A stretch of 64,000 nucleotides of DNA from an uncultured Armatimonadetes bacterium (GTDB lineage: Bacteria; Armatimonadota; UBA5829; DTJY01): positions 2,503,949 through 2,567,948 of the forward strand of contig OY970325.1 in assembly GCA_963717145.1 (NCBI GenBank), in the 5' to 3' direction. Each line of letters starts with the position of its first letter. The stretch's first letter is position 1. The translations under genes were made by a program, and so were the position numbers. The notes beneath the pieces were generated by a model. It did not search any database. It saw nothing but the letters and a program-made list of their open reading frames with translations, and was not told the DNA's origin. This document shows, piece after piece, positions 1 through 64,000 of the stretch.

Positions 1-505
1 CCTCGCTGTTGATCTGGTTGATCATGGCGGCCAGGGTGGTCGACTTGCCCGAGCCGGTCGGTCCGGTAACGAGAACGAGTCCGCGGGGCTTCCTGCAGAG
101 GTCCTCGAGGATGGCCGGAAGGCCCAACTCCTTGATCGTCGGGATCCTGGTAGGGATGACCCGGAATGCGGTGGCAACGTTTCCCTTGTCGCGATAGATG
201 TTGACCCTGAAGCGCGAGAGCTTGGCAATGGAGTACGAGAAGTCGAGTTCCAGGTTCGATTCAAACCGCTGTATCTGTTCGTCGGTGAGGATATCGTATA
301 CCAGCCTCTGACTGTCGCGAGGGGTCAGTCTGTCATAGTTGGTATGGATGAGCTTGCCGTCCAGCCGCAGAACCGGCGGCACACCAACGGCCAGGTGCAA
401 GTCGGATGAGCCCTTCTCGACGATCAGCCGCAGCAGATCATCGATATGCACGTCGTCAAGAGGGATCGTTTTTGCCGCCGGACGCGGCGGCATCTGAGTT
501 GTCAT
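1..505 (-). CDS. pilT: Type IV pilus retraction ATPase PilT (N-terminal ~168 codons; gene runs off window start)
   Basis: Manual minus-strand translation from ATG at 503-505: MTTQMPPRPAAKTIPLDDVHIDDLLRLIVEKGSSDLHLAVGVPPVLRLDG...[27 protein letters not shown] (Walker A). Open to position 1; absent from ORF track because no in-window stop. Confidence 0.85.
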   Translation of the reverse strand, partial: MTTQMPPRPAAKTIPLDDVHIDDLLRLIVEKGSSDLHLAVGVPPVLRLDGKLIHTNYDRLTPRDSQRLVYDILTDEQIQRFESNLELDFSYSIAKLSRFRVNIYRDKGNVATAFRVIPTRIPTIKELGLPAILEDLCRKPRGLVLVTGPTGSGKSTTLAAMINQINSE

Positions 506-543
506 CGTAGCGTCCTGCAAATCACACCTCCGGAAAATGGTGC

Positions 544-613
544 ATGGTTGATGGCTAATGGTTAATGGTTAATGGTGTTTCATTAACCATCAATCATTGA
601 CCACCAACCATCC
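544..613. repeat. Imperfect palindromic repeat, family D (ATGGTTGATGG / CCATCAACCAT arms), between pilB stop and pilT start
   Basis: atggttgatggctaatggttaatggttaat ... attaaccatcaatcattgaccaccaaccat form an imperfect inverted repeat; related copies at 39613-39701 and 52438-52546. Confidence 0.45.
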
Positions 614-616
614 AAT

Positions 617-2406
617 CTAATGTTGTCCCGCTGTGAAGACTACCTTTCGTATCTCCTCGGCGGTGGTTACGTGCGACAGCACCTTCTCGAGACCGTCGTC
701 TCGAAGCTCCGTCATTCCGTTGGCCTTCGCTGCCTCACGGATGTCGGCGAGCGGCGCTCGTCGCACGACCAACTCGGCGATTTCGTCGTTCATGCACATC
801 ATCTCATGGATACCTGTCCTACCCTTATAGCCGGTGTGCCTGCATACCTCGCATCCACGTCCTCTGGCCAGGGTGAGAACCTCATCCTTCTCCTTGGGCT
901 GATAGCCGAGAATGCGAAGTTCGGATGCAGGAATCTGATACTCCTCTTTGCAGTTGGAGCAGACCTTTCGGGCCAGTCTCTGTGCGATAACACCGATGAC
1001 CGTCGCGGAGATCAGGTACGGCTCGACGCCCATATCCACCATTCGGATGACGGCGGACGGAGCGTTGTTCGTGTGCAGAGTCGAAAGCACCAGGTGACCT
1101 GTGAGCGACGCCTCGACTGCGATCTCGGCGGTCTCCAGGTCGCGCATCTCTCCGACCATGATGATATCCGGGTCTTGCCTGAGGAACGATCGAAGGGCGG
1201 TTCCGAATGTCAGTCCCGCCTTGACGTTGACCTGCACCTGAGAGATACCGGTCAACTGATACTCGACCGGGTCTTCGACGGTGATGATGTTCTTGTCTAC
1301 CGAGTTGATCTTGTGGAGAACTGAATACTGAGTTGTGGTCTTTCCGCTGCCGGTAGGTCCTGTCAACAGCACCATACCGTTCGGCTGAACGATAAGCTCT
1401 TCGAGTCTGGCCAGGTTCGAGGGGCAAACCCCAGCTTGGTCAGACCGATCATGACGCTCGATTTGTCGAGGATTCGGCATACGATCTTCTCGCCATAGAC
1501 CGTCGGGAGGCAGCTCACACGAAGGTCGTAGTCCTTGCCGTCCTTCCGAACGCCGATACGTCCGTCCTGCGGAACACGCCGCTCGGCGATGTTCATATCG
1601 GCCATGATCTTGAATCGCGAGATGAGAGGCGCCTGGATGTACTTCGGTACGGTCATCTCTTCGTGCAGGACGCCGTCAACACGGTACCTGACCCGGACAT
1701 GGCGTCTGTCGGGCTCCACATGCACATCACTGGCGCCCATCGCGACCGCCTGCTGGATGACGATATTGGCAACCTTGATGATCGGGGCTTCTTCCGCAAC
1801 CTTGGCCAGCGCATCGACATCTTCCTCGTCGGCCTCTCCGCGCGACTTGTACGAATCGATCGCGTCCTGAACACTGGCGAGTCCTCCGCCGCCGCCGCCA
1901 CCGCCGGATGGTATCTGCAAGCCAGGCACCGCGCTCACGACGCCACCGCCGCCATTGCCACTTGCCCCGTCACCGCCGGTGTAGTTGCGATCAATGGCGT
2001 CAAGGATGGCAACCTCAGTTGACAAGGCGGGCGCGATCCGCATCTTGGTGACCGACCGCAGGTCGTCAAGCGCCATGATGTTGTTGACATCTGCCATGGC
2101 AACGGTGAGACTATTGCCATTCTTGAAGAATGGCATGACCTTGTGGCGTCTGGCCATGTTCTCGGGCACGGCGTTGAGCGCGTTGGGATCGATCCGCTGC
2201 GTGGTCAAGTCCACGAAGGGTATATTGAGCTGGCGAGCTTTCGCCTGCATGACCTGCTTCTCATTGGCGAAGCCCAGGTCGATGACCAGTTGCCCGATCT
2301 CCCCAGGCGCAGTCTTCTGCGCATCTCTGACCTGCTCGAGTTGCTCCAAGGTGATCACCTGCGCCTCGACCAGCAGATCTGCTATGTCCTTTCTCATTGT
2401 TGCCAT
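617..2406 (-). pseudogene. pilB: Type IV pilus assembly ATPase PilB (GspE family), split into two overlapping ORFs by an apparent 1-nt frameshift near 1417-1425
   Basis: Track ORF 1363..2406 carries the N-terminal region ending ...[19 protein letters not shown]; track ORF 617..1480 carries ...[30 protein letters not shown] (Walker A) to the C-terminus. Frames differ by one base at a G4/C4 run. Confidence 0.75.
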
Positions 2407-2492
2407 ATCTTAACGGCCTCCCAATTTCGTGCCGGAAGCTCAAGGGTAGTCCGAGGCATTATAGCATTCCGGGCTGACTGCCGCAACCGTCC

Positions 2493-3404
2493 CTATCGGG
2501 GATCGGGGCGCAGCCCGGACAGAACCGCTTGCCTCATAACATCCGTCGGCGGCTTCCGACCAGTCCATATCTCGAATGAAATCGCCCCCTGGTATACCAG
2601 CATACCGACTCCGTTCTCTCCTCGGGCGCCGGCGGCTTCCGCAGCTTCCAAAAGACGTGTTTTCAAAGGGTTGTAGATCAGATCATATACGAACAATCGG
2701 TCATGCAGCCACTCAGACGGGATAGGCTGCTCATCCTCATTCGGATGCATACCGACCGAAGTACAGTTGACAAGTAGATCAGCCTCGACGACGGCGTCTC
2801 GGGCCTCCGGACTGTTCAGCGCGATGGCTCGGATGGAGCGTCGCCCTCCCGAGAGAGCCGACCTTAGCTGTTCGGCCAGGTCCTCCGCACGGGTCGCGGT
2901 GCGGTTCACTACGGACACCCGCGCCCCGTGAACCGCCAGCGCATGAGCCACCGCCCTCGCGGATCCTCCTGCGCCAAGCACAACGGCTCGACCGCCCTCG
3001 GCCGATTTCCCCTCGGCCTCGAGTGATCGCATGAATCCCTCGCCGTCGGTGCTATGTCCCATCAGGACTCCGTCTACGTTGTGGACGGTATTCACTGATC
3101 CGATCAGCAGGGCCTCGGGGCTGACCGAGTCCAGAAGCTCGACAGCGCGCTCCTTATGCGGGATCGTCAGGTTTACTCCGGCAATGCCGAGCGCCCTTAC
3201 TCCCTCAAGCGCATTTTCAAGGTTTTCCGGGATGACATTGAACGGAACGTACACATAATCGAGGCCCAGCTCCTGGAATGCCGCATTGTGCATACCTGGA
3301 GAGAGGCTGTGGTACACCGGGTATCCGAAAACGGCGACCACTCTTGTGCGCCCGCTCAATGGATTCGTCAACTCACTGCTCCGCTTTACTTTGACTGCCC
3401 TCAT
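2493..3404 (-). CDS. aroE: Shikimate dehydrogenase
   Basis: Track ORF 2493..3452; VVAVFGYPVYHSLSPGMHNAAF... and Rossmann GAGGSARA resemble AroE. Start set at internal Met 3404; true start may be a TTG slightly downstream. Confidence 0.75.
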   Translation of the reverse strand: MRAVKVKRSSELTNPLSGRTRVVAVFGYPVYHSLSPGMHNAAFQELGLDYVYVPFNVIPENLENALEGVRALGIAGVNLTIPHKERAVELLDSVSPEALLIGSVNTVHNVDGVLMGHSTDGEGFMRSLEAEGKSAEGGRAVVLGAGGSARAVAHALAVHGARVSVVNRTATRAEDLAEQLRSALSGGRRSIRAIALNSPEARDAVVEADLLVNCTSVGMHPNEDEQPIPSEWLHDRLFVYDLIYNPLKTRLLEAAEAAGARGENGVGMLVYQGAISFEIWTGRKPPTDVMRQAVLSGLRPDPR

Positions 3405-3903
3405 CGGGCGATTGTTCCCCTCGTCCCAGCGAAGAGGACGAGGGCAACGCACGGAGAATCATCCTCTCGAAAACCCGGCTGATTCTTGTCCCGAAGAACT
3501 CCTTCGGGCTCAATGGTTTCACCAAAATGGTGAAGAGGCTCAATCTATTACCACCCAATATATCGGTAAAAATCTGGTCGCCGATCACTGCTGTCCTCTC
3601 AGGCGCGATATTGAGGAGTTCCAGGGCGGGCCGAAATGCGCTCTTCCGAGGCTTCATGCGTCCCTTGACGAATGGGACCTTCAGCTTCTCGGCGAGGATT
3701 CTCAAGCGTCCGGGGTACCGCGTGTTCGAGACGATGCAGACCTTCATCCCCTGAGCTTCGACGCTGCGTAACCACTCCAGGATGACGTCCGAGACCTCGT
3801 ACCCGTGCCACGGGACGAGCGTGTTGTCGAGATCGACGAGCAGCCCCTCGATGCCCAAATCCGCCAGTTCGGCGGGAGTGATGTGAGCCACCGATTCCGC
3901 CAT
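3373..3903 (-). CDS. HAD-superfamily phosphatase, YqeG-like
   Basis: Track ORF 3373..4215 trimmed to Met at 3903 (MAESVAHITPAELADLGIEGLLVDLDNTLVPW... DxDxT motif, ...VIGDQIFTDILGGN). Upstream 104 codons are unconvincing read-through. Confidence 0.6.
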   Translation of the reverse strand: MAESVAHITPAELADLGIEGLLVDLDNTLVPWHGYEVSDVILEWLRSVEAQGMKVCIVSNTRYPGRLRILAEKLKVPFVKGRMKPRKSAFRPALELLNIAPERTAVIGDQIFTDILGGNRLSLFTILVKPLSPKEFFGTRISRVFERMILRALPSSSSLGRGEQSPDEGSQSKAEQ

Positions 3904-3940
3904 GCGGTCGGGGCGACATAGCTCGATAAACCTGCTGAGC

Positions 3941-4936
3941 TTAACCCGCACGTTCCCTCCGAGCTTTTCCGATGGCCTGCTGATGCTCTTCGAATGTGCG
4001 GCTGAATATGTGAGAACCATCCGGCCTGGCGACGTAATACATGTAGTCACGATCGGCAGGACGGAGCGCGGCCTCGACCGAATCGAGGCCGGGACTGGCG
4101 ATCGGTCCCGGCGGCAGTCCGCGGTTGCGATAGGTATTGTATGGCGAATCGACCTCCAGGTCGCGGTATAGCACCCGATCCTTGTGATGGCCGAGCGCAT
4201 AGAGCACCGTCGCATCGACCTCGAGCAGCATGTCCTTGTTCAGCCGGTTATGGATCACCGCCGACACGAGCGGACGGTCCTTCGGGATCCTCGCCTCTCG
4301 TTCCACCAGCGACGCCAGAGTGACGCACTCGCGGAGGCCCATGCCGCTCCTGGCGATCTCGTCTGCCAGAGGATCCGCAATCTTGTCGGCGAACGCGTCG
4401 AGCATCATCTTGATGACAAACTCCTCGGATGCCCCGATCGGCACGAGATAGGTATCGGGAAACAGGTAACCTTCCAGGCTGTCCGGATGTGGAAACGAGG
4501 TGTCGAACGACGCGCCGCCGTACAGGGCGAGTTCGTCGAAGCGGTCAGCGCGTCCGATCTGTTCCGCCTGAAGTCGCTCCCCGATCTGGCGGACGGTGAA
4601 CCCCTCGGGGATCGTGATCCAGCGCGCGGATACGTCGCCTCGTTCGATCTTATTCAGCGCCGCTCTCGGGCCCGCCGCCGGGTCGAGTTCATATGCGCCC
4701 GGCTTGAGTGATCCGCTCTTGCCGCTCAGCCTGGCAAGCATCTGGAACCCGAAGGCACTGCGGACGACGCCTCTCTCGGCGAGAATGCCTCCGATCTGGG
4801 AGGCGGACGAGCCGTTCGGGATCATCACCCTGACTTTGCCACTCGGTCCGGCGGCAAACATCGCATGCGCGACCCACAGGAATGCCAGAACGACGATCCC
4901 GGCTGCTATCAATATACGAACAGACTTACTCTTCAT
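3941..4936 (-). CDS. mltG: Endolytic murein transglycosylase MltG (YceG family)
   Basis: Track ORF; N-terminal TM helix then YceG-like periplasmic domain (…YLFPDTYLVP…, …NTYRNRGLPPGPIASPG…). Confidence 0.8.
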   Translation of the reverse strand: MKSKSVRILIAAGIVVLAFLWVAHAMFAAGPSGKVRVMIPNGSSASQIGGILAERGVVRSAFGFQMLARLSGKSGSLKPGAYELDPAAGPRAALNKIERGDVSARWITIPEGFTVRQIGERLQAEQIGRADRFDELALYGGASFDTSFPHPDSLEGYLFPDTYLVPIGASEEFVIKMMLDAFADKIADPLADEIARSGMGLRECVTLASLVEREARIPKDRPLVSAVIHNRLNKDMLLEVDATVLYALGHHKDRVLYRDLEVDSPYNTYRNRGLPPGPIASPGLDSVEAALRPADRDYMYYVARPDGSHIFSRTFEEHQQAIGKARRERAG

Positions 4937-5369
4937 CGTGCGTTTCTTCGGCGGCCGATTTCTGGCGGTCCATGTAGGACTGCAGGATCACCGCGGCCGC
5001 GTGCATGTCTATGATCTCTTTCCGCTTCTCGCGCCTGTGCCCGGTCTCGATGAGCATGCGCTCGACCTCGGAGGTCGTGAGGCGCTCGTCCCAGGTCTCG
5101 ATCGGGACGCGGATTCGCTTCCGGATCTCTTCGATGAACGCGAGGACCTTCTCGGCCTGGATACCGATCGCCCCTGTTAACATTATCGGCATGCCGACGA
5201 CAATCCGTTCGACCTGGTATTCTTCCACGAGTTCGCGGACCTTGCCGATGTCCTTCCTGACGCTGTCAGTGCGCCTGATGACCGTGACGGGATGCGCGCC
5301 GAATCCAAGCTCATCACTGACCGCGACGCCGATTGTCTTATCCCCAACATCCAGGCCGATCAACCGCAT
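4926..5369 (-). CDS. ruvX: Holliday-junction resolvase-like nuclease RuvX/YqgF
   Basis: Track ORF, 147 aa; MRLIGLDVGDKTIGVAVSD... is the typical YqgF N-terminus. Confidence 0.8.
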   Translation of the reverse strand: MRLIGLDVGDKTIGVAVSDELGFGAHPVTVIRRTDSVRKDIGKVRELVEEYQVERIVVGMPIMLTGAIGIQAEKVLAFIEEIRKRIRVPIETWDERLTTSEVERMLIETGHRREKRKEIIDMHAAAVILQSYMDRQKSAAEETHDEE

Positions 5370-5447
5370 TCTTACCTACCGTTTGCACTGACGAATATCC
5401 ACCGCATGCTTGCCAATGGGATGATCAGTAAGGAGTCGGACACCACT

Positions 5448-5543
5448 GTTCGTACTGGAGTTGTACTCCAGTACGCGCCACTGATCGGGGAGTTCAACTC
5501 CCCCACTCAGTTCGCCGGGCGGGAGTACAACTCCCGCCCGAAC
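5448..5543. repeat. Structured triple-hairpin repeat, family E (GAGTNNNACTC-core hairpins within outer gttcg...cgaac)
   Basis: tactggagttgtactccagta, ggggagttcaactcccc and cgggcgggagtacaactcccgcccg hairpins between ruvX and alaS; same architecture as the element at 38327-38440. Confidence 0.5.
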
Positions 5544-5558
5544 AATGTTTGGTTGCAG

Positions 5559-8206
<2,648 letters not shown>

Positions 8207-8213
<7 letters not shown>

Positions 8214-9145
8214 GCGGACTGCGCCTCCATGAACGCCAGGGTATCCTCGAGGCTTCGGATTCCCGTGGTCGCGCCGATCGCCGTCACACAGAGCGCGCCG
8301 ACCGCGTTGGCGAATCGTCCGGTCTTCTCGAGGTCCCACCCCTTCAGTATCCCGGTCAGGAAGCCGGCGGAGAACGCGTCGCCCGCGCCACACGCATCGA
8401 CCGCCTCGACGTCGTACTTCGGGATGCGAAGCTCCTCGTCGGCTGACCGAATGTAGCATCCCTCTTCGCCCATCTTGAGGCCGACGACCTTCACGCCGCG
8501 CTCCATGAGCACCTTCGCGACATCGGCCGGGTCATGCCTACCCGTAACCATCCGCGCCTCCTCGATGCTCGGAACGGCATAGTCCATATACGGCAGGCAC
8601 GGCGCGAGAAGCTCCATCCAGCGGCCACGGGAGTCCCAGGCGGTGTCGAGCGATGTCGTTATGCCCATTTCCTGCGCGCTCTTGAGCACGCTGGCGGTCG
8701 GCTGACCGTCGAACGACGGCATCAGGAACGTCCCGGCGACATGGAGTATCTTCGCGCCCTTCACGAAATCGAAGTTGACATCGTCCTCGACGAGGGTGGC
8801 ATTCGCGCCGAGGTAATGGATGAAACTGCGCTCACCATCCGAGTGGATCATGACCATCGTGCCGGACGTATTGTTGTCCGGGTCGCGCACGACACCACGC
8901 GCATCCATGCCGTGACCTTTGACCGTCGAGATCACGAAATCGCCGAATCCGTCCTCGCCGACCTTGCCCATGATACCGGTGTCGATGCCGATCTTGGCCA
9001 GATCGACGCCGGTGTTCGTCGCACATCCGCCCGTGTGAAGCTCCATCTGATCGACGAGGACGAGCTTCCCGCGCCCGGGGTACTCGTCAACCGGCTTGCC
9101 GAGAACGTCGGCGACCAGGATGCCAAGACAGACTATATCAGCCAT
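8207..9145 (-). CDS. PfkB-family carbohydrate kinase (ribokinase-like)
   Basis: Track ORF, 312 aa; ...DACGAGDAFSAGF... signature; overlaps alaS start by 7 bp. Confidence 0.75.
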
Positions 9146-9185
9146 GATGATGCATTCCTTTCAGATTGGAGTGCTGGAGCACCGG

Positions 9186-9971
9186 TCAGGCCCGAGGACC
9201 GATTCCGTGCTTTTGTGCCGCCCGCGGATCGTCCGCGATCGCATCCCACGGATCGTCGCCCGGCGACGGCTCTTTGTCAGGCGGCAGCAGATCATATTTC
9301 ACGAACAGCGCGCGAGTGGCCCTGGTCAGGATCACGCTGCTCAGACCCATGTACAAGATTACCATCGGCACCATGAGGCCTGCGGAAAGGCAAGTGAGGA
9401 GTATTATAGCAAACAGGACGAAGCCGGTAAAGGACGGATTGTCGAGCGCGAGAAGAAACCCTCGCTTGAGCAGCTTGAATGTGCTCGGTCGCTGCTCGAT
9501 CAGAACCGGGAAGTGGTACAGCGCGCTCATCATCCAGATAAGCATTCCGTAGAGGAACAACATGCCGAGGCCCTTGACGATCATGTTCCCATGGGACAGG
9601 TAGAACCATGCGTTGACTGCAATCAGCAGGGTGATGGCAACCTGGCTGAACGAGAGCAGGACGGCCCGTCCCCAGTGCTCCCTCGCGCCCCGGAAGAGAT
9701 CGAGCGGCGTCGGATCGTCGTGGGTGATGATCTTTCGGGCTATATGATACACCCCGGCGGTGAGCGGTCCGAGAAGCAGGCTGTACAGGCCGATGACGAA
9801 CACGATCCAGGCCATAGGCGACGGCACGCGGAGGGCGGCCCATCCCGAGAACATTGCGACTGCGACACCAAACCAGACGCAACTGCAGAATATCACGATC
9901 CCGAGGTAATCGTATGCATCGCCGAATGACTTCTTGATCGTCTTCCAGAATCCAGGCATGGGAAACCTCAT
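9186..9971 (-). CDS. Integral membrane protein, possibly DUF624/YesL-like
   Basis: Track ORF 9186..10025 trimmed to MRFPMPGFWKTIKKSFGD... (start may instead be the second Met at 9959, which has an AGG 6 nt upstream); multiple predicted TM helices. The upstream extension is read-through of the REP hairpin. Confidence 0.5.
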   Translation of the reverse strand: MRFPMPGFWKTIKKSFGDAYDYLGIVIFCSCVWFGVAVAMFSGWAALRVPSPMAWIVFVIGLYSLLLGPLTAGVYHIARKIITHDDPTPLDLFRGAREHWGRAVLLSFSQVAITLLIAVNAWFYLSHGNMIVKGLGMLFLYGMLIWMMSALYHFPVLIEQRPSTFKLLKRGFLLALDNPSFTGFVLFAIILLTCLSAGLMVPMVILYMGLSSVILTRATRALFVKYDLLPPDKEPSPGDDPWDAIADDPRAAQKHGIGPRA

Positions 9972-9973
9972 AT

Positions 9974-10046
9974 CATTGTAGTGGCCGTGCCTCTGTGCCG
10001 GCCTACTACGTCCGCTGGCCGGCACAGAGGCACGGCCACTACAATG
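9974..10046. repeat. REP-like hairpin, family A (GTAGTGGCCGTGCCTCTGTGCCGGCC, 13-nt loop, reverse complement)
   Basis: Perfect ~29-bp stem read directly; 5' GTAG; abuts the start codon of the 9186..9971 gene and the stop of 10047..11057. Confidence 0.6.
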
Positions 10047-11057
10047 CTATTGCGGGACGACTTGCACCTTTACTGAATCCCGCCCGGCGGCGGTCTCAAG
10101 GGCCTTGGATACGTCATCGAGCCCGAAGCGGTGCGTGACGAGCGGCATGACTTCGACCTGCTTCGATGCGAGCATCTCGACCGCCCGCGCGTGGGTGAAC
10201 GGGTTGACGAACGACCCTACGATGGTCAGCTCCCGGTAGAAGATGTCGTAGGGCGAGATCCGCATAGTCTCCTGCGGGCTGACTACGCCGAACTGCAGGA
10301 TCGTGCCGCCTCTCCGCGCCAGTTTCGGGGCGAGTTCGGCGGTTTCCAGGCGTCCGGCGCACTCGATCACGACATCTGCTCCGACGACCGTCGATTCCAG
10401 CACTTCGGCCTTCGGATCGCAGGCCGAGGGGTCGATCTCGACCTCCGCGCCGAGTTGACCGGCCATGCGGCGCTTCCTCTCGTCCGGCTCGCTCACGATC
10501 ACGCGAGCACCGGCGGCCTTCGCCAGTTGAACCATCAGCAGCCCGATCGAGCCTGCCCCGAGGATCACCACCGTGCTCCCGGCGACGACACGCGCCCGGT
10601 CGATACCGTGGATGCAGCAGGCCAGCGGCTCGGCGAACGCCGCTTCATCGAGGCTGACGCTGTCCGGCACTCCATACGCCTGCTCGGCCGGAACGCGGCA
10701 GTACTCGGCGAATCCACCGTCGTAGTTCACTCCGACCGCCGTGAGGTTCTCGCACAGATGGATCTCGCCACGGGTGCAGAACCGGCATGTATGGTCCACG
10801 ATATTCGGATCGACGGTAATCCGATCGCCGACCTTGGCATTCGTAACCTCGTCACCCACCGCGACGATCTCGCCGGAGAACTCGTGGCCGGGAATGACGG
10901 GGAACCTGACGATATGCTCGCCGGCAAATATGTGCAGATCCGTGCCACAGACGCCGCACGCGTGTACTTTGACCAAAGCATCGCCCGCGCCGATCTCGGG
11001 TATCGGCCTCTCTTCAACGACGAGCTTATTCGGTTCAAGGAATACGACCGCCTTCAT
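10047..11057 (-). CDS. Zinc-dependent alcohol dehydrogenase (MDR superfamily, sorbitol/threonine-dehydrogenase-like)
   Basis: Track ORF trimmed to MKAVVF...; CGVCGTDLH, GHEFSG and GAGSIGL motifs. Confidence 0.75.
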   Translation of the reverse strand: MKAVVFLEPNKLVVEERPIPEIGAGDALVKVHACGVCGTDLHIFAGEHIVRFPVIPGHEFSGEIVAVGDEVTNAKVGDRITVDPNIVDHTCRFCTRGEIHLCENLTAVGVNYDGGFAEYCRVPAEQAYGVPDSVSLDEAAFAEPLACCIHGIDRARVVAGSTVVILGAGSIGLLMVQLAKAAGARVIVSEPDERKRRMAGQLGAEVEIDPSACDPKAEVLESTVVGADVVIECAGRLETAELAPKLARRGGTILQFGVVSPQETMRISPYDIFYRELTIVGSFVNPFTHARAVEMLASKQVEVMPLVTHRFGLDDVSKALETAAGRDSVKVQVVPQ

Positions 11058-11068
11058 CCGTTCACCGT

Positions 11069-11266
11069 TCACGGCTTTGCCGCCGGATCATTCTGCAGGC
11101 CCTGCAGGCGATGGGTCAACTCGTCGACGTTCACCTGCACCATGTCGAGCGCGATGAACAGGCTGTTGCCCTTGACCAACTCCTGGGCGCGCTTCACCAT
11201 GTCCTTGTAGCCGGAGACGTCCATACCCTTTGTCTGACCCTTGGCGATGAGGTCATTCAGCGTCAC
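11069..11266 (-). CDS. Small hypothetical protein (50-65 aa)
   Basis: Track ORF with strong GC3 codon bias (MDVSGYKDMVKRAQELVKGNSLFIALDMVQVNVDELTHRLQGLQ...) filling the gap between two genes; no family recognised. Confidence 0.35.
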   Translation of the reverse strand: MTLNDLIAKGQTKGMDVSGYKDMVKRAQELVKGNSLFIALDMVQVNVDELTHRLQGLQNDPAAKP

Positions 11267-13109
11267 CGATGGCCTCCTCCACGACCTCGACCGGCAGAAA
11301 CCCCTCGGGCCGGATGCCGGTGATCAGCGAAGGCTCCCCAACAATGAGCAACTCGACGCGGTTCTTCTTGGGCTTGACCTCGATCTTCTCGCCCGTTGCG
11401 CGGGTGATGATCGTGGTCTGATCCGTCGGGACGTGGACCGTCACCGGATCCCCGGTCGCCCAGATATACAGGCTTTCCTCTCCTCCGGGCATCAGCAGCG
11501 CGTATCCCGCCAGCTTGCCACCGAGTACCATGTTGCGACCCGACAGCAGCGCGGGCAACCACCAGGTCCCCACGCCCAGCTTCTTCACGGACCCCCTGGC
11601 CATGCCCTGTGGATAGTATACGACTGTAGGGCGGAAAGCCGCGAACTGCGGATCGGACGCCACCGTCGTACCATACTGCGCGAGCCATAGGAGCACGTCA
11701 GCGCCTGAGGCCTGCTTCGGGACAGCGCTCTCGTCGAGGAAGAACCCCTTCGCGCCGAGGTCACGAAGCCCGTTGATGTGGGCGAAAAGCTGGTCCTTCT
11801 GCTGGAAAACCGCTCCGTCACCTTGTATGCGGGACACGATCCACATGTTCCGAGACGAGTGCTCGGCCATCGAGTAGACGTTGCCTCCCTGGGTCGGGAG
11901 GCTCTGGAGTCCACGCGCGGGAACCGCCAGTCCATCGAATCCGAAGGGTTGCTGCTCCTGGAAGAACGGCTGCAGATCATCAGCGGTGAAGACAACGGGC
12001 ACATCAGCCACTGTGCGCTTCAGGACATCAGCAACTCCGTCCATGTAACTACGCACGGATTCGGAGCGAAACTCCACAAGATCATTCCAGAGGGCAGTGG
12101 TCGTCGCCTCCACATCGTACTTTCGGCCGGTCTTGTCGTCATATACCGCAGCGAGTCCCCTGCCCTGTCGCCACATCGGGATCAGGTTGACCGCCTCGTC
12201 GAACGATGCTATCTCGTGCCGGAGAACCGACCATGCGACCTTCACGCCGTCGACCGTGCGATACTTACGGCTCAGCCATGCCGCGTACTCCATCCTGAAG
12301 CCGGGCGATGTCGGAACGAGAGCAGCGACTTCCCCGCGCAGGCCCAATCGCTCGCCGAACGGATCGGTGAAGAACCGCAGGCCCTTGCCCCACTTGATCT
12401 TCGGCAGGACGTATGCCAGCCGGTCCCGGTGCGCGTCGACATCGCTCCAGAGGTCGGGCAGACTCCAATCCTGCGACTCGGGAACGATCACCTTCTGGGG
12501 ATAGATGAGCAGGGTATGCTCGACGCCGGCCTCGATGTTCGCCTGCACACTCAGCGTGCCCCCGGGAACCAACGCCTGCCCGAGGTCGAGGACCGCGGCG
12601 CTCTTCGCGTCACAGAGGGCGTAGAAGGCAAGCTTGGTGTCCGGCATCTCCTTGGTGACAACCCCAGATGTCACGATGCCGCTAACCCTGTTTACGCTCG
12701 GATCGATGACGTAGCCGGTGAGCGGCGTATATGGCGAGTCGTCGAGTTCGATGCCGTATGTGAGGCCGTTCTCCTCCAGGAGATCGATGGTTTTCTGCCA
12801 GGCCTCGACGGGGATAGCGGATATGCCTTTGCCCGGAGTGATGATGATATCCTTGATCCCCGCAAGAGTGAACGCCTCGAGGTCGTCCCTGTCGGCGGCC
12901 AGATTCTCGTCGGTCTGCTCGGCCGAAAGGTACCTGGGCTTGAAGACGAGCCCGAACGGCACGTATGGCGAGCCATCCCACGTCAGTGTATGGGCGGCGT
13001 CTATCGTCCAGGGATGCTTGTCGCCGTCCCGGTCCTCATACGTTCCTGCGAACGCGCCGGGGACGGCGATGATAACAAAGCATATCAGTAGGACAAGTGT
13101 TGTCTTCAT
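11253..13109 (-). CDS. Secreted hypothetical protein (signal peptide; possibly glycoside-hydrolase-like)
   Basis: Track ORF 11253..13367 trimmed to MKTTLVLLICFVIIAVPGAFA (ATG at 13109), a classic signal peptide. Upstream 86 codons are read-through of a hairpin. Confidence 0.6.
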   Translation of the reverse strand: MKTTLVLLICFVIIAVPGAFAGTYEDRDGDKHPWTIDAAHTLTWDGSPYVPFGLVFKPRYLSAEQTDENLAADRDDLEAFTLAGIKDIIITPGKGISAIPVEAWQKTIDLLEENGLTYGIELDDSPYTPLTGYVIDPSVNRVSGIVTSGVVTKEMPDTKLAFYALCDAKSAAVLDLGQALVPGGTLSVQANIEAGVEHTLLIYPQKVIVPESQDWSLPDLWSDVDAHRDRLAYVLPKIKWGKGLRFFTDPFGERLGLRGEVAALVPTSPGFRMEYAAWLSRKYRTVDGVKVAWSVLRHEIASFDEAVNLIPMWRQGRGLAAVYDDKTGRKYDVEATTTALWNDLVEFRSESVRSYMDGVADVLKRTVADVPVVFTADDLQPFFQEQQPFGFDGLAVPARGLQSLPTQGGNVYSMAEHSSRNMWIVSRIQGDGAVFQQKDQLFAHINGLRDLGAKGFFLDESAVPKQASGADVLLWLAQYGTTVASDPQFAAFRPTVVYYPQGMARGSVKKLGVGTWWLPALLSGRNMVLGGKLAGYALLMPGGEESLYIWATGDPVTVHVPTDQTTIITRATGEKIEVKPKKNRVELLIVGEPSLITGIRPEGFLPVEVVEEAIGDAE

Positions 13110-13128
13110 GGTGTCAAGAGCCTCTGAA

Positions 13129-13241
13129 CCGTCAGTCCTGAGTGCGCCGGTGAATGACGGCGTGTATCGAAGGACGGCCTTGCGCCACCGAGCCGTCCTT
13201 CGATACACGCCGTCATTCACCGGCGCACTCAGGACTGACGG
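13129..13241. repeat. Perfect 50-bp inverted repeat with 13-nt loop, downstream of argS
   Basis: 13129-13178 ccgtcagtcctgagtgcgccggtgaatgacggcgtgtatcgaaggacggc is the exact reverse complement of 13192-13241; verified base by base. Confidence 0.7.
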
Positions 13242-13278
13242 TACGCGGTTACCGGTACCTATCATACGCGAAATCCGG

Positions 13279-14955
13279 CTACATCCTCTCAGGTGCGCTG
13301 ATTCCGAGGAGTCGCAGATTGTTCGCCAGAACCGTCCTCGTCGAGTCTGCGAGCACCAGTCGCGCATCGGTCAACGCTTTGTCATCAGTGATGACACGGC
13401 ACTCGGTGTAGAAGCTGTGGAAGACCGACGCCAGGTCCTGCGCGTACCGGGTCAGCTTGTGCGGCTCGTATGCCTGTCCCGCCTCCAGGATCACGTCCGG
13501 GAAGTCGCCAAGTTTCTTCATGAGGTCGATCTCGCCATCGTGAGTCAGAAGCGACAGATCGGCCTCTCGGGCACTCGGAACTCGTACGCCGTCCTCCTCG
13601 ACTGCCTTCCGAAGAATGCTGCAGATCCGCGCGTGGGCGTACTGGACGTAATAGACCGGGTTCTCGTTCGTCTGAGACTTCGCCAACTCGAGGTCGAAAT
13701 CGAGCCCGCTGTCGGTGCTCCTCATCAGGAAGAAGAACCGCGCGGCATCCTTTCCGACCTCATCGATCAACTCGGAGAGGAGAACGACATCGCCCGCGCG
13801 CTTGGACATCATGACGAGTTCGCCGCCCGAATACAGACGCACGACCTGGAAGATGATGATCTCGACTTTGCCGGCATCGTATCCGAGTGCGGCAATCGCG
13901 GCCTTGGTCCGGGCGATGTACCCGTGGTGATCCGGACCCCAGACGTCGATGACCTTGTCGAATCCCCGGTCGAGTTTGTCGGCGTGATACGCGGCGTCGG
14001 CGGCGATATAGGTCGGCTGGCCGTTGCTTCGGACCAGCGTGCGGTCCTTATCGTCGCCAAATTCGGTGGATTTCAGCCAGAGCGCATCGGCCTTCTCATA
14101 GGCGTAGCCCCGCTTCTTGAGCCGCTCGATGGATTCCTGAACCTTCCCGCCGTCGTGCAGGGTCTGCTCGGAGTACCAGACATCGAACTTGATACCGAAC
14201 TTCTCGAGGTCCTCCTTCTGCTGATCGAGCATCATCTTCTCGCCAAGATCGGTGAACGCCCGGACGCGTTCGTCCTCGGGCATGGAGACGAACTTGTCGC
14301 CGTTTTCCGCCACGATCTCTTTGGCGATATCGGTTATGTACTCGCCCCTATAAGCGTCCTCGGGCATCGGGTAGTCCTCGCCGAGTTCCTGCATGTACCG
14401 GGCATTGAGCGACCTGCCGAAGTTCTGCATCTGGAGGCTCGTCCGCGCGTCGTTGATGTATGACTCGCGGGTGACCTCGTAGCCGAGCGACTCGCACATG
14501 TTGGCGATGACGTCGCCGGTCGCGCCGCCGCGTCCATGAGCGATGTGGATCGGCCCATTGGGATTCGCGCTGACGAACTCGACCTGGACCTTGAGTCCCT
14601 TGCCGATTTCGGATCGGCCGTACGATTCACCCTGGTCGGCAATCCTGAGAAGAATGTCGTTGAGCCACGTCGGCTTGAGGTGGAAGTTAATGTACCCCGC
14701 GCCTGCGACTTCGGCCCGTTCGATGATACCATCGGCCTTGGGAAGCCGTGCGATGATCCTCTCCGCCAACTGGCGTGGAGCGATGCCGACCTCCCGTGCC
14801 ATCACCATGGCGATGTTGGTCGCATAGTCGCCAAATGCCTTGCCTTTCGGCGGCTCGAGTGCTATCTCAGGAAGCTGGTCGTACTGAATCTCGCCGGCGT
14901 CCCTGGCTTCCTGGAGCGCCTGCTCGATGGCGGCTGCAAGTTTGTCCCGAATCAT
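13279..14955 (-). CDS. argS: Arginine--tRNA ligase
   Basis: Track ORF, 558 aa; class I ArgS with HIGH-like ...HIAHGRGG... and KMSK-like MMSKR motifs. Confidence 0.9.
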   Translation of the reverse strand: MIRDKLAAAIEQALQEARDAGEIQYDQLPEIALEPPKGKAFGDYATNIAMVMAREVGIAPRQLAERIIARLPKADGIIERAEVAGAGYINFHLKPTWLNDILLRIADQGESYGRSEIGKGLKVQVEFVSANPNGPIHIAHGRGGATGDVIANMCESLGYEVTRESYINDARTSLQMQNFGRSLNARYMQELGEDYPMPEDAYRGEYITDIAKEIVAENGDKFVSMPEDERVRAFTDLGEKMMLDQQKEDLEKFGIKFDVWYSEQTLHDGGKVQESIERLKKRGYAYEKADALWLKSTEFGDDKDRTLVRSNGQPTYIAADAAYHADKLDRGFDKVIDVWGPDHHGYIARTKAAIAALGYDAGKVEIIIFQVVRLYSGGELVMMSKRAGDVVLLSELIDEVGKDAARFFFLMRSTDSGLDFDLELAKSQTNENPVYYVQYAHARICSILRKAVEEDGVRVPSAREADLSLLTHDGEIDLMKKLGDFPDVILEAGQAYEPHKLTRYAQDLASVFHSFYTECRVITDDKALTDARLVLADSTRTVLANNLRLLGISAPERM

Positions 14956-14963
14956 GATCTCTC

Positions 14964-15188
14964 CTAGCCCTTATTCTGTTCCTCGTGCGCACAAACGTTC
15001 AACTCGTCCACGATCGCACCGACATCGACGCCGTGCATCGATGCGCCCTCTTCGATCGTCTCCGCCGATGATATGAGACAGACCGCACAGCCCATTCCGT
15101 GCGCGGCGAAGATCTCGGGGGCGCGAGGACAGAGTTCCATCGCTTCTTCGATCTTCATTTCCTTTGTGATTTTACAGGCGGTTTCCAT
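14964..15188 (-). CDS. DUF1858-like small redox-disulfide protein
   Basis: Track ORF, 74 aa; ...ITKEMKIEEAMELCPRAPEIFAAHGMGCAVC... matches the DUF1858 pattern as remembered. Confidence 0.55.
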   Translation of the reverse strand: METACKITKEMKIEEAMELCPRAPEIFAAHGMGCAVCLISSAETIEEGASMHGVDVGAIVDELNVCAHEEQNKG

Positions 15189-15220
15189 TTCTCATTCCTC
15201 CACATTCGTCAGACCCGGGT

Positions 15221-15290
15221 CGGGTAGTGGCCGTGCCTCAGTGCCGGCCTTCCGCCTCACTGGCCGGCACTGAGGCACGGCCACTACCCG
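15221..15290. repeat. REP-like hairpin, family A
   Basis: cgggtagtggccgtgcctcagtgccggcc + 12-nt loop + ggccggcactgaggcacggccactacccg; perfect stem. Confidence 0.6.
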
Positions 15291-15291
15291 C

Positions 15292-16449
15292 TCAAAACAC
15301 CACCGGCAGCACCGAGTGAAGCAGCTCCCCAATGCTCATCATAACTGCCGCGCCGAGCATCACCTGGGGCATTCCCGTATTCCAGAACCGCCGCCATCCC
15401 GTCACATGGTAGGCGGGGTTCTCCCTGTATCTCGCGAGCAGGCTCTCACCCGCTCGGATCCCGCTCATCAACTGCCCCGGACTCGCCGGCTTGGTGGTCA
15501 CATAATTCTGGACATACGCGCCGATGCTGCGCCACGCAAAGATCATGACGAAGATCGTCACCATTGCCACGATCTCCGTTCCGAACGCCTGGGCAATCAG
15601 CAGGAACAGCACCACCGCCGCTACTATGTTCGTGCCGCACCTGGGATGCACCCTCGGCATCCTCGCGACGGTATCCGGCTTGAGCGGCTCCCCATGCTCG
15701 ATGGCGTGTACGACCTGGTGCTCGGCGGCATGATATCCCGACAACGGCGCCAGTCTCAGCAGCAAAAGAAACAGCGGGACGGACATGCCGAACATGATCG
15801 TGCGCGCGGTATCCATCCAACCCACCGGATTGAACCCGGTCCAGTTCAGAGCCGCCCAGAGGCGGATGCCGGTCGCATGCTCGATCGCCCAGGCCAGGCC
15901 GGCTATCAGGCCGATCGCCAGGTAGTTCAACATCATCAGCGAGACGCCCGCCAGAAACAGTCCGAAATCGCCCGCGCCGGCGCGGATATGGCCGGTGGTC
16001 AGATATACCCCCAGCGGTGTCGCCATTCCCGCGATCGAAGGCGGCCGAATGCTCATGGTGAGCGCACCCGCGACATCCGAGCGAGTCACAACTCCGAGAT
16101 AGCGGCCGTACTCATCGATGATCGGAAGCACTCCTACCCCGTGTTCGTCCATGACCGCCGCAGTCTGGCCCACGGACATGCGCGAGCTGCCATAGACGAC
16201 TTCACGCGTCATCACCGATTCGACCGCCGCTGTCGCGGCATCAGGATCCCCGTCGCGCTTCACGAGGGCCGACAGAATGCCCGCCTCGCCGACCGTGCCG
16301 ACCAGTCTGCCCGCATCGAGGACGGGCAGTTCGGTCACGCCTGAGACCCTCAGGGACTCGGCGGCTCGGGCGACGGTGTCGGTCGCGGCGACGGGCGCCA
16401 CGATCTTGAGAATATTCAGAATCGGCCCATCTCGCATATCTCGGTCCAA
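15292..16449 (-). CDS. CBS-pair domain fused to DUF1385 (YqhQ-like) membrane domain
   Basis: Track ORF, 385 aa; N-terminal CBS-like region, then ...SGYHAAEHQVVHAIEHGEPL...HPRCGTNIVA..., matching remembered DUF1385 motifs (YHGAEHK...HPRCGT). Confidence 0.6.
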   Translation of the reverse strand: MDRDMRDGPILNILKIVAPVAATDTVARAAESLRVSGVTELPVLDAGRLVGTVGEAGILSALVKRDGDPDAATAAVESVMTREVVYGSSRMSVGQTAAVMDEHGVGVLPIIDEYGRYLGVVTRSDVAGALTMSIRPPSIAGMATPLGVYLTTGHIRAGAGDFGLFLAGVSLMMLNYLAIGLIAGLAWAIEHATGIRLWAALNWTGFNPVGWMDTARTIMFGMSVPLFLLLLRLAPLSGYHAAEHQVVHAIEHGEPLKPDTVARMPRVHPRCGTNIVAAVVLFLLIAQAFGTEIVAMVTIFVMIFAWRSIGAYVQNYVTTKPASPGQLMSGIRAGESLLARYRENPAYHVTGWRRFWNTGMPQVMLGAAVMMSIGELLHSVLPVVF

Positions 16450-16507
16450 ACCCTTGCAGAACCTGCCCGATGTGTGCTATTATGAAGTGTTGTGCGTCTC
16501 AACATCC

Positions 16508-16571
16508 GTAGTGGCCGTGCCTCAGTGCCGGCCAGTAACGTGATTGGCCGGCACTGAGGCACGGCCACTAC
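16508..16571. repeat. REP-like hairpin, family A
   Basis: gtagtggccgtgcctcagtgccggcc + agtaacgtgatt + ggccggcactgaggcacggccactac; upstream of rpmB. Confidence 0.6.
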
Positions 16572-16611
16572 ACAAGGTTTTCCTACCGATCAGCAGGAGG
16601 TTTACTCGATA

Positions 16612-16830
16612 ATGGCACGAACTTGTGATGTCTGCGGCAAAGGCCCGCAGTTCGGTCAGAATATCCGTCACCAGCACTCCGGATCGTGGGCATTGCGCGC
16701 CCCCAAGACCAAGCGCAGATGGAATCCCAACCTGCAGACCGTCCGCGTCGCCAATGGCAAGACCAGCACGCGACAGATGTCAGTCTGCGCCAAGTGCCTC
16801 AAGGCCGGCAAGGTCGTCAAGGCCACTTAG
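16612..16830 (+). CDS. rpmB: 50S ribosomal protein L28
   Basis: Track ORF, 72 aa: MARTCDVCGKGPQFGQNIRHQHSGSWALRAPKTKRRWNPNLQTVRV... Confidence 0.85.
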   Translation: MARTCDVCGKGPQFGQNIRHQHSGSWALRAPKTKRRWNPNLQTVRVANGKTSTRQMSVCAKCLKAGKVVKAT

Positions 16831-16841
16831 CCGAAAAAAGC

Positions 16842-16910
16842 GAAGTCAGAAGTCAGAAGTCAGGAGTCAGAATGGATTCCGCTTCTTCTGACTTCTGGCT
16901 TCTGACTCCT
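16842..16910. terminator. Hairpin built from GAAGTCAGA repeats between convergent rpmB and the ABC ATPase gene (putative bidirectional terminator)
   Basis: gaagtcagaagtcagaagtcaggagtcag ... ctgacttctggcttctgactcctgac inverted repeat just after the rpmB stop; no clean U-tract, so the terminator role is inferred. Confidence 0.45.
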
Positions 16911-16925
16911 GACTACCGGATTATA

Positions 16926-18218
16926 CTATAATCCCCCTGTTTTCGCAACCCATTCCGGGATCGCATCCGCCGTCTGCAGAGCCGCCGCACCGCCCTGCGC
17001 GAGTGCACTGAAAAGCCTCTCGACCTCACCATCCATGAAGTCCCGCTCCGCGTATGACTCCGGCTTCCCGATGACCGCCACTCGCTTCCCCTGCTCCATC
17101 GCACGAACCGCCAGGCGCAGGTTCGAGACATTCCCCGAGCCGAAAGGAACCTCCGCCACCACTATGACATCGGCGGCCGAGATGAAGTTCCAGTTCGCCG
17201 ATTCCGCCGCCTCCGAGACCGGCGAGAACGGCGCATCCTCGACGTACTCGATGCCGAGCGACTCCGCCGCCTCCTGATCCGAGTCGCCGAGGTTGATGAC
17301 CCCAGCGGTCACCTCGCATCCCGACTCCAGTAGGTGCGTGAACACCGGCAGACCGCTTCCCCCGCCGCAGATGACGTGCGCCTTCAGCCTCGGACGGTCG
17401 CTTGCCTCGGCAAACCGCGCCGAAAACGCCCGGCTGCCTGTGGAGAGGATATACGGCCTCCCGGACGTGGGATGCTTCCGCACCCAGACCGACGTGCCGT
17501 AGACGCAGCCCACGTTGTTGGCGGTGATGACATCCTCGGGCGGGCCGTCGGCATAGAGTCGCCCATCCTTGACCATCAGGAGGCGACTGCAGAACTCGGC
17601 GGCGAGATTGAGGTCGTGCAGGACGACGATGACCGTCTTGCCGTTAGCGGTGTTCTCCCGTCTGAGAAGGTCCAGTATCTCCACTTGATAGCTGAGATCG
17701 AGGTGCGCGGTCGGCTCGTCGAGGAGCAGGATGTCGGTCTGCTGGGCGAGTGCTCGGGCGATGATCGCGCGCTGACGCTCTCCGCCGCTCAGTTCCACGA
17801 TCCTGCGGTCGGCATACTGCAGCAGGTTCGTGCGCTTGAGCGCGTCGGCGGCAAAGTCGAGGTCGGACCGCTTCTCCAGTTCGAACCGCCCGAGATGCGG
17901 CGCCCGGCCCATGAGGACGACTTCCAGCACTGTGAACTCGAAGGCGACCGGGCTGTCCTGCGGCACGACGGCGACCATTCGGGCGAGATCACGCCCGCGG
18001 ATCGTGGATATATCGCGCCCATTGAGGGAGACCGTGCCGCTCGCGGGTCGGAGCGCGCCGACCATCGTCTTGAGGAGCGTGGACTTGCCCGACCCATTCG
18101 GCCCGACGATGCCGACGAATTCACCGGCGTTGATGTGGAAGCCGATGTCCCGAAGGACATCGGCTGAATCATAGGCTACGCAGATTCCGTTCAGTTCGAA
18201 AAGCTTCGACATACTCAT
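16926..18218 (-). CDS. ABC transporter ATP-binding protein (iron-chelate/FecE-BtuD type) with ~170-aa C-terminal extension of unknown function
   Basis: Track ORF, 430 aa; Walker A GPNGSGKST, signature LSGGERQR, Walker B LLLDEPT, then a non-ABC C-terminal domain (…HVICGGGSGLPVF…VAVIGKPESYAERD…). Confidence 0.8.
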   Translation of the reverse strand: MSMSKLFELNGICVAYDSADVLRDIGFHINAGEFVGIVGPNGSGKSTLLKTMVGALRPASGTVSLNGRDISTIRGRDLARMVAVVPQDSPVAFEFTVLEVVLMGRAPHLGRFELEKRSDLDFAADALKRTNLLQYADRRIVELSGGERQRAIIARALAQQTDILLLDEPTAHLDLSYQVEILDLLRRENTANGKTVIVVLHDLNLAAEFCSRLLMVKDGRLYADGPPEDVITANNVGCVYGTSVWVRKHPTSGRPYILSTGSRAFSARFAEASDRPRLKAHVICGGGSGLPVFTHLLESGCEVTAGVINLGDSDQEAAESLGIEYVEDAPFSPVSEAAESANWNFISAADVIVVAEVPFGSGNVSNLRLAVRAMEQGKRVAVIGKPESYAERDFMDGEVERLFSALAQGGAAALQTADAIPEWVAKTGGL

Positions 18219-18294
18219 CAGGCCGCCGAGGGATCCGGCGCTGCAGGACGTTCAAGCAGCCCGATGATAGCACAGCCGAGCGTGGGCGGGCAAA

Positions 18295-19761
18295 TCACTG
18301 TGGCGGGCTCGGCCCTATTGTCACAGTCACAGTTTCCTGTGGCTCAGGGCGACGCTTGCGGTTCACGTACCATTCGGGGTCTGTACCGAATCCCGTCAGG
18401 ATCACCGCTCCGAAGCCGATCAGGGTCAGCACGAACACCGCCAGGCCCCCCGCGAACGGCACCAGTTCCACGAGGGCCATTATGAGTATGCCCAGGGCCG
18501 CCGCCAGGATGCCGTTTGCGATCGGCCTGTTCACCGCATCCCCGACTTTTCGTCCCACTGCAAGGCCGACCGCGATCCGGGCGAACGCCCAGGCGATCAC
18601 AACGAGCAGCGCCTCGACCGCAATCAAGGGTATCCCTATGCACGATACCAGCAGCAGCAGGGCGATCGGCAGGATCAGCACGGCCGCCACGACTCCGTAG
18701 AGCATCGAAGGCCCGGGCCGGTCGAGTACGGTCTCGGCCACCATGTTGGCGCGCACGGGGAACAGCGCGACCACCAGCACGGCCAGGACTATGAACAGCA
18801 GCCCCTTGAACAGGGAGATCAGCCCGCCTATGAGCGCGAAGTGCTCCCAGCCGTCAAAACTCCATCCCTTGAAGCTGCCGAAGAAGGGGAGCCTGATGCT
18901 CTGGGTATCGCCGCCGATGTACCCGTCGCCCTCCTTGACAACTCGCCCGCCGACAGCCACCGCGTCACCATCGATGCGGCCTCCGGGCATGACAGTGACG
19001 TTCCCCATCACCGCCACAGCATCGCCTGTGACGTGACCGTGAACTACAACGCCTCCCATCACGGAAACGGCGTCGCTGACCGTCTCACCTTTGCGGACGA
19101 CGACTGGGCCGCTCACCTCGACCTTCTCGGAACCTCTTGAACCGGCCTCCGCGCTCTCCGGTTCGTTGACCGAGAGCGACACCGGCCCCTCGACTATTCC
19201 TCCGGCCCCTCGCGTATCGAGAACGCGGACTGCGATAACGTTCGGCTGTCCGAAGCGAATCGCATCGCCTGGGATCCGGTAGGAACGGCGGATGTCGGAA
19301 CTCGCTTGCGCGGTCGTGGTCGTCTGCCCGATGGGGGTTCCGTTCAGGTACGCCCAGTCCATGTCGTCAATCCGACCAAGGTTGAGGTACAGCACCTTGC
19401 CTTTGAGGGTAACCGGAATCACGACAGACTTCTGATACCATGCATAGCCGCTGTAGGGCACCTTCAGATCATCGTCCTTCCAGGCAGGATTGGCCTCAGC
19501 GAAACCCTGATCCTCCCAACTGCCGGGTACACTGATCTTCTTCCACGTCGCGTAGTCGTGCCCAGGCTTCTGCCAGCCGAGTTTCTGGCCACTGTCCGTC
19601 GGGTCGGTCTGGAACTTCCAGTCGCCCGACAAGTCAATCCTCTCCGACACGATGTTCATCTCACCGGTCCGTACCTCCGCGCGGGCCGTCGTGCAGACAG
19701 CGCACAGGGCGACGGTCAGCACTATCAAAGCTCTGGTAACTATCGTTTTCATCTTCGACAA
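18295..19761 (-). CDS. Membrane protein with signal peptide, galactose-binding-like beta-sandwich, bactofilin-like repeats and C-terminal TM segments
   Basis: Track ORF, 488 aa; repeats GDAVSVMGGVVVHGHVTGDAVAVMGNVTV...GDAVAVGGRVV; hydrophobic C-terminus; immediately downstream of the sigma/anti-sigma pair. Confidence 0.55.
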   Translation of the reverse strand: MSKMKTIVTRALIVLTVALCAVCTTARAEVRTGEMNIVSERIDLSGDWKFQTDPTDSGQKLGWQKPGHDYATWKKISVPGSWEDQGFAEANPAWKDDDLKVPYSGYAWYQKSVVIPVTLKGKVLYLNLGRIDDMDWAYLNGTPIGQTTTTAQASSDIRRSYRIPGDAIRFGQPNVIAVRVLDTRGAGGIVEGPVSLSVNEPESAEAGSRGSEKVEVSGPVVVRKGETVSDAVSVMGGVVVHGHVTGDAVAVMGNVTVMPGGRIDGDAVAVGGRVVKEGDGYIGGDTQSIRLPFFGSFKGWSFDGWEHFALIGGLISLFKGLLFIVLAVLVVALFPVRANMVAETVLDRPGPSMLYGVVAAVLILPIALLLLVSCIGIPLIAVEALLVVIAWAFARIAVGLAVGRKVGDAVNRPIANGILAAALGILIMALVELVPFAGGLAVFVLTLIGFGAVILTGFGTDPEWYVNRKRRPEPQETVTVTIGPSPPQ

Positions 19762-19782
19762 ACCTCCGGATTCAGAGATAGC

Positions 19783-20367
19783 TCAACAAAACATCGCAGA
19801 CGTCCTGGTCACCCTCCGACGTCCGAAGAAGATCATGAGGACCGCCACCAGGAACAGCGCGTCGAACGCGAGAAACGCCAGGATGGCTGGAGATGCGTCG
19901 GCGACCAGCCGCATCGAAAGCTCCATCAGCGAGAGCGCGTTTCGAGCCACGATTCCAAGCACGGCCCAAGCCGTCTTCGCATAGCCGATCGCGCCTACTA
20001 CAATGCGGTCCACTGACCACGACGCCATCCAGCCGTAGAGCGCGAACCCGAGCGCGGATAGAATCACGAGGCCCGCAAGCCAGGATGCGCCGAGCCATGC
20101 GAGGACGGGCCTCGGGTAGCGCACTCCGGCGGCATGCCTCGACGCGGGGTGGGCATCCGGCAGCCGAGCCATCACCGCCCCGACAATATCAACGACAGGC
20201 AGATCGTCTCGCCCCTCATCGATAATGCGGCACATCTCCGACATGCCCGCCTGCCACTCGCGGCAAGCCGTGCACTCCTGCGCGTGCCGGGCAGCTTCCG
20301 ATGCAAGCGGATGGGTTTCGCCATCCAGAACCCCGTTCAGGATCTCTCGTGCCTTGTCGCAGTTCAT
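19783..20367 (-). CDS. Anti-sigma factor (zf-HC2 type, membrane-spanning)
   Basis: Track ORF; N-terminal C-x...H-x3-C-x2-C pattern (MNCDKAREILNGVLDGETHPLASEAARHAQECTACREW), TM helix; overlaps sigma gene stop by 4 bp. Confidence 0.65.
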   Translation of the reverse strand: MNCDKAREILNGVLDGETHPLASEAARHAQECTACREWQAGMSEMCRIIDEGRDDLPVVDIVGAVMARLPDAHPASRHAAGVRYPRPVLAWLGASWLAGLVILSALGFALYGWMASWSVDRIVVGAIGYAKTAWAVLGIVARNALSLMELSMRLVADASPAILAFLAFDALFLVAVLMIFFGRRRVTRTSAMFC

Positions 20368-20927
20368 ATCGACACCTCAACTCCTGCCAATCGCCGCCTG
20401 AGCCTCTCCCTGGCGAGGTGGAGATCGGACTTCACCGTGCCCTGCGGCCTTCCGGTCGCCTCGCTGATCTCCCTGATGCTCAGGCCATTGAAGTGAAACA
20501 TCACCAAAGCCGCACGATGGTTCTCCGGCAGCTCGAGGACAGCCTGATTCAGTCGTCTGCTCGTGTCGCTCTGAAGCGCCACCTGCTCCGGCGACTGAGC
20601 GTCGGATGCCAGTTCGCTCGCGCCGGATTCATCATCGTCGATCGAATCGGCCCGGCGCAGAGCGCGCCGCCTCAGGGAATCAAGGCAGGCGTTCCGAGCT
20701 ATGCGGAACACCCACGTGAGGAACTGAGCATCCTGCCTGAACGACTCCAGAGCATGGTAAGCCTTCACGAAGCTCTCCTGGGCAGCGTCGGCCGCGTCAT
20801 CGGCATTGCCGAGCATGCGGTAACACAGGCTGTAGACCTGGCGCTGGTACTTCCGCACCAACAAGTCAAAGCCCGCGTTGTCGCCCGCGAGGCATCTCTG
20901 TACAAGCTCGGCATCGGATGGTCCCAA
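20364..20927 (-). CDS. ECF-type RNA polymerase sigma factor (sigma-70 family)
   Basis: Track ORF, 187 aa; region 2 ...DAADAAQESFVKAYHALESF... and region 4 ...LSIREISEATGRPQGTVKSDLHLARERLRR. Confidence 0.8.
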   Translation of the reverse strand: MGPSDAELVQRCLAGDNAGFDLLVRKYQRQVYSLCYRMLGNADDAADAAQESFVKAYHALESFRQDAQFLTWVFRIARNACLDSLRRRALRRADSIDDDESGASELASDAQSPEQVALQSDTSRRLNQAVLELPENHRAALVMFHFNGLSIREISEATGRPQGTVKSDLHLARERLRRRLAGVEVSI

Positions 20928-21088
20928 TCCTCCAGCCTCTCTTCACTGCGCCTTCACAGGTATTACGGACGAGGATCAGACGTGGTTGAGGGTATTTTCG
21001 ACGGGGAGGATGCAGCGACCTTGGAGTGGTGGAGCAATGGAGTATTGGGGAATTGGGCGGCGAACCCAGTACTCCAACACTCCATTCG

Positions 21089-22078
21089 CTAGAAGTAGTT
21101 GAGGTGCATGGCCTCGCGGACCTCGGACATCGTCTTCGCGCCTTCCTGACGGGCGCGCTCGGTGCCGGAGCGGAGGATATCCTCGACCAGATCGGGATTA
21201 TCTTCATACTTCGCACGACGCTCGCGCATCGGTTGGAGCAGCGTATTGAGCGCGGCAGAGAGGCGCTTCTTGCAGTCGACGCAGCCGATCTCCGCGGTTT
21301 CGCACGCCGGACGAAGCTCGGCGACGAAGTCGGGGTTGAAGACCTTGTGATACTCGAAGACGGTGCAGACATCCGGGTGACCGAGATCGGTCCGACGCTG
21401 CCTGGCCGGATCGGTGATCGCCATGCTGATCTTCTGAGCAACCTCCGCCTCGGAATCGCTGAGGTAAATGCAGTTGCCGATGCTCTTGCTCATCTTGGCA
21501 TTTCCGTCAGTCCCGACGAGCCGCCCAACCTCACCGACGAGGGCCTCGGGCTCGACGAGCACCGGCTTGTACAACTCGTTGAACCGCCGGGCGATCTTGC
21601 GCGCGAACTCGACGTGCGGGACCTGGTCCGCGCCCACCGGCACGAGGTTCGCCTTACAGAACGTGATATCCGCGGCCTGGCTCACTGGATAGCCGAGGAA
21701 TCCATAGGTCATGTCCTCGTAGCCATACTGCTTGGCCTCGGTCTTGATAGTGGGATTGTGGCGCAGGACGTTCACCGTGATGAACATCGAGTAGAAGATG
21801 GTCAGTTCGGCGATCTGGGGGACCATCGACTGGACGAAGATCGTGCACTTCTCCGGCTCCAGTCCGACGGCAAGGTAGTCCGTCGCCACCTGCCTGACAT
21901 CGTCCGGAAGCCGCTCGGGCGACTCGAAGTTGGTCGTCAGCGCCTGAACGTCCGCGATGATGATGAAAGTGTCGTACTCGTGCTGGAGCCTGACTCGATT
22001 GGCGAGCGAGCCCACGTAGTGCCCCAGATGCAGTTTGCCTGTCGGTCGGTCGCCGGTCAGGATTCTTCCTTTGGTCAT
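21089..22078 (-). CDS. trpS: Tryptophan--tRNA ligase
   Basis: Track ORF 21089..22168 trimmed to MTKGRILTGDRPTGKLHLGHYVG... (HIGH-type motif); KMSKS-like KMSKSIGN. Confidence 0.9.
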   Translation of the reverse strand: MTKGRILTGDRPTGKLHLGHYVGSLANRVRLQHEYDTFIIIADVQALTTNFESPERLPDDVRQVATDYLAVGLEPEKCTIFVQSMVPQIAELTIFYSMFITVNVLRHNPTIKTEAKQYGYEDMTYGFLGYPVSQAADITFCKANLVPVGADQVPHVEFARKIARRFNELYKPVLVEPEALVGEVGRLVGTDGNAKMSKSIGNCIYLSDSEAEVAQKISMAITDPARQRRTDLGHPDVCTVFEYHKVFNPDFVAELRPACETAEIGCVDCKKRLSAALNTLLQPMRERRAKYEDNPDLVEDILRSGTERARQEGAKTMSEVREAMHLNYF

Positions 22079-22320
22079 GGTGCAGACTGCCTCAGTGCCT
22101 GCCTGGGACTCATCCTGTTCTTCTTGGCAGACAGAATATGGCGCAATGCCCGAGGCTTCTCCACCCACAGCGCATACTCCTCATCAGAGAACCCAAGGAA
22201 CTCCGCCAGCGAGCGACCGTCATCCGACTTGTGCCACAACTCCACATATTGGTCTATATCTTTTGGATCTGCCTGTCCCTCGAAACACAGATCAACGAAA
22301 GTTTTTTCGTGCTCAGACAT
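22075..22320 (-). CDS. Small hypothetical protein (81 aa), candidate immunity/partner of upstream toxin
   Basis: Track ORF; overlaps the toxin gene by 8 bp and the trpS start by 4 bp; lower GC than flanks; no family recognised. Confidence 0.45.
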   Translation of the reverse strand: MSEHEKTFVDLCFEGQADPKDIDQYVELWHKSDDGRSLAEFLGFSDEEYALWVEKPRALRHILSAKKNRMSPRQALRQSAP

Positions 22321-22624
22321 TCAGCATCCGTCCTCTCACAGGCCCCTTGACAAGCTTACCAGTTACAGCGTCCAAGCTGCCCAGGTGAAACCCCCGCTTG
22401 TTGAACGCTTCAATCTCACCGTGAAGTGAGTCCCAGGTGTAGAGTCTCTCGCCATCGGGTGATCTCCATACCTTCCGACGATTTCGTACTGTGCTATCGA
22501 GGTTATCTAGGAAACCAGGACGTGGTCTCGTCTTGCCAGCCAACGCAGACTCCCCATGTGAGTATCGGTCGTGCTCTTCCATCATTATAACATGATGCAG
22601 CCTGAGAAGAAAAGACTGGCCCAT
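22313..22624 (-). CDS. Standalone colicin E3-like rRNase (cytotoxic) domain protein, 103 aa
   Basis: Track ORF; ...RRKVWRSPDGERLYTWDSLHGEIEAFNKRGFHLGSLDAVTGKLVKGP... parallels the colicin E3 C-terminal RNase (…KRKRWTGDKGRKIYEWDSQHGELEGY…HLGSFDPKTGNQLKGPDP…) as remembered. Confidence 0.7.
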   Translation of the reverse strand: MGQSFLLRLHHVIMMEEHDRYSHGESALAGKTRPRPGFLDNLDSTVRNRRKVWRSPDGERLYTWDSLHGEIEAFNKRGFHLGSLDAVTGKLVKGPVRGRMLNV

Positions 22625-22661
22625 GCAGGCGACGATGGCTAAGAGCCCATACCGATCAGTT

Positions 22662-22829
22662 CTAGTCTTGATCGCAGACAGCCAGGTAACCCCTCATGGC
22701 CTCTTGGATGTTGGTCAGCGCTTCTTCTCTCGTCTTGCCCTGAGAATGACACACGGGAAGGGCCGGAACGCTGGCAACGATCCAGCCGCTTTCCCCCTGC
22801 TCAAGGACAACGGCATATCTAGGTTTCAC
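22662..22829 (-). CDS. HicB-like (UPF0150) antitoxin-family small protein, 55 aa, GTG start
   Basis: Manual translation (not in track, <60 aa): VKPRYAVVLEQGESGWIVASVPALPVCHSQGKTREEALTNIQEAMRGYLAVCDQD; AGGAGG 8 nt upstream of GTG; matches the HicB N-terminal pattern (..Y.VVLE.dE.GgyvvsvPdLPGC.SQG.T.EEAL.N..EA...). Confidence 0.6.
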   Translation of the reverse strand: MKPRYAVVLEQGESGWIVASVPALPVCHSQGKTREEALTNIQEAMRGYLAVCDQD

Positions 22830-23823
22830 TCGCACTACCTCCTGATCCCGTAACTAGAGTAACGCACTGGGGGCGAAATGTCAACGCTCGACAGGTCGGT
22901 AGTCCTTCAACCTCGATCGGGATCTGCACGATATCCGACACGCCGGACTTGGTGAGGTGGCACGTCAGGATCGTGGTCTGCTTGCAGTTCTTGAACGGCG
23001 AGTCGAAGAGGAAGTTGCCGAGACTGTACGCGATCACCCCGCCGTGGTACTTCTCGACCTTCTGCAGGACGTGCGGATGGTGGCCGAGAATGAGGTCCGC
23101 GCCGGCGTCGATGATCTTGTGGGCAAGCTCGACCTGGGCGGGCTGCGAATGCATCCGGTACTCGATGCCCCAGTGGAGGCTGACGATCACGACATCCGCC
23201 TGCTCGGACGCCTGCCGGACCTCCGACTCGATCGTCTCGGTATCGAGGTAGGACGAGTTCGGCGCATCCGGGCGGAACCATGCGCCCTCCGGCAGCCACG
23301 CGTTCCGGGCAAGGAAGGCGATCCTGATCCCCTTCAAGGTCATGATGACCGGCAGAGCCGCGTCCGACGGAGTGTCCCCCGCGCCGATGTATGCGATCCC
23401 ACTCTTCGCGAGATAGTGCATCGTCTCGATGAGGCCCGGACGGCTGCAGTCCATGCTGTGGTTGTTCGCCAGCGATATCATGTCGAACCCCCCGTCGGTC
23501 AGGCATTCGACGTTCGCCGGATCTGCCTTGAAGCAGATCGGCTTCGTGACCTTGATGCCCCGAGCCGAGAGCGGGCACTCCAGGTTGCAGAAAGCAAGGT
23601 CAGCCCCCCGAGTCGTCTCCCGGACGCCCTTGAACGGCCACTCGATGCCGTACTTCCTGATCTGCTTGTCGATCCCGCGGTCGAGCATCACATCACCGAC
23701 CGCCATGAGCGTGATCGACGGCTCCGGCGCAGGCGGACGCACCTGGCGCTTCCTGCATCCACTCGGGCCTGTGAGTAGAATCGCGATGCCGAGCAGCCAG
23801 ACTGTCCGCCGGAATTCTAGCAA
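22819..23823 (-). CDS. CapA-family protein (poly-gamma-glutamate synthesis / metallophosphatase-like)
   Basis: Track ORF, 334 aa; N-terminal signal/lipoprotein-like segment, ...ITLMAVGDVMLDRGI... and ...GADLILGHHPHVLQ... motifs. Confidence 0.7.
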   Translation of the reverse strand: MLEFRRTVWLLGIAILLTGPSGCRKRQVRPPAPEPSITLMAVGDVMLDRGIDKQIRKYGIEWPFKGVRETTRGADLAFCNLECPLSARGIKVTKPICFKADPANVECLTDGGFDMISLANNHSMDCSRPGLIETMHYLAKSGIAYIGAGDTPSDAALPVIMTLKGIRIAFLARNAWLPEGAWFRPDAPNSSYLDTETIESEVRQASEQADVVIVSLHWGIEYRMHSQPAQVELAHKIIDAGADLILGHHPHVLQKVEKYHGGVIAYSLGNFLFDSPFKNCKQTTILTCHLTKSGVSDIVQIPIEVEGLPTCRALTFRPQCVTLVTGSGGSASET

Positions 23824-26063
23824 CCTGTACTGTAGACCTCCCTTGGCAGAGGCTCCTCACGGGTAGTCCCCGGCATGAAACTCTTGATCCAGTCCGGCGG
23901 CGGCGGAGCTTTCTTCTGCTTCAGCATCTCCTGCCACTTCTCGTCGGTAAGCCGGTCGCTGGAGGGATGCACGAATTCGTGATAGGAGAAGACGGCCCCT
24001 CTCGTGAGATAGAGCTTCCCCTCAATGGGCACGACGACGTAGACTTCGTTCGCGTGGCCGACGCCCTCCTCCAGGCAGTCACTCCCGCTGGTGTGGACAT
24101 CGGCGACTATGGCCATGTTCTTGTCGGTCTCGCTGGTGATCTCATACCACTTCGTCGGTTGACCCTCCATGACCGAGAGCGTCAACCTCTCCAAGTCGGC
24201 CCCATAGTACCTGATCTGTTCGTATTCCTGCTCGGTGAGCTTCTTGTTCGTAAGCTCCTTGACCGATATGTCTCTTAGGAAGGTGAGCAGATCTTCGAAC
24301 TGGCTGAACTTCTCGGCTACCTCGTCAGTGATGAGATCGCGAGACTTCAACCCTGCTCTCGACGCCTTGGTCAGCCAAAGGAGCCGGTTATAGAACTCGA
24401 CGTTCGGCTCGACGTATCCTTTGGGCATGGGACGGAATTCCCCGCCGCCGCACTCAATACCACTCTGCTTGCCATACAGGATGGTATCGTGCCGAAGCTC
24501 GGCCCAGCTTCCGAGCGCTGTGTTCAGGCCCTTATCCGTCCACGCCTGGTTTGTCATAAACGATGGATAGCCTTTCCCGAACGGCTCGATCAGCGAATCG
24601 AGGCTCCAGAGCCATCCCCAATAGAGATTCGAGCGCCAGGTGCTCCCCGGCGTTTTGTCGAACTGCTTGCGGAGGCTCGTCCGTCGGGGTACATAGTCAT
24701 CCCAGTGCGACGGCTCCTTGTAGACGTTGTCCAGGATATCGACCGCCCGGTCCGAGCCAAGGACCGCCATCACGTCGAGTCCTCTCGGGAATGGACGCTC
24801 AGGATACATCGAGAGCTTCTGGAGGATCTCGCTGTCCGGAATGTAGCGCTGGCCCATGAACTTGAATTGCCGGCCCATCGGCATCTGACCCTTGCCCTTA
24901 CGGATATCGAAGAGCCTCACGTCGATCCTCGGATACGGGAGCTTCATCAACTCGTTATAGACCTGCTGGAGCTTCTTCTGGTCCTGAAGCTCGTTATAGC
25001 TTACGTTTGGGCCGTAGACCTTGTCCATCACCGCCTTGTACTGGTATGGAGTCAGGTCGTCGGCCTTCCCGACGTAGAAGGCGGTCGGCTCATAGATGCG
25101 GTCCCAAGCCTCGATCGCCGGCTTTCCCTTCACGTTGGCATCATAGAGCATCTTGGTGATCAGCAGCGCCTGCCTGATCTGAGGCCACGCCGGGTCGCCG
25201 ATGAAGTCGCCGGTCGCGTGATTGGCCCCCGTGATCGGCCAGATAACGGGGAACGACATGAAGCCATACCACATCATCGACCGGAAGAACTTCTTCAGCG
25301 GCTCACTCCTGGTATAGTGACCGCGCGGTATGAACTGCGAGTAGTCGGGCTGCCAAGGGAAGAGCGCCGACTGCACGCGGCCGGACGCCTTGCCTATGAG
25401 ATTGAGTTCTGCGGCCAAAATCTTCTGCTGACCGGCTGTTGGAAGCTTCACGTTCTGCCCGATCAGCTTGGCGGGAACGGCGAAGTAGACCTGGTTATCG
25501 GCGGCGGCCTTCTTCCACGCCGGATCGGTCATCTCCTTGGCGACGGCGTTGCTCTCCTTCACCATCGACGCTGTGAGCGAGCTGAGTTGGTCGTACAGCT
25601 TGCTGGTTTCCACCTTGCGCAGGGTGAAATCGTAGAAGATGTGATAGACCTGCAGGACGCTGTCGGTCGTGACGAAGCTTCCGACATTCTTGTAGTCGTT
25701 GTTCTCGTAGATGAAGAAGAGCTGCTGCTCGTTGGTGGGAGCGCCGAAGAACCCATTCTTCGCGAGCAGCGCCTTCTGCTCGGCGGTGAATGTGCCGAAC
25801 TCCTTCCAGTTGACGACGTTACTCATATCGGCCTTGACCGTATATGAGGCGACCGACGCCTTTACCGTCAACGGCTTGTAGGGAATATCGAACCCCTTCG
25901 GCGGGAGTTTCACCAACACGGGGGCAGCAGGCGTGGCGGATGGCGGCTTGCTCAATGCGATCGGCGCGGCCTTCTCCTTCGCGCCCCACATGCCGTGAGT
26001 CGCGTAGACGACTGCGGCAATGAGCGCGACTGCCAGGATGATGACGAGATACTTCCTCTTCAT
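23817..26063 (-). CDS. Large secreted/membrane-anchored hypothetical protein (748 aa; possibly DUF3160-like)
   Basis: Track ORF with N-terminal hydrophobic segment (MKRKYLVIILAVALIAAVVYA); family assignment tentative. Confidence 0.6.
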   Translation of the reverse strand: MKRKYLVIILAVALIAAVVYATHGMWGAKEKAAPIALSKPPSATPAAPVLVKLPPKGFDIPYKPLTVKASVASYTVKADMSNVVNWKEFGTFTAEQKALLAKNGFFGAPTNEQQLFFIYENNDYKNVGSFVTTDSVLQVYHIFYDFTLRKVETSKLYDQLSSLTASMVKESNAVAKEMTDPAWKKAAADNQVYFAVPAKLIGQNVKLPTAGQQKILAAELNLIGKASGRVQSALFPWQPDYSQFIPRGHYTRSEPLKKFFRSMMWYGFMSFPVIWPITGANHATGDFIGDPAWPQIRQALLITKMLYDANVKGKPAIEAWDRIYEPTAFYVGKADDLTPYQYKAVMDKVYGPNVSYNELQDQKKLQQVYNELMKLPYPRIDVRLFDIRKGKGQMPMGRQFKFMGQRYIPDSEILQKLSMYPERPFPRGLDVMAVLGSDRAVDILDNVYKEPSHWDDYVPRRTSLRKQFDKTPGSTWRSNLYWGWLWSLDSLIEPFGKGYPSFMTNQAWTDKGLNTALGSWAELRHDTILYGKQSGIECGGGEFRPMPKGYVEPNVEFYNRLLWLTKASRAGLKSRDLITDEVAEKFSQFEDLLTFLRDISVKELTNKKLTEQEYEQIRYYGADLERLTLSVMEGQPTKWYEITSETDKNMAIVADVHTSGSDCLEEGVGHANEVYVVVPIEGKLYLTRGAVFSYHEFVHPSSDRLTDEKWQEMLKQKKAPPPPDWIKSFMPGTTREEPLPREVYSTGC

Positions 26064-26812
26064 GGACTTACCTCCTTAACCTGCAGACTGTTGTCCTTCC
26101 AGACATATGACCTGGTGGATGAACCGCTTCTCACCCGGATGGACCGCTTGTTCGCCTCCAGGCCCGTCAGCTTCTCAGCACCTGCTCCATTCCACTCGCG
26201 CGTGACGCCGAACCCGTCCCACTTGTAGACCGCAAGCTCGTCCGCGCCATCCCTGGTCTGTTCGACGGCCACGACGCGGACTCCTGAGCCGAGGTCTGCG
26301 AGCACGAAATCACTGAATGGCCGGGAGAGCCTTGATCCGAGCCACTTGGGGTACATCGTCTTGCCGTCCCAACTGTAGATGAACGGCCGATTCGCCATGA
26401 TGGGATGGAAGTGCGCCGTCTTGTAGACTCCGACCATCAGGTCGTCGCTGCCGTCGCCATCGACGTCGCCGATCTGGAGCTTCCACGGCTTGAGGGATTG
26501 CGACAGGCCGCTCCACATCTCCTCGAGGGCATCCGGCGTGACCTCGCACAGGCTCACCGGCTTCTCCCCGTCGGTCAGGACCGCGAGGCACCGTTTGCCA
26601 TTGAAATCGGCGAGGAGTATCCGCTTGACCCGGACCCCATCGAGCCGGAGACGCCTCGCACCGACCTCGATTTCGGAATGGCCGTCGAAGTTGCGCGCGG
26701 TCGCCTGCATGCCAGCGAGTGACGTGGTAATGGCCTCAGCCTTATGAGTAGGCCGAGCACAGCCTGCGATGAGCAGAAAGCTGAGGATGCAAAGACAAGA
26801 GATGGTTCGCAC
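26060..26812 (-). CDS. Lipoprotein with FG-GAP/VCBS-like repeat
   Basis: Track ORF; lipobox LLIAGC; ...GDVDGDGSDDLMVG... calcium-binding-like repeat; 4-bp overlap with upstream gene. Confidence 0.6.
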   Translation of the reverse strand: MRTISCLCILSFLLIAGCARPTHKAEAITTSLAGMQATARNFDGHSEIEVGARRLRLDGVRVKRILLADFNGKRCLAVLTDGEKPVSLCEVTPDALEEMWSGLSQSLKPWKLQIGDVDGDGSDDLMVGVYKTAHFHPIMANRPFIYSWDGKTMYPKWLGSRLSRPFSDFVLADLGSGVRVVAVEQTRDGADELAVYKWDGFGVTREWNGAGAEKLTGLEANKRSIRVRSGSSTRSYVWKDNSLQVKEVSP

Positions 26813-26816
26813 GTCA

Positions 26817-27966
26817 TCAGTTCATACGACCAGACCGGTCAATCTGTTTCGCTAAGTCGATGTGCTCTTCTATCGCCTCCACGTAATACTTGTCATGGTT
26901 CTCCGCCAAGTCGGTTAGCCCGGAATTCGCGAACCCAACCGCTTCTCGTGCCCGTTTTCGTATCTCTGGGTCCATCGTGCCGGCCTTCCGCCCCGTCACG
27001 AGCGTGAAGTCGCCCAACGCCTGGCAGCCGATATCGACGAAGCCCGCCTTGTGGAGGAAGTCGAACATCTCGTCCTCGGTGTACGCACCCATCCGCATGT
27101 TGAACAACGCCGCCGAGAGCGGTCCGTTCTTCTCAGGGTACAGGACGAAGTCGCGGATGATGATCAGACCGCCGGGAACGAGGGCATCGAAGGCCTTTGG
27201 AGGGATGAGGTCGCCCCTGCTGCCGTGCATCATGCTCGACACGAGCACGACATCGTAGCCCTCGCCGAATGGGACCTGCTCGATGTCGCCGACTTGGAAC
27301 TTCACCCGGTCGGCCATCCCGTAAGAGCCGACCACGCGGTTGAAGATCGGCTCCGTCTCCGGCAGATCGAAGATCGTGGCGCTCAGTTCAGGATACTCGC
27401 GGCAGAGGCAGACGGACATCGTGCCCGGACCGCCGCCGAGATCGAGGAGGCGCTTCCGGCCGCTCAGATCGAGTGCATCGGCGAGCCGCTCGGCCTCGCC
27501 GTTTACCGCGAAGTCGTGCATCGCCTCGATGAACCGCTCATGGATGAAGCCTTCGGGCACGTTGTGCTTGGCTCGGTATTGAGCCAGGATGTCATTGCTG
27601 AGGTCGTTGAAGGGGCCCCGACCAGCCGCCTGTGAGCCAGATCGCATCGCCGATGTAGTCGGGCTTCCCGTGGACGAGGTAGCGGTCGGCGATGAGGCTG
27701 TTCGTGAAGCACTCCCCGTCGGTGACGAGCAGCCCGATCGACACGGCGACGAGGAGCACTTTCTCCAGCGCCGACTGCTCGACTCCGGTACGCTCCGAGA
27801 GGCCCGCCAGAGTAAGCGAACCGCCCGCGAGTTCGGTGAAGATCTCGATGTTGTTCGCGACGGCGAATGCCCGCGATGCCTCGAACGCCCGCGCGATCCC
27901 GAAGAGATCATCCGGCGTCTCCGCCGGGATGCTGTATCCGTTCTCGATTCCTCGCTTGTTGGACAT
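26817..27966 (-). pseudogene. SAM-dependent O-methyltransferase with N-terminal dimerisation domain, interrupted by apparent 1-nt frameshift at the G4C4 run 27612-27619
   Basis: Track ORF 27592..28050 (from Met 27966) gives the N-terminal domain; track ORF 26817..27911 gives the methyltransferase fold (LLDLGGGPGTMSV...); frames join across ggggcccc. Confidence 0.65.
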
Positions 27967-27977
27967 ATCCCCTCCTG

Positions 27978-28805
27978 TCAAGCCTTGATTCCTGACATGA
28001 CTATACCCTTGATGAAGTACCTCTGCGCGGCGACGAAGAGAATGATGCACGGCGTGATGTGAATCAGCGACGCGGCCATGAGCAGTTCGAGCTGCCCGCC
28101 GTACATATCCTGGAACATGCGCAGGCCGATCGAAACCGTGTACTTATCGAGCGTGTGCAGGTAGATCAGCGGCCCCATGAACTCATCCCAGTGGCCGATG
28201 AACGAGAAGATCACCACCGTGGTGAGCGCCGGCTTCGAGAGGGGCAGGATGATCCGCCACCAGATGCCGAAGTACGAGCAGCCGTCGATCATCGCCGCCT
28301 CGTCGAGGTCGCGGGGGATCGTCATGAAGAACTGACGCAGGAGGAAGATCGTGAACGCCCCGCCGCCGAAGTAGGCGGGTATGATCAACGGCGCGAACGT
28401 GTCGATCAACCGGAAGCTGCGCCAGATCAGGAACGTCGGGATCATCGTGACTTGGTGCGGAAGCATCATCGTGCCGAGCAGCATGTAGAAGAGCGCCGTT
28501 CGACCACTGAACTTGAACCGGGCGAACCCATATGCCACCAGCGACGCCGAGAACAACTGTCCGATGAGGCACATGACCGTCACGAACACCGTGTTCCCGA
28601 GGAACCTCATGAACGGCAGCACGGTCCATGCCTTAGCGAAGTTGCTCCACATGAACGGATGCGGTATCCACTCGATCGGCACGGCACGGACCTGTGCGGC
28701 GCCCTTGAGCGCCGAGGTGACCGACCAGAAGAACGGCACACTGACGATCGCCGCTCCGACGACGAGAAGCGCATATATGGCTGTCCGGCCAGCGAATCTA
28801 CCCAT
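27978..28805 (-). CDS. Carbohydrate ABC transporter permease (MalG-like)
   Basis: Track ORF, 275 aa, multi-TM with an EAA-like loop (…DLDEAAMIDGCS…). Confidence 0.85.
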   Translation of the reverse strand: MGRFAGRTAIYALLVVGAAIVSVPFFWSVTSALKGAAQVRAVPIEWIPHPFMWSNFAKAWTVLPFMRFLGNTVFVTVMCLIGQLFSASLVAYGFARFKFSGRTALFYMLLGTMMLPHQVTMIPTFLIWRSFRLIDTFAPLIIPAYFGGGAFTIFLLRQFFMTIPRDLDEAAMIDGCSYFGIWWRIILPLSKPALTTVVIFSFIGHWDEFMGPLIYLHTLDKYTVSIGLRMFQDMYGGQLELLMAASLIHITPCIILFVAAQRYFIKGIVMSGIKA

Positions 28806-28812
28806 CAGGCTT

Positions 28813-28851
28813 CATACTCCCACACTCCCATACTCCCACACTCCCATACTC
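28813..28851. repeat. Short tandem repeat (9-bp unit CATACTCCC/ACACTCCC, about 4.5 copies), family G
   Basis: catactcccacactcccatactcccacactcccatactc between the two permease genes; reverse-complement copy (GGGAGTATGGGAGTGTGGGG) at 53852-53878. Confidence 0.5.
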
Positions 28852-29812
28852 ACTTCGCGTCCCCCTCATAGTGCACCCAAGTGCTCGAGTGCTTGAACTG
28901 GATCAGCGTGAATACGAACAGAATGATGAACAGCACCCACGCCAGCGCCGCCGCGTAGCCCATGTGGAACTGCTCGAATGCGTGCCGGTAGAGATAGAGC
29001 ACGTAGAAGAGCGTCGCGTTGTTCGGGCCGCCGCCGGTCATGACATACGCCGCCGTGAAGACCTGGAACGCGCCGATGACCCCGAGCACCATGTTGAAGA
29101 AGATTGTCGGCGTCAGGAGCGGGAGCGTCACGTGCCGGAACTGAGCGAGCGCCCCTGCCCCATCGATCCGCGCGGCCTCATAGTACTCGTCGGCGATCCC
29201 CTGCAGGCCCGCGAGGAAGATGATCATCCGCCCGCCACCGATCCCCCATAGGCTCATCAGGATGAACGCCGGGAGCGCCCACGTGCTCGACTGCAGCCAC
29301 TCGGGCGGGTGCGCGATCAATGGATGGTATGCGATGCCGTGAAGCGTCGGGAGCGGGACGTTCATCGTCAGGAAGCTGTTCAGGATGCCGCGCTCGGGAT
29401 GGAAGACCCACATCCAAACCAAAGCCGACGCGACCGCCGGGGTGAGCGCCGGGAGGTAGAAGAGGGTCCGGAAGACCGTGACGCCCTTGACCTTCTGGTT
29501 GAGCAGAACCGCCAGAAGAAGCGAGCCGGTCAGGCCCATCGGGACGGAGAACAGGACGTAGAGCGCGGTGTTCGTGAGCGACTTGAAGAAGACCTCCTGC
29601 TCGCTGCCCACGAACATGCGCTGGTAGTTGCCCACGCCGACAAACGTGACATGCTGCAGGTCGTACTTGCAGAAGCTGAGTACCAGTGACGCGAGCATCG
29701 GCCCGGCGGTGAAGATGACGAACCCCAGCAGCCAGGGACAGATGAACAGGAATCCCCAGAAGGAGGCACGGTGAGTCAGCGGTTTCTTCGATTGTTGGCT
29801 AGGTTTCGACAT
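28850..29812 (-). CDS. Carbohydrate ABC transporter permease (MalF-like)
   Basis: Track ORF, 320 aa, multi-TM, EAA-like …YYEAARIDGAGA…. Confidence 0.85.
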   Translation of the reverse strand: MSKPSQQSKKPLTHRASFWGFLFICPWLLGFVIFTAGPMLASLVLSFCKYDLQHVTFVGVGNYQRMFVGSEQEVFFKSLTNTALYVLFSVPMGLTGSLLLAVLLNQKVKGVTVFRTLFYLPALTPAVASALVWMWVFHPERGILNSFLTMNVPLPTLHGIAYHPLIAHPPEWLQSSTWALPAFILMSLWGIGGGRMIIFLAGLQGIADEYYEAARIDGAGALAQFRHVTLPLLTPTIFFNMVLGVIGAFQVFTAAYVMTGGGPNNATLFYVLYLYRHAFEQFHMGYAAALAWVLFIILFVFTLIQFKHSSTWVHYEGDAK

Positions 29813-30710
29813 GCTGTGATATGTCCACGCCTTTGGCGGCTAACCGATCCAGGAAGTAGTTCCCAAATGCAGTGACTCGAGGACATGCGCTCGCCGATCT
29901 CATTCCACGCTCGTCCTCGGAGATGTCTCCATACCGTAACTCGAACACATCCCTTACCAAGCCGGCCCACGGTTCACCCACATACTGATCGTATGCATCA
30001 GGAACGTGCATCTTGTTGAATAGGAACTCGCCGGTTTCAAGAAAGACCATCGCACGGGCGAAGTGGAGGATTCTCAGTGAGACCCGATGGATCCCGCCGT
30101 AGCCTCGATCCTCGCTCTCGGGGTCTGGATCGGTGAGCGGCAGGACAATCTTGCACTCCAGCGGGTGTGAGCCGTCGGTCGGGCGGCAGTGAGCCTGCTT
30201 GATCCAACAGAACGGAGACTCAAGCACGTGTTGAAGCATATCCTCCGGTCGGCTGGAAACGATCCGCGGACGGATGTCCTCGCCCCACAGGAGCTTGCTA
30301 TGCTCCTTGACCGCGAGCTTCAGAACCGGCCCGCACCGCAAGCTGTCGTACAGCTCGGCGAAATCCGCCGGATCGTAGAACGGCCTCTCGACATAGTTGT
30401 ACATCGGATCGAGGTTGTACTCCATCAGACGGCTCAGGTGTGCGACGATGCCGAGTCCCGTTCGACTGCACTCCTCATCAGCGCCGTCCTTCCATACGAG
30501 ACAACAGTCGATGTCGCTGTCCGGCGCGACACCGCCGTGCGCATAACTCCCGATCACGAAGAACGCGCGCAGAGAGTCGCCCACCGCAATCCCGAGCGTG
30601 TTGGCCAGACAGAACAGGAAGTCATCGATCCTGTCATCGCCAGTTGGCTCGATGAGGTCCGATGCCTCGATGCGCGGGAATCTACTGTGTATCGCCTCTG
30701 CCCTGGTCAT
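29799..30710 (-). CDS. Nucleotidyltransferase-domain protein (Pol-beta superfamily)
   Basis: Track ORF 29799..31136 trimmed to MTRAEAIHS... (ATG 30710); GSYAHGG...DSDID motif; sits between the SBP and permease genes. Confidence 0.6.
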   Translation of the reverse strand: MTRAEAIHSRFPRIEASDLIEPTGDDRIDDFLFCLANTLGIAVGDSLRAFFVIGSYAHGGVAPDSDIDCCLVWKDGADEECSRTGLGIVAHLSRLMEYNLDPMYNYVERPFYDPADFAELYDSLRCGPVLKLAVKEHSKLLWGEDIRPRIVSSRPEDMLQHVLESPFCWIKQAHCRPTDGSHPLECKIVLPLTDPDPESEDRGYGGIHRVSLRILHFARAMVFLETGEFLFNKMHVPDAYDQYVGEPWAGLVRDVFELRYGDISEDERGMRSASACPRVTAFGNYFLDRLAAKGVDISQHVET

Positions 30711-30712
30711 CT

Positions 30713-31990
30713 CTACCAATCCTCCTCGTTGAGCGCCTGCTCGATCCTCGGCTTCATGAACGCGACCGCTTCCTTCGCGTCCAACTCGTTCGTCCACATG
30801 CGACTCAGGCCGCGATTGAGTTCTGTTGTCCACTGGATGAACTTCTTGTCGATCGGCGGGCGCTTGCCGTAATCCATCTCGCTTCGGAACACGTCGGTAT
30901 GGTATGGACGAGTGTGCGCCACCAGGTACTCCGGATCGTTGTAGACGCTCTTGCGCGTGGTGATCCAGCGCCGAAGCTTGCCGCAGATGTACATCTCCGA
31001 CTTCGCGCTCGTCACGTACTTTACGAATTCGTATGCCTCCCGGGGATGCTTGCTCTCGATGTAGGTCGCCATCACGTTGCCCTTGAGCGGAGTGAACCTC
31101 CCCGCCGGACCCGCGGGCACCGGCGCGACGTCCCACTCGAACGCGCCCTTCGAGCCCTCAAGGATCACCGCCGTCTGCCCCGACCAGCCGAAGTACATGG
31201 CGATCCGTCCCGACTCGAAGCTGAACGCAGACATCGCGCCCTCCGCCGGGGTCGGCAGGACGTGATGCTTCCATCGGAGGTCCTTCATGAACTGGAGCGC
31301 GCGGATCGACTCCGGCGAGTCGAGCACGCAGCGCTTGTAGTCCGGCGTCACGAGTTCGCCGCCGAACGACCAGATCACGGTCCAGTGATGCGGCATCAGC
31401 GTCCCGAACTGAGTGTATCGCCCGCTCGAATCCTTCTTGGTGAGCGCCTTCGCGGCTTCAAGGTACTCCTTCCAGGTCCAGTGGCCCGCCGCATACTGCT
31501 CGTAGGGATCGGGGATGCCGGCCTCGCGGAACAGCGTCTTGTTGTAGTAGAGGACCTGCCCGCCGAACGCGATGTTGAACCCGTAGAGATGCCCGTTGTA
31601 TGAGCACTCCACGATCGGCTGAGGGAAATAGTCGTTGATGTCCAAAGTCGGGTCGTTCTTGACGAACTCGTCGATCGGGCGGAAGTACCCCTTGCGGACG
31701 AGCGCCGGGAAGTAGTGCAGCTCGACCTTCATGACATCGGGGGCGGTCCGGCTGGCGAGCATGATCTGCTGCTTCTGGTGGTAAACCGAGTCCGGCACCA
31801 TGAAGAGCTTGACCTTGATGCGCGGGTTGTCCCGCTCGAAGTTGTCGATGATCTGCTGCTCGACCTTGAGGTGGCTGGCGTTCCCCCAGGCCATGTAGGT
31901 GATGGTAACGACGCCCGTGTCTCGGCGCGCGCATCCGCCGATGAAAACGAGCATGAATGCAGCGATCAGATGGATTCGTGCGCGGGTCAA
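30713..31990 (-). CDS. Sugar ABC transporter substrate-binding lipoprotein
   Basis: Track ORF, 425 aa; TTG start; lipobox-like FIGGC; family-1 solute-binding-protein length and composition. Confidence 0.8.
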   Translation of the reverse strand: MTRARIHLIAAFMLVFIGGCARRDTGVVTITYMAWGNASHLKVEQQIIDNFERDNPRIKVKLFMVPDSVYHQKQQIMLASRTAPDVMKVELHYFPALVRKGYFRPIDEFVKNDPTLDINDYFPQPIVECSYNGHLYGFNIAFGGQVLYYNKTLFREAGIPDPYEQYAAGHWTWKEYLEAAKALTKKDSSGRYTQFGTLMPHHWTVIWSFGGELVTPDYKRCVLDSPESIRALQFMKDLRWKHHVLPTPAEGAMSAFSFESGRIAMYFGWSGQTAVILEGSKGAFEWDVAPVPAGPAGRFTPLKGNVMATYIESKHPREAYEFVKYVTSAKSEMYICGKLRRWITTRKSVYNDPEYLVAHTRPYHTDVFRSEMDYGKRPPIDKKFIQWTTELNRGLSRMWTNELDAKEAVAFMKPRIEQALNEEDW

Positions 31991-32459
31991 CTTACCCTCT
32001 GGCAGAGTGATCGCCCCTCACAGGGACGTGCCAGAGTATTACTCACCACCCGCGCCTTTTCCTTCAGATCAGGGTCTGGAGTAGTACAGGTGCGCACTAC
32101 CGTCGTCGTCGGATCAGTGCGCCGAGTGCGAGAGGCCGCCTCCGAGCGCCCGAGCTGCCCCCGCAAGCGAGGCCTTGCCCTCATGCACGTTCCGAGGCAC
32201 GTGAAAGCGATGCACGTGCGTCTACACCAGACAATCCGACTGCTTGACATTCCGGGCCGCCCGACCTTACACTGTGAATCACCAAAGTGACATGCGTAGA
32301 GCTGCGAGGCAACACTATGGTAGAAGAGACCAAGTACGTCTGGTGGACGCTATCCTATACGCCCCGAAGTTGGGTGGAATTTCCCTGCATGTCCTATTCC
32401 TGCTTTACATTTATTGCATCGCATGCCGGCTGTAGAGCTGCTGGACCAAGGAGTACATT

Positions 32460-35426
32460 ATGGAGACTTGGAGGCGCTGGGACGGTCCCGATACTTCATC
32501 CGATTATCTCAGCCTCTTAGCTGGATGTGCCAGCGAGGCGCTGTATACCCTTTTCGGACGGCTGTATTACAGCGTCGCGGGACAGCCGATGAAGGAGGTC
32601 CTGGACTTCGCCAACCAGTGCTACGTACAGGCCAAGGATAACCAGGCATGGGACGACATCTTAGCGCGATTCGCGGCTTCAGGGGCACCAGGTATGTTCG
32701 CCATGGTCGGCGACGCGGGAGTGGGTAAGACCGAGTATCTCTCTCACTTTGCTTTCGAGACGTGCGCTCTAACCGGGGACAGCCCGACAGTTGCACTATT
32801 CGTCTCATTTGATACAGGAGGCGCACACTGGACCGATAAGATCAATCGAAACATCGACCAATTCATATGCGAGAACTATCGTGTTCTTTCCCAGCTTCAT
32901 GCTGATCTGCCTGAGCAGATAGCTGTTTTTCGGAAGGCCTTCGGATATGATACAGACCTTGATCCTACACCCTCAGGTTTTGATATTGTCCGCGTGCTTC
33001 GAACAAAGATAATGGGCCGCGTTGTGGAAGGCTTGAGAAGCAAGGGTCGGAATCTGCTGTTGATTATAGACAATGTGGATCAGAGCGACACCAGACAACA
33101 AGAGGATCTCATTTCGAGAAGAGAGGAACTCCACAGGGAACTCCCTTGTCCTGTAGTGGTCTCCATACGGCCAGAGACGGCGGCACGATTGCGTCGCGAC
33201 CTCGGCCGGCTCTTTAGTGTGTTGCCATCGTTTCGAAGAAAGATGCCCGCGCCGTTGGCTGAAGTGTTGGAGCGTCGCATTCGTTACCTGATCGACTACG
33301 GTGCACAGGACCGACGTTTCAGCGGGCTTGTAATACCAGTTTACCACGGTGCGGGCCGTGTTACAGTGGATTTCTCTGTTGTCCTGCAGGGCTTGTTGAC
33401 GTTGATGCAGCAGCCGTTCTGCGTTACGCCAACTTCACCCGCGGTCACGTTTCTTGATCTAGCCAGCCGGCTGTGTAACGAGACCAGCCTCACAGCGGCT
33501 CTCACCCAGATCGTAGGCACGCTCGCGTCCGGACACCTGCCCGCTGAACTCATGACACGTGTCATGTCAGGCTATAGACTTGACCTTGTGGATCCTGAAG
33601 CGCTGATTGCCGCGCTAGTGCTAGGCTCAGACACGCGGTATACCGAATACGCTGAGCACGGAAGGGCAGGGAGTTCGGTGATCAATCTGTATGACTGCAA
33701 CCTGCGCCAGATGCCACGAGGACCGCTTTACACGTGGCTCAGGCCTCTATGTTTGATAGCACCCCATGCGGAATCGGGCCCAATCCCGCACGCTGAGCTG
33801 GTATCTAGTATGTGCCAAGCGTGGCCTCAGAGAGTTTGCTCAGAAGACGTTGAAGCGACAGTCCGCCTGCTCCTAGGCCACCGCCTACTGAATGAAGATA
33901 ACGATGGCTTATCAATCACTCACGCCGGAGAGTCGTATATCGACACGCTTGCCGTTTCCCGGGTCTACCTTGATTCCGTCCATCGACGAACCATGCGGGA
34001 TGACGAGCCACTTGCTGCCCACCGAGGAAGAAGTCGTCTGGTTCGTGATATTCTTGCTTTTGAAGTGTTTCTCTCGCGCACCCTCAGAGAACTCACGGAA
34101 ACCTGCGAGGCTGAGAGGGTAGAAGCATGGCTGGGATTCCTGGGAGAATACACACTTAATAGAATAACGCTGCGCACCCAGGACTACGTTCAGCGCCTAC
34201 TTGCCAGACAGGTGCATACGACGGAATGGGTCTGTAGTGACTGCCCGCAATGTGTCCTCTTCGGAAAGCGAGCGTCTGTTCCAAAGGAGATCACCGCAAG
34301 ACTGGATTATCCCAACCCATGGCTGGCAATGGAGGCATCGGATGTGGCCGTCGAGACCGGAGCGACCTGGACACAGATGCGTTATTTCTTTGATGGCGAA
34401 GTACTGTCTGTCATATGCAGTGAACCCACCGCTTGTGGTGCACCATGCCCGGGACCGGTCCGTTTGGATCTCACGGGTTGGATCGACTCGGACACCTACA
34501 ATGGTGAGTCTGCTTTAAATCGCCAAGTGCTCGAAGAAGAAGACAGACCGCGCCACGTGACCAGGAATGGTGGACCAAGCAACGGCGACCTTCGAGTCCG
34601 TATCAGCTACGCGGAGATAGACTCCGCTACTGCGAGACGGGTGGTTGCTCAACTCGCAGCAGACGGAGTTCTAGTCGACCAAGCGAACTACAGCGCATCT
34701 GTGCAGGGGTCAGCGGGGCTAGTCGGTACGGTTCTGGCCGCAGGAGACTGTCTTATCGTCTTGCTGTCACCCGGGGCAGTAGAGTCCGCTGAGTTGCGGC
34801 CCATTCTGGAGGGGGTGGGGTCTGGTGAACTGTCTAGCAGAGACATAACCGTCATTCTGGCGATGATCGAAGACTGCGAGGTTCCGGATGAACTGAGGGA
34901 CTACTGCCTCTTAGATATGCGAACAAGCTTCAGCGAGGGCGTGTCAACACTAGCAAGAAAGCTGCGGTCGGCAAGTAGGCTGGATTTCTCCAAACTGAAC
35001 GATGACGAGTTCCAAAGGCTTGCGCTCAATGTCGCGGAGAGGCTGGGATTTGTTGAGTGGGCTCTGGATGGGACAGATCAACCAGCCGGCGATGCAGCCT
35101 CTATACCAGCCGACACGGTGTTGGCGCATCGTGACATGCCGACTGCGGTGTCTGCTGAGACCTGGGTGATTGCTGCCAGATTGTACCCACAGGCTAGGGT
35201 CGATCTCAGGTCTCTACGCCGGCTCCGCGAGAATGTGCACAAACACGCCGGATTGAAGGGCGGTCTTCTTGTGACAAACACTCATCTAACTTCCGCGGCA
35301 CAACATTGGCTCCGCGAAACTCAGAACGATCCCCCAATGATTCAGGTCATAGACGGGGCAAGACTGAAGACTCTGTTACTGCAGTACGACGATCTGGCTG
35401 AAAAATACTTCCGACGCAGCTGTTGA
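32460..35426 (+). CDS. 988-aa multidomain protein: N-terminal P-loop NTPase, central Cys-rich region, TIR-like segment, C-terminal Mrr-like (PD-(D/E)xK-fold) domain with variant active site
   Basis: Track ORF; Walker A MVGDAGVGKT, Walker B-like LLLIIDNVDQ; CSDCPQC; DLRVRISYAEIDSATARRVVAQLAADGVLV...CLIVLLSPGAVESAEL (TIR-like); C-term FQRLALNVAERLGFVE...WVIAARLYPQARV...GGLLVTNTHLTSAAQ...IQVIDGARL resembles Mrr_cat. Confidence 0.6.
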   Translation: METWRRWDGPDTSSDYLSLLAGCASEALYTLFGRLYYSVAGQPMKEVLDFANQCYVQAKDNQAWDDILARFAASGAPGMFAMVGDAGVGKTEYLSHFAFETCALTGDSPTVALFVSFDTGGAHWTDKINRNIDQFICENYRVLSQLHADLPEQIAVFRKAFGYDTDLDPTPSGFDIVRVLRTKIMGRVVEGLRSKGRNLLLIIDNVDQSDTRQQEDLISRREELHRELPCPVVVSIRPETAARLRRDLGRLFSVLPSFRRKMPAPLAEVLERRIRYLIDYGAQDRRFSGLVIPVYHGAGRVTVDFSVVLQGLLTLMQQPFCVTPTSPAVTFLDLASRLCNETSLTAALTQIVGTLASGHLPAELMTRVMSGYRLDLVDPEALIAALVLGSDTRYTEYAEHGRAGSSVINLYDCNLRQMPRGPLYTWLRPLCLIAPHAESGPIPHAELVSSMCQAWPQRVCSEDVEATVRLLLGHRLLNEDNDGLSITHAGESYIDTLAVSRVYLDSVHRRTMRDDEPLAAHRGRSRLVRDILAFEVFLSRTLRELTETCEAERVEAWLGFLGEYTLNRITLRTQDYVQRLLARQVHTTEWVCSDCPQCVLFGKRASVPKEITARLDYPNPWLAMEASDVAVETGATWTQMRYFFDGEVLSVICSEPTACGAPCPGPVRLDLTGWIDSDTYNGESALNRQVLEEEDRPRHVTRNGGPSNGDLRVRISYAEIDSATARRVVAQLAADGVLVDQANYSASVQGSAGLVGTVLAAGDCLIVLLSPGAVESAELRPILEGVGSGELSSRDITVILAMIEDCEVPDELRDYCLLDMRTSFSEGVSTLARKLRSASRLDFSKLNDDEFQRLALNVAERLGFVEWALDGTDQPAGDAASIPADTVLAHRDMPTAVSAETWVIAARLYPQARVDLRSLRRLRENVHKHAGLKGGLLVTNTHLTSAAQHWLRETQNDPPMIQVIDGARLKTLLLQYDDLAEKYFRRSC

Positions 35427-35430
35427 AGAG

Positions 35431-35970
35431 ATGAATCTCGCCACTGATTTCGTCAATAGACTCGAATGCTGTCCAGCGGGTCAGAAGGGATGGAGAACCT
35501 TTGAAGACCTGTGCGTGGACATTCTCATCCACCTATTCGTTCCGCCGCTATCTGCACCCAGAGTCCAGTCCAGTTCGACTTCCTGTACAGACCGACGCGA
35601 TGCCATCTTTCCGAACAGAAATCTGTCGGATATCACCCCATGGGGGTTTCTATTCCACGACCTCAAAGCTCGAATGATATTGTTCGACTTTAAGAACTAT
35701 CATAGCAAAGAGATAGGTAAAGACCAGGTAGATCAGATTGCGGCCTATATGAGAGAACCCTGGGGTCAGCTCGCGCTGGCAGTGTGTAGCAAGGAGCCTT
35801 CCCCGAGTGCTCGAGTACGTCAGCGTGCCCTGCTTGACCGCAAAGGGACGGTGATAGTTCTCTTGACAAAGGAGCAACTCAAGGAAATGCTCTATATCAA
35901 GGAGCGAGGTGATGATCCTGCTCGCCTGATCTTGGACTTGATCGAAGACCTGTACTGCTCATCCGACTGA
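35431..35970 (+). CDS. Small Mrr-like restriction-endonuclease-fold protein (PD-(D/E)xK), 179 aa
   Basis: Track ORF, 4 bp after gene A; GWRTFEDLCVDILIHLF...DRRDAIF...MILFDFKNYHSKEIGKDQVDQIAAY...VIVLLTKEQLKEML fits the Mrr catalytic-domain pattern (D...(E/D)xK as D-F-K). Confidence 0.55.
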   Translation: MNLATDFVNRLECCPAGQKGWRTFEDLCVDILIHLFVPPLSAPRVQSSSTSCTDRRDAIFPNRNLSDITPWGFLFHDLKARMILFDFKNYHSKEIGKDQVDQIAAYMREPWGQLALAVCSKEPSPSARVRQRALLDRKGTVIVLLTKEQLKEMLYIKERGDDPARLILDLIEDLYCSSD

Positions 35971-36126
35971 CGGCATAGCCGAATGGCATCGATTTTCGTG
36001 CAGACTTGGTAATCCGTCCCATTCACCTCCCGATTCGTGAGCGGTATGGCAGCAGTATGAGCCCGCATGAGACAGATGGGACGTATGGGACCGATGTGAC
36101 GCTCTGTCCCTATTCGCCCATTCGTG

Positions 36127-37329
36127 CTATTCGTGTTTCCCATACTGCCATGCCGCGTCGTAGCAGGCGACCACGTTCGTGGGCGGGACGTTCGACTGGA
36201 CGTTGTGGATCTGGTTGAACACGAACCCGCCGCCGGGTGCAAAGATCTCGATGCGCTCGCGGACATGTCGGTCGATCTCCTCGGGCGTCGCATTCGGGAG
36301 CACCGACTGCGTATCGCATCCCCCACCCCAGAACGTCAACTTGTCGCCGAACTCCTTCTTGAGCCGCCGAGGATCCATCCCCGCGGCCGAGGTCTGGACC
36401 GGGTTGAGCGCCTCGACGCCCTCGTCCACCAGGTCGCCCATAATGTCGTAGCACGATCCGCAGGCGTGGAGGAAGACGTGGACGTCCGAGTGCTCACGGA
36501 TGAACCGGTACTGCTTCGTGTGGCGCGGCTTGACGACCCGCCGATAGAGATCGGGCGAGAGCATGGTCGCGGTCTGCGTGCCGAGATCATCGCCCATCTG
36601 GATGAGTTGGACGTACGGGCCGATCGCCTGCAGGTATGTGCGCAGGTCCTCCATGTAGACCTCCACCATCTTGTCGAGCGCGTAATCGACGACCTCGCTG
36701 CCGAGCGCGATCTCCATCATGAACCGCTCCCATCCGAAGGCGTTCTGGCCGCCCTCCAGGATGTTTCCGCCGAATCCGAACATGATCGCGTAGTCCGTGT
36801 TCTCATAGAGCCACTTCGTCCGCTCGATCAGCGGTGTCAGGCGCTTCGGATCGGCGGGCTTCATATCTAATAAACGGTCCACGTCGGCAAAAGTTACGGC
36901 CTCAGCGAGAGGATTGTGGCACGGCTCGAAGTAGAGGCATCCCTCGGGCATGCGCTGGATGTCGCGGCCGGCCGCATCACGAATCACGAGTCCTCCCGCA
37001 CACGGAACGGGGTTGAAACCGACAGGGACCTTGGCGGGCGAGCCGTCCGGGAGCGTCCAGTCCTTCCACTCCTCAGCCCACCGGCCGAGCATATTGAGAC
37101 TATCGAGCACATCGACGTGGAAGCGGTCGAGAATCGGCTGCTCGGGGAGCGCGAGTTGCTGCATGGTATCATAGACGCGGGTCTCGCCCCCGGTGATGCC
37201 GAGGTGCGCCTTGAGTCTGTTGTACGCGATCGCCATGATGCCGGTCGAGCGCATCCCGCCGAAGTCGATCGGCACGCGGTCCGGCTCCTTGTGCGCGAGG
37301 GTGGTCAGAACTCTCTCTCGTGAGGTCAT
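36127..37329 (-). CDS. Uroporphyrinogen-decarboxylase (URO-D) family protein
   Basis: Track ORF 36127..37872 trimmed to MTSRERVLTTLAHKEPDRVPIDFGG... (ATG 37327-37329, AGGAGGA upstream). Confidence 0.7.
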   Translation of the reverse strand: MTSRERVLTTLAHKEPDRVPIDFGGMRSTGIMAIAYNRLKAHLGITGGETRVYDTMQQLALPEQPILDRFHVDVLDSLNMLGRWAEEWKDWTLPDGSPAKVPVGFNPVPCAGGLVIRDAAGRDIQRMPEGCLYFEPCHNPLAEAVTFADVDRLLDMKPADPKRLTPLIERTKWLYENTDYAIMFGFGGNILEGGQNAFGWERFMMEIALGSEVVDYALDKMVEVYMEDLRTYLQAIGPYVQLIQMGDDLGTQTATMLSPDLYRRVVKPRHTKQYRFIREHSDVHVFLHACGSCYDIMGDLVDEGVEALNPVQTSAAGMDPRRLKKEFGDKLTFWGGGCDTQSVLPNATPEEIDRHVRERIEIFAPGGGFVFNQIHNVQSNVPPTNVVACYDAAWQYGKHE

Positions 37330-37502
37330 TGATGTCCTCCTTGTTTGTGGGACTTTTCGGCGGTGTTGGGGAAAAGTCCTTGGAACCGCCAAGACGCCAA
37401 GTCCGCCAAGGAAGGGGAACCACAGAGACACAGAGGGCACAGAAGAATTCCGGATTAGCGGTTTCTTTCCGTATTTTCCTTCTGCTTCCGTGCTTCCGTG
37501 TT

Positions 37503-39557
37503 CTACGCCTTTCGATCGCCAAAGAACCTCTGCACATCGGCCATGTTGACCGTGACGGGGCACTGGGGGAGGAAGCGGATGAACTCCTTGCCATACATCT
37601 TCTTGATCAGCCGCGAGTCGAGGATCGCGACGACTCCCCGGTCGAGCTTCGTGCGGATGAGGCGTCCGAATCCCTGCTTGAGCCTGATCTGCGCCTGGGG
37701 CATCGAGAAATCGCGGAACCAGTCGCCGCCGGATGCCATGATCGCATCGGTGCGCGCCTTGTTGACCGGGCTGTCCGGCACGGCGAACGGGAGCTTGTCG
37801 ATCACCACGATGCTGAGCGCCTCGCCCCGGATATCGACGCCCTCCCAGAAGCTGTGGACGCCGAACAGGCATGCTTGATCCTGCTCCAAGAACGACTGGA
37901 CGAGCGCCTCGTTCGACATGTCGCCCTGCTTCATCATGGTAAACGGCAGCCGCCCGAACAGCCTATCGTAGACGGCATTGAGCATCCGGTATGAGGTGAA
38001 GAGCAGGAACGCCCGCCCGCCGGACGCCCGCACAAGCTGCTCGATCTCCTCGGCGACGGCATCCGTGTACATCGGATTCTCGGACGGGAATTCGAGATGC
38101 CGCGGGATGTAGAGCATGCACTGCGTGGTGAAGTCGAACGGCGAATCCTGCGCGGTCTCGACGCACTCGGGCACTCCGAGCCGGCCCCGGAGGTAGCCGA
38201 ACGTGCCGGAGTTCGTGAGCGTCGCCGAGGTCAGCACGACGCTGTCGATCTCCTTCCAGAGGTTCTGCTTGAGGATATCCGCCACGGAGAGCGGCGAGTA
38301 TCGGAGGAAACACGGGCCACCCGTATCCCCACGCCGTTCGGGAGGGAGTTGGACTCCCTCCCGCGACACTAGGGCTGGGAGTTCAACTCCCGATTGAGTC
38401 CTGCGGGAGGGAGTCCAACTCCCTCCCGAACGGCGTGGGGATGCTCCGCGCTCGCCCCACTTGAAGAAGCCCTTCTCCGTGCCGAAGAAGAGGAGCGTCA
38501 TCTCCTCCTTCAAACGCGCGGTCATCCTGCGCAGGCCCGAGAGCCGGTCCTCGAGTTCGGGCTTGCCGGTTGTATCCTGCTCGGTCAGCTCGCGGTTGAG
38601 CCCATCGAGCATCGAACAGATGACCTTGACTGTCTCCTCGACCTCCGACTTACTGTTTCCGCGACAAACCTCATGCAGGAAGAACTCCTGCTTTGGGTGG
38701 CCGGCGAAGAAGTCGAAGAGCGCGCGGTTCAGTTCGTCGAGTGTCTGTATCCGCTGGGGATCGAGGCCGATGCCCTTGACGCGCTTGATCCGCTTCAGGA
38801 GACTCGGCACGCGGAAGCTCGCACACTCGATGCCGAACGCCTTAGTGGCGATGTCCTCCAGGTGATGGGCCTCATCGAAGATCACGGCATCGTATGCGGG
38901 GAGGACCCCCGCGTTCGGGTCGGACATCCGGATGCCGAGATCGGCGAAAAAGAGCGAATGGTTCGTGATGATGACATTGGCGTCCTGGGCCTCGCGCCGC
39001 ATCTTGTAGTAGAAGCACTTTCCGACGAATCGGCACTGCTGATTGTGGCAGGTATCCTGGTTCGAGCAGATGTCCGACCAGTCGCCGAACTGGAAATCCA
39101 ACTCGCCGACGTCGCCGGTCTCGGTCTCGGCCGCCCACTTCTCGAGCTTCCTGAGGTTCGGGTCGCCGATGAGGTGAAGCTGCCCGGACTCGGCGTCGAA
39201 ACTGTTCATGCAGAGGTAGTTTCCCCGGCCCTTGACCACTACGGCCTTGATCTTCCGCTCGGGGAAGACGCTCTGAAGGAATGGGATGTCCTTGTTGAGA
39301 AGCTGGCTCTGGAGGTAGATGGTATGCGTGGAGACGATGACTTTCTTCCCGGTGAGGCTGAACTCGATCGCCGGGAGCAGGTAGGCCATGCTCTTCCCGA
39401 CGCCGGTGCCGGCCTCCGCGAGGCAGTGGTGCTTCGAGGCGAGCGCGCGCTCGATAGCGAGCGCGACCTCGATCTGCTGAGGCCGGTATTCGTAACCCGG
39501 CATCCGTTCTGCAATCAGTCCACTTGGGCCAAGCGCCCGCTCCAAGTCCATCTTCAA
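37503..39557 (-). CDS. dinG: DinG/Rad3-family ATP-dependent DNA helicase carrying an in-frame repeat-element insertion
   Basis: Track ORF, 684 aa; ...LAEAGTGVGKSMAYLLPAI... (Walker A), ...VIFDEAHHLED... (DEAH box); the low-complexity stretch PRRSGGSWTPSRRTQSGVELPALVSREGVQLPPERRG is encoded by repeat 38327-38440. Confidence 0.8.
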   Translation of the reverse strand: MKMDLERALGPSGLIAERMPGYEYRPQQIEVALAIERALASKHHCLAEAGTGVGKSMAYLLPAIEFSLTGKKVIVSTHTIYLQSQLLNKDIPFLQSVFPERKIKAVVVKGRGNYLCMNSFDAESGQLHLIGDPNLRKLEKWAAETETGDVGELDFQFGDWSDICSNQDTCHNQQCRFVGKCFYYKMRREAQDANVIITNHSLFFADLGIRMSDPNAGVLPAYDAVIFDEAHHLEDIATKAFGIECASFRVPSLLKRIKRVKGIGLDPQRIQTLDELNRALFDFFAGHPKQEFFLHEVCRGNSKSEVEETVKVICSMLDGLNRELTEQDTTGKPELEDRLSGLRRMTARLKEEMTLLFFGTEKGFFKWGERGASPRRSGGSWTPSRRTQSGVELPALVSREGVQLPPERRGDTGGPCFLRYSPLSVADILKQNLWKEIDSVVLTSATLTNSGTFGYLRGRLGVPECVETAQDSPFDFTTQCMLYIPRHLEFPSENPMYTDAVAEEIEQLVRASGGRAFLLFTSYRMLNAVYDRLFGRLPFTMMKQGDMSNEALVQSFLEQDQACLFGVHSFWEGVDIRGEALSIVVIDKLPFAVPDSPVNKARTDAIMASGGDWFRDFSMPQAQIRLKQGFGRLIRTKLDRGVVAILDSRLIKKMYGKEFIRFLPQCPVTVNMADVQRFFGDRKA
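38327..38440. repeat. Family E triple-hairpin element (114 bp) inside the DinG-like helicase ORF, in frame
   Basis: ccccacgccgttcg + gggagggagttggactccctccc + gggagttcaactccc + gggagggagtccaactccctccc + cgaacggcgtgggg; perfect terminal inverted repeats; 114 = 38 codons. Confidence 0.6.
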
Positions 39558-39612
39558 GCCTCGAACACACGTTCCAACGCATCATTATAGGAGAAATGAC
39601 GGGAGGGAGCAA

Positions 39613-39701
39613 GGAAATGGGGAATGGTTGATGGTTCATGGTTAGTGGCGGACGGAGGTCTGCTTCCCATCAACCATGAACCATCAACCATTCCCCATTC
39701 C
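39613..39701. repeat. Palindromic repeat, family D
   Basis: ggaaatggggaatggttgatggttcatggtt ... cccatcaaccatgaaccatcaaccattccccattcc; intergenic, just upstream of the dinG-like start. Confidence 0.5.
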
Positions 39702-39769
39702 CAAAACAAAACCCCGGAGTCGGAACCCGGGGTTTGTATCTGAATGCCACCATGCAGGTGTCAACTACG

Positions 39770-40873
39770 TCAGTTCTTGAACGGCCGGTCGACGTACACG
39801 GCCTTGTCTATGAACGCCCAGTCCAGGTCGATCGGCTTCAAGACCTTCCAGAGTGTGCTGTTCACGTCCTCTGAACCGACCTCGACTACCGCCGGCTTCT
39901 TGCTAAGCGATCCGTTGGCGATAATCGTCTTGCCGTAGTCCTGCGAGATCATCTGCAGGATTCCGTACAGGGTTCGGTTTCCGCCTCGCATACCCGATCC
40001 CGACGTGACACCCAAGGCGTCGCTCGAGATCGGTCTTGCATCCTTATTCGGGATGAACACGAGCTTCGAGAACGGAGTTTTGCGGAACTGATACGTGACA
40101 AGCAATGTGATCGGCACGGGCTCGCCCTTGGAATTGCTGATCCCCGGGACGGTCAACTGGACCGGACTGTCGCCGAGCACGTTACCGCTCCACATGGGCT
40201 TCCGGTCGCCGCCGGGATACAGGGCATATGTCCCGACTGGGAGCACGTATACCTGGGCCGGAATTCTGTTCGTCACATCGCGGGCAAGCGCCTTATTGTT
40301 GATCGTGAGGATCAACTCATAGTAGCTGCTTCCGGCACAAAACTCAGTCGATGTCACCGAGACCCAGAGGGCATTGCCCAGCCGGGTACGGGACTGCCAG
40401 TCTTCCTTGGAGTCGGATGCGGGGGCGGCCGACAGTTCATCGTCCGGTCTGCCTCCCACGCCACTGACGGACGTTCCTGGGTCCTGACCGCCAAACTGCT
40501 TGAGCACGCCCTGCGGCACGTTCAGCAGCACCATCGCGAGGATGGCGCCGGCACATGCCACCGCGAGTGCTCGGGCGGGCAGCAGTCGCCCGAAGACATA
40601 GTCCCACGTCACGCCGAGGAAGCCCTGCTTGACGGCTCTCTTCTCTTCGTGCTGGAGTCGGGCAGCCCTCATGACCACATCGTGGCGGAAGCTCGAGGGA
40701 GGCTCGACCTCAGGCAGGGTACCGATCACATCCCAGGCGCGACCGAACGACTTGAGGTCGCCCCTGCAGCCGTCGCACTGGTCAATGTGGGCTCGCACTG
40801 TCGCGGTCAACGCGTAGTCAATGCTGCCTTCCAGGTATTCCGAGAATAATTCTTTCGCTCTTTCGCACTTCAT
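39770..40873 (-). CDS. Anti-sigma factor (zf-HC2 N-terminus, TM helix, periplasmic C-terminal domain)
   Basis: Track ORF, 367 aa; MKCERAKELFSEYLEGSIDYALTATVRAHIDQCDGCRGDL; downstream of the ECF sigma gene. Confidence 0.6.
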   Translation of the reverse strand: MKCERAKELFSEYLEGSIDYALTATVRAHIDQCDGCRGDLKSFGRAWDVIGTLPEVEPPSSFRHDVVMRAARLQHEEKRAVKQGFLGVTWDYVFGRLLPARALAVACAGAILAMVLLNVPQGVLKQFGGQDPGTSVSGVGGRPDDELSAAPASDSKEDWQSRTRLGNALWVSVTSTEFCAGSSYYELILTINNKALARDVTNRIPAQVYVLPVGTYALYPGGDRKPMWSGNVLGDSPVQLTVPGISNSKGEPVPITLLVTYQFRKTPFSKLVFIPNKDARPISSDALGVTSGSGMRGGNRTLYGILQMISQDYGKTIIANGSLSKKPAVVEVGSEDVNSTLWKVLKPIDLDWAFIDKAVYVDRPFKN

Positions 40874-41000
40874 GGAAAGTCCTCTCCCTCACCTCATACA
40901 TCGCCAGTCGAATGTGTGGTCAGATCCGGGCTCTGACTCTCCTGATCGGTCCCTTGAGGTGCGGAACTTCCAGGTCCTGATTTTCACTAATTCGACGGCG

Positions 41001-41645
41001 CTATAGGTCGAAAAGTTCCAGTACCGGCCCAAGTTTGTCCCTGAGCGCAAGCCGGGCTCGATTGAGTCTCGACTTGACGGTACCGATTGGCAACCCCATA
41101 ATCTCAGCGATTTCCTCGTAAGACTTCCCTTGTGTATGAAATAAGAGGACCATAGCCCGCTGATAATCGGGGAGTTGCTGGATGACTGACTGGAGCACAT
41201 CTGCGCGCTCCCTTGCTTCCAGCAGCTCTTGCGGGCCTGGCGACGAGTCTTCGATCTGGCGGGTTACCGTGCTTTCGTCCAGATCGATGTACTCGTCCAA
41301 GGGAATATTCATGTGAGCTTTCGACCTTTTCCGTTCGTCAAGGTAGAGGTTAGTGACTACGCGGAAGAGCCATGTTGAGAAGTTTGCATCCCCCCTAAAT
41401 GAATCAATTGCGTGAAAAACCTTGATGAAGGCCTCCCCCGCTATATCGTTTGCGTCGTCGTAGTTTCCGGCGAGACGGTAGGCGAAGTTGTATACCTGTT
41501 TCTCGTACATGCGCACGAGATCGTCAAAGGCAGACAGATCGCCCTGCTTGCACCTTTCGATTATCGCGCATTCGTTTCGACGCACGTTTTTTGCATCACC
41601 ACGCGTCTGCACGATGCCGCTCTCCAGTCCCTCGACCCCGTCCAA
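41001..41645 (-). CDS. ECF-type RNA polymerase sigma factor
   Basis: Track ORF, 214 aa; ...GDLSAFDDLVRMYEKQVYNFAYRLAGNYDDANDIAGEAFIKVFHAIDSF... and region 4 ...SYEEIAEIMGLPIGTVKSRLNRARLALR. Confidence 0.8.
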   Translation of the reverse strand: MDGVEGLESGIVQTRGDAKNVRRNECAIIERCKQGDLSAFDDLVRMYEKQVYNFAYRLAGNYDDANDIAGEAFIKVFHAIDSFRGDANFSTWLFRVVTNLYLDERKRSKAHMNIPLDEYIDLDESTVTRQIEDSSPGPQELLEARERADVLQSVIQQLPDYQRAMVLLFHTQGKSYEEIAEIMGLPIGTVKSRLNRARLALRDKLGPVLELFDL

Positions 41646-42320
41646 AGCTGACCTCGACTACCGACGTTTCGCGGGTCAAGTCGTTACACTAAGCGTTCCC
41701 AATCGGGTTGGCGCTCTATGCATAACGGAATTTCTGCACCGCGATCTCGGATTCCTTCCGCTCACCGAAGCGGGCGGAAAACACTACAGGTCACAGGCTG
41801 CACGACACGGTATAAGGAACCGGCCCCGGTCACTCTCGAACGCACCGTGATTGCCGTCTACGTCCAGTGCATCTCCAACACGGCTTTCTCACGCCACATA
41901 AGGTTCGGATCAGTCGACCAGGTTCGGTCGGCTGAGTTCGGATTCCGATTAAGGAAAGATGCCATCAGGAGTGCATTACAGCTCTTTTATATGGAATCCG
42001 AATCGCCGAACAGATCAGGGCCAGTCCCGAATCGCGGCCGTTTTCAGCAGTCCACTATGACCTTGTGAAGGTACGCTCCCGTTCGCCACGGGTGACAGAT
42101 CGTATGAAGGACTGATATGAAGGTATGATTGCGGGATTTCTCCCACTTCGTATGACGGCGTTACCTGCCGGCAAGGTTCCCAGTGCGTGTCCGGTTTTTT
42201 GGACTTTTCTTCAACCCTGAACGCACCCGTCCCCGTGCCTTGGCTCTCACGCAGCCCGGAGAACCCTCCTATCGTCCGCTTCTATTATATCACTTTTTGC
42301 CGAGCGCGGGCACCCTGAAA

Positions 42321-43787
42321 GTAACAGTTCACGCTTGGGGATAACGAGTTTGATCAGGCAGGGAAGAGGACAGACTTGCCTGCGAGCAGTTGCCTGCATG
42401 ATTCGAGCATGTCCAGACCCCTGACGTGCCATGTGCCAAACAGACTCATGAGCGTCATCTTTGTCTCGGAACCCTTCGCGCTTCGTGTGCCTCCGCATAC
42501 CTTGCGGGCGATCACACACGGCCTCAGCGCTCGTTCTGCGCCATTGTTGTCCGACGGTACTTCCGGGTACTCTACGAACATGAACAACTCGTGCAAGCGA
42601 TCTATGAATCTCTTTGCCAGCGTCTGCTGTGGAGCATCTGAGCCGACATACGGACCTGAGAGCGCCTCTACCTCTTCCTCGAAGAGTACTCGCTTCCACT
42701 TGCGAACCTCCGCCTTCTTGCTCCGGAACTCCTTTGCCCGATCGTAAACACCCTTCACCGCATCCGCCCATGCGATGACGCCCGTGTCGTCCGCGTTCCT
42801 CTCCTTCAGTTTGTGCAGATCCCTGGCCAGATGTGCCCAGCATATCTGGCGGTCTGCAACTACCGGGTTGTATCCGGCATAGCAATCCGTTACCACTACC
42901 CCTTCGTAGTCGCCGCCTATCGTTTCCTTCGGGATCTCTCCACTCCGACTCCGCCGGTAGATGAAGTATCGCACGTTCTTAGTGGAGAAGGTCCAGATGT
43001 ATCCGTTCAGCCCATCCTCTCTCCAGCCCGTCTCGTCTGCGTTTATGTATGGGCTTCCACGTACAAGCGAGAGTAGCCGCTCTTTCTCTTTTTTGCCACA
43101 GTCTGCCACCGTGTGCAATATCTCGCTTATCTCTCCCACAGAGAGCTGAAGACCATACAGAGCCTTCAGCAATCCCTGTATCGTCCGCTTTGTCATGCGA
43201 CCTACCGTCGAAAGATACGATATCAGGCTCATCAGGTTCACGCCTACCCGATGCTTGCCTACAACCTGGCCGGAAAGGTCAACCTTCGGCACATGACTCT
43301 TGCCACAGTATCCGCATCTTCTGGCGATGAACCTGTGCTCGACTACGTCCACAGGCACGATGGGGATGTCGATGACTTGGCGGAGTCTCTTTACCGTGCC
43401 CCCTGTGAGCGCTCGGCCGCAGTCCGGACACTTCGAGTGCGCGTGCTCGACTACACGGGTGGGTGTCTCCCGCCTGCGCACGAACGACTTCTTGCGCTTC
43501 TTTCGTTCAGCTGCCCGGCGCTCTTTGCGGTTCGGCTTCACCCAGTCAGGCACGGATGGGGAACTGCCATCACCGCCGGAAAGCCTGGCGCGAAGGTCTT
43601 CGTTCTCCTTCTCCAGGTCGCCGATACGCGCCACGAGTTGGGGAACTAGACCTTCCAACTGGCTGACCCTGGCCTCAAGCTCCTCGTATGTCGGCTTGGA
43701 TTGCTCGCTCACACTCCTTGGTTCGAGACGCTCCCAGCAGGTTCCTTCTTCTTACAGACAAAATAATCCCTAAGCCTGAACTGTTAC
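42321..43787 (-). mobile_element. IS66-family insertion sequence, copy 1 (1467 bp, single transposase ORF)
   Basis: Imperfect terminal inverted repeats GTAACAGTTCACGCTTGGGGATAA / GTAACAGTTCAGGCTTAGGGATTA (rc) starting with GTAA; flanked by ccctgaaa at 42313-42320 and 43788-43795. Confidence 0.85.
42354..43712 (-). CDS. IS66-family transposase (452 aa, GTG start)
   Basis: Track ORF; N-terminal coiled-coil (EELEARVSQLEGLVPQLVARIGDLEKENEDLRARL), basic region, CxxC...CxxC zinc finger (CPDCGRAL...CGYCGKSH), DDE-type core. Confidence 0.85.
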   Translation of the reverse strand: MSEQSKPTYEELEARVSQLEGLVPQLVARIGDLEKENEDLRARLSGGDGSSPSVPDWVKPNRKERRAAERKKRKKSFVRRRETPTRVVEHAHSKCPDCGRALTGGTVKRLRQVIDIPIVPVDVVEHRFIARRCGYCGKSHVPKVDLSGQVVGKHRVGVNLMSLISYLSTVGRMTKRTIQGLLKALYGLQLSVGEISEILHTVADCGKKEKERLLSLVRGSPYINADETGWREDGLNGYIWTFSTKNVRYFIYRRSRSGEIPKETIGGDYEGVVVTDCYAGYNPVVADRQICWAHLARDLHKLKERNADDTGVIAWADAVKGVYDRAKEFRSKKAEVRKWKRVLFEEEVEALSGPYVGSDAPQQTLAKRFIDRLHELFMFVEYPEVPSDNNGAERALRPCVIARKVCGGTRSAKGSETKMTLMSLFGTWHVRGLDMLESCRQLLAGKSVLFPA

Positions 43788-43795
43788 CCCTGAAA

Positions 43796-45262
43796 GTAAC
43801 AGTTCACGCTTGGGGATAACGAGTTTGATCAGGCAGGGAAGAGGACAGACTTGCCTGCGAGCAGTTGCCTGCATGATTCGAGCATGTCCAGACCCCTGAC
43901 GTGCCATGTGCCAAACAGACTCATGAGCGTCATCTTTGTCTCGGAACCCTTCGCGCTTCGTGTGCCTCCGCATACCTTGCGGGCGATCACACACGGCCTC
44001 AGCGCTCGTTCTGCGCCATTGTTGTCCGACGGTACTTCCGGGTACTCTACGAACATGAACAACTCGTGCAAGCGATCTATGAATCTCTTTGCCAGCGTCT
44101 GCTGTGGAGCATCTGAGCCGACATACGGACCTGAGAGCGCCTCTACCTCTTCCTCGAAGAGTACTCGCTTCCACTTGCGAACCTCCGCCTTCTTGCTCCG
44201 GAACTCCTTTGCCCGATCGTAAACACCCTTCACCGCATCCGCCCATGCGATGACGCCCGTGTCGTCCGCGTTCCTCTCCTTCAGTTTGTGCAGATCCCTG
44301 GCCAGATGTGCCCAGCATATCTGGCGGTCTGCAACTACCGGGTTGTATCCGGCATAGCAATCCGTTACCACTACCCCTTCGTAGTCGCCGCCTATCGTTT
44401 CCTTCGGGATCTCTCCACTCCGACTCCGCCGGTAGATGAAGTAGCGCACGTTCTTAGTGGAGAAGGTCCAGATGTATCCGTTCAGCCCATCCTCTCTCCA
44501 GCCCGTCTCGTCTGCGTTTATGTATGGGCTTCCACGTACAAGCGAGAGTAGCCGCTCTTTCTCTTTTTTGCCACAGTCTGCCACCGTGTGCAATATCTCG
44601 CTTATCTCTCCCACAGAGAGCTGAAGACCATACAGAGCCTTCAGCAATCCCTGTATCGTCCGCTTTGTCATGCGACCTACCGTCGAAAGATACGATATCA
44701 GGCTCATCAGGTTCACGCCTACCCGATGCTTGCCTACAACCTGGCCGGAAAGGTCAACCTTCGGCACATGACTCTTGCCACAGTATCCGCATCTTCTGGC
44801 GATGAACCTGTGCTCGACTACGTCCACAGGCACGATGGGGATGTCGATGACTTGGCGGAGTCTCTTTACCGTGCCCCCTGTGAGCGCTCGGCCGCAGTCC
44901 GGACACTTCGAGTGCGCGTGCTCGACTACACGGGTGGGTGTCTCCCGCCTGCGCACGAACGACTTCTTGCGCTTCTTTCGTTCAGCTGCCCGGCGCTCTT
45001 TGCGGTTCGGCTTCACCCAGTCAGGCACGGATGGGGAACTGCCATCACCGCCGGAAAGCCTGGCGCGAAGGTCTTCGTTCTCCTTCTCCAGGTCGCCGAT
45101 ACGCGCCACGAGTTGGGGAACTAGACCTTCCAACTGGCTGACCCTGGCCTCAAGCTCCTCGTATGTCGGCTTGGATTGCTCGCTCACACTCCTTGGTTCG
45201 AGACGCTCCCAGCAGGTTCCTTCTTCTTACAGACAAAATAATCCCTAAGCCTGAACTGTTAC
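43796..45262 (-). mobile_element. IS66-family insertion sequence, copy 2, head-to-tail with copy 1
   Basis: Same 1467-bp unit offset by 1475 bp; differs from copy 1 by at least one synonymous substitution (copy 1 position 42970, t vs g); followed by ccctgaaa at 45263-45270. Confidence 0.85.
43829..45187 (-). CDS. IS66-family transposase (copy 2)
   Basis: Track ORF, 452 aa, protein identical to copies 1 and 3. Confidence 0.85.
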   Translation of the reverse strand: MSEQSKPTYEELEARVSQLEGLVPQLVARIGDLEKENEDLRARLSGGDGSSPSVPDWVKPNRKERRAAERKKRKKSFVRRRETPTRVVEHAHSKCPDCGRALTGGTVKRLRQVIDIPIVPVDVVEHRFIARRCGYCGKSHVPKVDLSGQVVGKHRVGVNLMSLISYLSTVGRMTKRTIQGLLKALYGLQLSVGEISEILHTVADCGKKEKERLLSLVRGSPYINADETGWREDGLNGYIWTFSTKNVRYFIYRRSRSGEIPKETIGGDYEGVVVTDCYAGYNPVVADRQICWAHLARDLHKLKERNADDTGVIAWADAVKGVYDRAKEFRSKKAEVRKWKRVLFEEEVEALSGPYVGSDAPQQTLAKRFIDRLHELFMFVEYPEVPSDNNGAERALRPCVIARKVCGGTRSAKGSETKMTLMSLFGTWHVRGLDMLESCRQLLAGKSVLFPA

Positions 45263-45300
45263 CCCTGAAAAATACACCGGTTTGTCTGGGGAAGACCGGC

Positions 45301-45335
45301 ATAAGAAAGAAGCCCCCGCCACAGGCGGAGGCTTC
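45301..45335 (-). terminator. Putative intrinsic terminator of the PEP-CTERM gene
   Basis: Minus-strand hairpin gaagcctccgcc-tgt-ggcgggggcttc (one mismatch) followed by tttcttat, 27 nt after the stop. Confidence 0.45.
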
Positions 45336-45361
45336 TCAAGTGCATGCTTCGGACGGTTGGT

Positions 45362-46030
45362 CTACCTTCTACGTCTGATCGCGAAGCCCATCAAGCCGAG
45401 GCCGCTCACAAGAGCAAGCAGGCTCGACGGCTCGGGAACTGCCGTGTAATCATAGGTAACTCGAGCCGAAGAAGAAGCCAGCGTCGAGAACTGCAAGATC
45501 AAGTTCCCTGCGCCGCTCCCAGTCGAAGCGCCAGTTGCGACCGACGGCAGTTCGATAAGCCCTGTTCCGGTGAACAGCGCCTTATCGGCCGCGGACGATG
45601 TGGTCGCGAACTCTGACTTGTCCGCTGACAGGCCTGTGTAGGTCCGTCCGGAAGTACCACCAAAATCGATGTTGCCATCAAATGTGGTGGCATCGTCAGT
45701 AGTGTGGGCAACCGGAATCGTCACGACCAGGTCACTGAGATCCGGGCGCTGGAGCTTCAGAACAGCCGAGAGGTCCATGGTAACCGTAGTCGGCCCGGCG
45801 TCCAGGCTTTCGAACTTCGCTGTTCCTTCTGCGTGGCCGTCCAGATAGAACGTGATGCTGTTCAGAGTACCCAATGCCGGGTTGAACATCTGAAGGAACA
45901 CCGATGACGACCAGTTCGTGCTGGAAAGTGGCTTGGCGTACGGACCATAGGACACTGTAGTTGCTCCTGCGACGGTTGCCAGGAGCCCTACGAGTGCCAA
46001 CACCAATACAACATTCCTCATAGAATTCAT
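45362..46030 (-). CDS. PEP-CTERM sorting-domain secreted protein
   Basis: Track ORF 45362..46318 trimmed to MNSMRNVVLVLALVGLLATVAGA (signal peptide); C-terminus VPEPSSLLALVSGLGLMGFAIRRRR is a canonical PEP-CTERM anchor. Confidence 0.7.
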   Translation of the reverse strand: MNSMRNVVLVLALVGLLATVAGATTVSYGPYAKPLSSTNWSSSVFLQMFNPALGTLNSITFYLDGHAEGTAKFESLDAGPTTVTMDLSAVLKLQRPDLSDLVVTIPVAHTTDDATTFDGNIDFGGTSGRTYTGLSADKSEFATTSSAADKALFTGTGLIELPSVATGASTGSGAGNLILQFSTLASSSARVTYDYTAVPEPSSLLALVSGLGLMGFAIRRRR

Positions 46031-46429
46031 CCCTCCCTTCGAGACTTGTGCCTTGGCGACTGGCACAGTTCGTGATAATAGACCCTGCCTGTCCAAGATC
46101 GCCCGTAATACCTCGCGCCTGGACAGACAGGTGTGCAACGGTCCCGTCACCTCAAGCCTCACAACGGGCCTTTGGGTGACTCGATTCTGGCTAAGGCAGG
46201 ATGCTAGGGCTGGTGTTTCCGAGTCAGAGCGATGTTCCGAGCGCCTGGGGATTGCTCGCCTTTGACATCTCCCTGCCGATACCCACTCGCGGCAGGCGGG
46301 GCATATCGGAATGGTCATTCGCCGCAGTCGCCAAATGCCAATACTTCGCGCTCAGTATAACACAGGCAAACCAGTTGTCAAGCGTTTCGCGGAAAAACCG
46401 GTATTATTGCTGGGTTCCGGGAACGGCAA

Positions 46430-47068
46430 CTAAGGCTCCCAGCCGCCGAAGTTGCGGAGGATGCGGAGGCCGAGGGATCCGCTCTTTTCGGGGTGGAACT
46501 GGGAGGCGAAGATGTTGTCCTTCCAGACCGCGGTGCAGAACTCGATGCCGTGCCTCGCGGTCGCGGCGACGAGGTCCGGGTCCTCCGGGCAGACGTAGAA
46601 CGAGTGGACGTGATACGTCATCCCGCCCACGGGAAAATCTTTGAGCGGCGGCGCGGGCTTGCGAACGATCAACTCGTTCCAGCCCATGTGCGGGACCTTC
46701 AGCGCGTCGGTCTCAGGCGTGCGATCCTCCGGCTGGAAGAATTGCACGACCTTGCCGGGAATCAGGTCGAGCCCCCGGTAGTGGCCGAGTTCGAAGCTCT
46801 CCGTGAAGAGAAGCTGCAGGCCGAGGCAGATGCCCATGAATGGCTTCCCGGCGGCGACGACGGTCTTCACGGCCTCGTCCATGCCGGTCGCGCGCAGGCT
46901 GTCCATCGCCGCTCCGAACGCGCCGACGCCCGGGAGCACGACGCGCTCCGCCCTCGCGACCTCTTCAGGGCTCTGGGTTACGATGGCATCGCAACCGACC
47001 GCGAGGAATGCCTTCTCCACGCTGCGCAGGTTTCCGACGCCGTAGTCGATGATTGTGATCTTAGACAT
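46430..47068 (-). CDS. hisH: Imidazole glycerol phosphate synthase, glutaminase subunit
   Basis: Track ORF, 212 aa; MSKITIIDYGVGNLRSVEKAF..., catalytic Cys in GICLGLQLL, ...FHPEKS.... Confidence 0.9.
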   Translation of the reverse strand: MSKITIIDYGVGNLRSVEKAFLAVGCDAIVTQSPEEVARAERVVLPGVGAFGAAMDSLRATGMDEAVKTVVAAGKPFMGICLGLQLLFTESFELGHYRGLDLIPGKVVQFFQPEDRTPETDALKVPHMGWNELIVRKPAPPLKDFPVGGMTYHVHSFYVCPEDPDLVAATARHGIEFCTAVWKDNIFASQFHPEKSGSLGLRILRNFGGWEP

Positions 47069-47083
47069 TGAACCTCAGTGATC

Positions 47084-47159
47084 GTAGGGAACGGTCGCCG
47101 TCCCGTTCCGCTATGGCGGATGTCTGCGACAACGGAACGGGACGGCGGCCGTTCCCTAC
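47084..47159. repeat. REP-like hairpin, family C (GTAGGGAACGGTCGCCGTCCCGTTCCG ... CGGAACGGGACGGCGGCCGTTCCCTAC)
   Basis: 27-bp stem with one mismatch, 22-nt loop, 5' GTAG; between hisB stop and hisH start. Confidence 0.55.
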
Positions 47160-47193
47160 GTGGTTTTCTCCGTGTCCTCCGTGCCTCCGTGGT

Positions 47194-47781
47194 TCAAAGC
47201 ACGCCCTTAGTCGAAGGCACACCCTTCACGCGATCGGAGAGACGGGTCGCCATCTCGAGGGCGCGGGCGAATGACTTGAATACCGCCTCCGCCGTGTGAT
47301 GCGGATCTTCGCCGGCGAGCTTGCGGATGTGGAGCGTCATGTTCCCGTTCCGCGCGAGCGACTCGAAGAACTCCGAAAACAGGACGGTCTCCATCGCGCC
47401 GACCCGCTCCTGCTCGATATTGACGTCGTAGCAGATGATGCCTCGCCCGCTCAGGTCGATGGCGGTCAGCACAAGCGCCTCATCCATCGGCACGGCGGCC
47501 CACCCGTAGCGCACGAGGCCGGCCTTGTCGCCGAGCGCCTTGTCGATCGCCTTGCCCAGGAGGATGCCGATGTCCTCGACGGTGTGATGCGGGTCGATCT
47601 CGAGATCGCCCTTCGCCTCGATCTTGAGGTCGAAGAGCCCGTGACGGGCGACCGCATCGAGCATGTGATCGAGGAAACCGATCCCGGTGCTGACCTGCGA
47701 CTCGCCGCTTCCGTCGAGGTCGATGCTGATCTTGATCTTCGTCTCTTTGGTCTTGCGCTCTACTTCGGCTGTTCGGGGCAT
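47194..47781 (-). CDS. hisB: Imidazoleglycerol-phosphate dehydratase
   Basis: Track ORF, 195 aa; ...IDPHHTVEDIGILLG... and ...GEDPHHTAEA... motifs. Confidence 0.9.
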   Translation of the reverse strand: MPRTAEVERKTKETKIKISIDLDGSGESQVSTGIGFLDHMLDAVARHGLFDLKIEAKGDLEIDPHHTVEDIGILLGKAIDKALGDKAGLVRYGWAAVPMDEALVLTAIDLSGRGIICYDVNIEQERVGAMETVLFSEFFESLARNGNMTLHIRKLAGEDPHHTAEAVFKSFARALEMATRLSDRVKGVPSTKGVL

Positions 47782-47845
47782 ATCGTGCCTCCACTCAGTT
47801 CAGCGTTCGATGTTAGACGTTCGATGTTCGATGTTCGATTCCGGC

Positions 47846-47922
47846 GTAGGGAACGTGGCGCTGTCCCGTTCCGTTGTCGCCGACATCCAGCATAGCGGAA
47901 CGGGACGGCGACCGTTCCCTAC
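47846..47922. repeat. REP-like hairpin, family C, second copy
   Basis: gtagggaacgtggcgctgtcccgttccg + loop + cggaacgggacggcgaccgttccctac; its right arm overlaps the hisD stop codon (the TAG stop reads, on the minus strand, as part of GTAG). Confidence 0.55.
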
Positions 47923-49199
47923 ATTCTTACCTTCACCGCATTCGCGTGCGCATCGAGCCCCTCGGTCTCCGCGAGTTCGATCGTCGCGGCGGCGTCGGCA
48001 AACAGCGCCTCCTTCGAGTACATCACGACGCTCGACTTCTTCATGAAATCGTCCACATTGAGCGGCGACGAGAACCGCGCGGTGCCACTCGTCGGGAGCA
48101 CGTGGCTCGGCCCGGCAATATAGTCGCCGATCGGCTCGGTCGTGTTGTCGCCCAAGAGGATCGCGCCCGCATGTTTCAGCCTCGGGAGCAGCACGAGCGG
48201 CTCCGCGACCGATACCTCCAGGTGCTCCGGGGCGACTCGATTGGCAATCTCGACCGCCTCATCCATATCTGATACGATCACAATCGCACCGTTGTCGTCA
48301 AGGCTCTTCCGCGCGATCTCCTCACGAGAGAGCGACGCGATCTGCCTCTCGATCTCGGCGTTCACGTCATCGGCAAGCTTCTGCGAAGGCGTCACGAGCA
48401 AGGAGCGCGCATCCGAATCGTGCTCCGCCTGACTCAGCATGTCGGCGGCGACGTGGCGCGGATCTGCGGTATCATCCGCTAATACGAGCACCTCGCTCGG
48501 GCCGGCGAGCATCTCGATGCCGACCTGCCCGTAGACGAACCGCTTAGCCATCGTCACGTAGACGTTCCCCGGGCCGACGATCTTGTCCACTCGCGGGACA
48601 GTTGCGGTCCCGAACGCCAGAGCGGCGACTGCCTGAGCGCCCCCAATCCTGAACACCCTGTCGACGCCTGCCTCGATCGCAGCGGCGGCAGTCGCCGGAT
48701 GGATCGAGCCATCCTTCTGCGGCGGCGTGCAGACGAAGACCTGCTCGACACCCGCAACCTTCGCCGGGACAACCGTCATCAGCAGCGAACTCGGGAGCGG
48801 CGCGAGGAAACCGGGCACGAGCGCGCCGACGCGTTCGACGGGCCGGATGATCTGCCCGAGCATACGACCGGGCTGCTCCGTATCGAGCCAGGACTCTCGG
48901 ATCTGCTTCTTGTGGAACCGCTCGATGTTCTGTTTCGACTTCCGAATCGCTGAGAGGAGCGACTTGGAGACCTGCGCATGTCCTTCCTCGAGCGCCTCGC
49001 GCGTCACCTCGAGTGAGTCCGCTTCCGGCCAGTCGAACTTGCGCGTGTATTCCAGAACTGCTTCATCGCCCCTGGCGCGCACGTCGGCCAGGATGCCCCG
49101 GACGGTCTTCTCGACCTTCGGGTTCTCCTGCAGCAGCGGCTTGTCCAGGATGGCGGCAAGCTCTTCGGGACTACATGTCTGCGTGTTCAGCGTTCGCAT
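47919..49199 (-). CDS. hisD: Histidinol dehydrogenase
   Basis: Track ORF 47919..49235 trimmed to MRTLNTQTCSPEE... (ATG 49197-49199); ...IGGAQAVAALAFGT... and ...SQAEHD... typical of HisD. Confidence 0.9.
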   Translation of the reverse strand: MRTLNTQTCSPEELAAILDKPLLQENPKVEKTVRGILADVRARGDEAVLEYTRKFDWPEADSLEVTREALEEGHAQVSKSLLSAIRKSKQNIERFHKKQIRESWLDTEQPGRMLGQIIRPVERVGALVPGFLAPLPSSLLMTVVPAKVAGVEQVFVCTPPQKDGSIHPATAAAAIEAGVDRVFRIGGAQAVAALAFGTATVPRVDKIVGPGNVYVTMAKRFVYGQVGIEMLAGPSEVLVLADDTADPRHVAADMLSQAEHDSDARSLLVTPSQKLADDVNAEIERQIASLSREEIARKSLDDNGAIVIVSDMDEAVEIANRVAPEHLEVSVAEPLVLLPRLKHAGAILLGDNTTEPIGDYIAGPSHVLPTSGTARFSSPLNVDDFMKKSSVVMYSKEALFADAAATIELAETEGLDAHANAVKVRM

Positions 49200-49256
49200 G
49201 CGCCGATTATACCAGAGGCCCGACGGGCTTAGCAATCATTTGTCCGGAAAAGACGT

Positions 49257-50723
49257 GTAACAGTTCAGGCTTAGGGATTATTTTGTCTGTAAGAAGAAGG
49301 AACCTGCTGGGAGCGTCTCGAACCAAGGAGTGTGAGCGAGCAATCCAAGCCGACATACGAGGAGCTTGAGGCCAGGGTCAGCCAGTTGGAAGGTCTAGTT
49401 CCCCAACTCGTGGCGCGTATCGGCGACCTGGAGAAGGAGAACGAAGACCTTCGCGCCAGGCTTTCCGGCGGTGATGGCAGTTCCCCATCCGTGCCTGACT
49501 GGGTGAAGCCGAACCGCAAAGAGCGCCGGGCAGCTGAACGAAAGAAGCGCAAGAAGTCGTTCGTGCGCAGGCGGGAGACACCCACCCGTGTAGTCGAGCA
49601 CGCGCACTCGAAGTGTCCGGACTGCGGCCGAGCGCTCACAGGGGGCACGGTAAAGAGACTCCGCCAAGTCATCGACATCCCCATCGTGCCTGTGGACGTA
49701 GTCGAGCACAGGTTCATCGCCAGAAGATGCGGATACTGTGGCAAGAGTCATGTGCCGAAGGTTGACCTTTCCGGCCAGGTTGTAGGCAAGCATCGGGTAG
49801 GCGTGAACCTGATGAGCCTGATATCGTATCTTTCGACGGTAGGTCGCATGACAAAGCGGACGATACAGGGATTGCTGAAGGCTCTGTATGGTCTTCAGCT
49901 CTCTGTGGGAGAGATAAGCGAGATATTGCACACGGTGGCAGACTGTGGCAAAAAAGAGAAAGAGCGGCTACTCTCGCTTGTACGTGGAAGCCCATACATA
50001 AACGCAGACGAGACGGGCTGGAGAGAGGATGGGCTGAACGGATACATCTGGACCTTCTCCACTAAGAACGTGCGCTACTTCATCTACCGGCGGAGTCGGA
50101 GTGGAGAGATCCCGAAGGAAACGATAGGCGGCGACTACGAAGGGGTAGTGGTAACGGATTGCTATGCCGGATACAACCCGGTAGTTGCAGACCGCCAGAT
50201 ATGCTGGGCACATCTGGCCAGGGATCTGCACAAACTGAAGGAGAGGAACGCGGACGACACGGGCGTCATCGCATGGGCGGATGCGGTGAAGGGTGTTTAC
50301 GATCGGGCAAAGGAGTTCCGGAGCAAGAAGGCGGAGGTTCGCAAGTGGAAGCGAGTACTCTTCGAGGAAGAGGTAGAGGCGCTCTCAGGTCCGTATGTCG
50401 GCTCAGATGCTCCACAGCAGACGCTGGCAAAGAGATTCATAGATCGCTTGCACGAGTTGTTCATGTTCGTAGAGTACCCGGAAGTACCGTCGGACAACAA
50501 TGGCGCAGAACGAGCGCTGAGGCCGTGTGTGATCGCCCGCAAGGTATGCGGAGGCACACGAAGCGCGAAGGGTTCCGAGACAAAGATGACGCTCATGAGT
50601 CTGTTTGGCACATGGCACGTCAGGGGTCTGGACATGCTCGAATCATGCAGGCAACTGCTCGCAGGCAAGTCTGTCCTCTTCCCTGCCTGATCAAACTCGT
50701 TATCCCCAAGCGTGAACTGTTAC
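49257..50723 (+). mobile_element. IS66-family insertion sequence, copy 3 (inverted relative to copies 1/2) with perfect 8-bp target-site duplication AAAGACGT
   Basis: aaagacgt at 49249-49256 and again at 50724-50731 flank a 1467-bp unit with the same GTAA-initiated inverted repeats. Confidence 0.9.
49332..50690 (+). CDS. IS66-family transposase (copy 3)
   Basis: Track ORF, 452 aa, GTG start with AAGGAG 1 nt upstream (49325-49330); identical protein to copies 1 and 2. Confidence 0.85.
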   Translation: MSEQSKPTYEELEARVSQLEGLVPQLVARIGDLEKENEDLRARLSGGDGSSPSVPDWVKPNRKERRAAERKKRKKSFVRRRETPTRVVEHAHSKCPDCGRALTGGTVKRLRQVIDIPIVPVDVVEHRFIARRCGYCGKSHVPKVDLSGQVVGKHRVGVNLMSLISYLSTVGRMTKRTIQGLLKALYGLQLSVGEISEILHTVADCGKKEKERLLSLVRGSPYINADETGWREDGLNGYIWTFSTKNVRYFIYRRSRSGEIPKETIGGDYEGVVVTDCYAGYNPVVADRQICWAHLARDLHKLKERNADDTGVIAWADAVKGVYDRAKEFRSKKAEVRKWKRVLFEEEVEALSGPYVGSDAPQQTLAKRFIDRLHELFMFVEYPEVPSDNNGAERALRPCVIARKVCGGTRSAKGSETKMTLMSLFGTWHVRGLDMLESCRQLLAGKSVLFPA

Positions 50724-50730
50724 AAAGACG

Positions 50731-50760
50731 TTGATCTCTCAGGCGGACTTGTGATATACT
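50731..50760 (+). promoter_or_regulatory. Candidate sigma-70-type promoter upstream of rpsB (TTGATC, 18-nt spacer, TGaTATACT)
   Basis: Sequence pattern only; the -35 hexamer overlaps the last base of the IS copy 3 target duplication. Confidence 0.3.
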
Positions 50761-50839
50761 GCAACGTCCGGCTCATCTGAGACCGGATGATCACACACCT
50801 TCCCGGACTTCGGCGCTGGTGCTTGGCACGTTTTCGTTC

Positions 50840-50898
50840 GGGAGGGCGAGGCTCCGTCCGAGCCGCAATGCCTGGCTCGGACGGAGCCTCGCCCTCCC
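50840..50898. repeat. Perfect 25-bp-stem palindrome (9-nt loop) in the putative rpsB 5' leader
   Basis: gggagggcgaggctccgtccgagcc gcaatgcct ggctcggacggagcctcgccctccc; the preceding cgttcgggaggg matches the start of family E hairpins. Confidence 0.6.
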
Positions 50899-50966
50899 GC
50901 GTGAGCGGAACCAAGTCGGGCCGCGGACTGATGGGAAGGGCGGTATAAACCAGAAGGGAGAATCAG

Positions 50967-51830
50967 TTGAGTTCAATCACCATGAAGGAACTCCTCGAAG
51001 CAGGAGTGCACTTCGGTCACCAGACCCGCAAGTGGAACCCCAAGATGAAGCGGTACATCTACGGTGGCCGAAACGGAATCTACATCATCGACCTCCATCA
51101 GACCCTCAAGCTCTTCGATGTCGCAAGGCAGTTCATCCAGGACGTCGTATCGAGAGGCGAGGTCGTGCTCTTCGTAGGCACGAAGAAGCAGGCCCAGGAC
51201 GCAGTCGAAGAGGCCGCACGGGGCTGTGGGATGTACTGGGTCAACCAGCGCTGGCTCGGCGGCATGATGACAAACTACAAGACGATCAAGATCAGGATCG
51301 ATCGTCTCGCCGAACTGCGCAAGATGGAAGAGGACGGGATTTTCGATCGGCTGACCAAGAAGGAAGCCGCCCTCCTCCGCGAAGAGATGGAGAAGCTGGA
51401 GCGGGTCCTCGGCGGCATCAAGAGCATGCCGAAGCTCCCCGGCGCGATCTACATCGTGGACCTAAAGAAGGAGCACATCGCGCTCGCCGAAGCCCGGAAG
51501 CTCGAGATCCCGGTCGTGGCAATCGTCGATACGAACTGCGATCCGGATGAAGTCGACTACGTTATCCCCGGCAACGACGACGCGATCCGTGCAATCAAGC
51601 TGATCACCGGCAAGATCGCCGACGCGATCGCCGAGGTCCGCCAGATCGAGACCCAGGGCGAAGAAGTCGGAGAGGAAGTCTCCGAGGAAGAGGAAGAAGA
51701 GAAGCCCGAACCCGTCGATGCCATCGTTGATGAGGACCTCGTGATGCTGGGCGAAGCGGACGAACCGGTGGAAGAGGATGAAGCCGCCCGCAAGGTAGTC
51801 GCACCGATCGACGAGGAAGAGGAGGAATAG
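50967..51830 (+). CDS. rpsB: 30S ribosomal protein S2 with acidic C-terminal tail
   Basis: Track ORF; TTG start with GAAGGGAG 6 nt upstream; ...[21 protein letters not shown]...; Glu/Asp-rich C-terminus. Confidence 0.9.
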
Positions 51831-51835
51831 GACTC

Positions 51836-52435
51836 ATGGCTATCAGTGCCGAGACAGTAAAGGACCTGAGAGAGAAGACCGGCGCCGGAATGATGGACTG
51901 CAAGAGAGCACTCGAGGAGTCTTGCGGCGACATCGAGAAGGCGATCAACATATTGCGCGAGAAGGGCTCGGCCGTCCTGGCGAAGCGTGAGTCCAAGGTT
52001 GCCTCCGAAGGGACCGTGGAGGTCTACATCCACACAGGCGGGAAGATCGGCGTCCTCGTCGAGTTGAACTGCGAGACCGATTTCGTCGCCAAGACCGACG
52101 ATTTCAAGCAGTTGGCAAAGGACGTCGCCATGCACATCTCCTGGAGCAATCCGGAGTACCTGACTCGCGAGGAGATCCCTTGCGAGAAGCTGGAGTGCGA
52201 GCGCGAGATCCACAAGCAGTGGGCGCTGAACCAGGGCAAGCCCGAGGCCGCTCTCCCGAAGATCGTCGAGGGCCGCATGGAGAAATACTTTTCCACGGTA
52301 GTCCTGCTCGATCAGCCGTTCATCAAGAACGAGGACATGACTATCGGCGAACTCGTTCGAGAGAAGGCCGGCAAGATTGGCGAGAAGATCGGCGTCCGCC
52401 GGTTCGCGCGCTTCAGAGTCGGCGAAGAACTCTAA
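51836..52435 (+). CDS. tsf: Elongation factor Ts
   Basis: Track ORF, 199 aa; MAISAETVKDLREKTGAGMMDCKRALEE.... Confidence 0.85.
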   Translation: MAISAETVKDLREKTGAGMMDCKRALEESCGDIEKAINILREKGSAVLAKRESKVASEGTVEVYIHTGGKIGVLVELNCETDFVAKTDDFKQLAKDVAMHISWSNPEYLTREEIPCEKLECEREIHKQWALNQGKPEAALPKIVEGRMEKYFSTVVLLDQPFIKNEDMTIGELVREKAGKIGEKIGVRRFARFRVGEEL

Positions 52436-52437
52436 CA

Positions 52438-52546
52438 GGGAAATGGTTGATGGTTAATTGTTGATGGCAGAGGGGAATGGTTCATGGTTTTCATTCCCCA
52501 TTTCCCATTAACCATCGACCATCAACCATTTCCCCCATCAACCATT
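52438..52546. repeat. Palindromic repeat, family D (composite), between tsf and pyrH
   Basis: gggaaatggttgatggttaattgttgatgg ... ccattaaccatcgaccatcaaccatttcc, immediately preceding the pyrH ATG. Confidence 0.5.
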
Positions 52547-53278
52547 ATGAAACCAGAACCTCCGAGATGGAAGAGAGTCCTGCTCAAGTTGAGTGGTGAG
52601 GCATTCGCCGGCGATCAGGGCTTCGGCATCGATCCGGACGCCGTCAAGCGACTGGCAGAGGACATCCTCGAAACCAGGCAGGTCGGCATCGATGTGGCAG
52701 TGGTGGTCGGCGGCGGGAACATCATTCGCGGCGGAAGGGCCTCCAGCAAGGGCGTGGACAGGGCGAGCGCCGACTACATGGGAATGCTCGGCACAGTGAT
52801 CAACGCACTGGCGCTCCAGGATGCCCTCGAGAAGCTGGGCGCCGACACCAGAGTCCAGACCGCCATCACCATGTCCGCGGTGGCCGAGCCGTTCATCCGC
52901 CGGCGCGCCATACGACATATGGAGAAGGGGCGGATCGTCATCCTCGCGGCCGGGACGGGTATGCCGTATTTCACCACGGATACGGCGGCCGTCCAGCGCG
53001 CACTCGAAATCCACGCCGAAGCAGTCCTCAAGGGCACGAATGTGGATGGAGTGTATGACCAGGATCCCAGAAAGTGCCCGGATGCCGTCAAGTTCGAGCA
53101 GTTGGACTTCATGGACGCGATCAGCAAAGGGCTCGGCATCATGGACCTCACCGCGTTCTCGCTCTGCAAGGAATACGATCTACCGATAGTGGTATTCAAC
53201 ATCAACACGCCGGGGAACCTCAAGCGCGTCGTCTGCGGCGAGGCGATCGGCACTTACGTTGGGAGGGCCAACCAATGA
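52547..53278 (+). CDS. pyrH: Uridylate kinase
   Basis: Track ORF 52484..53278 trimmed to [19 protein letters not shown]...; ...[11 protein letters not shown]... motif. Confidence 0.9.
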
Positions 53279-53832
53279 TCACTGAAGTGATGAACGAAGC
53301 CGAACGGAAGATGAAGAAAGCGGTGGAAGCCGCACAGCAGGACTACACAACGATACGCACCGGACGTGCGAACCCGGCTCTGCTCGAGAAGATTACGGTC
53401 GACATGTACGGCAGCGCGATGCCTGTGAACCAGCTTGCCACCATATCCGTACCGGAGCCGAGGCAGCTCGTCATAGCCCCGTGGGACAAGACCGCGATCG
53501 CAGCCATCGAGCGCGCGATCCAGAAGTCGGACCTGGCGCTGACTCCATCGAGCGACGGCAACGTCATCCGCCTCAACATTCCTCACCTGACCGAGGAGAG
53601 GCGCAAGGACATGATCAAGATCCTCCACAAGAAGGCCGAGGAGCATCGGGTCGCCGTGCGGAACGTCCGCCGTGAGGCGAACGAGGACCTGAAGAAACTC
53701 GAGAAGGCGCACGAGGCGTCGGAGGACGATGTCCGGCGGAATCAGGAGCAGGTCCAGAAGATTACCGACAAGTACATCGAGCAGATCGATGTCATCACTC
53801 ACGCCAAAGAGGCGGAGTTGATGGAAGTCTAG
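53275..53832 (+). CDS. frr: Ribosome recycling factor
   Basis: Track ORF 53074..53832 trimmed to [19 protein letters not shown]...; ATGA overlap with the pyrH stop. Confidence 0.9.
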
Positions 53833-53914
53833 AGTGACGGAGTGCAAGTGCGGGGTATGGGAGTATGGGAGTGTGGGGATAGCCCATGCTCCCTTTCAGC
53901 TTTGAGGTAGTGTA

Positions 53915-54691
53915 GTGACAAACCCGGAGCAGGTTCAATACGAGATCGGCATCGCGCTCGACCCGGATCGGATGCCCGAGCACGTCGCGATCATCATGGA
54001 CGGCAACGGCCGGTGGGCGACCGAGCAGGGACTCCCGCGCATCATGGGCCACCACGAAGGCTACCAGACCGTCCTCAAGATCGTGCGCGCCGCCGACGAC
54101 CTGGGTGTCGGGGCTCTGACCCTCTACACGTTCTCGACCGAGAACTGGCGGCGTCCGAAGGATGAGGTCGAAATGCTGATGGCCCTCATCGAGGATGCCA
54201 CCCGGAACGAACTCCCCATGATGCTGGAGAACAACATCAGGCTGCGAGTCTCCGGCCGGGTATCGGAGCTGCCGGACTCCCTGCAGTCGGCGCTCAACGA
54301 CAATATCGAGCGGACGAAGAGCAACACGGGACTCGTGCTGAACCTGGCGATCAACTACGGCGGACGGGGGGAGATCCTCGATGCGGTCCGGGAGGCGTGC
54401 CGGCGCGTGCGGGCGGGTGAACTCGACCCGGAGACGATCGATGAGACGTACTTCTCCCATCTGCTGTACACTGCGGGGCTGCCCGACCCGGATCTGATGA
54501 TCCGCACGGCCGGCGAGCTTCGGGTAAGCAATTTCCTGCTCTGGCAGATCGCCTACGCCGAGATCTGGGTGACCCCCACCCTATGGCCGGACTTCCGGAA
54601 GGCCGACCTTGTCCACGCGATCGCCGATTTCCAAAAGCGCACCCGCAAGTTCGGATCTGTTTCTTCCTTACCAGGAGGTACACGCCAATGA
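53915..54691 (+). CDS. uppS: Isoprenyl transferase (undecaprenyl diphosphate synthase)
   Basis: Track ORF, 258 aa; ...HVAIIMDGNGRWA... and ...RTAGELRVSNFLLWQIAYAE.... Confidence 0.85.
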   Translation: MTNPEQVQYEIGIALDPDRMPEHVAIIMDGNGRWATEQGLPRIMGHHEGYQTVLKIVRAADDLGVGALTLYTFSTENWRRPKDEVEMLMALIEDATRNELPMMLENNIRLRVSGRVSELPDSLQSALNDNIERTKSNTGLVLNLAINYGGRGEILDAVREACRRVRAGELDPETIDETYFSHLLYTAGLPDPDLMIRTAGELRVSNFLLWQIAYAEIWVTPTLWPDFRKADLVHAIADFQKRTRKFGSVSSLPGGTRQ

Positions 54692-55107
54692 CACGATCCA
54701 AAGGGCTTGCCGTCACAGTTGTCATCATCGCAGCGGCGGCCAACCTTTTCATCCTTGGGGAGATTCTTTCCATCCTGCTCGGTCTGTATCGCGAACGCAC
54801 CGACATGCCCCTCCTGACGCTGGGCATACCGCCCGGCCTGGCAGTAGTCGCAAGCAGCATTCTGGCCTGGCTCATTGCCTCGCTGCAGTTGAGGAAAGCA
54901 TCCGTCGCGCGGCTGGACGCAATCGGTTGGGGCGCGCTTGCGGGACTCATCGCGGCGTTGGCGTCCTCCGTGACACTCGGATGGATCCTCATCACGAATC
55001 TGGGCTCATCAATGGTCGGCTCGGTACTGATAATCCTTGCCGTCGGACTCCTATGCGGGCTGTCGGTGCTTTCCGCTGTGATGTGCCGGTATCGAGGTCG
55101 AGGCTAG
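54688..55107 (+). CDS. Small hydrophobic membrane protein (139 aa, about 4 TM) in the position normally held by cdsA
   Basis: Track ORF 54583..55107 trimmed to MTRSKGLAVTVVIIAAAANLF... (AGGAGGT 8 nt upstream); no CdsA signature seen. Confidence 0.5.
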   Translation: MTRSKGLAVTVVIIAAAANLFILGEILSILLGLYRERTDMPLLTLGIPPGLAVVASSILAWLIASLQLRKASVARLDAIGWGALAGLIAALASSVTLGWILITNLGSSMVGSVLIILAVGLLCGLSVLSAVMCRYRGRG

Positions 55108-55115
55108 ACGTCCCC

Positions 55116-56291
55116 ATGAAAAGCATCTCGATCCTCGGGTCCACCGGCTCCATAGGGACGCAGGTCCTCGACATAGTATCGCGGCTACCGAAGCGGCTGG
55201 AAGTCGTTGGACTGGCGGCACATCGCAACGTCGAGCTTCTCGCAGAGCAGGTTCTTCAATATCAGCCATCGGTCGTCTCCATCGGCACGGAAGAAGACGC
55301 CGGGCGACTGCGTACGGAACTCGAACGTCGAACGTCCAACTTCCAACGTCGAACACTGAACTTGGAGATCGTCTGGGGCTCGGAAGGACTCGCCCGGGTC
55401 GCCACAATGGCTGAGGCGCAAACGGTCGTCGTGTCTGTCGCGGGTGCGATCGGACTCGCGCCGACCATCGCGGCGATCAAGGCCGGGAAAGAGATCGCCC
55501 TCGCGAGCAAAGAGGTCCTGGTAGCGGCCGGAAGCCTCGTGACGAAGCTCGCAGAAGAGCATGGAGTTCGACTGCTCCCGATCGACAGCGAGCATTCCGC
55601 CCTCCTCCAGTGCCTGAATGGCGAAGACCCGAAAACGATCCGGCGGCTGATCCTGACCGCGTCAGGCGGCGCATTCCGAGACTGCCCGGTTGAGTCGCTC
55701 AAAACGGCCACCATCGAGCAGGCACTGGCGCATCCAAACTGGACCATGGGCCGGAAGATCACCATCGACTCCGCCACGCTGATGAACAAGTGCCTGGAGA
55801 TCATCGAAGCGCACTGGCTCTTCGGGGTCGAGCCGCAAAAAATCGAGGTTGTTATTCATCCCCAGAGTATAGTACACTCTATGGTAGAGTTCGACGACGG
55901 TTCGACAATCGCGCAGTTGGGAGTGCCCGACATGCGCCTGCCGATCCAGTACGCACTCCTCTATCCTGAGCGGCCGGCAACCGGACTCCCGAGGCTCGAA
56001 ATCACACAGGTCGGGCGTCTCGATTTCCGCGAGCCGGACCTCGAACGCTATCCGGCGCTGAGCCTGGCGTACGAGGCACTCGGCCGGGGCGGGACGATGC
56101 CTGCGGTGATGAATGCGGCAAACGAGAACGCAGTCGGCTTGTTTCTCGATGGAAGGATAGATTTTCTCGACATTTGCGGTATAACGAAGAAAGTCATGAA
56201 GAACCACTCGCCCCTCACGGATCCGAACCTCGAGCAAATCCTCGAGGCGGACACCTGGGGGCGCAGACAGGCTCTGGACTTTCGACTTTAG
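55116..56291 (+). CDS. dxr: 1-deoxy-D-xylulose 5-phosphate reductoisomerase
   Basis: Track ORF 54609..56291 trimmed to MKSISILGSTGSIGTQVLD...; ...LLPIDSEHSA...; contains a short repeat-derived insertion at about 55315-55365. Confidence 0.9.
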   Translation: MKSISILGSTGSIGTQVLDIVSRLPKRLEVVGLAAHRNVELLAEQVLQYQPSVVSIGTEEDAGRLRTELERRTSNFQRRTLNLEIVWGSEGLARVATMAEAQTVVVSVAGAIGLAPTIAAIKAGKEIALASKEVLVAAGSLVTKLAEEHGVRLLPIDSEHSALLQCLNGEDPKTIRRLILTASGGAFRDCPVESLKTATIEQALAHPNWTMGRKITIDSATLMNKCLEIIEAHWLFGVEPQKIEVVIHPQSIVHSMVEFDDGSTIAQLGVPDMRLPIQYALLYPERPATGLPRLEITQVGRLDFREPDLERYPALSLAYEALGRGGTMPAVMNAANENAVGLFLDGRIDFLDICGITKKVMKNHSPLTDPNLEQILEADTWGRRQALDFRL

Positions 56292-56356
56292 ACGTTGGGG
56301 ATGGAGTTGGACTCTATCCCCAACGGCGGACTTTTGACTCGTAGTGGAGGAAGATA

Positions 56357-57415
56357 TTGCCTGACGCAGTAGTGACGGGGCTGGCGCTGATAGTGCTTCT
56401 TGGGACGCTGGTCCTGTTCCATGAGTTCGGACATTTTGCGGTAGCAAAGCTGTTTCGGATCAGGGTGGACGAGTTCGCATTCGGCTTCGGCCCGAAGTGG
56501 ATTCGCCTGTTCAAGCGCGGGGATACGGAGTATACGATCCATCCCGTCCCGCTCGGTGGATTCGTCAAGCTGGCGGGCATGGAACCCGGCGAGGAGGAAG
56601 TCCCGAACGGCTTCAACACCAAACCGGTCTGGCAGCGCATGCTGGTGTACTTCTCCGGGCCGTTCATGAGCTTTGTGCTCGCCGTATTCGTGTTTTCCAT
56701 AATGGGATTCACGGTCGGGTTGCCGATCACCGGCGAAATCGTCAATCGGATAGAGTTGGTGCAGCCCGGCAGCATAGCGGAGAAGGCCGGACTGCGCACG
56801 GCCGATGTTATCGTATCCATCAATGGCAAGCCCATCAGGACCGGCACTGAGATGGTGACCACCATCCATGGCAGCGCCGGCAAGGCGCTGACGTTGATGG
56901 TGCGGCGCAATAATGGAAAGCAGTTGGCCATCCACGCGACCCCGAAGGCCGAGAAGCTTGGCAAGAAGACCGTGGGCCTGCTGGGGTTCATCCCAACTCC
57001 CAAGCTACAGCGGGTCGGTCTTCGAGAGTCGGTTCGCTACGGCGCAATTCAGACCGAAGTGTTCGCGGTCGGCATGTTGCAGTCGATCTTCAGCCGGCAC
57101 GTCAAGGACTCGGTCGGCGGGCCGATTGCTATCGCCGATGCGACTCAGACGAGCGTCAAGCGGGGGCTGTTCGGTTACCTGCAGTTGATGGCGATCCTCA
57201 GCCTGAGCCTGGGCGTGATCAACCTCATCCCGATACCGATCCTGGACGGCGGGGCGATCATGCTGCTCTTGGGCGAGAGGATCAAGGGCAGACGGCTTGC
57301 ACCACGAACGATTGAGGTGGCTCAGAAGATCGGCCTGGCGTTGATCGCAGCATTGTTCATAACCATCATGTACCTCGATCTGAGCCGACTCGCATCGAAT
57401 CAGTTATTCAGGTAG
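56357..57415 (+). CDS. rseP: RIP metalloprotease RseP (site-2 protease)
   Basis: Track ORF, 352 aa; HEFGH zinc motif, PDZ-like middle, C-terminal TM helices. Confidence 0.85.
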   Translation: MPDAVVTGLALIVLLGTLVLFHEFGHFAVAKLFRIRVDEFAFGFGPKWIRLFKRGDTEYTIHPVPLGGFVKLAGMEPGEEEVPNGFNTKPVWQRMLVYFSGPFMSFVLAVFVFSIMGFTVGLPITGEIVNRIELVQPGSIAEKAGLRTADVIVSINGKPIRTGTEMVTTIHGSAGKALTLMVRRNNGKQLAIHATPKAEKLGKKTVGLLGFIPTPKLQRVGLRESVRYGAIQTEVFAVGMLQSIFSRHVKDSVGGPIAIADATQTSVKRGLFGYLQLMAILSLSLGVINLIPIPILDGGAIMLLLGERIKGRRLAPRTIEVAQKIGLALIAALFITIMYLDLSRLASNQLFR

Positions 57416-57420
57416 AGCAG

Positions 57421-58485
57421 ATGCTTGAGCGGCGAAAGACAAGGCAGGTTCGGGTTGCGGACTTGCTCATCGGCGGGGATGCAGCGGTGTCGGTGCAGTC
57501 GATGACCAACACCGCGACTACGGATGTCGCCGCCACCGTGCAGCAGATACGCCAGCTCGAGGAAGCCGGCTGCGACTTGGTGCGCGTGGCAGTCCCCGAC
57601 CAGGATGCCGCCGATTCGCTGGCCGAGATCAAGCAGCGCATTCATATCCCACTCGCCGCGGACATCCACTTTGATTACCGGCTCGCGCTCACCGCGATCG
57701 AGCAGGGCGTCGACAAGCTTCGTCTCAATCCCGGCAACATCAAGGACCCGGACAAGATCGCGCTGATCGCGGACCGCGCCAAGGAACGGGGAATCCCGAT
57801 CCGGATCGGCGTCAACGCCGGCTCGATCGACCGGAAGCGCTACGACCTTACCCCCGAGGGCCTCGTACAGAGCGCGCTGGACGAGGTCGCGCTGCTCGAG
57901 TCCCGGGACTTCACCGACATCATCATCAGCCTCAAGGCGTTCGATGTACCAATGACTATCGACGCATACCGACTGATGTCCGAGAAGGTCGATCACCCCC
58001 TGCATATCGGGGTCACGGAGGCCGGCCTCTTGAGACAGGGAACGATCCGCTCGTCGGTCGGGATCGGGGCGCTCCTGGCGATGGGCATCGGTGACACGCT
58101 GAGAGTGTCGTTGACCGCCGATCCGGTCGAGGAGGTCAAGGTCGGAATCGAGATCCTGAAGTCGCTCGACCTCCGACGTCAGGGGTTCACACTGATCTCG
58201 TGCCCGACCTGCGCGCGGTGCGGGATCGACCTCGTCGGCATCGTCACCGAGGTCGAGCGCCGGCTTTTGGAAATGACGGACCGGGCGCCGTTGACTGTGG
58301 CGGTCATGGGCTGCGAGGTCAATGGGCCGGGCGAGGCGCGCGAGGCTGATGTCGGCGTCGCGGGATCGATGGACGGAGGAGTGATTTTCTCAGGCGGGCA
58401 GGCGCTCCGCAAGGTTTCCGCGGCGGACATGGTGAATGAACTCATGGCGGAAGTCCGGCGTGCGGCGGAGAAGAAAGGCGTCTGA
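57421..58485 (+). CDS. ispG: 4-hydroxy-3-methylbut-2-en-1-yl diphosphate synthase
   Basis: Track ORF, 354 aa; ...VSVQSMTNT... and C-terminal CPTCARCG...GCEVNGPGEA Fe-S motif. Confidence 0.9.
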   Translation: MLERRKTRQVRVADLLIGGDAAVSVQSMTNTATTDVAATVQQIRQLEEAGCDLVRVAVPDQDAADSLAEIKQRIHIPLAADIHFDYRLALTAIEQGVDKLRLNPGNIKDPDKIALIADRAKERGIPIRIGVNAGSIDRKRYDLTPEGLVQSALDEVALLESRDFTDIIISLKAFDVPMTIDAYRLMSEKVDHPLHIGVTEAGLLRQGTIRSSVGIGALLAMGIGDTLRVSLTADPVEEVKVGIEILKSLDLRRQGFTLISCPTCARCGIDLVGIVTEVERRLLEMTDRAPLTVAVMGCEVNGPGEAREADVGVAGSMDGGVIFSGGQALRKVSAADMVNELMAEVRRAAEKKGV

Positions 58486-58521
58486 ACCGCCGATGAACGC
58501 AAATGAACGCGGATGGGGAAC

Positions 58522-58989
58522 ATGGAACTTCGAAAGGCTCGAATCGCGGATATACCAGAGATGCAGCGGCTGATCAACGGATTCGCCGACAAGGGCGATC
58601 TGCTCCATCGATCGCTGAGCCAACTATACGAGAACATCCGGGATTTCCATGTATTCGAGGACCAGGGGCGTGTCGTCGGCACGTGCGCGCTGCACGTCAA
58701 CTGGGACGACCTGGCGGAGATTATGGCACTCACAGTCGATGAATCCTGCCAGGGGAAGGGGCTCGGCCTCCAACTCGTCCAATCCTGCATCGAGGACTGC
58801 CGGGCCCTCGGGATACACCGGGTGTTTGCACTCACCTACAAGCCTGAGTTCTTCGTAAAGCATGGGTTCCGATACATCGAGAAGTCGGAGTTGCCTCAGA
58901 AAGTCTGGTCGGAGTGCATCAACTGCGTGAAGTTCCCCGACTGCGGCGAGGTCGCCGTCATCCGGGAATTGGAGGGCAATCATGTCTAA
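58522..58989 (+). CDS. GNAT-family N-acetyltransferase
   Basis: Track ORF 58513..58989 trimmed to MELRKARIADIPEM...; ...QGKGLGLQLV... acetyl-CoA-binding-like motif. Confidence 0.7.
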   Translation: MELRKARIADIPEMQRLINGFADKGDLLHRSLSQLYENIRDFHVFEDQGRVVGTCALHVNWDDLAEIMALTVDESCQGKGLGLQLVQSCIEDCRALGIHRVFALTYKPEFFVKHGFRYIEKSELPQKVWSECINCVKFPDCGEVAVIRELEGNHV

Positions 58990-59158
58990 GATCAAGGAAG
59001 AAGTTATCGATATGATTCGCCGCATGCCTGAGGATGCGAGCGTGGAGGACATCATGGCCGAGCTTTGCTTCCGGCAGAAAGTAGACACCGGCCTGCAGCA
59101 AGTTGAGGACGGCAAGACCTTGACCCACGAGCAAGTCAAGGCGAGACTCGGCTGGTAG
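58982..59158 (+). CDS. Small hypothetical protein (58 aa), not in ORF track
   Basis: Manual translation: MSKIKEEVIDMIRRMPEDASVEDIMAELCFRQKVDTGLQQVEDGKTLTHEQVKARLGW; ATG overlaps the GNAT stop (ATGTCTAA). Confidence 0.35.
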   Translation: MSKIKEEVIDMIRRMPEDASVEDIMAELCFRQKVDTGLQQVEDGKTLTHEQVKARLGW

Positions 59159-59164
59159 TTCATC

Positions 59165-60019
59165 TTGAAGTCACCACGAATCCTCAGCACGCGAATCTCT
59201 TTCGGACGAATCCTCATTCTCCTCAGCATACCGGCCCTGATCGCCGGAATCTGCGTCCTCGACGCACTGTTCATCGAACCGAACTTTCCGCGAGTGATCA
59301 CTCAGGAGATCGTGATCAAGGACCTCCCCAACCCACTCGATGGGCTCAAGATCGTGCACCTCACCGACCTTCATATTGTAACTGTCGGCAAGCGCGAGGA
59401 CAGAGCGCTCGCGAAGATCAACCTCATCAAGCCGGACGTCATTTGCATGACCGGTGACTACGTCGAGGACGATGGGATCACGCCGGGCTACCCAACGAAG
59501 GCGGATTGCACTCGCAGCTTCCGGTACTTTTCGTATCGCCTCAGGGCGAAGCACGGAGTATACGCCGTTTCCGGCAACTGGGATCCGCCCACGTTGGAGA
59601 CGGATATCGCTGGAACCGGGGTGACGATGCTGGATGACAAGGCGGTTACTCTGAGGATCGGAGGTGCGGACCTGACGATCTCGGGCAGCAGACCGGTGGA
59701 ACAGGGCCAGGTGAAGGCGCACCCGCTCATCGTGCTCGACCACTTCCCCGAGGTGGTCGACAACCTGGTGAGAACCGGAAGGCAGGTGGACCTGATGCTC
59801 GCCGGTCACTGGCATGGCGGCCAGGTGAACATCCCGGGCCAGACCCCGCAGGTGAAGTACCTCGCCGGATACTACAAGGTCGGCGACGCCCAACTCTACG
59901 TCGGTCGAGGGCTCGGGCATGCACACACATGCCGTTCGCTTCCGCTGTCCGTCCGAGATCACCCTGATCGTCCTCAGGCGCGGCTAGAACTCCTTGCCCC
60001 TCGCCGCCGTATCTGCTAG
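59165..60019 (+). CDS. Calcineurin-like metallophosphoesterase (YkuE-like), with probable C-terminal frameshift near the CA-repeat at 59922-59929
   Basis: Track ORF; ...VHLTDLHIV..., ...GNWD..., ...AGHWHGGQV...; the last ~30 codons look non-native, while an alternative frame gives ...AVRFRCPSEITLIVLRRG* ending at 59987. Confidence 0.65.
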   Translation: MKSPRILSTRISFGRILILLSIPALIAGICVLDALFIEPNFPRVITQEIVIKDLPNPLDGLKIVHLTDLHIVTVGKREDRALAKINLIKPDVICMTGDYVEDDGITPGYPTKADCTRSFRYFSYRLRAKHGVYAVSGNWDPPTLETDIAGTGVTMLDDKAVTLRIGGADLTISGSRPVEQGQVKAHPLIVLDHFPEVVDNLVRTGRQVDLMLAGHWHGGQVNIPGQTPQVKYLAGYYKVGDAQLYVGRGLGHAHTCRSLPLSVRDHPDRPQARLELLAPRRRIC

Positions 60020-60071
60020 AATCACTTGGCCGAGGCTCGCATAGCGAATCAGTGGCCGGAGGAGGCAATCC

Positions 60072-61664
60072 TTGAGTATTCCGGGATGGACGAACGTCCC
60101 TGTCGAGTTCGATCTCACCGCCGGAGCGACCGACCCCGACATAGAGGTCGATGTCGTCTTCAGCGGTCCGGCGGGGGAGTTCAGAGTGCCCGCGTTCCGG
60201 GCGGGAGGGAACGCGTTCCGAGTGCGTTTCGCCGCTCCTGAACGCGGCCGATACGCCTACCACACGATCTGTTCCGGCGACGACGACCTCAATGACCGGA
60301 CGGGCGATCTGCACATCGAGCCGTATGACGGCGACAATCCACTCTACCAACACGGACGCCTGAGAGTCGCACAGAATCACCGCACGCTGGAGCACTCCGA
60401 CGGCACTCCGTTCTTCTGGCTCGGCGACACCTGGTGGATGGGCCTCACGAAGCGGCTCGACTGGCCGAACGGTTTCGCATCCCTCGCCGCCGACCGGGTT
60501 GCCAAGGGGTTCAACCTGATACAGATCGTCGCCGGTCCGCTGCCCGACTTCGACGCCGAGTCCGCGACCTGGGATCCCCAGCAGGCGAACGAGGCGGGTT
60601 GGCCGTGGGAGCGCGACTGGGCGCGGATCAACCCCGAGTTCTACGATCTCGCCGATCAGCGGATCGCGCATCTCGTGGAGCAAGGGCTCGTCCCGTGCAT
60701 CGTCGGCATGTGGGGCTTCTACCTGCCGTTCATGGGCATCGACAAGGTCAAGCAGCACTGGCGCAACCTCGTCGCCCGATACGGTGCGTACCCGGTCGTA
60801 TGGTGCATCGCCGGCGAGGTGAAGATGCCGACCTACAGCCACCACGGCATCCCCGGCGCATGGCAGACCGAGGGCGCTGAGTTGGAGGCAGGCTGGACCG
60901 AAGTCGGGCACTACCTGAGGGAGATCGATCCCTACCACCATCCCGTGACTGTGCATCCCACGGGGGGCGCGAGCGGCCGTAACATGCTCCCCGAATCACT
61001 GATCGACGTCGACATGCTCCAGACCGGACACGGCGGCCACAATGTGCTTCCTCGGACGGTCGATATCACAGACACCGCCAATGCCAACACGCCGCGCATG
61101 CCGGTGGTCAACAGTGAGCCGTGCTACGAGGGCATCATGGGGACCGCCTGGCAGGAGATGCAGCGGTTCGTCTTCTGGACGAGCGTCATGTCCGGCTCAG
61201 CGGGCCACACATACGGCGCGCAAGGCATCTGGGCGATGAGTTCGCGCGACGAGCCGTTCCTCGGCTCCACCATGAACTGGGGCGACGGCTTTTGGCAGGA
61301 TGTAATGCATTATCAGGGCTCGGCGCAGGTAGGATTAGGCCGACGCTTCCTCGAACGATACCCCTGGTGGCTTTTCGAGCCGGTCACCGTGGAAGGTCTC
61401 TCCCGCAGTTCGTTCGGGATGGGCATCCCTGGCAAGGTGGCAGTGTTCTACCTCGCGGGGCAGTGGGCGGATCCGAAGTTCGCCGGGGTGCAGGGCCAGC
61501 GGATCGATATCGAGCCGAACGCGCGGTATCGGGCGTACTTCTTCGACCCGAGGACGGGCAAGGATGTCGCCATTGGACCGGTTGAGCCCGATCCGGACGG
61601 CCTGTGGCCGGTCCCGCGCAAGCCGTCGATGGACGACTGGGTACTCGTTCTCGAGAGGACGTAA
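60072..61664 (+). CDS. DUF4038 (GH140-like) glycoside-hydrolase-family protein with N-terminal beta-sandwich
   Basis: Track ORF, 530 aa (TTG start); ...DGTPFFWLGDTWW... characteristic of DUF4038 as remembered. Confidence 0.55.
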   Translation: MSIPGWTNVPVEFDLTAGATDPDIEVDVVFSGPAGEFRVPAFRAGGNAFRVRFAAPERGRYAYHTICSGDDDLNDRTGDLHIEPYDGDNPLYQHGRLRVAQNHRTLEHSDGTPFFWLGDTWWMGLTKRLDWPNGFASLAADRVAKGFNLIQIVAGPLPDFDAESATWDPQQANEAGWPWERDWARINPEFYDLADQRIAHLVEQGLVPCIVGMWGFYLPFMGIDKVKQHWRNLVARYGAYPVVWCIAGEVKMPTYSHHGIPGAWQTEGAELEAGWTEVGHYLREIDPYHHPVTVHPTGGASGRNMLPESLIDVDMLQTGHGGHNVLPRTVDITDTANANTPRMPVVNSEPCYEGIMGTAWQEMQRFVFWTSVMSGSAGHTYGAQGIWAMSSRDEPFLGSTMNWGDGFWQDVMHYQGSAQVGLGRRFLERYPWWLFEPVTVEGLSRSSFGMGIPGKVAVFYLAGQWADPKFAGVQGQRIDIEPNARYRAYFFDPRTGKDVAIGPVEPDPDGLWPVPRKPSMDDWVLVLERT

Positions 61665-61667
61665 CAT

Positions 61668-61769
61668 GTAGTGGCCGCGCCTCTGTGCCGGCTTCACCAC
61701 CTCGCTGGCCGGCACAGAGGCGCGGCCACTCCAACACAGAGCTGGCCGGCACAAAGGCACGGCCACTAC
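61668..61769. repeat. REP-like hairpin, family A, with duplicated right arm
   Basis: gtagtggccgcgcctctgtgccggc + loop + ggccggcacagaggcgcggccact, then a 13-nt spacer and a second right arm ggccggcacaaaggcacggccactac. Confidence 0.6.
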
Positions 61770-61792
61770 AATAACGGAAAGGAACATCAGCT

Positions 61793-63115
61793 TTGGCCAA
61801 GAAGATCGCATTCATCGGAGCAGGGAGTTTCGGATTCACCAGAGGGCTCGTCAGGGACATCCTGACGTTCCCCGAACTCGCCGACTGCACTCTCGCGCTC
61901 ATGGACATCGACAAGGAGCGCCTCGACTTCATCACCGCCGCCGTCAAGAAGATCATCAAGGCGGGGAAGTATCCGGCGAAGGTCATCTCGACCCTCGATC
62001 GCAAGAAAGCCCTGGAAGGCGCTGACGGAGTCGTCTGCACGATCCTCCAGGGCGGCGTCGATGTCTTCGCAAGCGACATCGAGATCCCGATGAAGTACGG
62101 CGTGGACACGAACATCGGCGACACCAGGAGCGTCTCCGGCATCTTCCGCGCGCTTCGGACGATCCCTGTGATGCTCGACATCGCGAAAGACATCGCCAGG
62201 TATGCGCCCAACGCCATCTTCCTGAACTACACGAACCCGATGGCGATGCTCTGCCGCGCCATGCAGGGCGAGTACCCGCAGCTAACGATCTCCGGCCTCT
62301 GCCACAGCGTTCAGGGCACGGCGATGATGCTCGCGAACTGGATCGGCGCTCCGTATTCGGAGGTCACCTATCACTGCGCGGGGATCAACCATCAGGCGTG
62401 GTACGTCGACTTCAAGTGGAACGGCGAGGATGCGTACCCGAAGATCCGCGAGGCGGTCACAACCCGCCCGGAGGTCTACAACGAGGAACTCGTGCGCAAC
62501 GAGATGTTCCTGCACCTGGGCTACTACGTGACCGAGTCGAGCGGCCACAACTCCGAGTACTGTTCCTGGTTCCGCAAGCGCCCGGACCTCATCGAGAAGT
62601 ACTGCACCCACGGCACCGGCTGGAATCCCGGCGTGCACAGATACATCCTCGACGCATACCTGAACATCGCGAGCACCTGGCGCGACAACATCAAGGCCGA
62701 GCTTGAGAAGCCGGTCAACCTGAATCGAGGCCACGAGTACGCGGCCAGCATCTTCAACGCCACATTCGGCGACGGCGCGCTCTTCGAGTTCAACGGCAAC
62801 GTCCGCAACACCGGGCTGATCGACAACCTGCCTCAGGGATGCTGCGTGGAGGTGCCGGTCCTGGCGTCGAAGCGCGGGCTCGATCCGATGCACGTCGGCA
62901 TGCTGCCTCCGCAGTGCGCGATCATGACGGGCCTCAGCGCCGAGATCGAGGAACTGGCGGTCGATGGCATCATCACCGGCGACAGGGACAAGATCCGGCA
63001 CGCGGTCTACTTCGATCCGCTCACTTCGGCGGTCTGCAGCCTCGATGAGATCAAGTCGATGGTCGAGGAGATGTTCGAGGCGAACAAGGAGTACTGGCGA
63101 CCGTGGAGTGGATAG
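61793..63115 (+). CDS. Glycoside hydrolase family 4 (alpha-glucosidase/alpha-galactosidase)
   Basis: Track ORF, 440 aa (TTG start); [15 protein letters not shown]... NAD-binding N-terminus and ...SGLCHSVQG... typical of GH4. Confidence 0.8.
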
Positions 63116-63172
63116 GTGTTGGGTGCTAGGGAACCCCAACATCCACAAGCTTTGTAGGGCACGGGAGTGGAT

Positions 63173-63823
63173 ATGGCATCCGAGTACAGCTCCAGGGAAG
63201 TCCCGCCGCTGACTGAGGAGCAGATCGAGGAGTTGACCAGGATCGTCTTCCTGGATCCTGTCGAACCAGTTCGGTGCGACCTGATTCTTGTGTTCGGTGG
63301 GACGCACCCGGGCGCATGGGAGACCGCCGCGGACGCGTGGCACCAAGGCATGGGCAAGAGGGTGCTGGTCACAGGGGGCGTCGCTCGGAATCTGAAGATC
63401 CCGCACTCAACCTGGACACCGACCGAGATGCCGGGATGCTGTATCATAGCAGATCATCTGAAGCGTCTGGGAATGCCCGAGGACAGGATTGTCTGCGATG
63501 AGAGGCCGACCAACTCGCTCGAGGAGGTTCTCTGCGCGAAGGAGATAGTGAACTCTAACGGGATATCGAGCGTGCTGTTCGTAAGCAAGTGCTTTGCCGC
63601 AGGGCGGCAGTACCGCACGCTAAGGAAGCACTTCCCTGAACATGTCGAGCTTGTTCCATACCCTTTCGACACGAACCTCGGCGAGGGGCCGGTTGTGACT
63701 CGGGACAACTGGATGGATCGACCCGAGAGCCGCTCAGTCGTCTACTCGGAGTATCTACGCATCCTTAGGTACGGGGCGCAGGGTGACCTCATATCACTCG
63801 ACAAACCGATAGAAGGTTTGTAG
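63173..63823 (+). CDS. DUF218 (YdcF/ElyC-like) domain protein
   Basis: Track ORF 63167..63823; ...CDLILVFGGTHPG... and ...VLFVSKCFAAGR... fit the DUF218 pattern as remembered. Confidence 0.55.
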   Translation: MASEYSSREVPPLTEEQIEELTRIVFLDPVEPVRCDLILVFGGTHPGAWETAADAWHQGMGKRVLVTGGVARNLKIPHSTWTPTEMPGCCIIADHLKRLGMPEDRIVCDERPTNSLEEVLCAKEIVNSNGISSVLFVSKCFAAGRQYRTLRKHFPEHVELVPYPFDTNLGEGPVVTRDNWMDRPESRSVVYSEYLRILRYGAQGDLISLDKPIEGL

Positions 63824-63860
63824 TTTTCCTTGGCGCTCTTGGCGTCTTGGCGGTTCCACA

Positions 63861-64000
63861 ATGCATGGCGAGGTTGACCGGTTCATCGACTACATGCAGG
63901 CCGTGCGGAACGTGTCCCCGAACACGATCAAGGGATACGCGACCGACATCGCCAAGTTCATCGGCTTCCTGGAAGACGAGAGCCTGAGCACGTCGCCGAG
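63861..64000 (+). CDS. Tyrosine recombinase XerC/XerD-like, N-terminal fragment (runs off window end)
   Basis: Manual translation: MHGEVDRFIDYMQAVRNVSPNTIKGYATDIAKFIGFLEDESLSTSP, typical of the integrase SAM-like N-terminal domain. Confidence 0.55.
   Translation, partial: MHGEVDRFIDYMQAVRNVSPNTIKGYATDIAKFIGFLEDESLSTSP

Follow-up and report, generated by a model that had tools for sequence, protein, structure and literature searches.

The four hairpin loci found in the window (the whole 64-kb stretch of Armatimonadota DNA that was analysed) are very likely head-to-head, REPIN-like homodimers of a GTAG-tagged REP that were dispersed in trans by a RAYT. The 26-nt GTAG-tagged repeat unit, which we named REP-A, has the consensus GTAGTGGCCG(T/C)GCCTC(A/T)GTGCCGGCC and can be written as the motif GKAGTGGCCGYGCCTYWGTGCCGGCY; GTAG REPs, HH dimers, REPINs and RAYT chemistry are understood as defined in PMC3733652, PMC3337134, PMC3479197 and PMC5581495.

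Using the 26-mer GTAGTGGCCGYGCCTCWGTGCCGGCC as query with up to three mismatches, we screened the window and obtained nine units at four loci where none is expected by chance: not one of 100 dinucleotide-preserving shuffles of the window gave a match, and raising the limit to eight mismatches yielded no additional copy in the window. The units form four inverted pairs (doublets) and, after a further 11 nt at the fourth locus, one additional unit. The near-identical long-stem hairpins that a sequence-only reading had described at four loci are therefore real, the variable loop of 12-14 nt that it placed between the arms measures 12-13 nt, and the duplicated right arm at the last locus is the extra unit. 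GTAG is found in eight of the nine units and GGAG in the remaining one. The palindrome exceeds the 26-mer at doublet 1 (34-nt arms, 97%, 9970-10003/10017-10050) and at doublet 2 (29-nt arms, 100%, 15221-15249/15262-15290). Within each pair the sub-variant at positions 11/17 is identical (T/T, T/A, T/A and C/T in doublets 1-4), and because both units carry it, the changes in the long stem look compensatory. All doublet spacers end in CT adjoining one unit; their sequences differ considerably among the four doublets and diverge more than the arms.

Positions of the REP-A units in the window, with strand and distinguishing features.
Feature	Position	Strand	Remarks
Doublet 1, left unit	9978..10003	+	GTAGTGGCCGTGCCTCTGTGCCGGCC, 0 mismatches to consensus
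Doublet 1, right unit	10017..10042	-	Spacer 13 nt
Doublet 2, left unit	15224..15249	+	A at position 17
Doublet 2, right unit	15262..15287	-	Spacer 12 nt
Doublet 3, left unit	16508..16533	+	
Doublet 3, right unit	16546..16571	-	Spacer 12 nt
Doublet 4, left unit	61668..61693	+	C at position 11, T in place of the terminal C
Doublet 4, right unit	61707..61732	-	GGAG head, C at position 11; spacer 13 nt
Doublet 4, extra unit	61744..61769	-	CTTTGT loop variant, in tandem with the 61707..61732 unit, giving a trimer

What is repeated is not the long hairpin but one 26-mer, which forms a small stem-loop by itself; the 26-bp stems are formed because two identical REP-A units sit head-to-head. A unit alone presents GTAG followed by T-GGCCG-(T bulge)-GC, the loop CTCWGT and GC-CGGCC-A; it folds (26-27 nt) at -7.6 kcal/mol with z = -4.3, and the variable positions 11 and 17 are located in the bulge and the loop. 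In a hand-made alignment of 19 variants from several sub-families, 88% of the stem cells were paired, compared with 24-43% when the partner columns were slid; pairs 8-24, 12-21 and 13-20 alternate among CG, GC and AT, and GTAG is invariant. The tetranucleotide is unpaired in the single-unit fold and paired with the partner's CTAC in homodimers. As single-stranded DNA, the four doublets fold at -40 to -43.5 kcal/mol (doublets 1, 2 and 3 at -42.5, -43.5 and -39.8 kcal/mol, respectively), while the RNA folds of the doublets lie between -72 and -76 kcal/mol (-72.6 kcal/mol for doublet 1). The extra unit at the fourth locus makes its own small bulged stem-loop in both RNA and DNA folds.

All four doublets are intergenic, as the sequence-only reading had stated, and three of them (doublets 1, 2 and 4) begin 3-4 nt past a stop codon. 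Doublet 1 lies 4 nt past the stop (10047-10049) of an ADH-like gene (10047-11072, minus strand) and 8 nt ahead of the GAGG ribosome-binding site of a gene starting at 9959; doublet 2 lies 4 nt past the stop (15292-15294) of a CBS/DUF1385 gene (15292-16449, minus strand) and also upstream of a DUF1858 gene; doublet 3 is placed between the CBS gene and rpmB, which start divergently at 16449 and 16612, respectively; and doublet 4 follows by 3 nt the stop (61662-61664) of an apiosidase-like gene (60072-61664), with its extra unit 23 nt upstream of a GH4 gene ORF (61793-63115). The same reading had the hairpin at 9974-10046 occupy the place where the ribosome-binding site of a gene starting at 9971 would be expected, which is not supported: the start of that gene is the conserved ATG at 9959, which aligns with ATGCCCGGATT in the orthologues L066 and L069 and has its own GAGG at 9966-9969, and the 26-nt core therefore ends upstream of the ribosome-binding site and outside it. 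The Rfam search of the window at the gathering threshold returned no family, and the tRNA/tmRNA scan of the window returned neither. A 2015 study by Liang, Rudd and Deutscher is said to concern REP, the stop codon and tmRNA.

The relatives L066-L073, whose ArgRS is 85-90% identical, have orthologous intergenic sites that are free of REP-A. Doublet 2 is missing at the same site in L066, L069, L070 and L071, and L073 carries a heptamer-repeat hairpin there instead; doublet 3 is missing from the orthologous spacer in all five of these genomes. In related genomes other hairpin elements are found at the ADH-end and CBS-end positions, and L066 and L070 have no hairpin whatever at the CBS end. The absence of the doublets from orthologous sites of close relatives indicates that the doublets of the window are recent insertions. 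The observations on whether the doublet is the unit of spread point both ways: each of the four window loci holds a doublet and whole doublets are absent from the orthologous sites, yet singletons dominate the related contigs. The sub-variant shared by partners, together with the CT-ended spacers, fits dimers that propagate as units, and the diverged spacers are less than ideal for recent copying of whole doublets.

The sequence-only reading had proposed counting the motif genome-wide, and outside the window REP-A recurs: exact or near-exact units are present in 60 metagenome contigs. In about 30 of the metagenome loci REP-A stands alone, in about 14 it forms head-to-head heterodimers with a second GTAG family (REP-B, GTAGCGGCGCGGCTCCGTCCCGCCA), in four it forms A/A homodimers and in 6-7 tandem arrays. 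REP-B is absent from the 64-kb window, and the loose GTAG-N10-loop pattern search of the window was uninformative. Furthermore, a MAG of another phylum (Desulfomonilaceae, JBGSLQ01, 49% GC) has REP-A in five of its contigs, where the unit is part of a 130-nt repeat. The unit is letter-perfect across Armatimonadota lineages with coding DNA about 65% identical, and the identical 26-mer is common to lineages whose RAYTs share 60-70% identity. Many REP-A-bearing metagenome contigs end within the repeat, and REP-A thus breaks metagenome assemblies.

RAYTs were called with the NCBIfam model NF047646 (equivalog cut-off 80 bits) alongside the IS200 model (cut-off 55 bits). The former gave 101.0 bits for P0127, 108.5 for P0125, 101.4 for P0160, 97.5 for L052, 95.9 for L040 and 84.3 for L016, and the latter 17.6-21.8 bits where reported, with no IS200 match listed for the L052 RAYT. 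The transposases of L040 and L052 match Pfam Y1_Tnp, and the L040 RAYT, the one queried, has E. coli TnpA-REP (4er8) as its best PDB match. In four independent loci, L040/L046, L052, L074 (an Armatimonadota MAG, RAYT P0125) and L075 (RAYT P0124), inverted GTAGTGGCCG-type units flank the RAYT gene, and the called N-terminus of P0122 is translated REP-A. The sequence-only reading had suggested searching for a RAYT gene as the partner of its GTAG-tagged palindromes; with RAYTs of 96-108 bits physically linked to a dispersed motif at these loci, both the partner and the REP/RAYT interpretation are supported. P0127 is a 162-aa RAYT of the same clade as the locus RAYTs; its HUH motif, HLH (in …MPDHLHIAV…), and its catalytic tyrosine, Y (in …CKYILENPVRK…), align with the motifs of E. 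coli TnpA-REP, according to the 4er8 alignment of the L040 homologue. The protein is recorded in NCBI/ENA on a single contig of 5,366,867 nt, and four window proteins are likewise recorded on a contig of this length in the same sources; thus the window's Armatimonadota genome very probably encodes its own RAYT, P0127. Within the 64-kb window, neither a Y1-motif regex nor tblastn with eight RAYTs detected a RAYT.

By analogy with E. coli TnpA-REP, the RAYT (HUH/Y1 family) would bind the REP-A stem-loop in single-stranded DNA, use the 5' GTAG as a guide, and cut and rejoin the DNA, whereby units would spread in trans, the products in the window being head-to-head doublets with GTAG outward. P0127 would be the enzyme that moves REP-A, presumably through the single-stranded DNA mechanism of its E. 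coli counterpart. Since GTAG in the homodimers is buried in a 26-bp stem of -40 kcal/mol or stronger, the window copies may serve a RAYT poorly as substrates; cleavage in E. coli is lost when the palindrome is made stronger (cited in PMC3733652). Once inserted 3-4 nt past stop codons, doublets would be transcribed as RNA hairpins of about -70 kcal/mol that lack a U-tract, and they would probably have an incidental effect, stabilising mRNA 3' ends, blocking read-through or damping translation.

It is improbable that such effects are the explanation, i.e. that the hairpins are primarily host regulatory RNAs (terminators, mRNA 3' stabilisers or translation dampers) selected at their sites and non-mobile. 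The three doublets just past the stops of co-directional genes, the great stability of the RNA folds and the differing hairpins at the same ADH-end and CBS-end positions in relatives, where a hairpin could be wanted, are all in keeping with this idea; however, one copy lies between divergent gene starts, and several relatives (L066 and L070 at the CBS end) are hairpin-free at these sites. No T-run that would supply a U-tract follows any copy on either strand, on which ground we reject an intrinsic (Rho-independent) terminator. The promoter/terminator scan of 16380-16680, covering doublet 3, was empty, its criteria (loop 3-8 nt) being unable to score loops of 12-13 nt. Moreover, convergent selection cannot explain 26/26 identity beside unrelated genes in contigs about 65% identical in coding DNA, and the physical linkage to RAYT genes is left unexplained. 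Exaptation of the doublets may have been added on top of their mobility.

Even less credit can be given to the reading of the doublets as MITEs, in which the 26-bp arms would correspond to the terminal inverted repeats of an insertion sequence of DDE type, whose transposase would move the doublets. A doublet does look like a short core enclosed by two perfect terminal inverted repeats, and three identical copies of an IS66-family element that looks active are present in the window, but the ends of that element (GTAACAGTTCACGCTTGGGGAT, with the 8-bp duplication CCCTGAAA) are unrelated to REP-A, and we therefore reject derivation from it. Furthermore, no target-site duplications or direct repeats were found at the borders of any of the four doublets, REP-A occurs elsewhere mostly as singletons and same-strand tandem arrays, unlike MITE terminal repeats, and the genes located between inverted units encode Y1/RAYT proteins and not DDE transposases. 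Equally implausible are operator sites of a dimeric DNA-binding regulator or nucleoid protein forming a regulon signal, to which the perfect dyad symmetries repeated near several genes and the one copy in a divergent promoter region (16508-16571) lend some appearance, but which we reject on position and size: three of the four doublets are found at the 3' ends of genes, a half-site of 26 bp around a variable centre of 12-13 nt exceeds known operators by far in size, the related contigs hold mostly single half-units, the flanking genes are functionally unrelated, and close relatives have the same genes but not the sites.

As head-to-head REP dimers, very likely dispersed by a RAYT, the REP-A copies belong to a kind of system that is already well known (GTAG REPs and REPIN-like head-to-head homodimers), and they leave the current understanding of REP biology unchanged. 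With them, the known range of the REP/REPIN-RAYT partnership comes to include the largely uncultured phylum Armatimonadota; our literature search found no earlier paper linking the two, and the phylum is not mentioned in PMC3733652. They also provide a clean natural data set, in which one 26-nt unit occurs as singletons, homodimers, heterodimers, tandem arrays and RAYT-flanking copies, and in which sister genomes show polymorphic insertions. For annotation, REP-A accounts for very strong intergenic hairpins that would otherwise be mistaken for terminators or regulatory RNAs.

Among known systems, the GTAG REP super-family (Di Nocera, De Gregorio & Rocco 2013, PMC3733652), which includes SMAG of S. 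maltophilia, has in common with REP-A an extragenic palindrome of 20-40 nt that bears an unpaired GTAG on one side, a 6-9-bp GC-rich stem with complementary changes distinguishing the sub-families, an occurrence as singletons, HH/TT/HT dimers and clusters in which HH (GTAG outside) is the preferred dimer, a position that is in most cases downstream of ORFs, and the flanking of RAYT genes by repeats. The likeness of REP-A (TGGCCG-T-GC / CTCWGT) refers to these described features and not to the 24 published family consensus sequences of the super-family, in which spacers are usually 20-100 nt, as opposed to the 12-13 nt of REP-A. E. coli BIME/TnpA-REP (Ton-Hoang 2012; Messing 2012, PMC3479197; PDB 4er8) likewise shows a 5' GTAG at the foot of an imperfect hairpin, a RAYT with an HUH motif and catalytic Tyr (4er8 being the best solved relative), a CT dinucleotide that abuts one unit, as in every window spacer, and an inverted pairing of two types (y/z), which recalls REP-A with REP-B in the metagenome loci. 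The differences are a low protein identity between the RAYT and E. coli TnpA-REP (phmmer E = 2e-5), a shorter stem in REP-A (6+2 bp with a bulge) with a conserved 6-nt loop, and window copies that are perfect homodimers rather than y/z heterodimers. The subterminal hairpins of IS200/IS605 are comparable in that a Y1 HUH transposase recognises an imperfect hairpin and a 5' guide tetranucleotide in single-stranded DNA; unlike those elements, the REP-A unit has no transposase inside, and the RAYTs score below the IS200 cut-off (about 18-22 versus 55 bits).

REPIN-RAYT systems of Pseudomonas and Enterobacteria (Bertels & Rainey 2011, PMC3116915, PMC3337134; Bertels 2017, PMC5581495) resemble REP-A in joining two inverted REPs across a short spacer into one long hairpin, in a RAYT gene flanked by repeats, and in doublets that may behave as units, partners in the window always being of the same sub-variant. 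REP-A departs from them in spacers that diverge more than the arms in the window, in singletons outnumbering doublets in related contigs, and in an identical 26-mer that is found in lineages with RAYTs 60-70% identical and in a MAG of another phylum, while REPIN-RAYT systems are described as vertically inherited and lineage-specific. The identity of REP-A across distant lineages and this MAG, together with the different classes of mobile hairpin (REP doublets and heptamer-repeat hairpins) that take each other's place at identical positions directly past stop codons in sister genomes, would mean that this REP-RAYT system spreads horizontally and that gene 3' ends offer common landing sites, or slots under selection, for hairpin modules that can stand in for one another. 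We consider this a tentative idea, with the greater probability lying against it; if true, the horizontal spread would run contrary to the vertical-inheritance picture of REPINs.

The window contains nine units of REP-A, a 26-nt GTAG-tagged repetitive extragenic palindrome (GTAGTGGCCG(T/C)GCCTC(A/T)GTGCCGGCC), identified by a consensus search allowing up to three mismatches; at this threshold the consensus matched 0 of 100 dinucleotide-preserving shuffles, and even at up to eight mismatches no further copies were found in the window. The units form four doublets with GTAG outward, one of them followed by a third unit. When single-stranded, the doublets fold as one long hairpin (-40 to -43.5 kcal/mol with DNA parameters, about -72 to -76 kcal/mol with RNA parameters; z-scores -8 to -14). 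Thus the sequence-only reading had described the hairpins correctly. Both units of any window doublet carry one sub-variant and every spacer ends with CT next to one unit, which suggests, short of proof, that each doublet spreads or is homogenised as one unit, in the manner reported for REPINs (PMC3337134, PMC3116915); apart from the CT, the spacers differ a fair amount from one another.

Positions of REP-A units and other repeats in the window and in fetched loci (L numbers), with REP-A arrangements in metagenome contigs.
Feature	Left or only position	Right position	Remark
REP-A doublet 1	9978-10003 (+)	10017-10042 (-)	spacer 13 nt
REP-A doublet 2	15224-15249 (+)	15262-15287 (-)	spacer 12 nt
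REP-A doublet 3	16508-16533 (+)	16546-16571 (-)	spacer 12 nt
REP-A doublet 4	61668-61693 (+)	61707-61732 (-)	spacer 13 nt
Third REP-A unit	61744-61769 (-)		11 nt beyond doublet 4
REP-A alone			about 30 loci
REP-A head-to-head with REP-B (GTAGCGGCGCGGCTCCGTCCCGCCA)			about 14 loci
Window-like A/A inverted pairs			4 loci: L013, L065; longer spacers in L039, L056
Same-strand tandem REP-A arrays			6-7 loci, 37-39 nt period: L008, L016, L020, L047, L051, L052, L058
Heptamer-repeat hairpins, window	537-614, 16842-16914, 39613-39702, 52438-52534
Heptamer-repeat hairpins, relatives	L073:1259-1354, L066:14894-14970, L069:14899-14976
Heptamer repeats filling REP-A doublet spacer	L039:326-426, L056:4942-5030
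Second GTAG family, doublets	47084-47159, 47846-47922		spacers about 24 nt
Palindrome with GTAG on both strands	45957-45991		GTAGTTGCTCCTGCGACGGTTGCCAGGAGCCCTAC
Long GC-rich hairpins	38325-38442, 5444-5547, 50839-50899		CGGGAGGGAGTNNNACTCCCTCCCG-like cores
Perfect inverted repeat	13128-13242		51-nt arms, 13-nt loop
GTAGCGCCGGCGGCTCGCCGGCAT arrays around L016 RAYT	2556-2790	3437-3610	same strand
IS66-family copies	42321-43787, 43796-45262, 49257-50723 (inverted)		1.47 kb, 100% identical

The doublets neighbour ordinary chromosomal genes, encoding an ADH-like dehydrogenase, a CBS/DUF1385 protein, a DUF1858 protein, arginyl-tRNA synthetase (ArgRS), ribosomal protein L28, an apiosidase-like hydrolase and a GH4 glycosidase. 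Three of the four begin 3-4 nt past a stop codon, upstream of a co-directional gene, and doublet 3 sits between the CBS gene and rpmB, whose starts diverge. An explanation as intrinsic terminators fails, as no REP-A copy is followed by a T-run that would give a U-tract and one doublet separates divergent starts; a scan around doublet 3 found no terminator, by criteria that cannot score loops of 12-13 nt. Alignment of orthologous loci gave the gene below doublet 1 (9186-9959, minus strand) a conserved ATG start at 9959 with its own GAGG ribosome-binding site at 9966-9969, and the orthologues L066 and L069 do not keep the starts at 9971 and 10025 that would give a longer ORF. The earlier proposal, a gene starting at 9971 with the hairpin in the place of its ribosome-binding site, is thus not borne out; the 26-nt core ends 8 nt short of GAGG. 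Protection of mRNA 3' ends, attenuation of read-through and lower translation of the upstream gene are plausible candidate effects on the host. A REP within about 15 nt of a stop codon reportedly cuts translation of the upstream gene.

Homologues of its ArgRS assign the window to Armatimonadota. Among syntenic loci of relatives with ArgRS 85-90% identical (L066-L073), no REP-A was found even at six mismatches. Between the CBS stop and the DUF1858 gene, the spacers of L066 and L070 are short and free of hairpins, and L073 has a hairpin made of GAGTAAN heptamers; past the ADH stop, two further heptamer-repeat hairpins are seen in L066 and L069; and in the rpmB/CBS spacer a doublet was present in no relative examined. 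Because they are absent from the orthologous sites, the window doublets were, judged by this sequence comparison, gained after the split from the L066-L073 lineages. The heptamer-repeat hairpins are a separate intergenic class whose arms consist of tandem heptamers (e.g. ATGGTTA/ATGGTTG, AGTCAGA, GAGTAAN, GGAGTGA). In sister genomes they stand at exactly the intergenic positions that REP-A doublets occupy in the window, and they look less conventional than REPs. The perfect inverted repeat just downstream of ArgRS bears no relation to REP-A; in the orthologous position L066 shows one lone unit starting like REP-A (GTAGTGGCCGTGCGGCC...) and L070 a different hairpin containing GTAG.

A metagenome scan found REP-A in 60 contigs of 57-67% GC, which have other repeat families in common with the window. 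The unit is the single 26-mer, which folds with GTAG unpaired as T-GGCCG-(bulged T)-GC, a CTCTGT loop and GC-CGGCC-A (-7.6 kcal/mol, z = -4.3), the window-variable positions 11 and 17 being the bulge and a loop base. Across 19 distinct variants (REP-A sub-types, REP-B sub-types and RAYT-flanking variants), 88% of stem cells pair versus 24-43% with a slid 3' partner, and CG, GC and AT/TA interchange at three stem pairs; the alignment was made by hand, so this covariation is supportive, not rigorous. REP-B shares this design, with a bulged stem and a CTCYGT loop, and regularly stands head-to-head with REP-A at 0-9 nt (L007, L014, L015, L019, L020, L026, L031, L038, L048, L050, L052, L053, L063); the window has no copy of it. 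A second GTAG-tagged family in the window, GTAGGGAACGG(T/C)CGCCGTCCCGTTCC (7-bp stem, 8-nt loop), forms two head-to-head doublets, gave three exact window matches versus 0 expected, and also matches L056. The palindrome tagged on both strands could be the lone representative of a further REP type, and the long GC-rich hairpins are yet another palindromic repeat family. In representative genomes the exact 26-mer was found only in five contigs (L001-L005, 48-52% GC) of JBGSLQ01, a Desulfomonilaceae metagenome-assembled genome (MAG), as a single copy tail-to-tail with a degenerate inverted unit GTAGGGTCCGGCGTCTCTGCCGGACC within a repeated element some 130 nt long; given the different phylum and GC, horizontal transfer or mis-binning is a possibility.

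Contigs with about 65% identity in their coding DNA share the unit at 26 of 26 positions, which convergently evolved host hairpins cannot explain. A MITE derived from a DDE element was rejected: target-site duplications are absent, REP-A units occur singly and in tandem, and the only IS in the window has ends unrelated to REP-A. This IS66-family element encodes a 452-aa DDE_Tnp_IS66 transposase, with terminal repeats GTAACAGTTCACGCTTGGGGAT and an 8-bp duplication CCCTGAAA; two of its three copies are in direct tandem with the duplication common to both. An operator palindrome does not fit, having the wrong size and position.

A motif search revealed Y1-type ORFs in the fetched loci, of which three match Pfam Y1_Tnp and score 97.5, 95.9 and 84.3 bits on NCBIfam NF047646 (REP-associated tyrosine transposase, RAYT; curated cut-off 80 bits). 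For the L040 RAYT, the sole query, the best-matching known structure is that of E. coli TnpA-REP (PDB 4er8); its gene (duplicate: L046) has an exact REP-A upstream and the inverted variant GTAGTGGCCGGACTCCGTGCCGGCCA downstream, and that of L052 an A/B cluster upstream and four inverted REP-B units downstream. The divergent L016 RAYT (213 aa, 84.3 bits, only about 31% identical to other RAYTs) has arrays of another GTAG REP, GTAGCGCCGGCGGCTCGCCGGCAT, on either side of its gene; thus each RAYT clade has its own REP, and this case shows that several RAYT/REP pairs coexist in these organisms. Searching proteins with the L040 RAYT as query gave 99 relatives; in the two that were fetched, L074 (an Armatimonadota MAG) and L075, inverted GTAGTGGCCG-type units bracket the gene, and the gene call of the protein P0122 starts within a translated REP-A. 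The window itself encodes no RAYT. P0127, a 162-aa RAYT with HUH and Tyr motifs, scores 101 bits on NF047646 and is 61-68% identical to those of L040, L074 and L075; it and four window proteins are each recorded in NCBI and ENA on one 5,366,867-nt contig, and this agreement in contig size and sources is strong but indirect evidence that the window's genome encodes a RAYT of the REP-A-associated clade. With the motif recurring in the 60 contigs and RAYT genes flanked by its units, the REP/RAYT interpretation offered at the outset was essentially right.

E. coli TnpA-REP binds the REP stem-loop, needs GTAG, cleaves at CT and transfers strands (PMC3479197); by analogy, a RAYT here would bind the stem-loop in single-stranded DNA, require the 5' GTAG, cut at CT dinucleotides and be able to transfer strands. 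Dimers with GTAG outside ('HH') are the commonest type, and their components may fold independently or together into a single large stem-loop (Di Nocera et al., PMC3733652). Perfect homodimers strongly favour the long stem, with GTAG hidden inside it, over the two small hairpins, so the window doublets may be poor RAYT substrates. Beyond routine are the letter-for-letter conservation of the 26-mer across divergent lineages and the Desulfomonilaceae MAG, its partnership with a second REP family, and the turnover of hairpin classes at identical gene-end positions in sister genomes. REP-A belongs to the known GTAG-REP/REPIN-RAYT kind, for which the phylum is new, and its head-to-head pairing with REP-B is like that of the y and z REPs in E. 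coli BIMEs.

Follow-up and report, generated by a model that had tools for sequence, protein, structure and literature searches.

Why should a gene for a HicB-like antitoxin lie directly upstream of a gene for a stand-alone colicin E3-like ribosomal RNase, and which of its neighbours would restrain that RNase in the cell that makes it? The locus lies in a 64-kb window (64,000 nucleotides, the whole stretch of DNA that was analysed), where a first-pass annotation had placed three minus-strand ORFs between a capA-like gene and trpS; all three are present at the coordinates given. That annotation considered the HicB-like protein as a possible partner of the RNase. The comparisons described below suggest a different answer, namely that parts of two toxin-antitoxin modules with no relationship to each other are probably joined at the locus, where a foreign E3-like toxin/antidote pair seems likely to have replaced hicA, with a shortened hicB still standing next to it. 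It would be an unusually clean case of one toxin-antitoxin module overwriting the toxin of another.

The capA-trpS site and its junctions

The genes on either side of the three ORFs are resident. On the downstream side, trpS (21089-22078, minus strand) encodes a tryptophanyl-tRNA synthetase with 79% amino acid identity to the gene of a related locus, L082 (Pfam tRNA-synt_1b), and its true start is the ATG at 22078, the point at which homology to relatives picks up in an alignment of the start regions. Upstream of the HicB-like ORF, the capA-like gene (22819-23823, minus strand) is identified by synteny and by 78.6% nucleotide identity with a second related locus, L081, whose gene matches Pfam PGA_cap. 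Both relatives hold hicBA at this site: the gene order is DUF3160-capA-hicB-hicA-trpS in L081, where hicB and hicA encode 73 residues each, and hicB-hicA-trpS in L082. In a further relative, L084, a truncated hicB (59 aa) is fused straight to trpS, which indicates that loss of hicA is recurrent at the capA-trpS site. The same site is therefore represented by three alleles, with hicBA intact, with hicA deleted and, in the window, with hicA replaced.

What the window retains of the older module is hicB′ (22662-22829, minus strand), a 3′-truncated gene of the HicB antitoxin family with 55 codons, a GTG start at 22829 and a TAG stop at 22664-22662. The HicB-type N-terminus that had been recognised by eye is supported by a match to Pfam HicB_lk_antitox (28.1 bits, narrowly over the cut-off of 27), by PHROG_497 “HicB-like” (1e-11) and by TTHA1756 in the PDB (1.4e-5), and 87 homologues of the protein carry PF15919. 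It is 87-91% identical to its closest relatives, which are 73 aa long, and stops 16 residues sooner; at least 8 further residues follow the corresponding position in 82 of the 87 relatives, and hicB′ does not count as a full-length HicB. A tblastn search of the 64-kb window detected no relative of HicA, in agreement with the earlier remark that a HicA-like gene is absent. Compared with a standard HicAB system, the resident locus was hicB-hicA and hicB′ keeps the HicB N-terminal signature, but hicA is gone, hicB′ is truncated and HicA has no kinship with the E3-like toxin.

Homology between the window and L081 (blastn, MAFFT) ends at 22665, at hicB codon 55 counted from GTG 22829, and resumes at 22079, one nucleotide before the trpS ATG. 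Because homology breaks and then resumes in this way, a 585-bp segment (22080-22664, minus strand) appears to have replaced the hicB 3′ end and hicA, which together with the spacer amount to 352 bp in L081. The segment contains its own promoter-like region, the toxin gene and the partner gene, and it is indeed AT-richer than its surroundings (GC about 52%, versus 60-65% in the flanks). Its non-coding part has no nucleotide-level relative in any fetched locus, and a donor was not found. A putative extended −10 element, TGtTATAAT, can be read at 22584-22592 (minus strand), 41 nt upstream of the toxin start; a consensus promoter scanner, which needs a −35 box, makes no call for it. Since relatives hold hicB-hicA at the same site and homology breaks inside hicB, the adjacency of hicB′ and the E3-like gene is, judged from these alignments, a recombination scar. 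The dN/dS of hicB′ relative to its relatives is 0.06-0.09, with no relaxation of constraint, so hicB′ may still do something, or the replacement may be recent. On balance we regard it as the leftover of the resident hicBA module and not as a partner of the E3-like toxin.

The E3-like toxin and its downstream partner

Assignment of the second ORF to the E3 RNase family is upheld by Pfam Cytotoxic (PF09000; score 50.2 bits, cut-off 22; E = 3.3e-13) and by phmmer against colicin E3 RNase-domain chains (2.9e-10). An ORF of 103 codons (22313-22624) does exist, but its ATG at 22624 probably marks an upstream extension: the 45 homologues of the toxin are 75-78 aa long and begin at residue 28 of this ORF, so the start is most likely TTG 22543, giving a gene (22313-22543, minus strand) for 76 aa rather than 103. 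A Shine-Dalgarno-like GGGGAG (22550-22555, minus strand) stands 6 nt before this TTG, in a position that fits the start of the homologues. With the TTG as start, the distance from the HicB-like ORF to the toxin gene is 118 bp instead of the 37 bp first reported.

Colicin E3 cuts 16S rRNA between bases 1493 and 1494, in the decoding centre. The W-D-S-x-H-G-E-x-E stretch that had suggested the likeness is present in the toxin and invariant among its homologues. Four residues line up with E3, namely D65, H68, E72 and H80 in the 103-aa ORF (D38, H41, E45 and H53 in 76-aa numbering), and none of the four varies in alignments with 21 and with 37 homologues; R72 (76-aa numbering) is nearly invariant. 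Conservation with colicin E3 covers the D-x-x-H-x-x-x-E stretch, a second His and a C-terminal Arg. These five are the predicted catalytic residues of the toxin, and those given for E3 are D55, H58 and E62 in domain numbering (PMC3482391). The AF2 model of the toxin (pLDDT 91.6) has six β-strands, and a Foldseek search with this predicted structure returned five colicin E3 entries as the only significant PDB matches (TMq 0.70-0.79). Domain family and predicted fold are shared with colicin E3, cloacin DF13 and pyocin S6. As had been observed, translocation and receptor-binding domains are absent, the protein being the RNase domain alone (76 aa, 103 at most), and compared with the E3 RNase domain it is also shorter by about 24 residues at the N-terminus.

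The third ORF (22075-22320, minus strand) encodes 81 aa and, as described, shares 8 bp with the toxin gene (ATGTCTGA); its TGA stop in turn overlaps the trpS ATG (ATGA). A homologue of this gene lies immediately downstream of the toxin gene in all 79 stand-alone E3-like toxin loci, drawn from many phyla, and the two genes overlap by 8 or 11 bp in 59 of them (start offset −7 in 42, −10 in 17). The flanking genes are not conserved, those upstream encoding MutS, SHMT, GroEL, ABC transporters and the like, and an HMM of HicB relatives detects a HicB gene near the toxin in a single one of the 79 loci. In a type II system two small neighbouring genes of the same orientation are expected to stay together across unrelated genomes, and the toxin and the 81-aa gene do so. 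The conserved overlapping downstream gene thus bears out the suggestion that the module is toxin-antitoxin-like, and it is this gene, a predicted antitoxin, that we consider the likely true partner of the E3-like toxin. With its two small genes that overlap, run in one direction and start with the toxin, the cassette resembles the toxin-first type II modules higBA, hicAB and mqsRA as well as RosmerTA (RmrA), and like the toxin-first modules the cassettes are scattered singly among housekeeping genes; it differs from all of these in its E3-type rRNase toxin and in an antitoxin family that is uncharacterised.

The partner family comprises at least 2,050 clusters, is represented by a model in neither Pfam nor NCBIfam and has a fold that could not be recognised; the predicted structure is all-helical, in a model built on an alignment of 3 sequences. 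In L086, the locus with the closest relative of the toxin, the partner N-domain continues in frame into an MmeI-like enzyme, which makes another truncating junction. Neither the toxin nor the partner encoded in the window matches any PADLOC model. The toxin of a relative, L060, weakly matches NsnC among the PADLOC models (1.2e-5).

Gordonia phages carry a three-gene form of the cassette (toxin, partner and M78 peptidase genes) in their lysogeny region, and the phage records label the toxin homologue “HicA-like” and the partner homologue “HicB-like”. The former matches Pfam Cytotoxic, and the latter contains the partner N-domain (hhalign, 99.3%) and gives no HicB signal. The labels are an annotation error, which the present comparison exposes.

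Two-gene and three-gene forms of the cassette

Roughly two in three loci have a third gene, which encodes a CapP/IrrE-like M78 metallopeptidase. Architectures were counted in the 68 loci with sufficient downstream sequence, a partner of at least 95 aa being scored as long. An M78 gene lay inside the offset window used in 43 loci with long partners, and 8 were scored as having none; in three of those 8 (L011, L027 and L065) an M78 ORF overlaps the partner gene or lies shortly after it, at offsets of about −85, −130 and +155. With these three included, the gene accompanies 46 of the 51 long-form loci and 0 of the 17 short-form loci. Long partners, the only form with which the M78 gene is found, have a conserved AAR...WLK tail, and an A-[AG]-R motif is present in 46 of 58. 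The third-gene protein belongs to Pfam Peptidase_M78, with CapP as its best PADLOC match (1e-22 to 1e-29) and with HExxH retained in 45 of 48 proteins; similarity to IrrE and CapP is confined to the peptidase core (6e-5 to 2e-4), and weak matches to the PADLOC RmrA models are also seen (1e-9 to 1e-15).

The window cassette has no M78 gene, and its partner consists of the N-terminal helical domain only, with no AAR...WLK tail. By its gene content it is the recurrent two-gene short form of a larger family, and its homologues identify it as a member of a large, undescribed family that usually includes a protease gene. Short forms group next to long-form relatives, as in the case of L070 and L075 versus L080, with 98.7% toxin identity.

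In the CapH-CapP, DdrO-IrrE and ImmR-ImmA systems, an M78/COG2856 peptidase cuts a small regulator near its C-terminal helix in response to DNA damage. The three-gene relatives resemble these systems in having a Peptidase_M78 third gene, and the likeness may extend to the substrate: CapP cleaves CapH at F82|R83 and docks on the CapH C-terminal helix (PMC13228613), and the linker motif of the long partners ends in an Arg that is followed by a C-terminal helix, an arrangement resembling the F82|R83 site and the docking helix. The window differs from all three systems in having no peptidase gene and in a partner N-domain with no detectable HTH.

A proposed history and its alternatives

We propose that the ancestral arrangement was capA-hicB-hicA-trpS and that a foreign 585-bp segment overwrote the last 16 hicB codons, the spacer and the whole of hicA; a TAG stop right behind the last homologous hicB codon (codon 55) would have come in with this DNA. 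The segment would be a self-contained bicistronic module in which the 76-aa toxin comes first and the 81-aa helical protein is translationally coupled to it. By analogy with colicin E3, the toxin would cleave 16S rRNA in the decoding centre, and the 81-aa protein would bind and neutralise it within the producing cell. In the three-gene form, a stress or infection signal may cause the M78 peptidase to cleave the antitoxin tail and so release the toxin.

A broader reading, which we offer as possible but more tentative, is that these cassettes constitute an undescribed and widespread class of ribosome-targeting toxin-antitoxin systems, with a helical antitoxin of novel fold, that serves as an M78-gated abortive-infection or stress switch, the window holding a protease-independent derivative that displaced the toxin of another toxin-antitoxin module. 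Such a class would span many bacterial phyla and the temperate Gordonia phages, with DNA damage or infection as the trigger of the peptidase. To the E3 domain the cassette adds a conserved protector and, usually, a dedicated protease of the stress-sensing type; if the mechanism holds, it would link ssDNA-activated CapP/IrrE-type peptidases with toxin-antitoxin and abortive-infection systems that have a ribosome-killing effector.

An unlikely alternative is that the window cassette is a decaying, inactive or silent remnant of a three-gene system that lost its 3′ end on insertion. The window partner could be a damaged copy, since it is missing a C-terminal element that some two thirds of the family have, and the M78 gene is absent too; the L086 fusion provides a second example of a truncating junction. 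However, neither ORF is interrupted, the toxin retains every catalytic residue and the partner the conserved residues of its N-domain, the 8-bp coupling overlap is still there, and the same short form occurs in 17 of the 68 loci, in several phyla and in some cases as a clade, which argues that the short form is viable.

It is improbable that the partner acts solely as a CapH/DdrO-like transcriptional repressor, the toxin being kept harmless by repression alone. Such a role would suit the linked peptidase, as CapP/IrrE-like peptidases usually target repressors (10.1101/2022.04.27.489752; PMC13228613), and the long partners are CapH-like in layout, with an N-domain, a linker with a conserved X-R site and a C-terminal helix. 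Yet none of 36 partner members matches an HTH family, and capH and capP are reported to lie upstream of their own defence operons and divergent from them (10.1101/2022.04.27.489752), whereas the cassette genes are co-directional behind the toxin gene. Being downstream of the toxin gene and, it would seem, translationally coupled to it, the partner would not be made without the toxin, and repression alone would therefore not protect the cell.

The first-pass annotation had also allowed for an orphan toxin-immunity module. On such a reading the pair would come from a weapon used between bacteria (of the bacteriocin, CDI, Rhs or LXG type) and would be retained because it confers immunity or serves as a reservoir for recombination, and not as an intracellular toxin-antitoxin pair. 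The searchable literature does know the E3 rRNase domain only from secreted weapons, namely colicins, pyocins, cloacin and CdiA-CT effectors (PMC9990079; PMC3482391), and a small protector gene directly follows the toxin both here and in colicin E3 with ImmE3 (Cloacin_immun). The Tox-ColE3 toxins of CdiA-CT, MafB, LXG and Rhs systems likewise have the same RNase domain and a protector after the toxin (PMC3482391; PMC3113570), and Bacillus plasmids bear the E3 domain inside larger “SAR2788 family” toxins. The fit is nevertheless poor, and we find this origin quite improbable for what is predicted to be a small intracellular module. Proteins of the toxin family are uniformly about 77 aa long, have a start codon of their own and are conserved at the N-terminus; the toxin stands alone, with neither a signal nor a delivery domain, and its upstream neighbours are housekeeping genes, with no full-length toxin gene, no polymorphic-toxin genes and no Rhs, FHA, LXG or PAAR domains found nearby. 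Immunity to Tox-ColE3 polymorphic toxins is provided by Imm45, SUKH or Imm-Cloacin proteins (Zhang et al. 2012, PMC3482391; PMC3113570), and the partner, an unrelated and predicted all-helical protein, matches none of Imm45, SUKH and Imm-Cloacin/Cloacin_immun. The cassette is also chromosomal, occurs in many phyla and is linked in most loci to the gene of a cytoplasmic M78 peptidase, and it does not fall among the full colicins and pyocins, with their delivery domains, ImmE3-type immunity and lysis gene.

Least credible of all is a hybrid type II module in which the HicB-like protein is the working antitoxin of the E3-like RNase, with or without the 81-aa protein: the two genes are adjacent and co-directional, hicA is absent, the constraint on hicB′ is not relaxed, one other short-form cassette (L018) has an orphan HicB-like neighbour and the Gordonia phage records name the homologous pair HicA-like and HicB-like. 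Yet hicB′ is cut short precisely where the recombination junction lies, full-length relatives of hicB′ are paired with HicA at that site, 78 of the 79 homologous cassettes have no HicB gene, and the phage proteins prove to be a Cytotoxic-family toxin and the partner N-domain.

Several observations count against the replacement of hicA by a foreign toxin/antidote pair as the best explanation: the unrelaxed constraint on hicB′, the failure to find a donor, the missing C-terminal element of the window partner and a second short-form cassette, L018, that likewise adjoins an orphan HicB-like gene. We tentatively attribute the L018 arrangement to chance; given a single HicB match in ~560 kb of loci, its falling close to a cassette by chance has, by our own estimate, a probability of about 14%. 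Members of the family are found in tractable hosts, among them the Bacillus subtilis group, Citrobacter freundii, Pseudomonas mangiferae and the Gordonia phages.

A stand-alone colicin E3-like gene and its partner

The minus strand between a capA-like gene (22819-23823) and trpS (21089-22078), both also on that strand, carries three ORFs, and inspection of the sequence confirmed the layout reported in the first-pass annotation: a GTG-initiated ORF of 55 codons (hicB', 22662-22829), a 103-aa ORF resembling the ribosomal RNase of colicin E3 (22313-22624), and an 81-aa ORF (22075-22320) that overlaps the latter by 8 bp. The family assignments proposed there also held up in HMM searches. The product of hicB', a HicB N-terminal domain, scores 28.1 bits against Pfam HicB_lk_antitox (cut-off 27) and matches the PHROG 'HicB-like' family (1e-11) and TTHA1756 in the PDB (1.4e-5), while the 103-aa ORF scores 50.2 bits against Pfam Cytotoxic (PF09000; cut-off 22) and aligns over residues 35-99 with the RNase domain of colicin E3 in the PDB (2.9e-10). 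As had likewise been described, the segment is AT-richer than its flanks (about 52% GC versus 60-65%), and no relative of hicA is present across the 64-kb window; an Rfam search of the window gave no match. The 81-aa partner has no match in Pfam, NCBIfam, PADLOC or PDB.

The 103-aa ORF most likely overstates the length of the toxin. A database search returned 45 relatives, nearly all of them stand-alone proteins of 75-78 aa that several sources call 'colicin E3/pyocin S6 family cytotoxin', and their alignment begins at residue 28 of the 103-aa ORF. Because the codon at that residue is a TTG (window position 22543) with GGGGAG 6 nt ahead of it, and because TTG and GTG starts are common at the corresponding position in the family, the gene most likely spans 22313-22543 and encodes a protein of 76 aa. 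The catalytic D, H and E of colicin E3 align with D65, H68 and E72 in 103-aa numbering (D38, H41 and E45 in the 76-aa protein), and the second histidine emphasised by Zhang et al. (PMC3482391) corresponds to H80 (H53); all four residues are invariant across the homologues, and a C-terminal arginine is almost invariant. The 76-aa protein was modelled with AF2 at a pLDDT of 91.6, and the model matches only five PDB entries significantly, all of them RNase domains of colicin E3 (TMq 0.70-0.79).

A one-genome-per-species scan returned 122 relatives of the toxin, and 80 loci were retrieved, in 79 of which a toxin ORF (about 77 aa) could be recognised. In every one of these 79, a homologue of the 81-aa partner lies immediately downstream on the same strand. 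In 42 loci its start precedes the toxin gene's end by 7 nt (the same 8-bp overlap as in the window), and in 17 by 10 nt. Upstream of the toxin lie unrelated housekeeping genes, for example those encoding MutS, SHMT, GroEL, EF-G-like proteins and ABC transporters, and no toxin-delivery domain occurs among the upstream neighbours of the retrieved loci. The partner family was revealed by these gene neighbourhoods and a full HMMER scan, not by a word-indexed search for homologues of the 81-aa protein, which gave only three matches.

This survey does not support the earlier proposal that HicB is the partner of the E3-type RNase: the downstream partner is found in 79 of 79 loci, and an HMM built from 87 HicB relatives detected a single HicB-family ORF across all of them. 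That ORF, in the Planctomycetota MAG locus L018 (4402-4734; HMM 4e-8), lies just downstream of a short partner gene and is unaccompanied by HicA; as one match in the approximately 560 kb searched, it is compatible with chance.

Replacement of hicA upstream of trpS

The origin of the HicB/E3 adjacency can be read from the contigs that carry the closest HicB relatives (87-91% identity, 73 aa), which are syntenic with the window. One of these, L081, has the order DUF3160, capA, hicB (73 aa), hicA (73 aa, Pfam HicA_toxin), trpS, and another, L082, has hicB, hicA, trpS. Nucleotide homology between the window and L081 extends from DUF3160 through capA and hicB, ends at window position 22665, and restarts at 22079, one base ahead of the trpS ATG; 585 bp (22080-22664) thus stand in place of 352 bp of L081 comprising the 3' end of hicB, hicA and a spacer. 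Judged by its alignment, hicB' is truncated, with 82 of the 87 HicB relatives running at least 8 residues beyond its end. Homology in hicB ends with a GAC, the 55th codon counting from the GTG at position 22829, and the triplet that follows is TAG in the window versus GGA in L081; therefore, the stop codon of hicB' came with the incoming DNA. On this comparison the HicB/E3 adjacency is a recombination scar and not the hybrid module that had been suggested, since L081 and L082 hold hicB-hicA at the same site.

A third allele is found in L084 (1988-2206, Logan SRR30681598; compared with window 22560-22720), where a hicB' of 59 aa is joined straight to the trpS start and hicA is missing, apparently through a deletion at a short GGT(G) microhomology. 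It follows that hicA was lost independently of the cassette insertion and that this site has seen two or more such losses, whose breakpoints differ. Short repeats near the junctions (e.g., GGCTGTCTGC and GGCAGTCTGC) are not at the breakpoints and occur at chance frequency (10-mers with one mismatch, 1.1 kb). Nucleotide searches found no donor of the 585-bp segment and no copy of it in complete E. coli genomes.

Over window 22665-22829, the dN/dS of hicB' is 0.06 versus L081 and 0.09 versus the independently truncated L084, which shows strong purifying selection relative to both intact and truncated relatives, with no relaxed constraint. This leaves two readings, a recent truncation or a remnant that keeps a use, such as countering HicA toxins whose genes lie elsewhere; the constraint does not tie hicB' to the E3-like toxin. 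In the window hicB', the G that most relatives have in a P-G-C motif is replaced by V.

The native region upstream of trpS (75 bp in L081, approximately 450 bp in L082) is gone from the window, and the TGA stop of the partner gene overlaps the trpS ATG as ATGA (22075-22078), so that the essential trpS may now rely on read-through from the cassette or from capA-hicB'. Within the cassette, an extended -10-like sequence, TGtTATAAT, at 22592-22584 on the minus strand is a putative promoter element; promoter and terminator consensus scans gave no match.

Two partner forms and a third gene

In most loci the partner gene is followed by a gene encoding about 325 aa, with Pfam Peptidase_M78 detected in 23 of 35 sampled loci. 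The best PADLOC match of these M78 proteins is CapP (1e-22 to 1e-29), with weaker matches to RmrA; among solved structures, IrrE and CapP are nearest to them in sequence, over the peptidase core only, and HExxH is retained in 45 of 48. Three loci from Acetobacteraceae/Rhodopila (L014, L040 and L058) encode longer M78-like proteins (411-421 aa) without HExxH, and in L058 further partner-like copies precede the toxin gene.

The partner itself occurs in two forms. The long form (median about 105 aa) consists of a conserved N-domain of about 65 aa and a variable linker with a conserved hydrophobic-A-A-R-[A/S] motif at its end, followed some 15 residues later by a C-terminal helix with 'WLK'; the short form (73-93 aa) is without this tail. 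Among the 68 loci with enough downstream sequence, and counting partners of at least 95 aa as long, an M78 gene is adjacent in 46 of 51 loci with a long partner (none is adjacent in the other five) and in none of the 17 with a short one. Of these 46, 43 lie within the offset window applied; the other three (L011, L027 and L065) fall just beyond it, with an M78 ORF that overlaps the partner gene or comes shortly after it. Short forms occur scattered among long-form relatives (the toxins of L070 and L075 are 98.7% identical to that of the three-gene locus L080), and some make up a clade of their own.

The window cassette is of the short, two-gene form. Three relatives whose toxins are 69% identical to that of the window (L087, L088 and L089) have the three-gene form, and the cassettes of L087 and L088 adjoin restriction-modification genes. 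Other three-gene members are those of Citrobacter freundii M-21 (L060) and B. subtilis (P0008). In the closest relative of the toxin (70% identity), L086 (JGI 3300061690, 34-3267), the partner N-domain (residues 1-68) is in-frame with an MmeI/Eco57I-like methyltransferase-nuclease of more than 1,000 aa; this fusion is another truncating junction of the cassette.

The possibility that the third gene in relatives is trpS, as in the window, was true only for three Verrucomicrobia MAG loci (L001-L003); elsewhere among the sampled loci it is usually M78. In L001-L003 a TrpRS gene follows the short partner gene by about 15-90 nt, and its product is only 35% identical to the TrpRS of the window (21089-22078). 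The shared position could be due to two independent insertions or to coincidence.

Full-length relatives of the toxin are also encoded by the Gordonia phages Phabuloso, LitninMcQueen and Kamaru. In Phabuloso (ON526981.1; L091 2210-4035, genes 52-50), and likewise in LitninMcQueen and Kamaru, the module lies in the lysogeny region; the Phabuloso order is immunity repressor, gp52, gp51, gp50 'metalloprotease', HTH protein, integrase. The gp52 protein, recorded as a 'HicA-like toxin', matches Pfam Cytotoxic (4.8e-13), and gp51 (284 aa), recorded as a 'HicB-like antitoxin', has the partner N-domain (hhalign probability 99.3%, E 9e-21) and no HicB signal in Pfam, PHROGs or PDB; their genes overlap by 8 bp. 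The gp50 protein is M78-like (21.1 bits; PHROG_87 'metallo-protease'). Pfam, PHROG, PDB and hhalign comparisons bear out neither the HicA-like nor the HicB-like name. The 'Hic' labels in these phages therefore give no support to a HicB/E3 link, and the Gordonia genes are the same toxin-partner-peptidase module under another name. Matches on Bacillus cereus-group plasmids and one Klebsiella grimontii plasmid (H1-H15) cover only the C-terminal half of the toxin and lie within genes annotated 'SAR2788 family putative toxin' or 'cytotoxin', which appear to represent a different, larger architecture with an E3-like domain.

Known systems and proposed mode of action

PF09000 has been described in colicins E3, E4 and E6, cloacin DF13, klebicin C, pyocin S6 and CdiA-CT effectors, and the immunity proteins reported for these toxins are Imm-Cloacin, Imm45 and SUKH (PMC9990079; PMC3482391). 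The literature searched contained no PF09000 protein outside secreted weapons and no link between colicin E3/PF09000 and HicB, antitoxins, M78, COG2856 or CapP peptidases. Because no such link was found and NCBIfam and PADLOC contain no model for the toxin-partner pair, we rate the module as a type II-like toxin-antitoxin system with an unusual toxin and an uncharacterised antitoxin; the evidence does not support the novelty earlier seen in pairing HicB with an E3-type RNase. RelS-RelI of M. tuberculosis, whose toxin is similar in having 77 aa and cleaving 16S rRNA, was rejected as a relative, as its fold is RelE/BrnT, not E3.

The cleavage site of colicin E3 lies in the decoding centre of 16S rRNA, between bases 1493 and 1494 (PMC3113570), and by analogy the 76-aa toxin would cut there as well and arrest translation. 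The gene organisation suggests that the partner, made from the toxin's transcript directly after the toxin, would neutralise it at the protein level, because a downstream-encoded repressor could not protect against a constitutively active toxin. CapP cuts CapH between F82 and R83, docking on the CapH C-terminal helix (PMC13228613; 10.1101/2022.04.27.489752), and the signal for both CapP and IrrE is ssDNA. In the three-gene form, a CapP/IrrE-like peptidase would, on a signal, cut the partner tail at or near A-A-R, and this cleavage would free the toxin. The short form in the window, a reduced version of this probable protease-gated three-gene system, would then work as an ordinary two-gene module that relies on general proteolysis or on no proteolysis at all.

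What the first reader, a model, noticed from the sequence alone, without database searches (positions are those of the whole stretch)
38327..38440. 114-bp triple-hairpin repeat element inserted in-frame within the DinG-like helicase gene
The element has perfect 14-bp terminal inverted repeats (ccccacgccgttcg / cgaacggcgtgggg) enclosing three hairpins (gggagggagttggactccctccc, gggagttcaactccc, gggagggagtccaactccctccc). It is exactly 38 codons and is translated as PRRSGGSWTPSRRTQSGVELPALVSREGVQLPPERRG inside an otherwise conserved helicase. A related element lies intergenically at 5448-5543. In-frame palindromic insertions in coding genes are known for Rickettsia palindromic elements; this would be an analogous case in a GC-rich genome.
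Basis: seen in the sequence. Interest (0 to 1): 0.65.

Follow-up and report, generated by a model that had tools for sequence, protein, structure and literature searches.

The report
Palindromic REP repeat inside a helicase gene
A roughly 100-base selfish palindromic repeat, of the REP type that RayT transposases are thought to spread, sits in frame inside an Armatimonadota DinG-like DNA helicase gene and adds a floppy loop of about 37 residues; this kind of event is already documented in other bacteria.

Summary
Window 38327-38440 is a three-hairpin palindromic element, in frame in a 682-684 aa DinG-family helicase gene (37503-39557, minus strand). None of 120 Armatimonadota orthologues has it: their loop here is 8 aa in 105 of 119, against 45 aa in the window. 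Comparison with related copies from metagenomes redefines the boundaries. The dispersed unit is 95-96 nt (window 38336-38431), ends YGTTCG...CGAACR, and has no target-site duplication. Each hairpin carries the core GGAGT-N3-ACTCC. Compensatory changes support three local hairpins, not one long one. The same core flanks seven REP-associated tyrosine transposase (RayT) genes from several phyla, four of them picked without seeing their flanks. The element is therefore a REP cluster (REPIN/BIME-like), probably moved in trans by a RayT outside the window. The AlphaFold2 model places the insert at a beta-hairpin tip as the only low-confidence segment. In-frame REPs in DNA-repair genes are already described (PMC3733652), so this is a new member of a known kind. 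Interest is moderate to low.

The parts
38336..38431 (.). Core dispersed unit: a triple-REP element of 96 nt (32 codon-equivalents) with ends GTTCG...CGAAC.
   Evidence: Conservation across 10 copies starts and ends exactly here (alignment A2). Eleven full copies are 89-96 nt long, ten of them 95-96 nt, and have unrelated flanks and no TSD.
38339..38363 (.). Hairpin 1: CGGGAGGGAGT-TGG-ACTCCCTCCCG (REP unit).
   Evidence: Perfect 11-bp stem (I5). Five of its pairs show compensatory double changes across copies.
38377..38391 (.). Hairpin 2, the central REP unit: GGGAGTTCAACTCCC, a 15-nt palindrome.
   Evidence: Its paired positions are invariant in all 10 aligned copies; only the centre base varies between C and G.
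38404..38428 (.). Hairpin 3: CGGGAGGGAGT-CCA-ACTCCCTCCCG (REP unit, inverted relative to hairpin 1).
   Evidence: Perfect 11-bp stem (I6). Three pairs show compensatory double changes across copies.
38325..38335 (.). Left flank ATCCCCACGCC, the perfect inverse complement of the right flank. It is specific to this copy and not part of the family consensus.
   Evidence: The flank inverted repeat is 11 nt here against 0-2 nt in 10 other copies. On the coding strand this side reads GGCGTGGGGAT and is homologous to GCGTGGGGAC in the nearest relative L082 (local alignment p=0.003).
38432..38442 (.). Right flank GGCGTGGGGAT. On the coding strand it reads ATCCCCACGCC and resembles TCCTCACGG/C in relatives L082 and L077.
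   Evidence: Codon-level comparison. The L082 loop DNA is itself a roughly 52-nt palindrome (-24.4 kcal/mol, z -3.6).
37503..39551 (-). Host gene: DinG/XPD-family helicase, 682 aa from the ATG (684 aa from the upstream TTG at 39557). The insert is residues about 372-409.
   Evidence: Pfam; PDB DinG 6fwr; 120 Armatimonadota orthologues with conserved synteny; AF2 model pLDDT 88.9.
5448..5543 (.). Second full copy (96 nt), intergenic, which folds as three hairpins closed by the GTTCG/CGAAC stem.
   Evidence: An orthologous copy sits at the same site in L091, a relative with 86-89% nt identity.
5432..5444 (.). Degenerate REP core GGAGTCGGACACC next to copy B.
   Evidence: One-mismatch motif hit. 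Similar extra units flank copies in L085, L089, L091, L094 and L098.
56293..56326 (.). Solo REP hairpin GTTGGGGATGGAGT-TGG-ACTCTATCCCCAAC, beginning 2 nt after the stop codon of ORF 54609..56291.
   Evidence: DNA fold -16 kcal/mol, z -8.5.

Best explanation
The segment is a non-autonomous palindromic repeat of the REP type. It is a composite of three REP hairpins, comparable to a REPIN or BIME, and each hairpin carries the core GGAGT-N3-ACTCC. The dispersed unit is about 96 nt (YGTTCG...CGAACR) and leaves no target-site duplication. It was most likely moved as single-stranded hairpin DNA by a REP-associated tyrosine (HUH/Y1) transposase, RayT, encoded elsewhere in the genome. This step is inferred. 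It landed in the DNA coding for the turn of a beta-hairpin of a DinG-family helicase, at the apex of a short palindrome that already existed there. The copy survived for three reasons: the added length keeps the frame, the frame used is one of only two of six without stop codons, and the extra Arg/Ser/Gly/Pro-rich residues form a disordered surface loop that leaves the helicase fold intact. Shown here: presence, boundaries, hairpin covariation, absence from orthologues, loop location, and the REP-RayT association in other genomes. Inferred: RayT mobilisation in this genome, apex targeting, and neutrality for helicase function.
For: The element is absent from orthologues: the loop is 8 aa in 105 of 119, and 45 aa in the window. 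The nearest relative, L082 (90-92% nt identity), lacks the hairpins. It belongs to a family: 17 metagenome loci were found, and 10 aligned copies of the same subfamily share the ends GTTCG/CGAAC with unrelated flanks. No TSD was found in 11 copies. The three local hairpins are 99.4% paired, with 8 pairs carrying double compensatory changes and a covariation score of 0.223 against 0.052 in shuffles (0 of 500 shuffles as high). The single long-hairpin alternative scores no better than shuffles. RayT link: phmmer with E. coli RayT found ORFs next to the hairpins in L055, L028 and L039, all above the NCBIfam NF047646 cut-off. The AF2 model (pLDDT 88.9, pTM 0.88) has one low-confidence stretch, residues 372-410, between strands 362-368 and 414-420. 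The gene is intact: dN/dS is 0.08 against L082, and all residues invariant across orthologues are kept. Other in-frame copies of the superfamily lie in a PBP2, a Wzy_C protein and a DUF2961 protein. Precedent exists in PMC3733652.
Against: No RayT gene lies in the 64-kb window or in the subfamily's metagenome contigs, so the cognate enzyme for this genome is unproven. The window copies lack the GTAG tag that E. coli RayT cleaves; they have YGTTSG at that position. Only three members lie in 64 kb, and the genome-wide copy number is unknown. Transposition of REPs by RayT has not been shown in vivo for any system, to my knowledge. The empty site is not clean: relative to L082, 105 nt replace 24 nt, so the insertion was accompanied or followed by other rearrangements.
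Confidence: 0.75

Rival explanations
1. Same element, different history. The triple REP entered the helicase loop in the common ancestor of the window lineage and its nearest relatives. It was kept intact here by selection or palindrome homogenisation, and was largely deleted in the relatives, whose 15-18 aa loops are scars.
For: The nearest relatives have expanded loops of 15, 16 and 18 aa against the usual 8. Those loops are encoded by palindromic DNA. L082 shares both flanks of the window copy. The intergenic copy B has persisted at an orthologous site in a relative with 86-89% identity and is about 92% conserved, so long persistence is possible.
Against: The internal parts of the L082, L077 and L079 loops are not significantly similar to the element (p = 0.15, 0.55, 0.94). 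With dS of 0.44 between the window and L082, two 40-nt arms with zero mismatches are unexpected for an old copy unless it is actively homogenised. The old copy B has non-identical arms.
Confidence: 0.25
2. It is a classical MITE: a deletion derivative of a DDE-transposase insertion sequence, defined by terminal inverted repeats and moved by cut-and-paste with a target-site duplication.
For: The helicase copy is about 100 nt, is interspersed, and has apparent perfect 14-40 nt terminal inverted repeats.
Against: No target-site duplication occurs in any of 11 copies. Conserved termini are only 5-6 nt, and the long inverted repeat is peculiar to this one copy. Covariation supports internal local hairpins. 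The motif flanks Y1/HUH RayT genes, not DDE transposases.
Confidence: 0.05
3. The insert has been co-opted. Either the long RNA duplex within the mRNA down-regulates the helicase (an RNase III-type target or ribosome obstacle), or the Arg-rich loop gives the helicase a new interaction surface.
For: The predicted RNA duplex is -107.9 kcal/mol with 40 perfect pairs. The peptide has 7 Arg in 37 residues and lies just before the C-terminal helicase domain. PMC3733652 notes an excess of intragenic REPs in replication and repair genes.
Against: The insert is found in no other orthologue. No similar peptide exists in 5.8 billion proteins. The segment is predicted to be disordered. Other in-frame copies sit in unrelated proteins, which fits neutral tolerance better.
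Confidence: 0.1
4. It is a native lineage-specific linker, or an assembly artefact, rather than a mobile repeat.
For: The loop is hypervariable in the nearest clade.
Against: Other copies share 75-85% nt identity over the whole unit, at unrelated loci and in independent data sets. The flanks run in frame into conserved helicase sequence.
Confidence: 0.02

Closest known systems
REP / REPIN / BIME elements with REP-associated tyrosine transposases (RayT/RAYT)
   Same: The units are short GC-rich hairpins, often in inverted pairs or clusters, and mostly intergenic, often just downstream of stop codons (solo copy at 56293). They have no target-site duplication, and orthologous copies persist (L091). 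RayT genes are flanked on both sides by the same hairpins in seven genomes. In-frame intragenic copies, many in DNA-repair genes, are already reported (PMC3733652).
   Different: The unit is a fixed three-hairpin composite closed by GTTCG/CGAAC, not a two-REP REPIN. The window copies lack the GTAG or CGTC tag. The core GGAGT-N3-ACTCC is shared across several phyla, whereas described REP families are mostly specific to a lineage. The cognate RayT of this genome has not been seen.
Rickettsia palindromic elements (RPE)
   Same: These are palindromic repeats of about 100-150 nt found in frame inside conserved protein genes, where they add surface peptide segments. Some RPEs are classed with CGTC-tagged REPs in PMC3733652.
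   Different: The lineage is unrelated (Armatimonadota, 60% GC). No sequence relationship was tested or is expected. RPEs have no known dedicated transposase, whereas this motif class is linked to RayT genes.
Bacterial MITEs (for example Correia, ERIC, Nezha)
   Same: Small, non-autonomous and interspersed; they can occur within genes and fold into stable hairpins.
   Different: Classical MITEs have IS-derived terminal inverted repeats and target-site duplications. Neither is present here.

Membership tests
REP/REPIN-RayT system | Repeat unit is a short (20-40 nt) imperfect palindrome able to form a stem-loop. | tested here: met
   Three stem-loops of 15-25 nt. Across 10 copies, 99.4% of pair cells form standard pairs, with compensatory changes.
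REP/REPIN-RayT system | Many interspersed copies, mostly extragenic, often as inverted dimers or clusters. | tested here: inconclusive
   Three members lie in the 64-kb window. Eight related contigs carry copies, several with extra units. Most superfamily copies are intergenic. The genome-wide count for the source organism is not available.
REP/REPIN-RayT system | A RayT (Y1/HUH) gene flanked by the same REP sequences. | tested here: inconclusive
   Met for the motif class in seven RayT loci from other organisms: L055, L028, L039, L101, L103, L105 and L107. Not found in the window or in the subfamily's contigs.
REP/REPIN-RayT system | Conserved GTAG (or CGTC) tetranucleotide at the foot of the hairpin. 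| tested here: not met
   Window copies have YGTTCG or GTTGG instead. GTAG is present in the Planctomycetaceae and Hymenobacter members and in the first unit upstream of the L055 RayT.
REP/REPIN-RayT system | No target-site duplication (single-strand HUH chemistry). | tested here: met
   TSD length is 0 in 11 of 11 full copies.
REP/REPIN-RayT system | RayT binds and cleaves the single-stranded REP. | not testable with these tools
   This needs biochemistry. It has been shown only for E. coli RayT, as cited in PMC3733652.
Rickettsia palindromic elements | Membership of the RPE-1 to RPE-n sequence families of Rickettsia. | not tested
   No RPE sequences were compared. The host phylum and base composition differ, so the resemblance is functional only.
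Rickettsia palindromic elements | In-frame insertion into conserved genes, adding a surface segment. | tested here: met
TIR-type MITE | Terminal inverted repeats shared by all copies, plus a flanking target-site duplication. | tested here: not met
   Shared termini are only 5-6 nt, and no TSD is present.
DinG/XPD helicase (host gene) | Helicase motifs in both RecA-like domains, the four FeS cysteines, and the fold. | tested here: met
   Pfam. All 94 columns invariant across 120 sequences are kept, including GTGVGK, DE(A)H and C114/C168/C173/C179. PDB DinG E 2.5e-50. AF2 pTM 0.88.

The most novel reading that the evidence does not exclude
GGAGT-N3-ACTCC hairpins may define one REP class spanning several phyla, co-distributed with a single large RayT clade (more than 2000 members). 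Its preferred mobile form would be a three-hairpin, cloverleaf-like unit that inserts at the single-stranded tips of pre-existing palindromes, including inside genes. That would make it a recurrent generator of new disordered protein loops, and a tractable cognate REP-RayT pair for testing how REPs move.
Probability: 0.3. Interest if true: 0.55.

Novelty: new member of a known kind. Interest (0 to 1): 0.38.

Why it matters
This is a clean case, resolved to exact boundaries, of a selfish palindromic repeat lengthening a protein loop in a little-studied phylum. It shows how a conserved DNA-repair helicase tolerates about 37 extra residues at a beta-hairpin tip. The more useful by-product is the link between one hairpin core (GGAGT-N3-ACTCC) and one RayT clade, seen in contigs attributed to Bacteroidota, Ignavibacteriota and Candidatus Altimarinota; the same hairpin core, without a RayT gene in view, also occurs in Armatimonadota (this window), Planctomycetota, Chloroflexota and Omnitrophota. 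REP mobilisation by RayT is still unproven in vivo, and a widespread cognate pair with a fixed core and covarying lower stems would be a good substrate for biochemical tests. For annotation, such inserts should not be mistaken for frameshifts, pseudogenes or novel domains.

Tried and rejected
Rfam gave nothing at gathering thresholds. The permissive scan gave only miRNA-precursor and sRNA models far below their cut-offs, which reflects the long hairpin and nothing more.

Exact-protein look-ups of the window helicase, from either start codon, found no record, so the source genome could not be identified.

The idea that the loops of relatives are decayed copies of the element was tested by shuffling and was not significant. 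It is kept only as a lower-probability history.

A tRNA-like or T-arm origin was considered and dropped: the loops are 3 nt, not 7, and the only tRNA-type hit in the permissive Rfam scan was tRNA-Sec at 15.9 bits against a cut-off of 47.

An intein or intron was rejected on size and palindromic DNA, together with the lack of an Rfam match.

A literature search for the hairpin sequences returned only unrelated primers.

The first pattern for flank analysis was mis-specified and printed nothing; it was corrected in the next call.

No Armatimonadota RayT was recognisable among the 120 best RayT hits listed.
Full report
OBSERVATION. The inverted repeat is longer than reported: arms 38325-38364 and 38403-38442 are 40 nt and 100% complementary, and they enclose a central 15-nt palindrome, GGGAGTTCAACTCCC. 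All three hairpins share the core GGAGTNNNACTCC. That motif occurs six times in the window against 0.06 expected from shuffles, and the other three occurrences form the second element at 5448-5543. The segment folds far better than shuffled controls, at z -13.5 as RNA and z -14.9 as DNA. Rfam has no family for it.

HOST GENE. The element lies in ORF 37503..39557 on the minus strand; the likely true start is the ATG at 39551, giving 682 aa. The protein matches Pfam Helicase_C_2, DEAD_2 and DEAD and E. coli DinG (6fwr, E 2.5e-50). Its 120 best relatives are Armatimonadota 'ATP-dependent DNA helicase/DinG' proteins of about 641-660 aa. The gene order zf-HC2 anti-sigma factor, helicase, URO-D is conserved.

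IS IT AN INSERT? Yes. The extra residues are absent from all 20 orthologues in alignment A1.
- In the 120-sequence alignment, the loop between KWGER and CFLRYSP is 8 aa in 105 of 119 orthologues and 4-10 aa in 117.
- It is 15-16 aa in P0001 and P0002, and 45 aa in the window.
- The nearest relative found, L082 (encoding P0041, 90-92% nt identity), has an 18-aa loop and no GGAGT hairpins.
- The gene is otherwise intact. All columns invariant across the family are kept, including Walker A, the DEAH box and the four FeS cysteines. dN/dS against L082 is 0.08, with dS 0.44.
- Only two of the six frame and orientation combinations through the 114 nt lack stop codons, and the gene uses one of them.

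WHERE IN THE PROTEIN? An AlphaFold2 model built from the 120-sequence alignment has mean pLDDT 88.9 and pTM 0.88. Its only low-confidence stretch is residues 372-410, which is the insert. It lies between strands 362-368 and 414-420, at the tip of a beta-hairpin that follows the long helices (299-356) and precedes the C-terminal helicase domain. The peptide is rich in Arg, Ser, Gly and Pro.

WHAT IS THE ELEMENT? A scan of species-representative genomes for three spaced GGAGTNNNACTCC units returned 75 loci. These include dozens of four-hairpin elements in Rufibacter. Non-tandem three-hairpin elements came from contigs labelled Chloroflexi, Omnitrophota, Altimarinota and Ignavibacteriota; the Planctomycetaceae loci carry three same-orientation GTAG-tagged units, a more tandem-like arrangement.

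A narrower metagenome scan returned 17 loci. Eight of them (L085, L087, L089, L091, L092, L094, L098, L099) belong to the same subfamily as the two window copies.

The alignment of these 10 copies shows that conservation starts at GTTCG (window 38336) and ends at CGAAC (38431). The flanks are unrelated apart from Y at -1 and R at +1. Across 11 full copies (these ten plus L047 from a Chloroflexi genome) the unit is 95-96 nt, or 89 nt in L047. None has a target-site duplication. The flank inverted repeat is 0-2 nt everywhere except the helicase copy, where it is 11 nt.

STRUCTURE. With three local hairpins plus the GTT/AAC closing stem, 99.4% of pair cells form standard pairs. Eight pairs carry changes on both sides, and the covariation score is 0.223 against 0.052 in shuffles (0 of 500 shuffles as high). 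Versions with the 3' partner slid by 1-3 columns are only about 41-53% paired.

The alternative, in which arm 1 pairs with arm 3 in a single long hairpin, scores no better than shuffles. The variable positions are mainly a dinucleotide in the lower stems: GGG-NN-GGAGT...ACTCC-N'N'-CCC. Copy B folds as a cloverleaf-like four-way junction. The perfect 40-nt arms of the helicase copy arise because its hairpins 1 and 3 happen to carry the same dinucleotide.

WHO MOVES IT? I searched every ORF of every fetched locus with E. coli RayT and found four homologues.
- Three lie directly beside the triple hairpins: L055 (Emticicia; three units upstream, two downstream), L039 (Altimarinota; three upstream, two downstream) and L028 (Ignavibacteriota; three units 20-86 nt downstream).
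- All three carry HUH and Tyr motifs and score above the NCBIfam NF047646 'REP-associated tyrosine transposase' cut-off.
- The fourth, L019 (Rufibacter), is flanked by a different REP with a GTAG tag and scores just below the NCBIfam cut-off (75.5 against 80 bits), so that genome has at least two REP families.
- A profile of the L028 and L039 proteins finds 2082 relatives, many of them named RayT by their source.
All four (L101, L103, L105, L107) are flanked on both sides by GGAGTNNNACTCC hairpins, the nearest 10-83 nt from the gene. By my own estimate, not a tool result, such a 10-specified-base motif would be expected by chance about 4e-4 times per 400 nt.

I conclude that GGAGT-N3-ACTCC hairpins are the REPs of a RayT clade, and that the window element is a three-REP composite of that class. 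No RayT lies in the window or on the subfamily's contigs. Mobilisation in this genome is therefore inferred, not shown.

THE INSERTION SITE. Compared with L082, the window has 105 nt where L082 has 24 nt, and both flanks are shared (GGAGC(A/G)(T/C)CC on one side, CGTGGGGA(Y)ACG on the other). The L082 loop DNA is itself a palindrome of about 52 nt (-24.4 kcal/mol, z -3.6). By my own comparison of the sequences printed (no tool scored this), L077 and L082 also share a small hairpin, GCSCGTG-TCCT-CACGSGC, which differs between them by a compensatory G/C swap.

The triple REP thus sits at the apex of a palindrome whose arms pre-exist in a relative, within a loop-coding segment that has repeatedly gained and lost palindromic DNA. 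This fits insertion into single-stranded DNA at a hairpin tip, followed by perfection of the stem; both steps are inferred.

The alternative is an ancestral insertion deleted in the relatives, and it is not excluded. However, the internal parts of the relatives' loops are not significantly similar to the element (p 0.15-0.94). Forty perfect pairs are also hard to reconcile with a dS of 0.44, unless the arms are actively homogenised.

By contrast, copy B is old. L091 is orthologous to window 4538-9052 at 86-89% identity and carries the element at the same site. There the element is about 92% identical, while the neighbouring intergenic DNA barely aligns. That matches the reported long persistence of REPINs (abstracts listed).

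IS IN-FRAME INSERTION UNUSUAL FOR THIS CLASS? Most copies are intergenic. At least three others are in frame in real genes:
- a PBP2, between the dimerisation and transpeptidase domains (L014, Planctomycetaceae);
- a Wzy_C-type membrane protein (L024);
- a DUF2961 protein (L094, same subfamily as the window).

COMPARISON WITH THE LITERATURE. Di Nocera et al. 2013 (PMC3733652) surveyed GTAG- and CGTC-tagged REPs. They report REPs entirely within ORFs in several species. [quoted passage not shown] Many lie in replication and repair genes, including UvrABC, UvrD/Rep helicase, Pol I and RecBCD. Some RPEs are counted as such REPs, and RayT genes are flanked by REPs.

The present case fits that picture. 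It differs in phylum, in the fixed three-hairpin unit, in the foot sequence (GTTCG instead of GTAG or CGTC), and in a core shared across several phyla. No paper in the held library prints this core sequence.

VERDICT. Novelty is 'new member of a known kind', and interest is moderate to low. The most interesting open thread is the REP core and RayT clade pairing seen across several phyla, together with possible targeting of palindrome tips.

Noticed in passing
window 56293-56326: Solo REP hairpin of the same class (GTTGGGGATGGAGT-TGG-ACTCTATCCCCAAC, with one stem mismatch). It begins 2 nt after the stop codon of ORF 54609..56291, a typical REP position.
   Followed up: partly
window 4538-9052 and L091 (Ga0315273_10071497): L091 is an orthologous stretch from a relative (86-89% nt identity) and carries copy B at the same intergenic site. 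The element is about 92% identical, while the adjacent intergenic DNA hardly aligns. L091 also has a duplicated right end (CCCGCCCGAACAAC twice).
   Followed up: partly
L082 5497-5560; L077 and L079 helicase loops: The loop-coding DNA of the nearest relatives is itself palindromic. L082 has a roughly 52-nt hairpin (z -3.6). L077 and L082 share GCSCGTG-TCCT-CACGSGC with a compensatory G/C swap. This suggests the loop is a hot spot for palindrome-driven indels.
   Followed up: partly
L082 5718-5967: The helicase ORF of the nearest relative departs from the orthologues after residue ~440 (...GVPECV), and the rest of the contig is unrelated, more AT-rich DNA. This could be a chimeric assembly or an insertion in that strain.
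   Followed up: no
L014 4966-5043; L024 4729-4802; L094 2518-2612: Other members of the hairpin class are in frame in real genes: a PBP2 between PBP_dimer and Transpeptidase, a Wzy_C O-antigen-ligase-like protein, and a DUF2961 protein that also has an extra solo hairpin.
   Followed up: yes
L001-L075 (Rufibacter sp. XAAS-G3-1 and R. ruber loci): Rufibacter carries dozens of four-hairpin elements that start GCTGTTCGGGAGTTCTACTCCCGAAC, with the same core and the same GTTCG/CGAAC foot as the window element.
   Followed up: partly
L019 4756-5349: A RayT homologue in Rufibacter is flanked by a different REP (GTAGGGGCGTATCGCATACGCCC), so this genome hosts at least two REP families.
   Followed up: partly
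window 5432-5444: A degenerate extra REP core (GGAGTCGGACACC) lies just upstream of copy B. Similar extra units or duplicated ends accompany copies in L085, L089, L091, L094 and L098, giving BIME-like mosaics.
   Followed up: no
L009, L022, L040, L054, L062, L074: Several genome hits of the broad pattern are plain tandem repeats (period about 28-36 nt) that happen to contain the core. They may be unrelated to the REP class and were left out of the family analysis.
   Followed up: no
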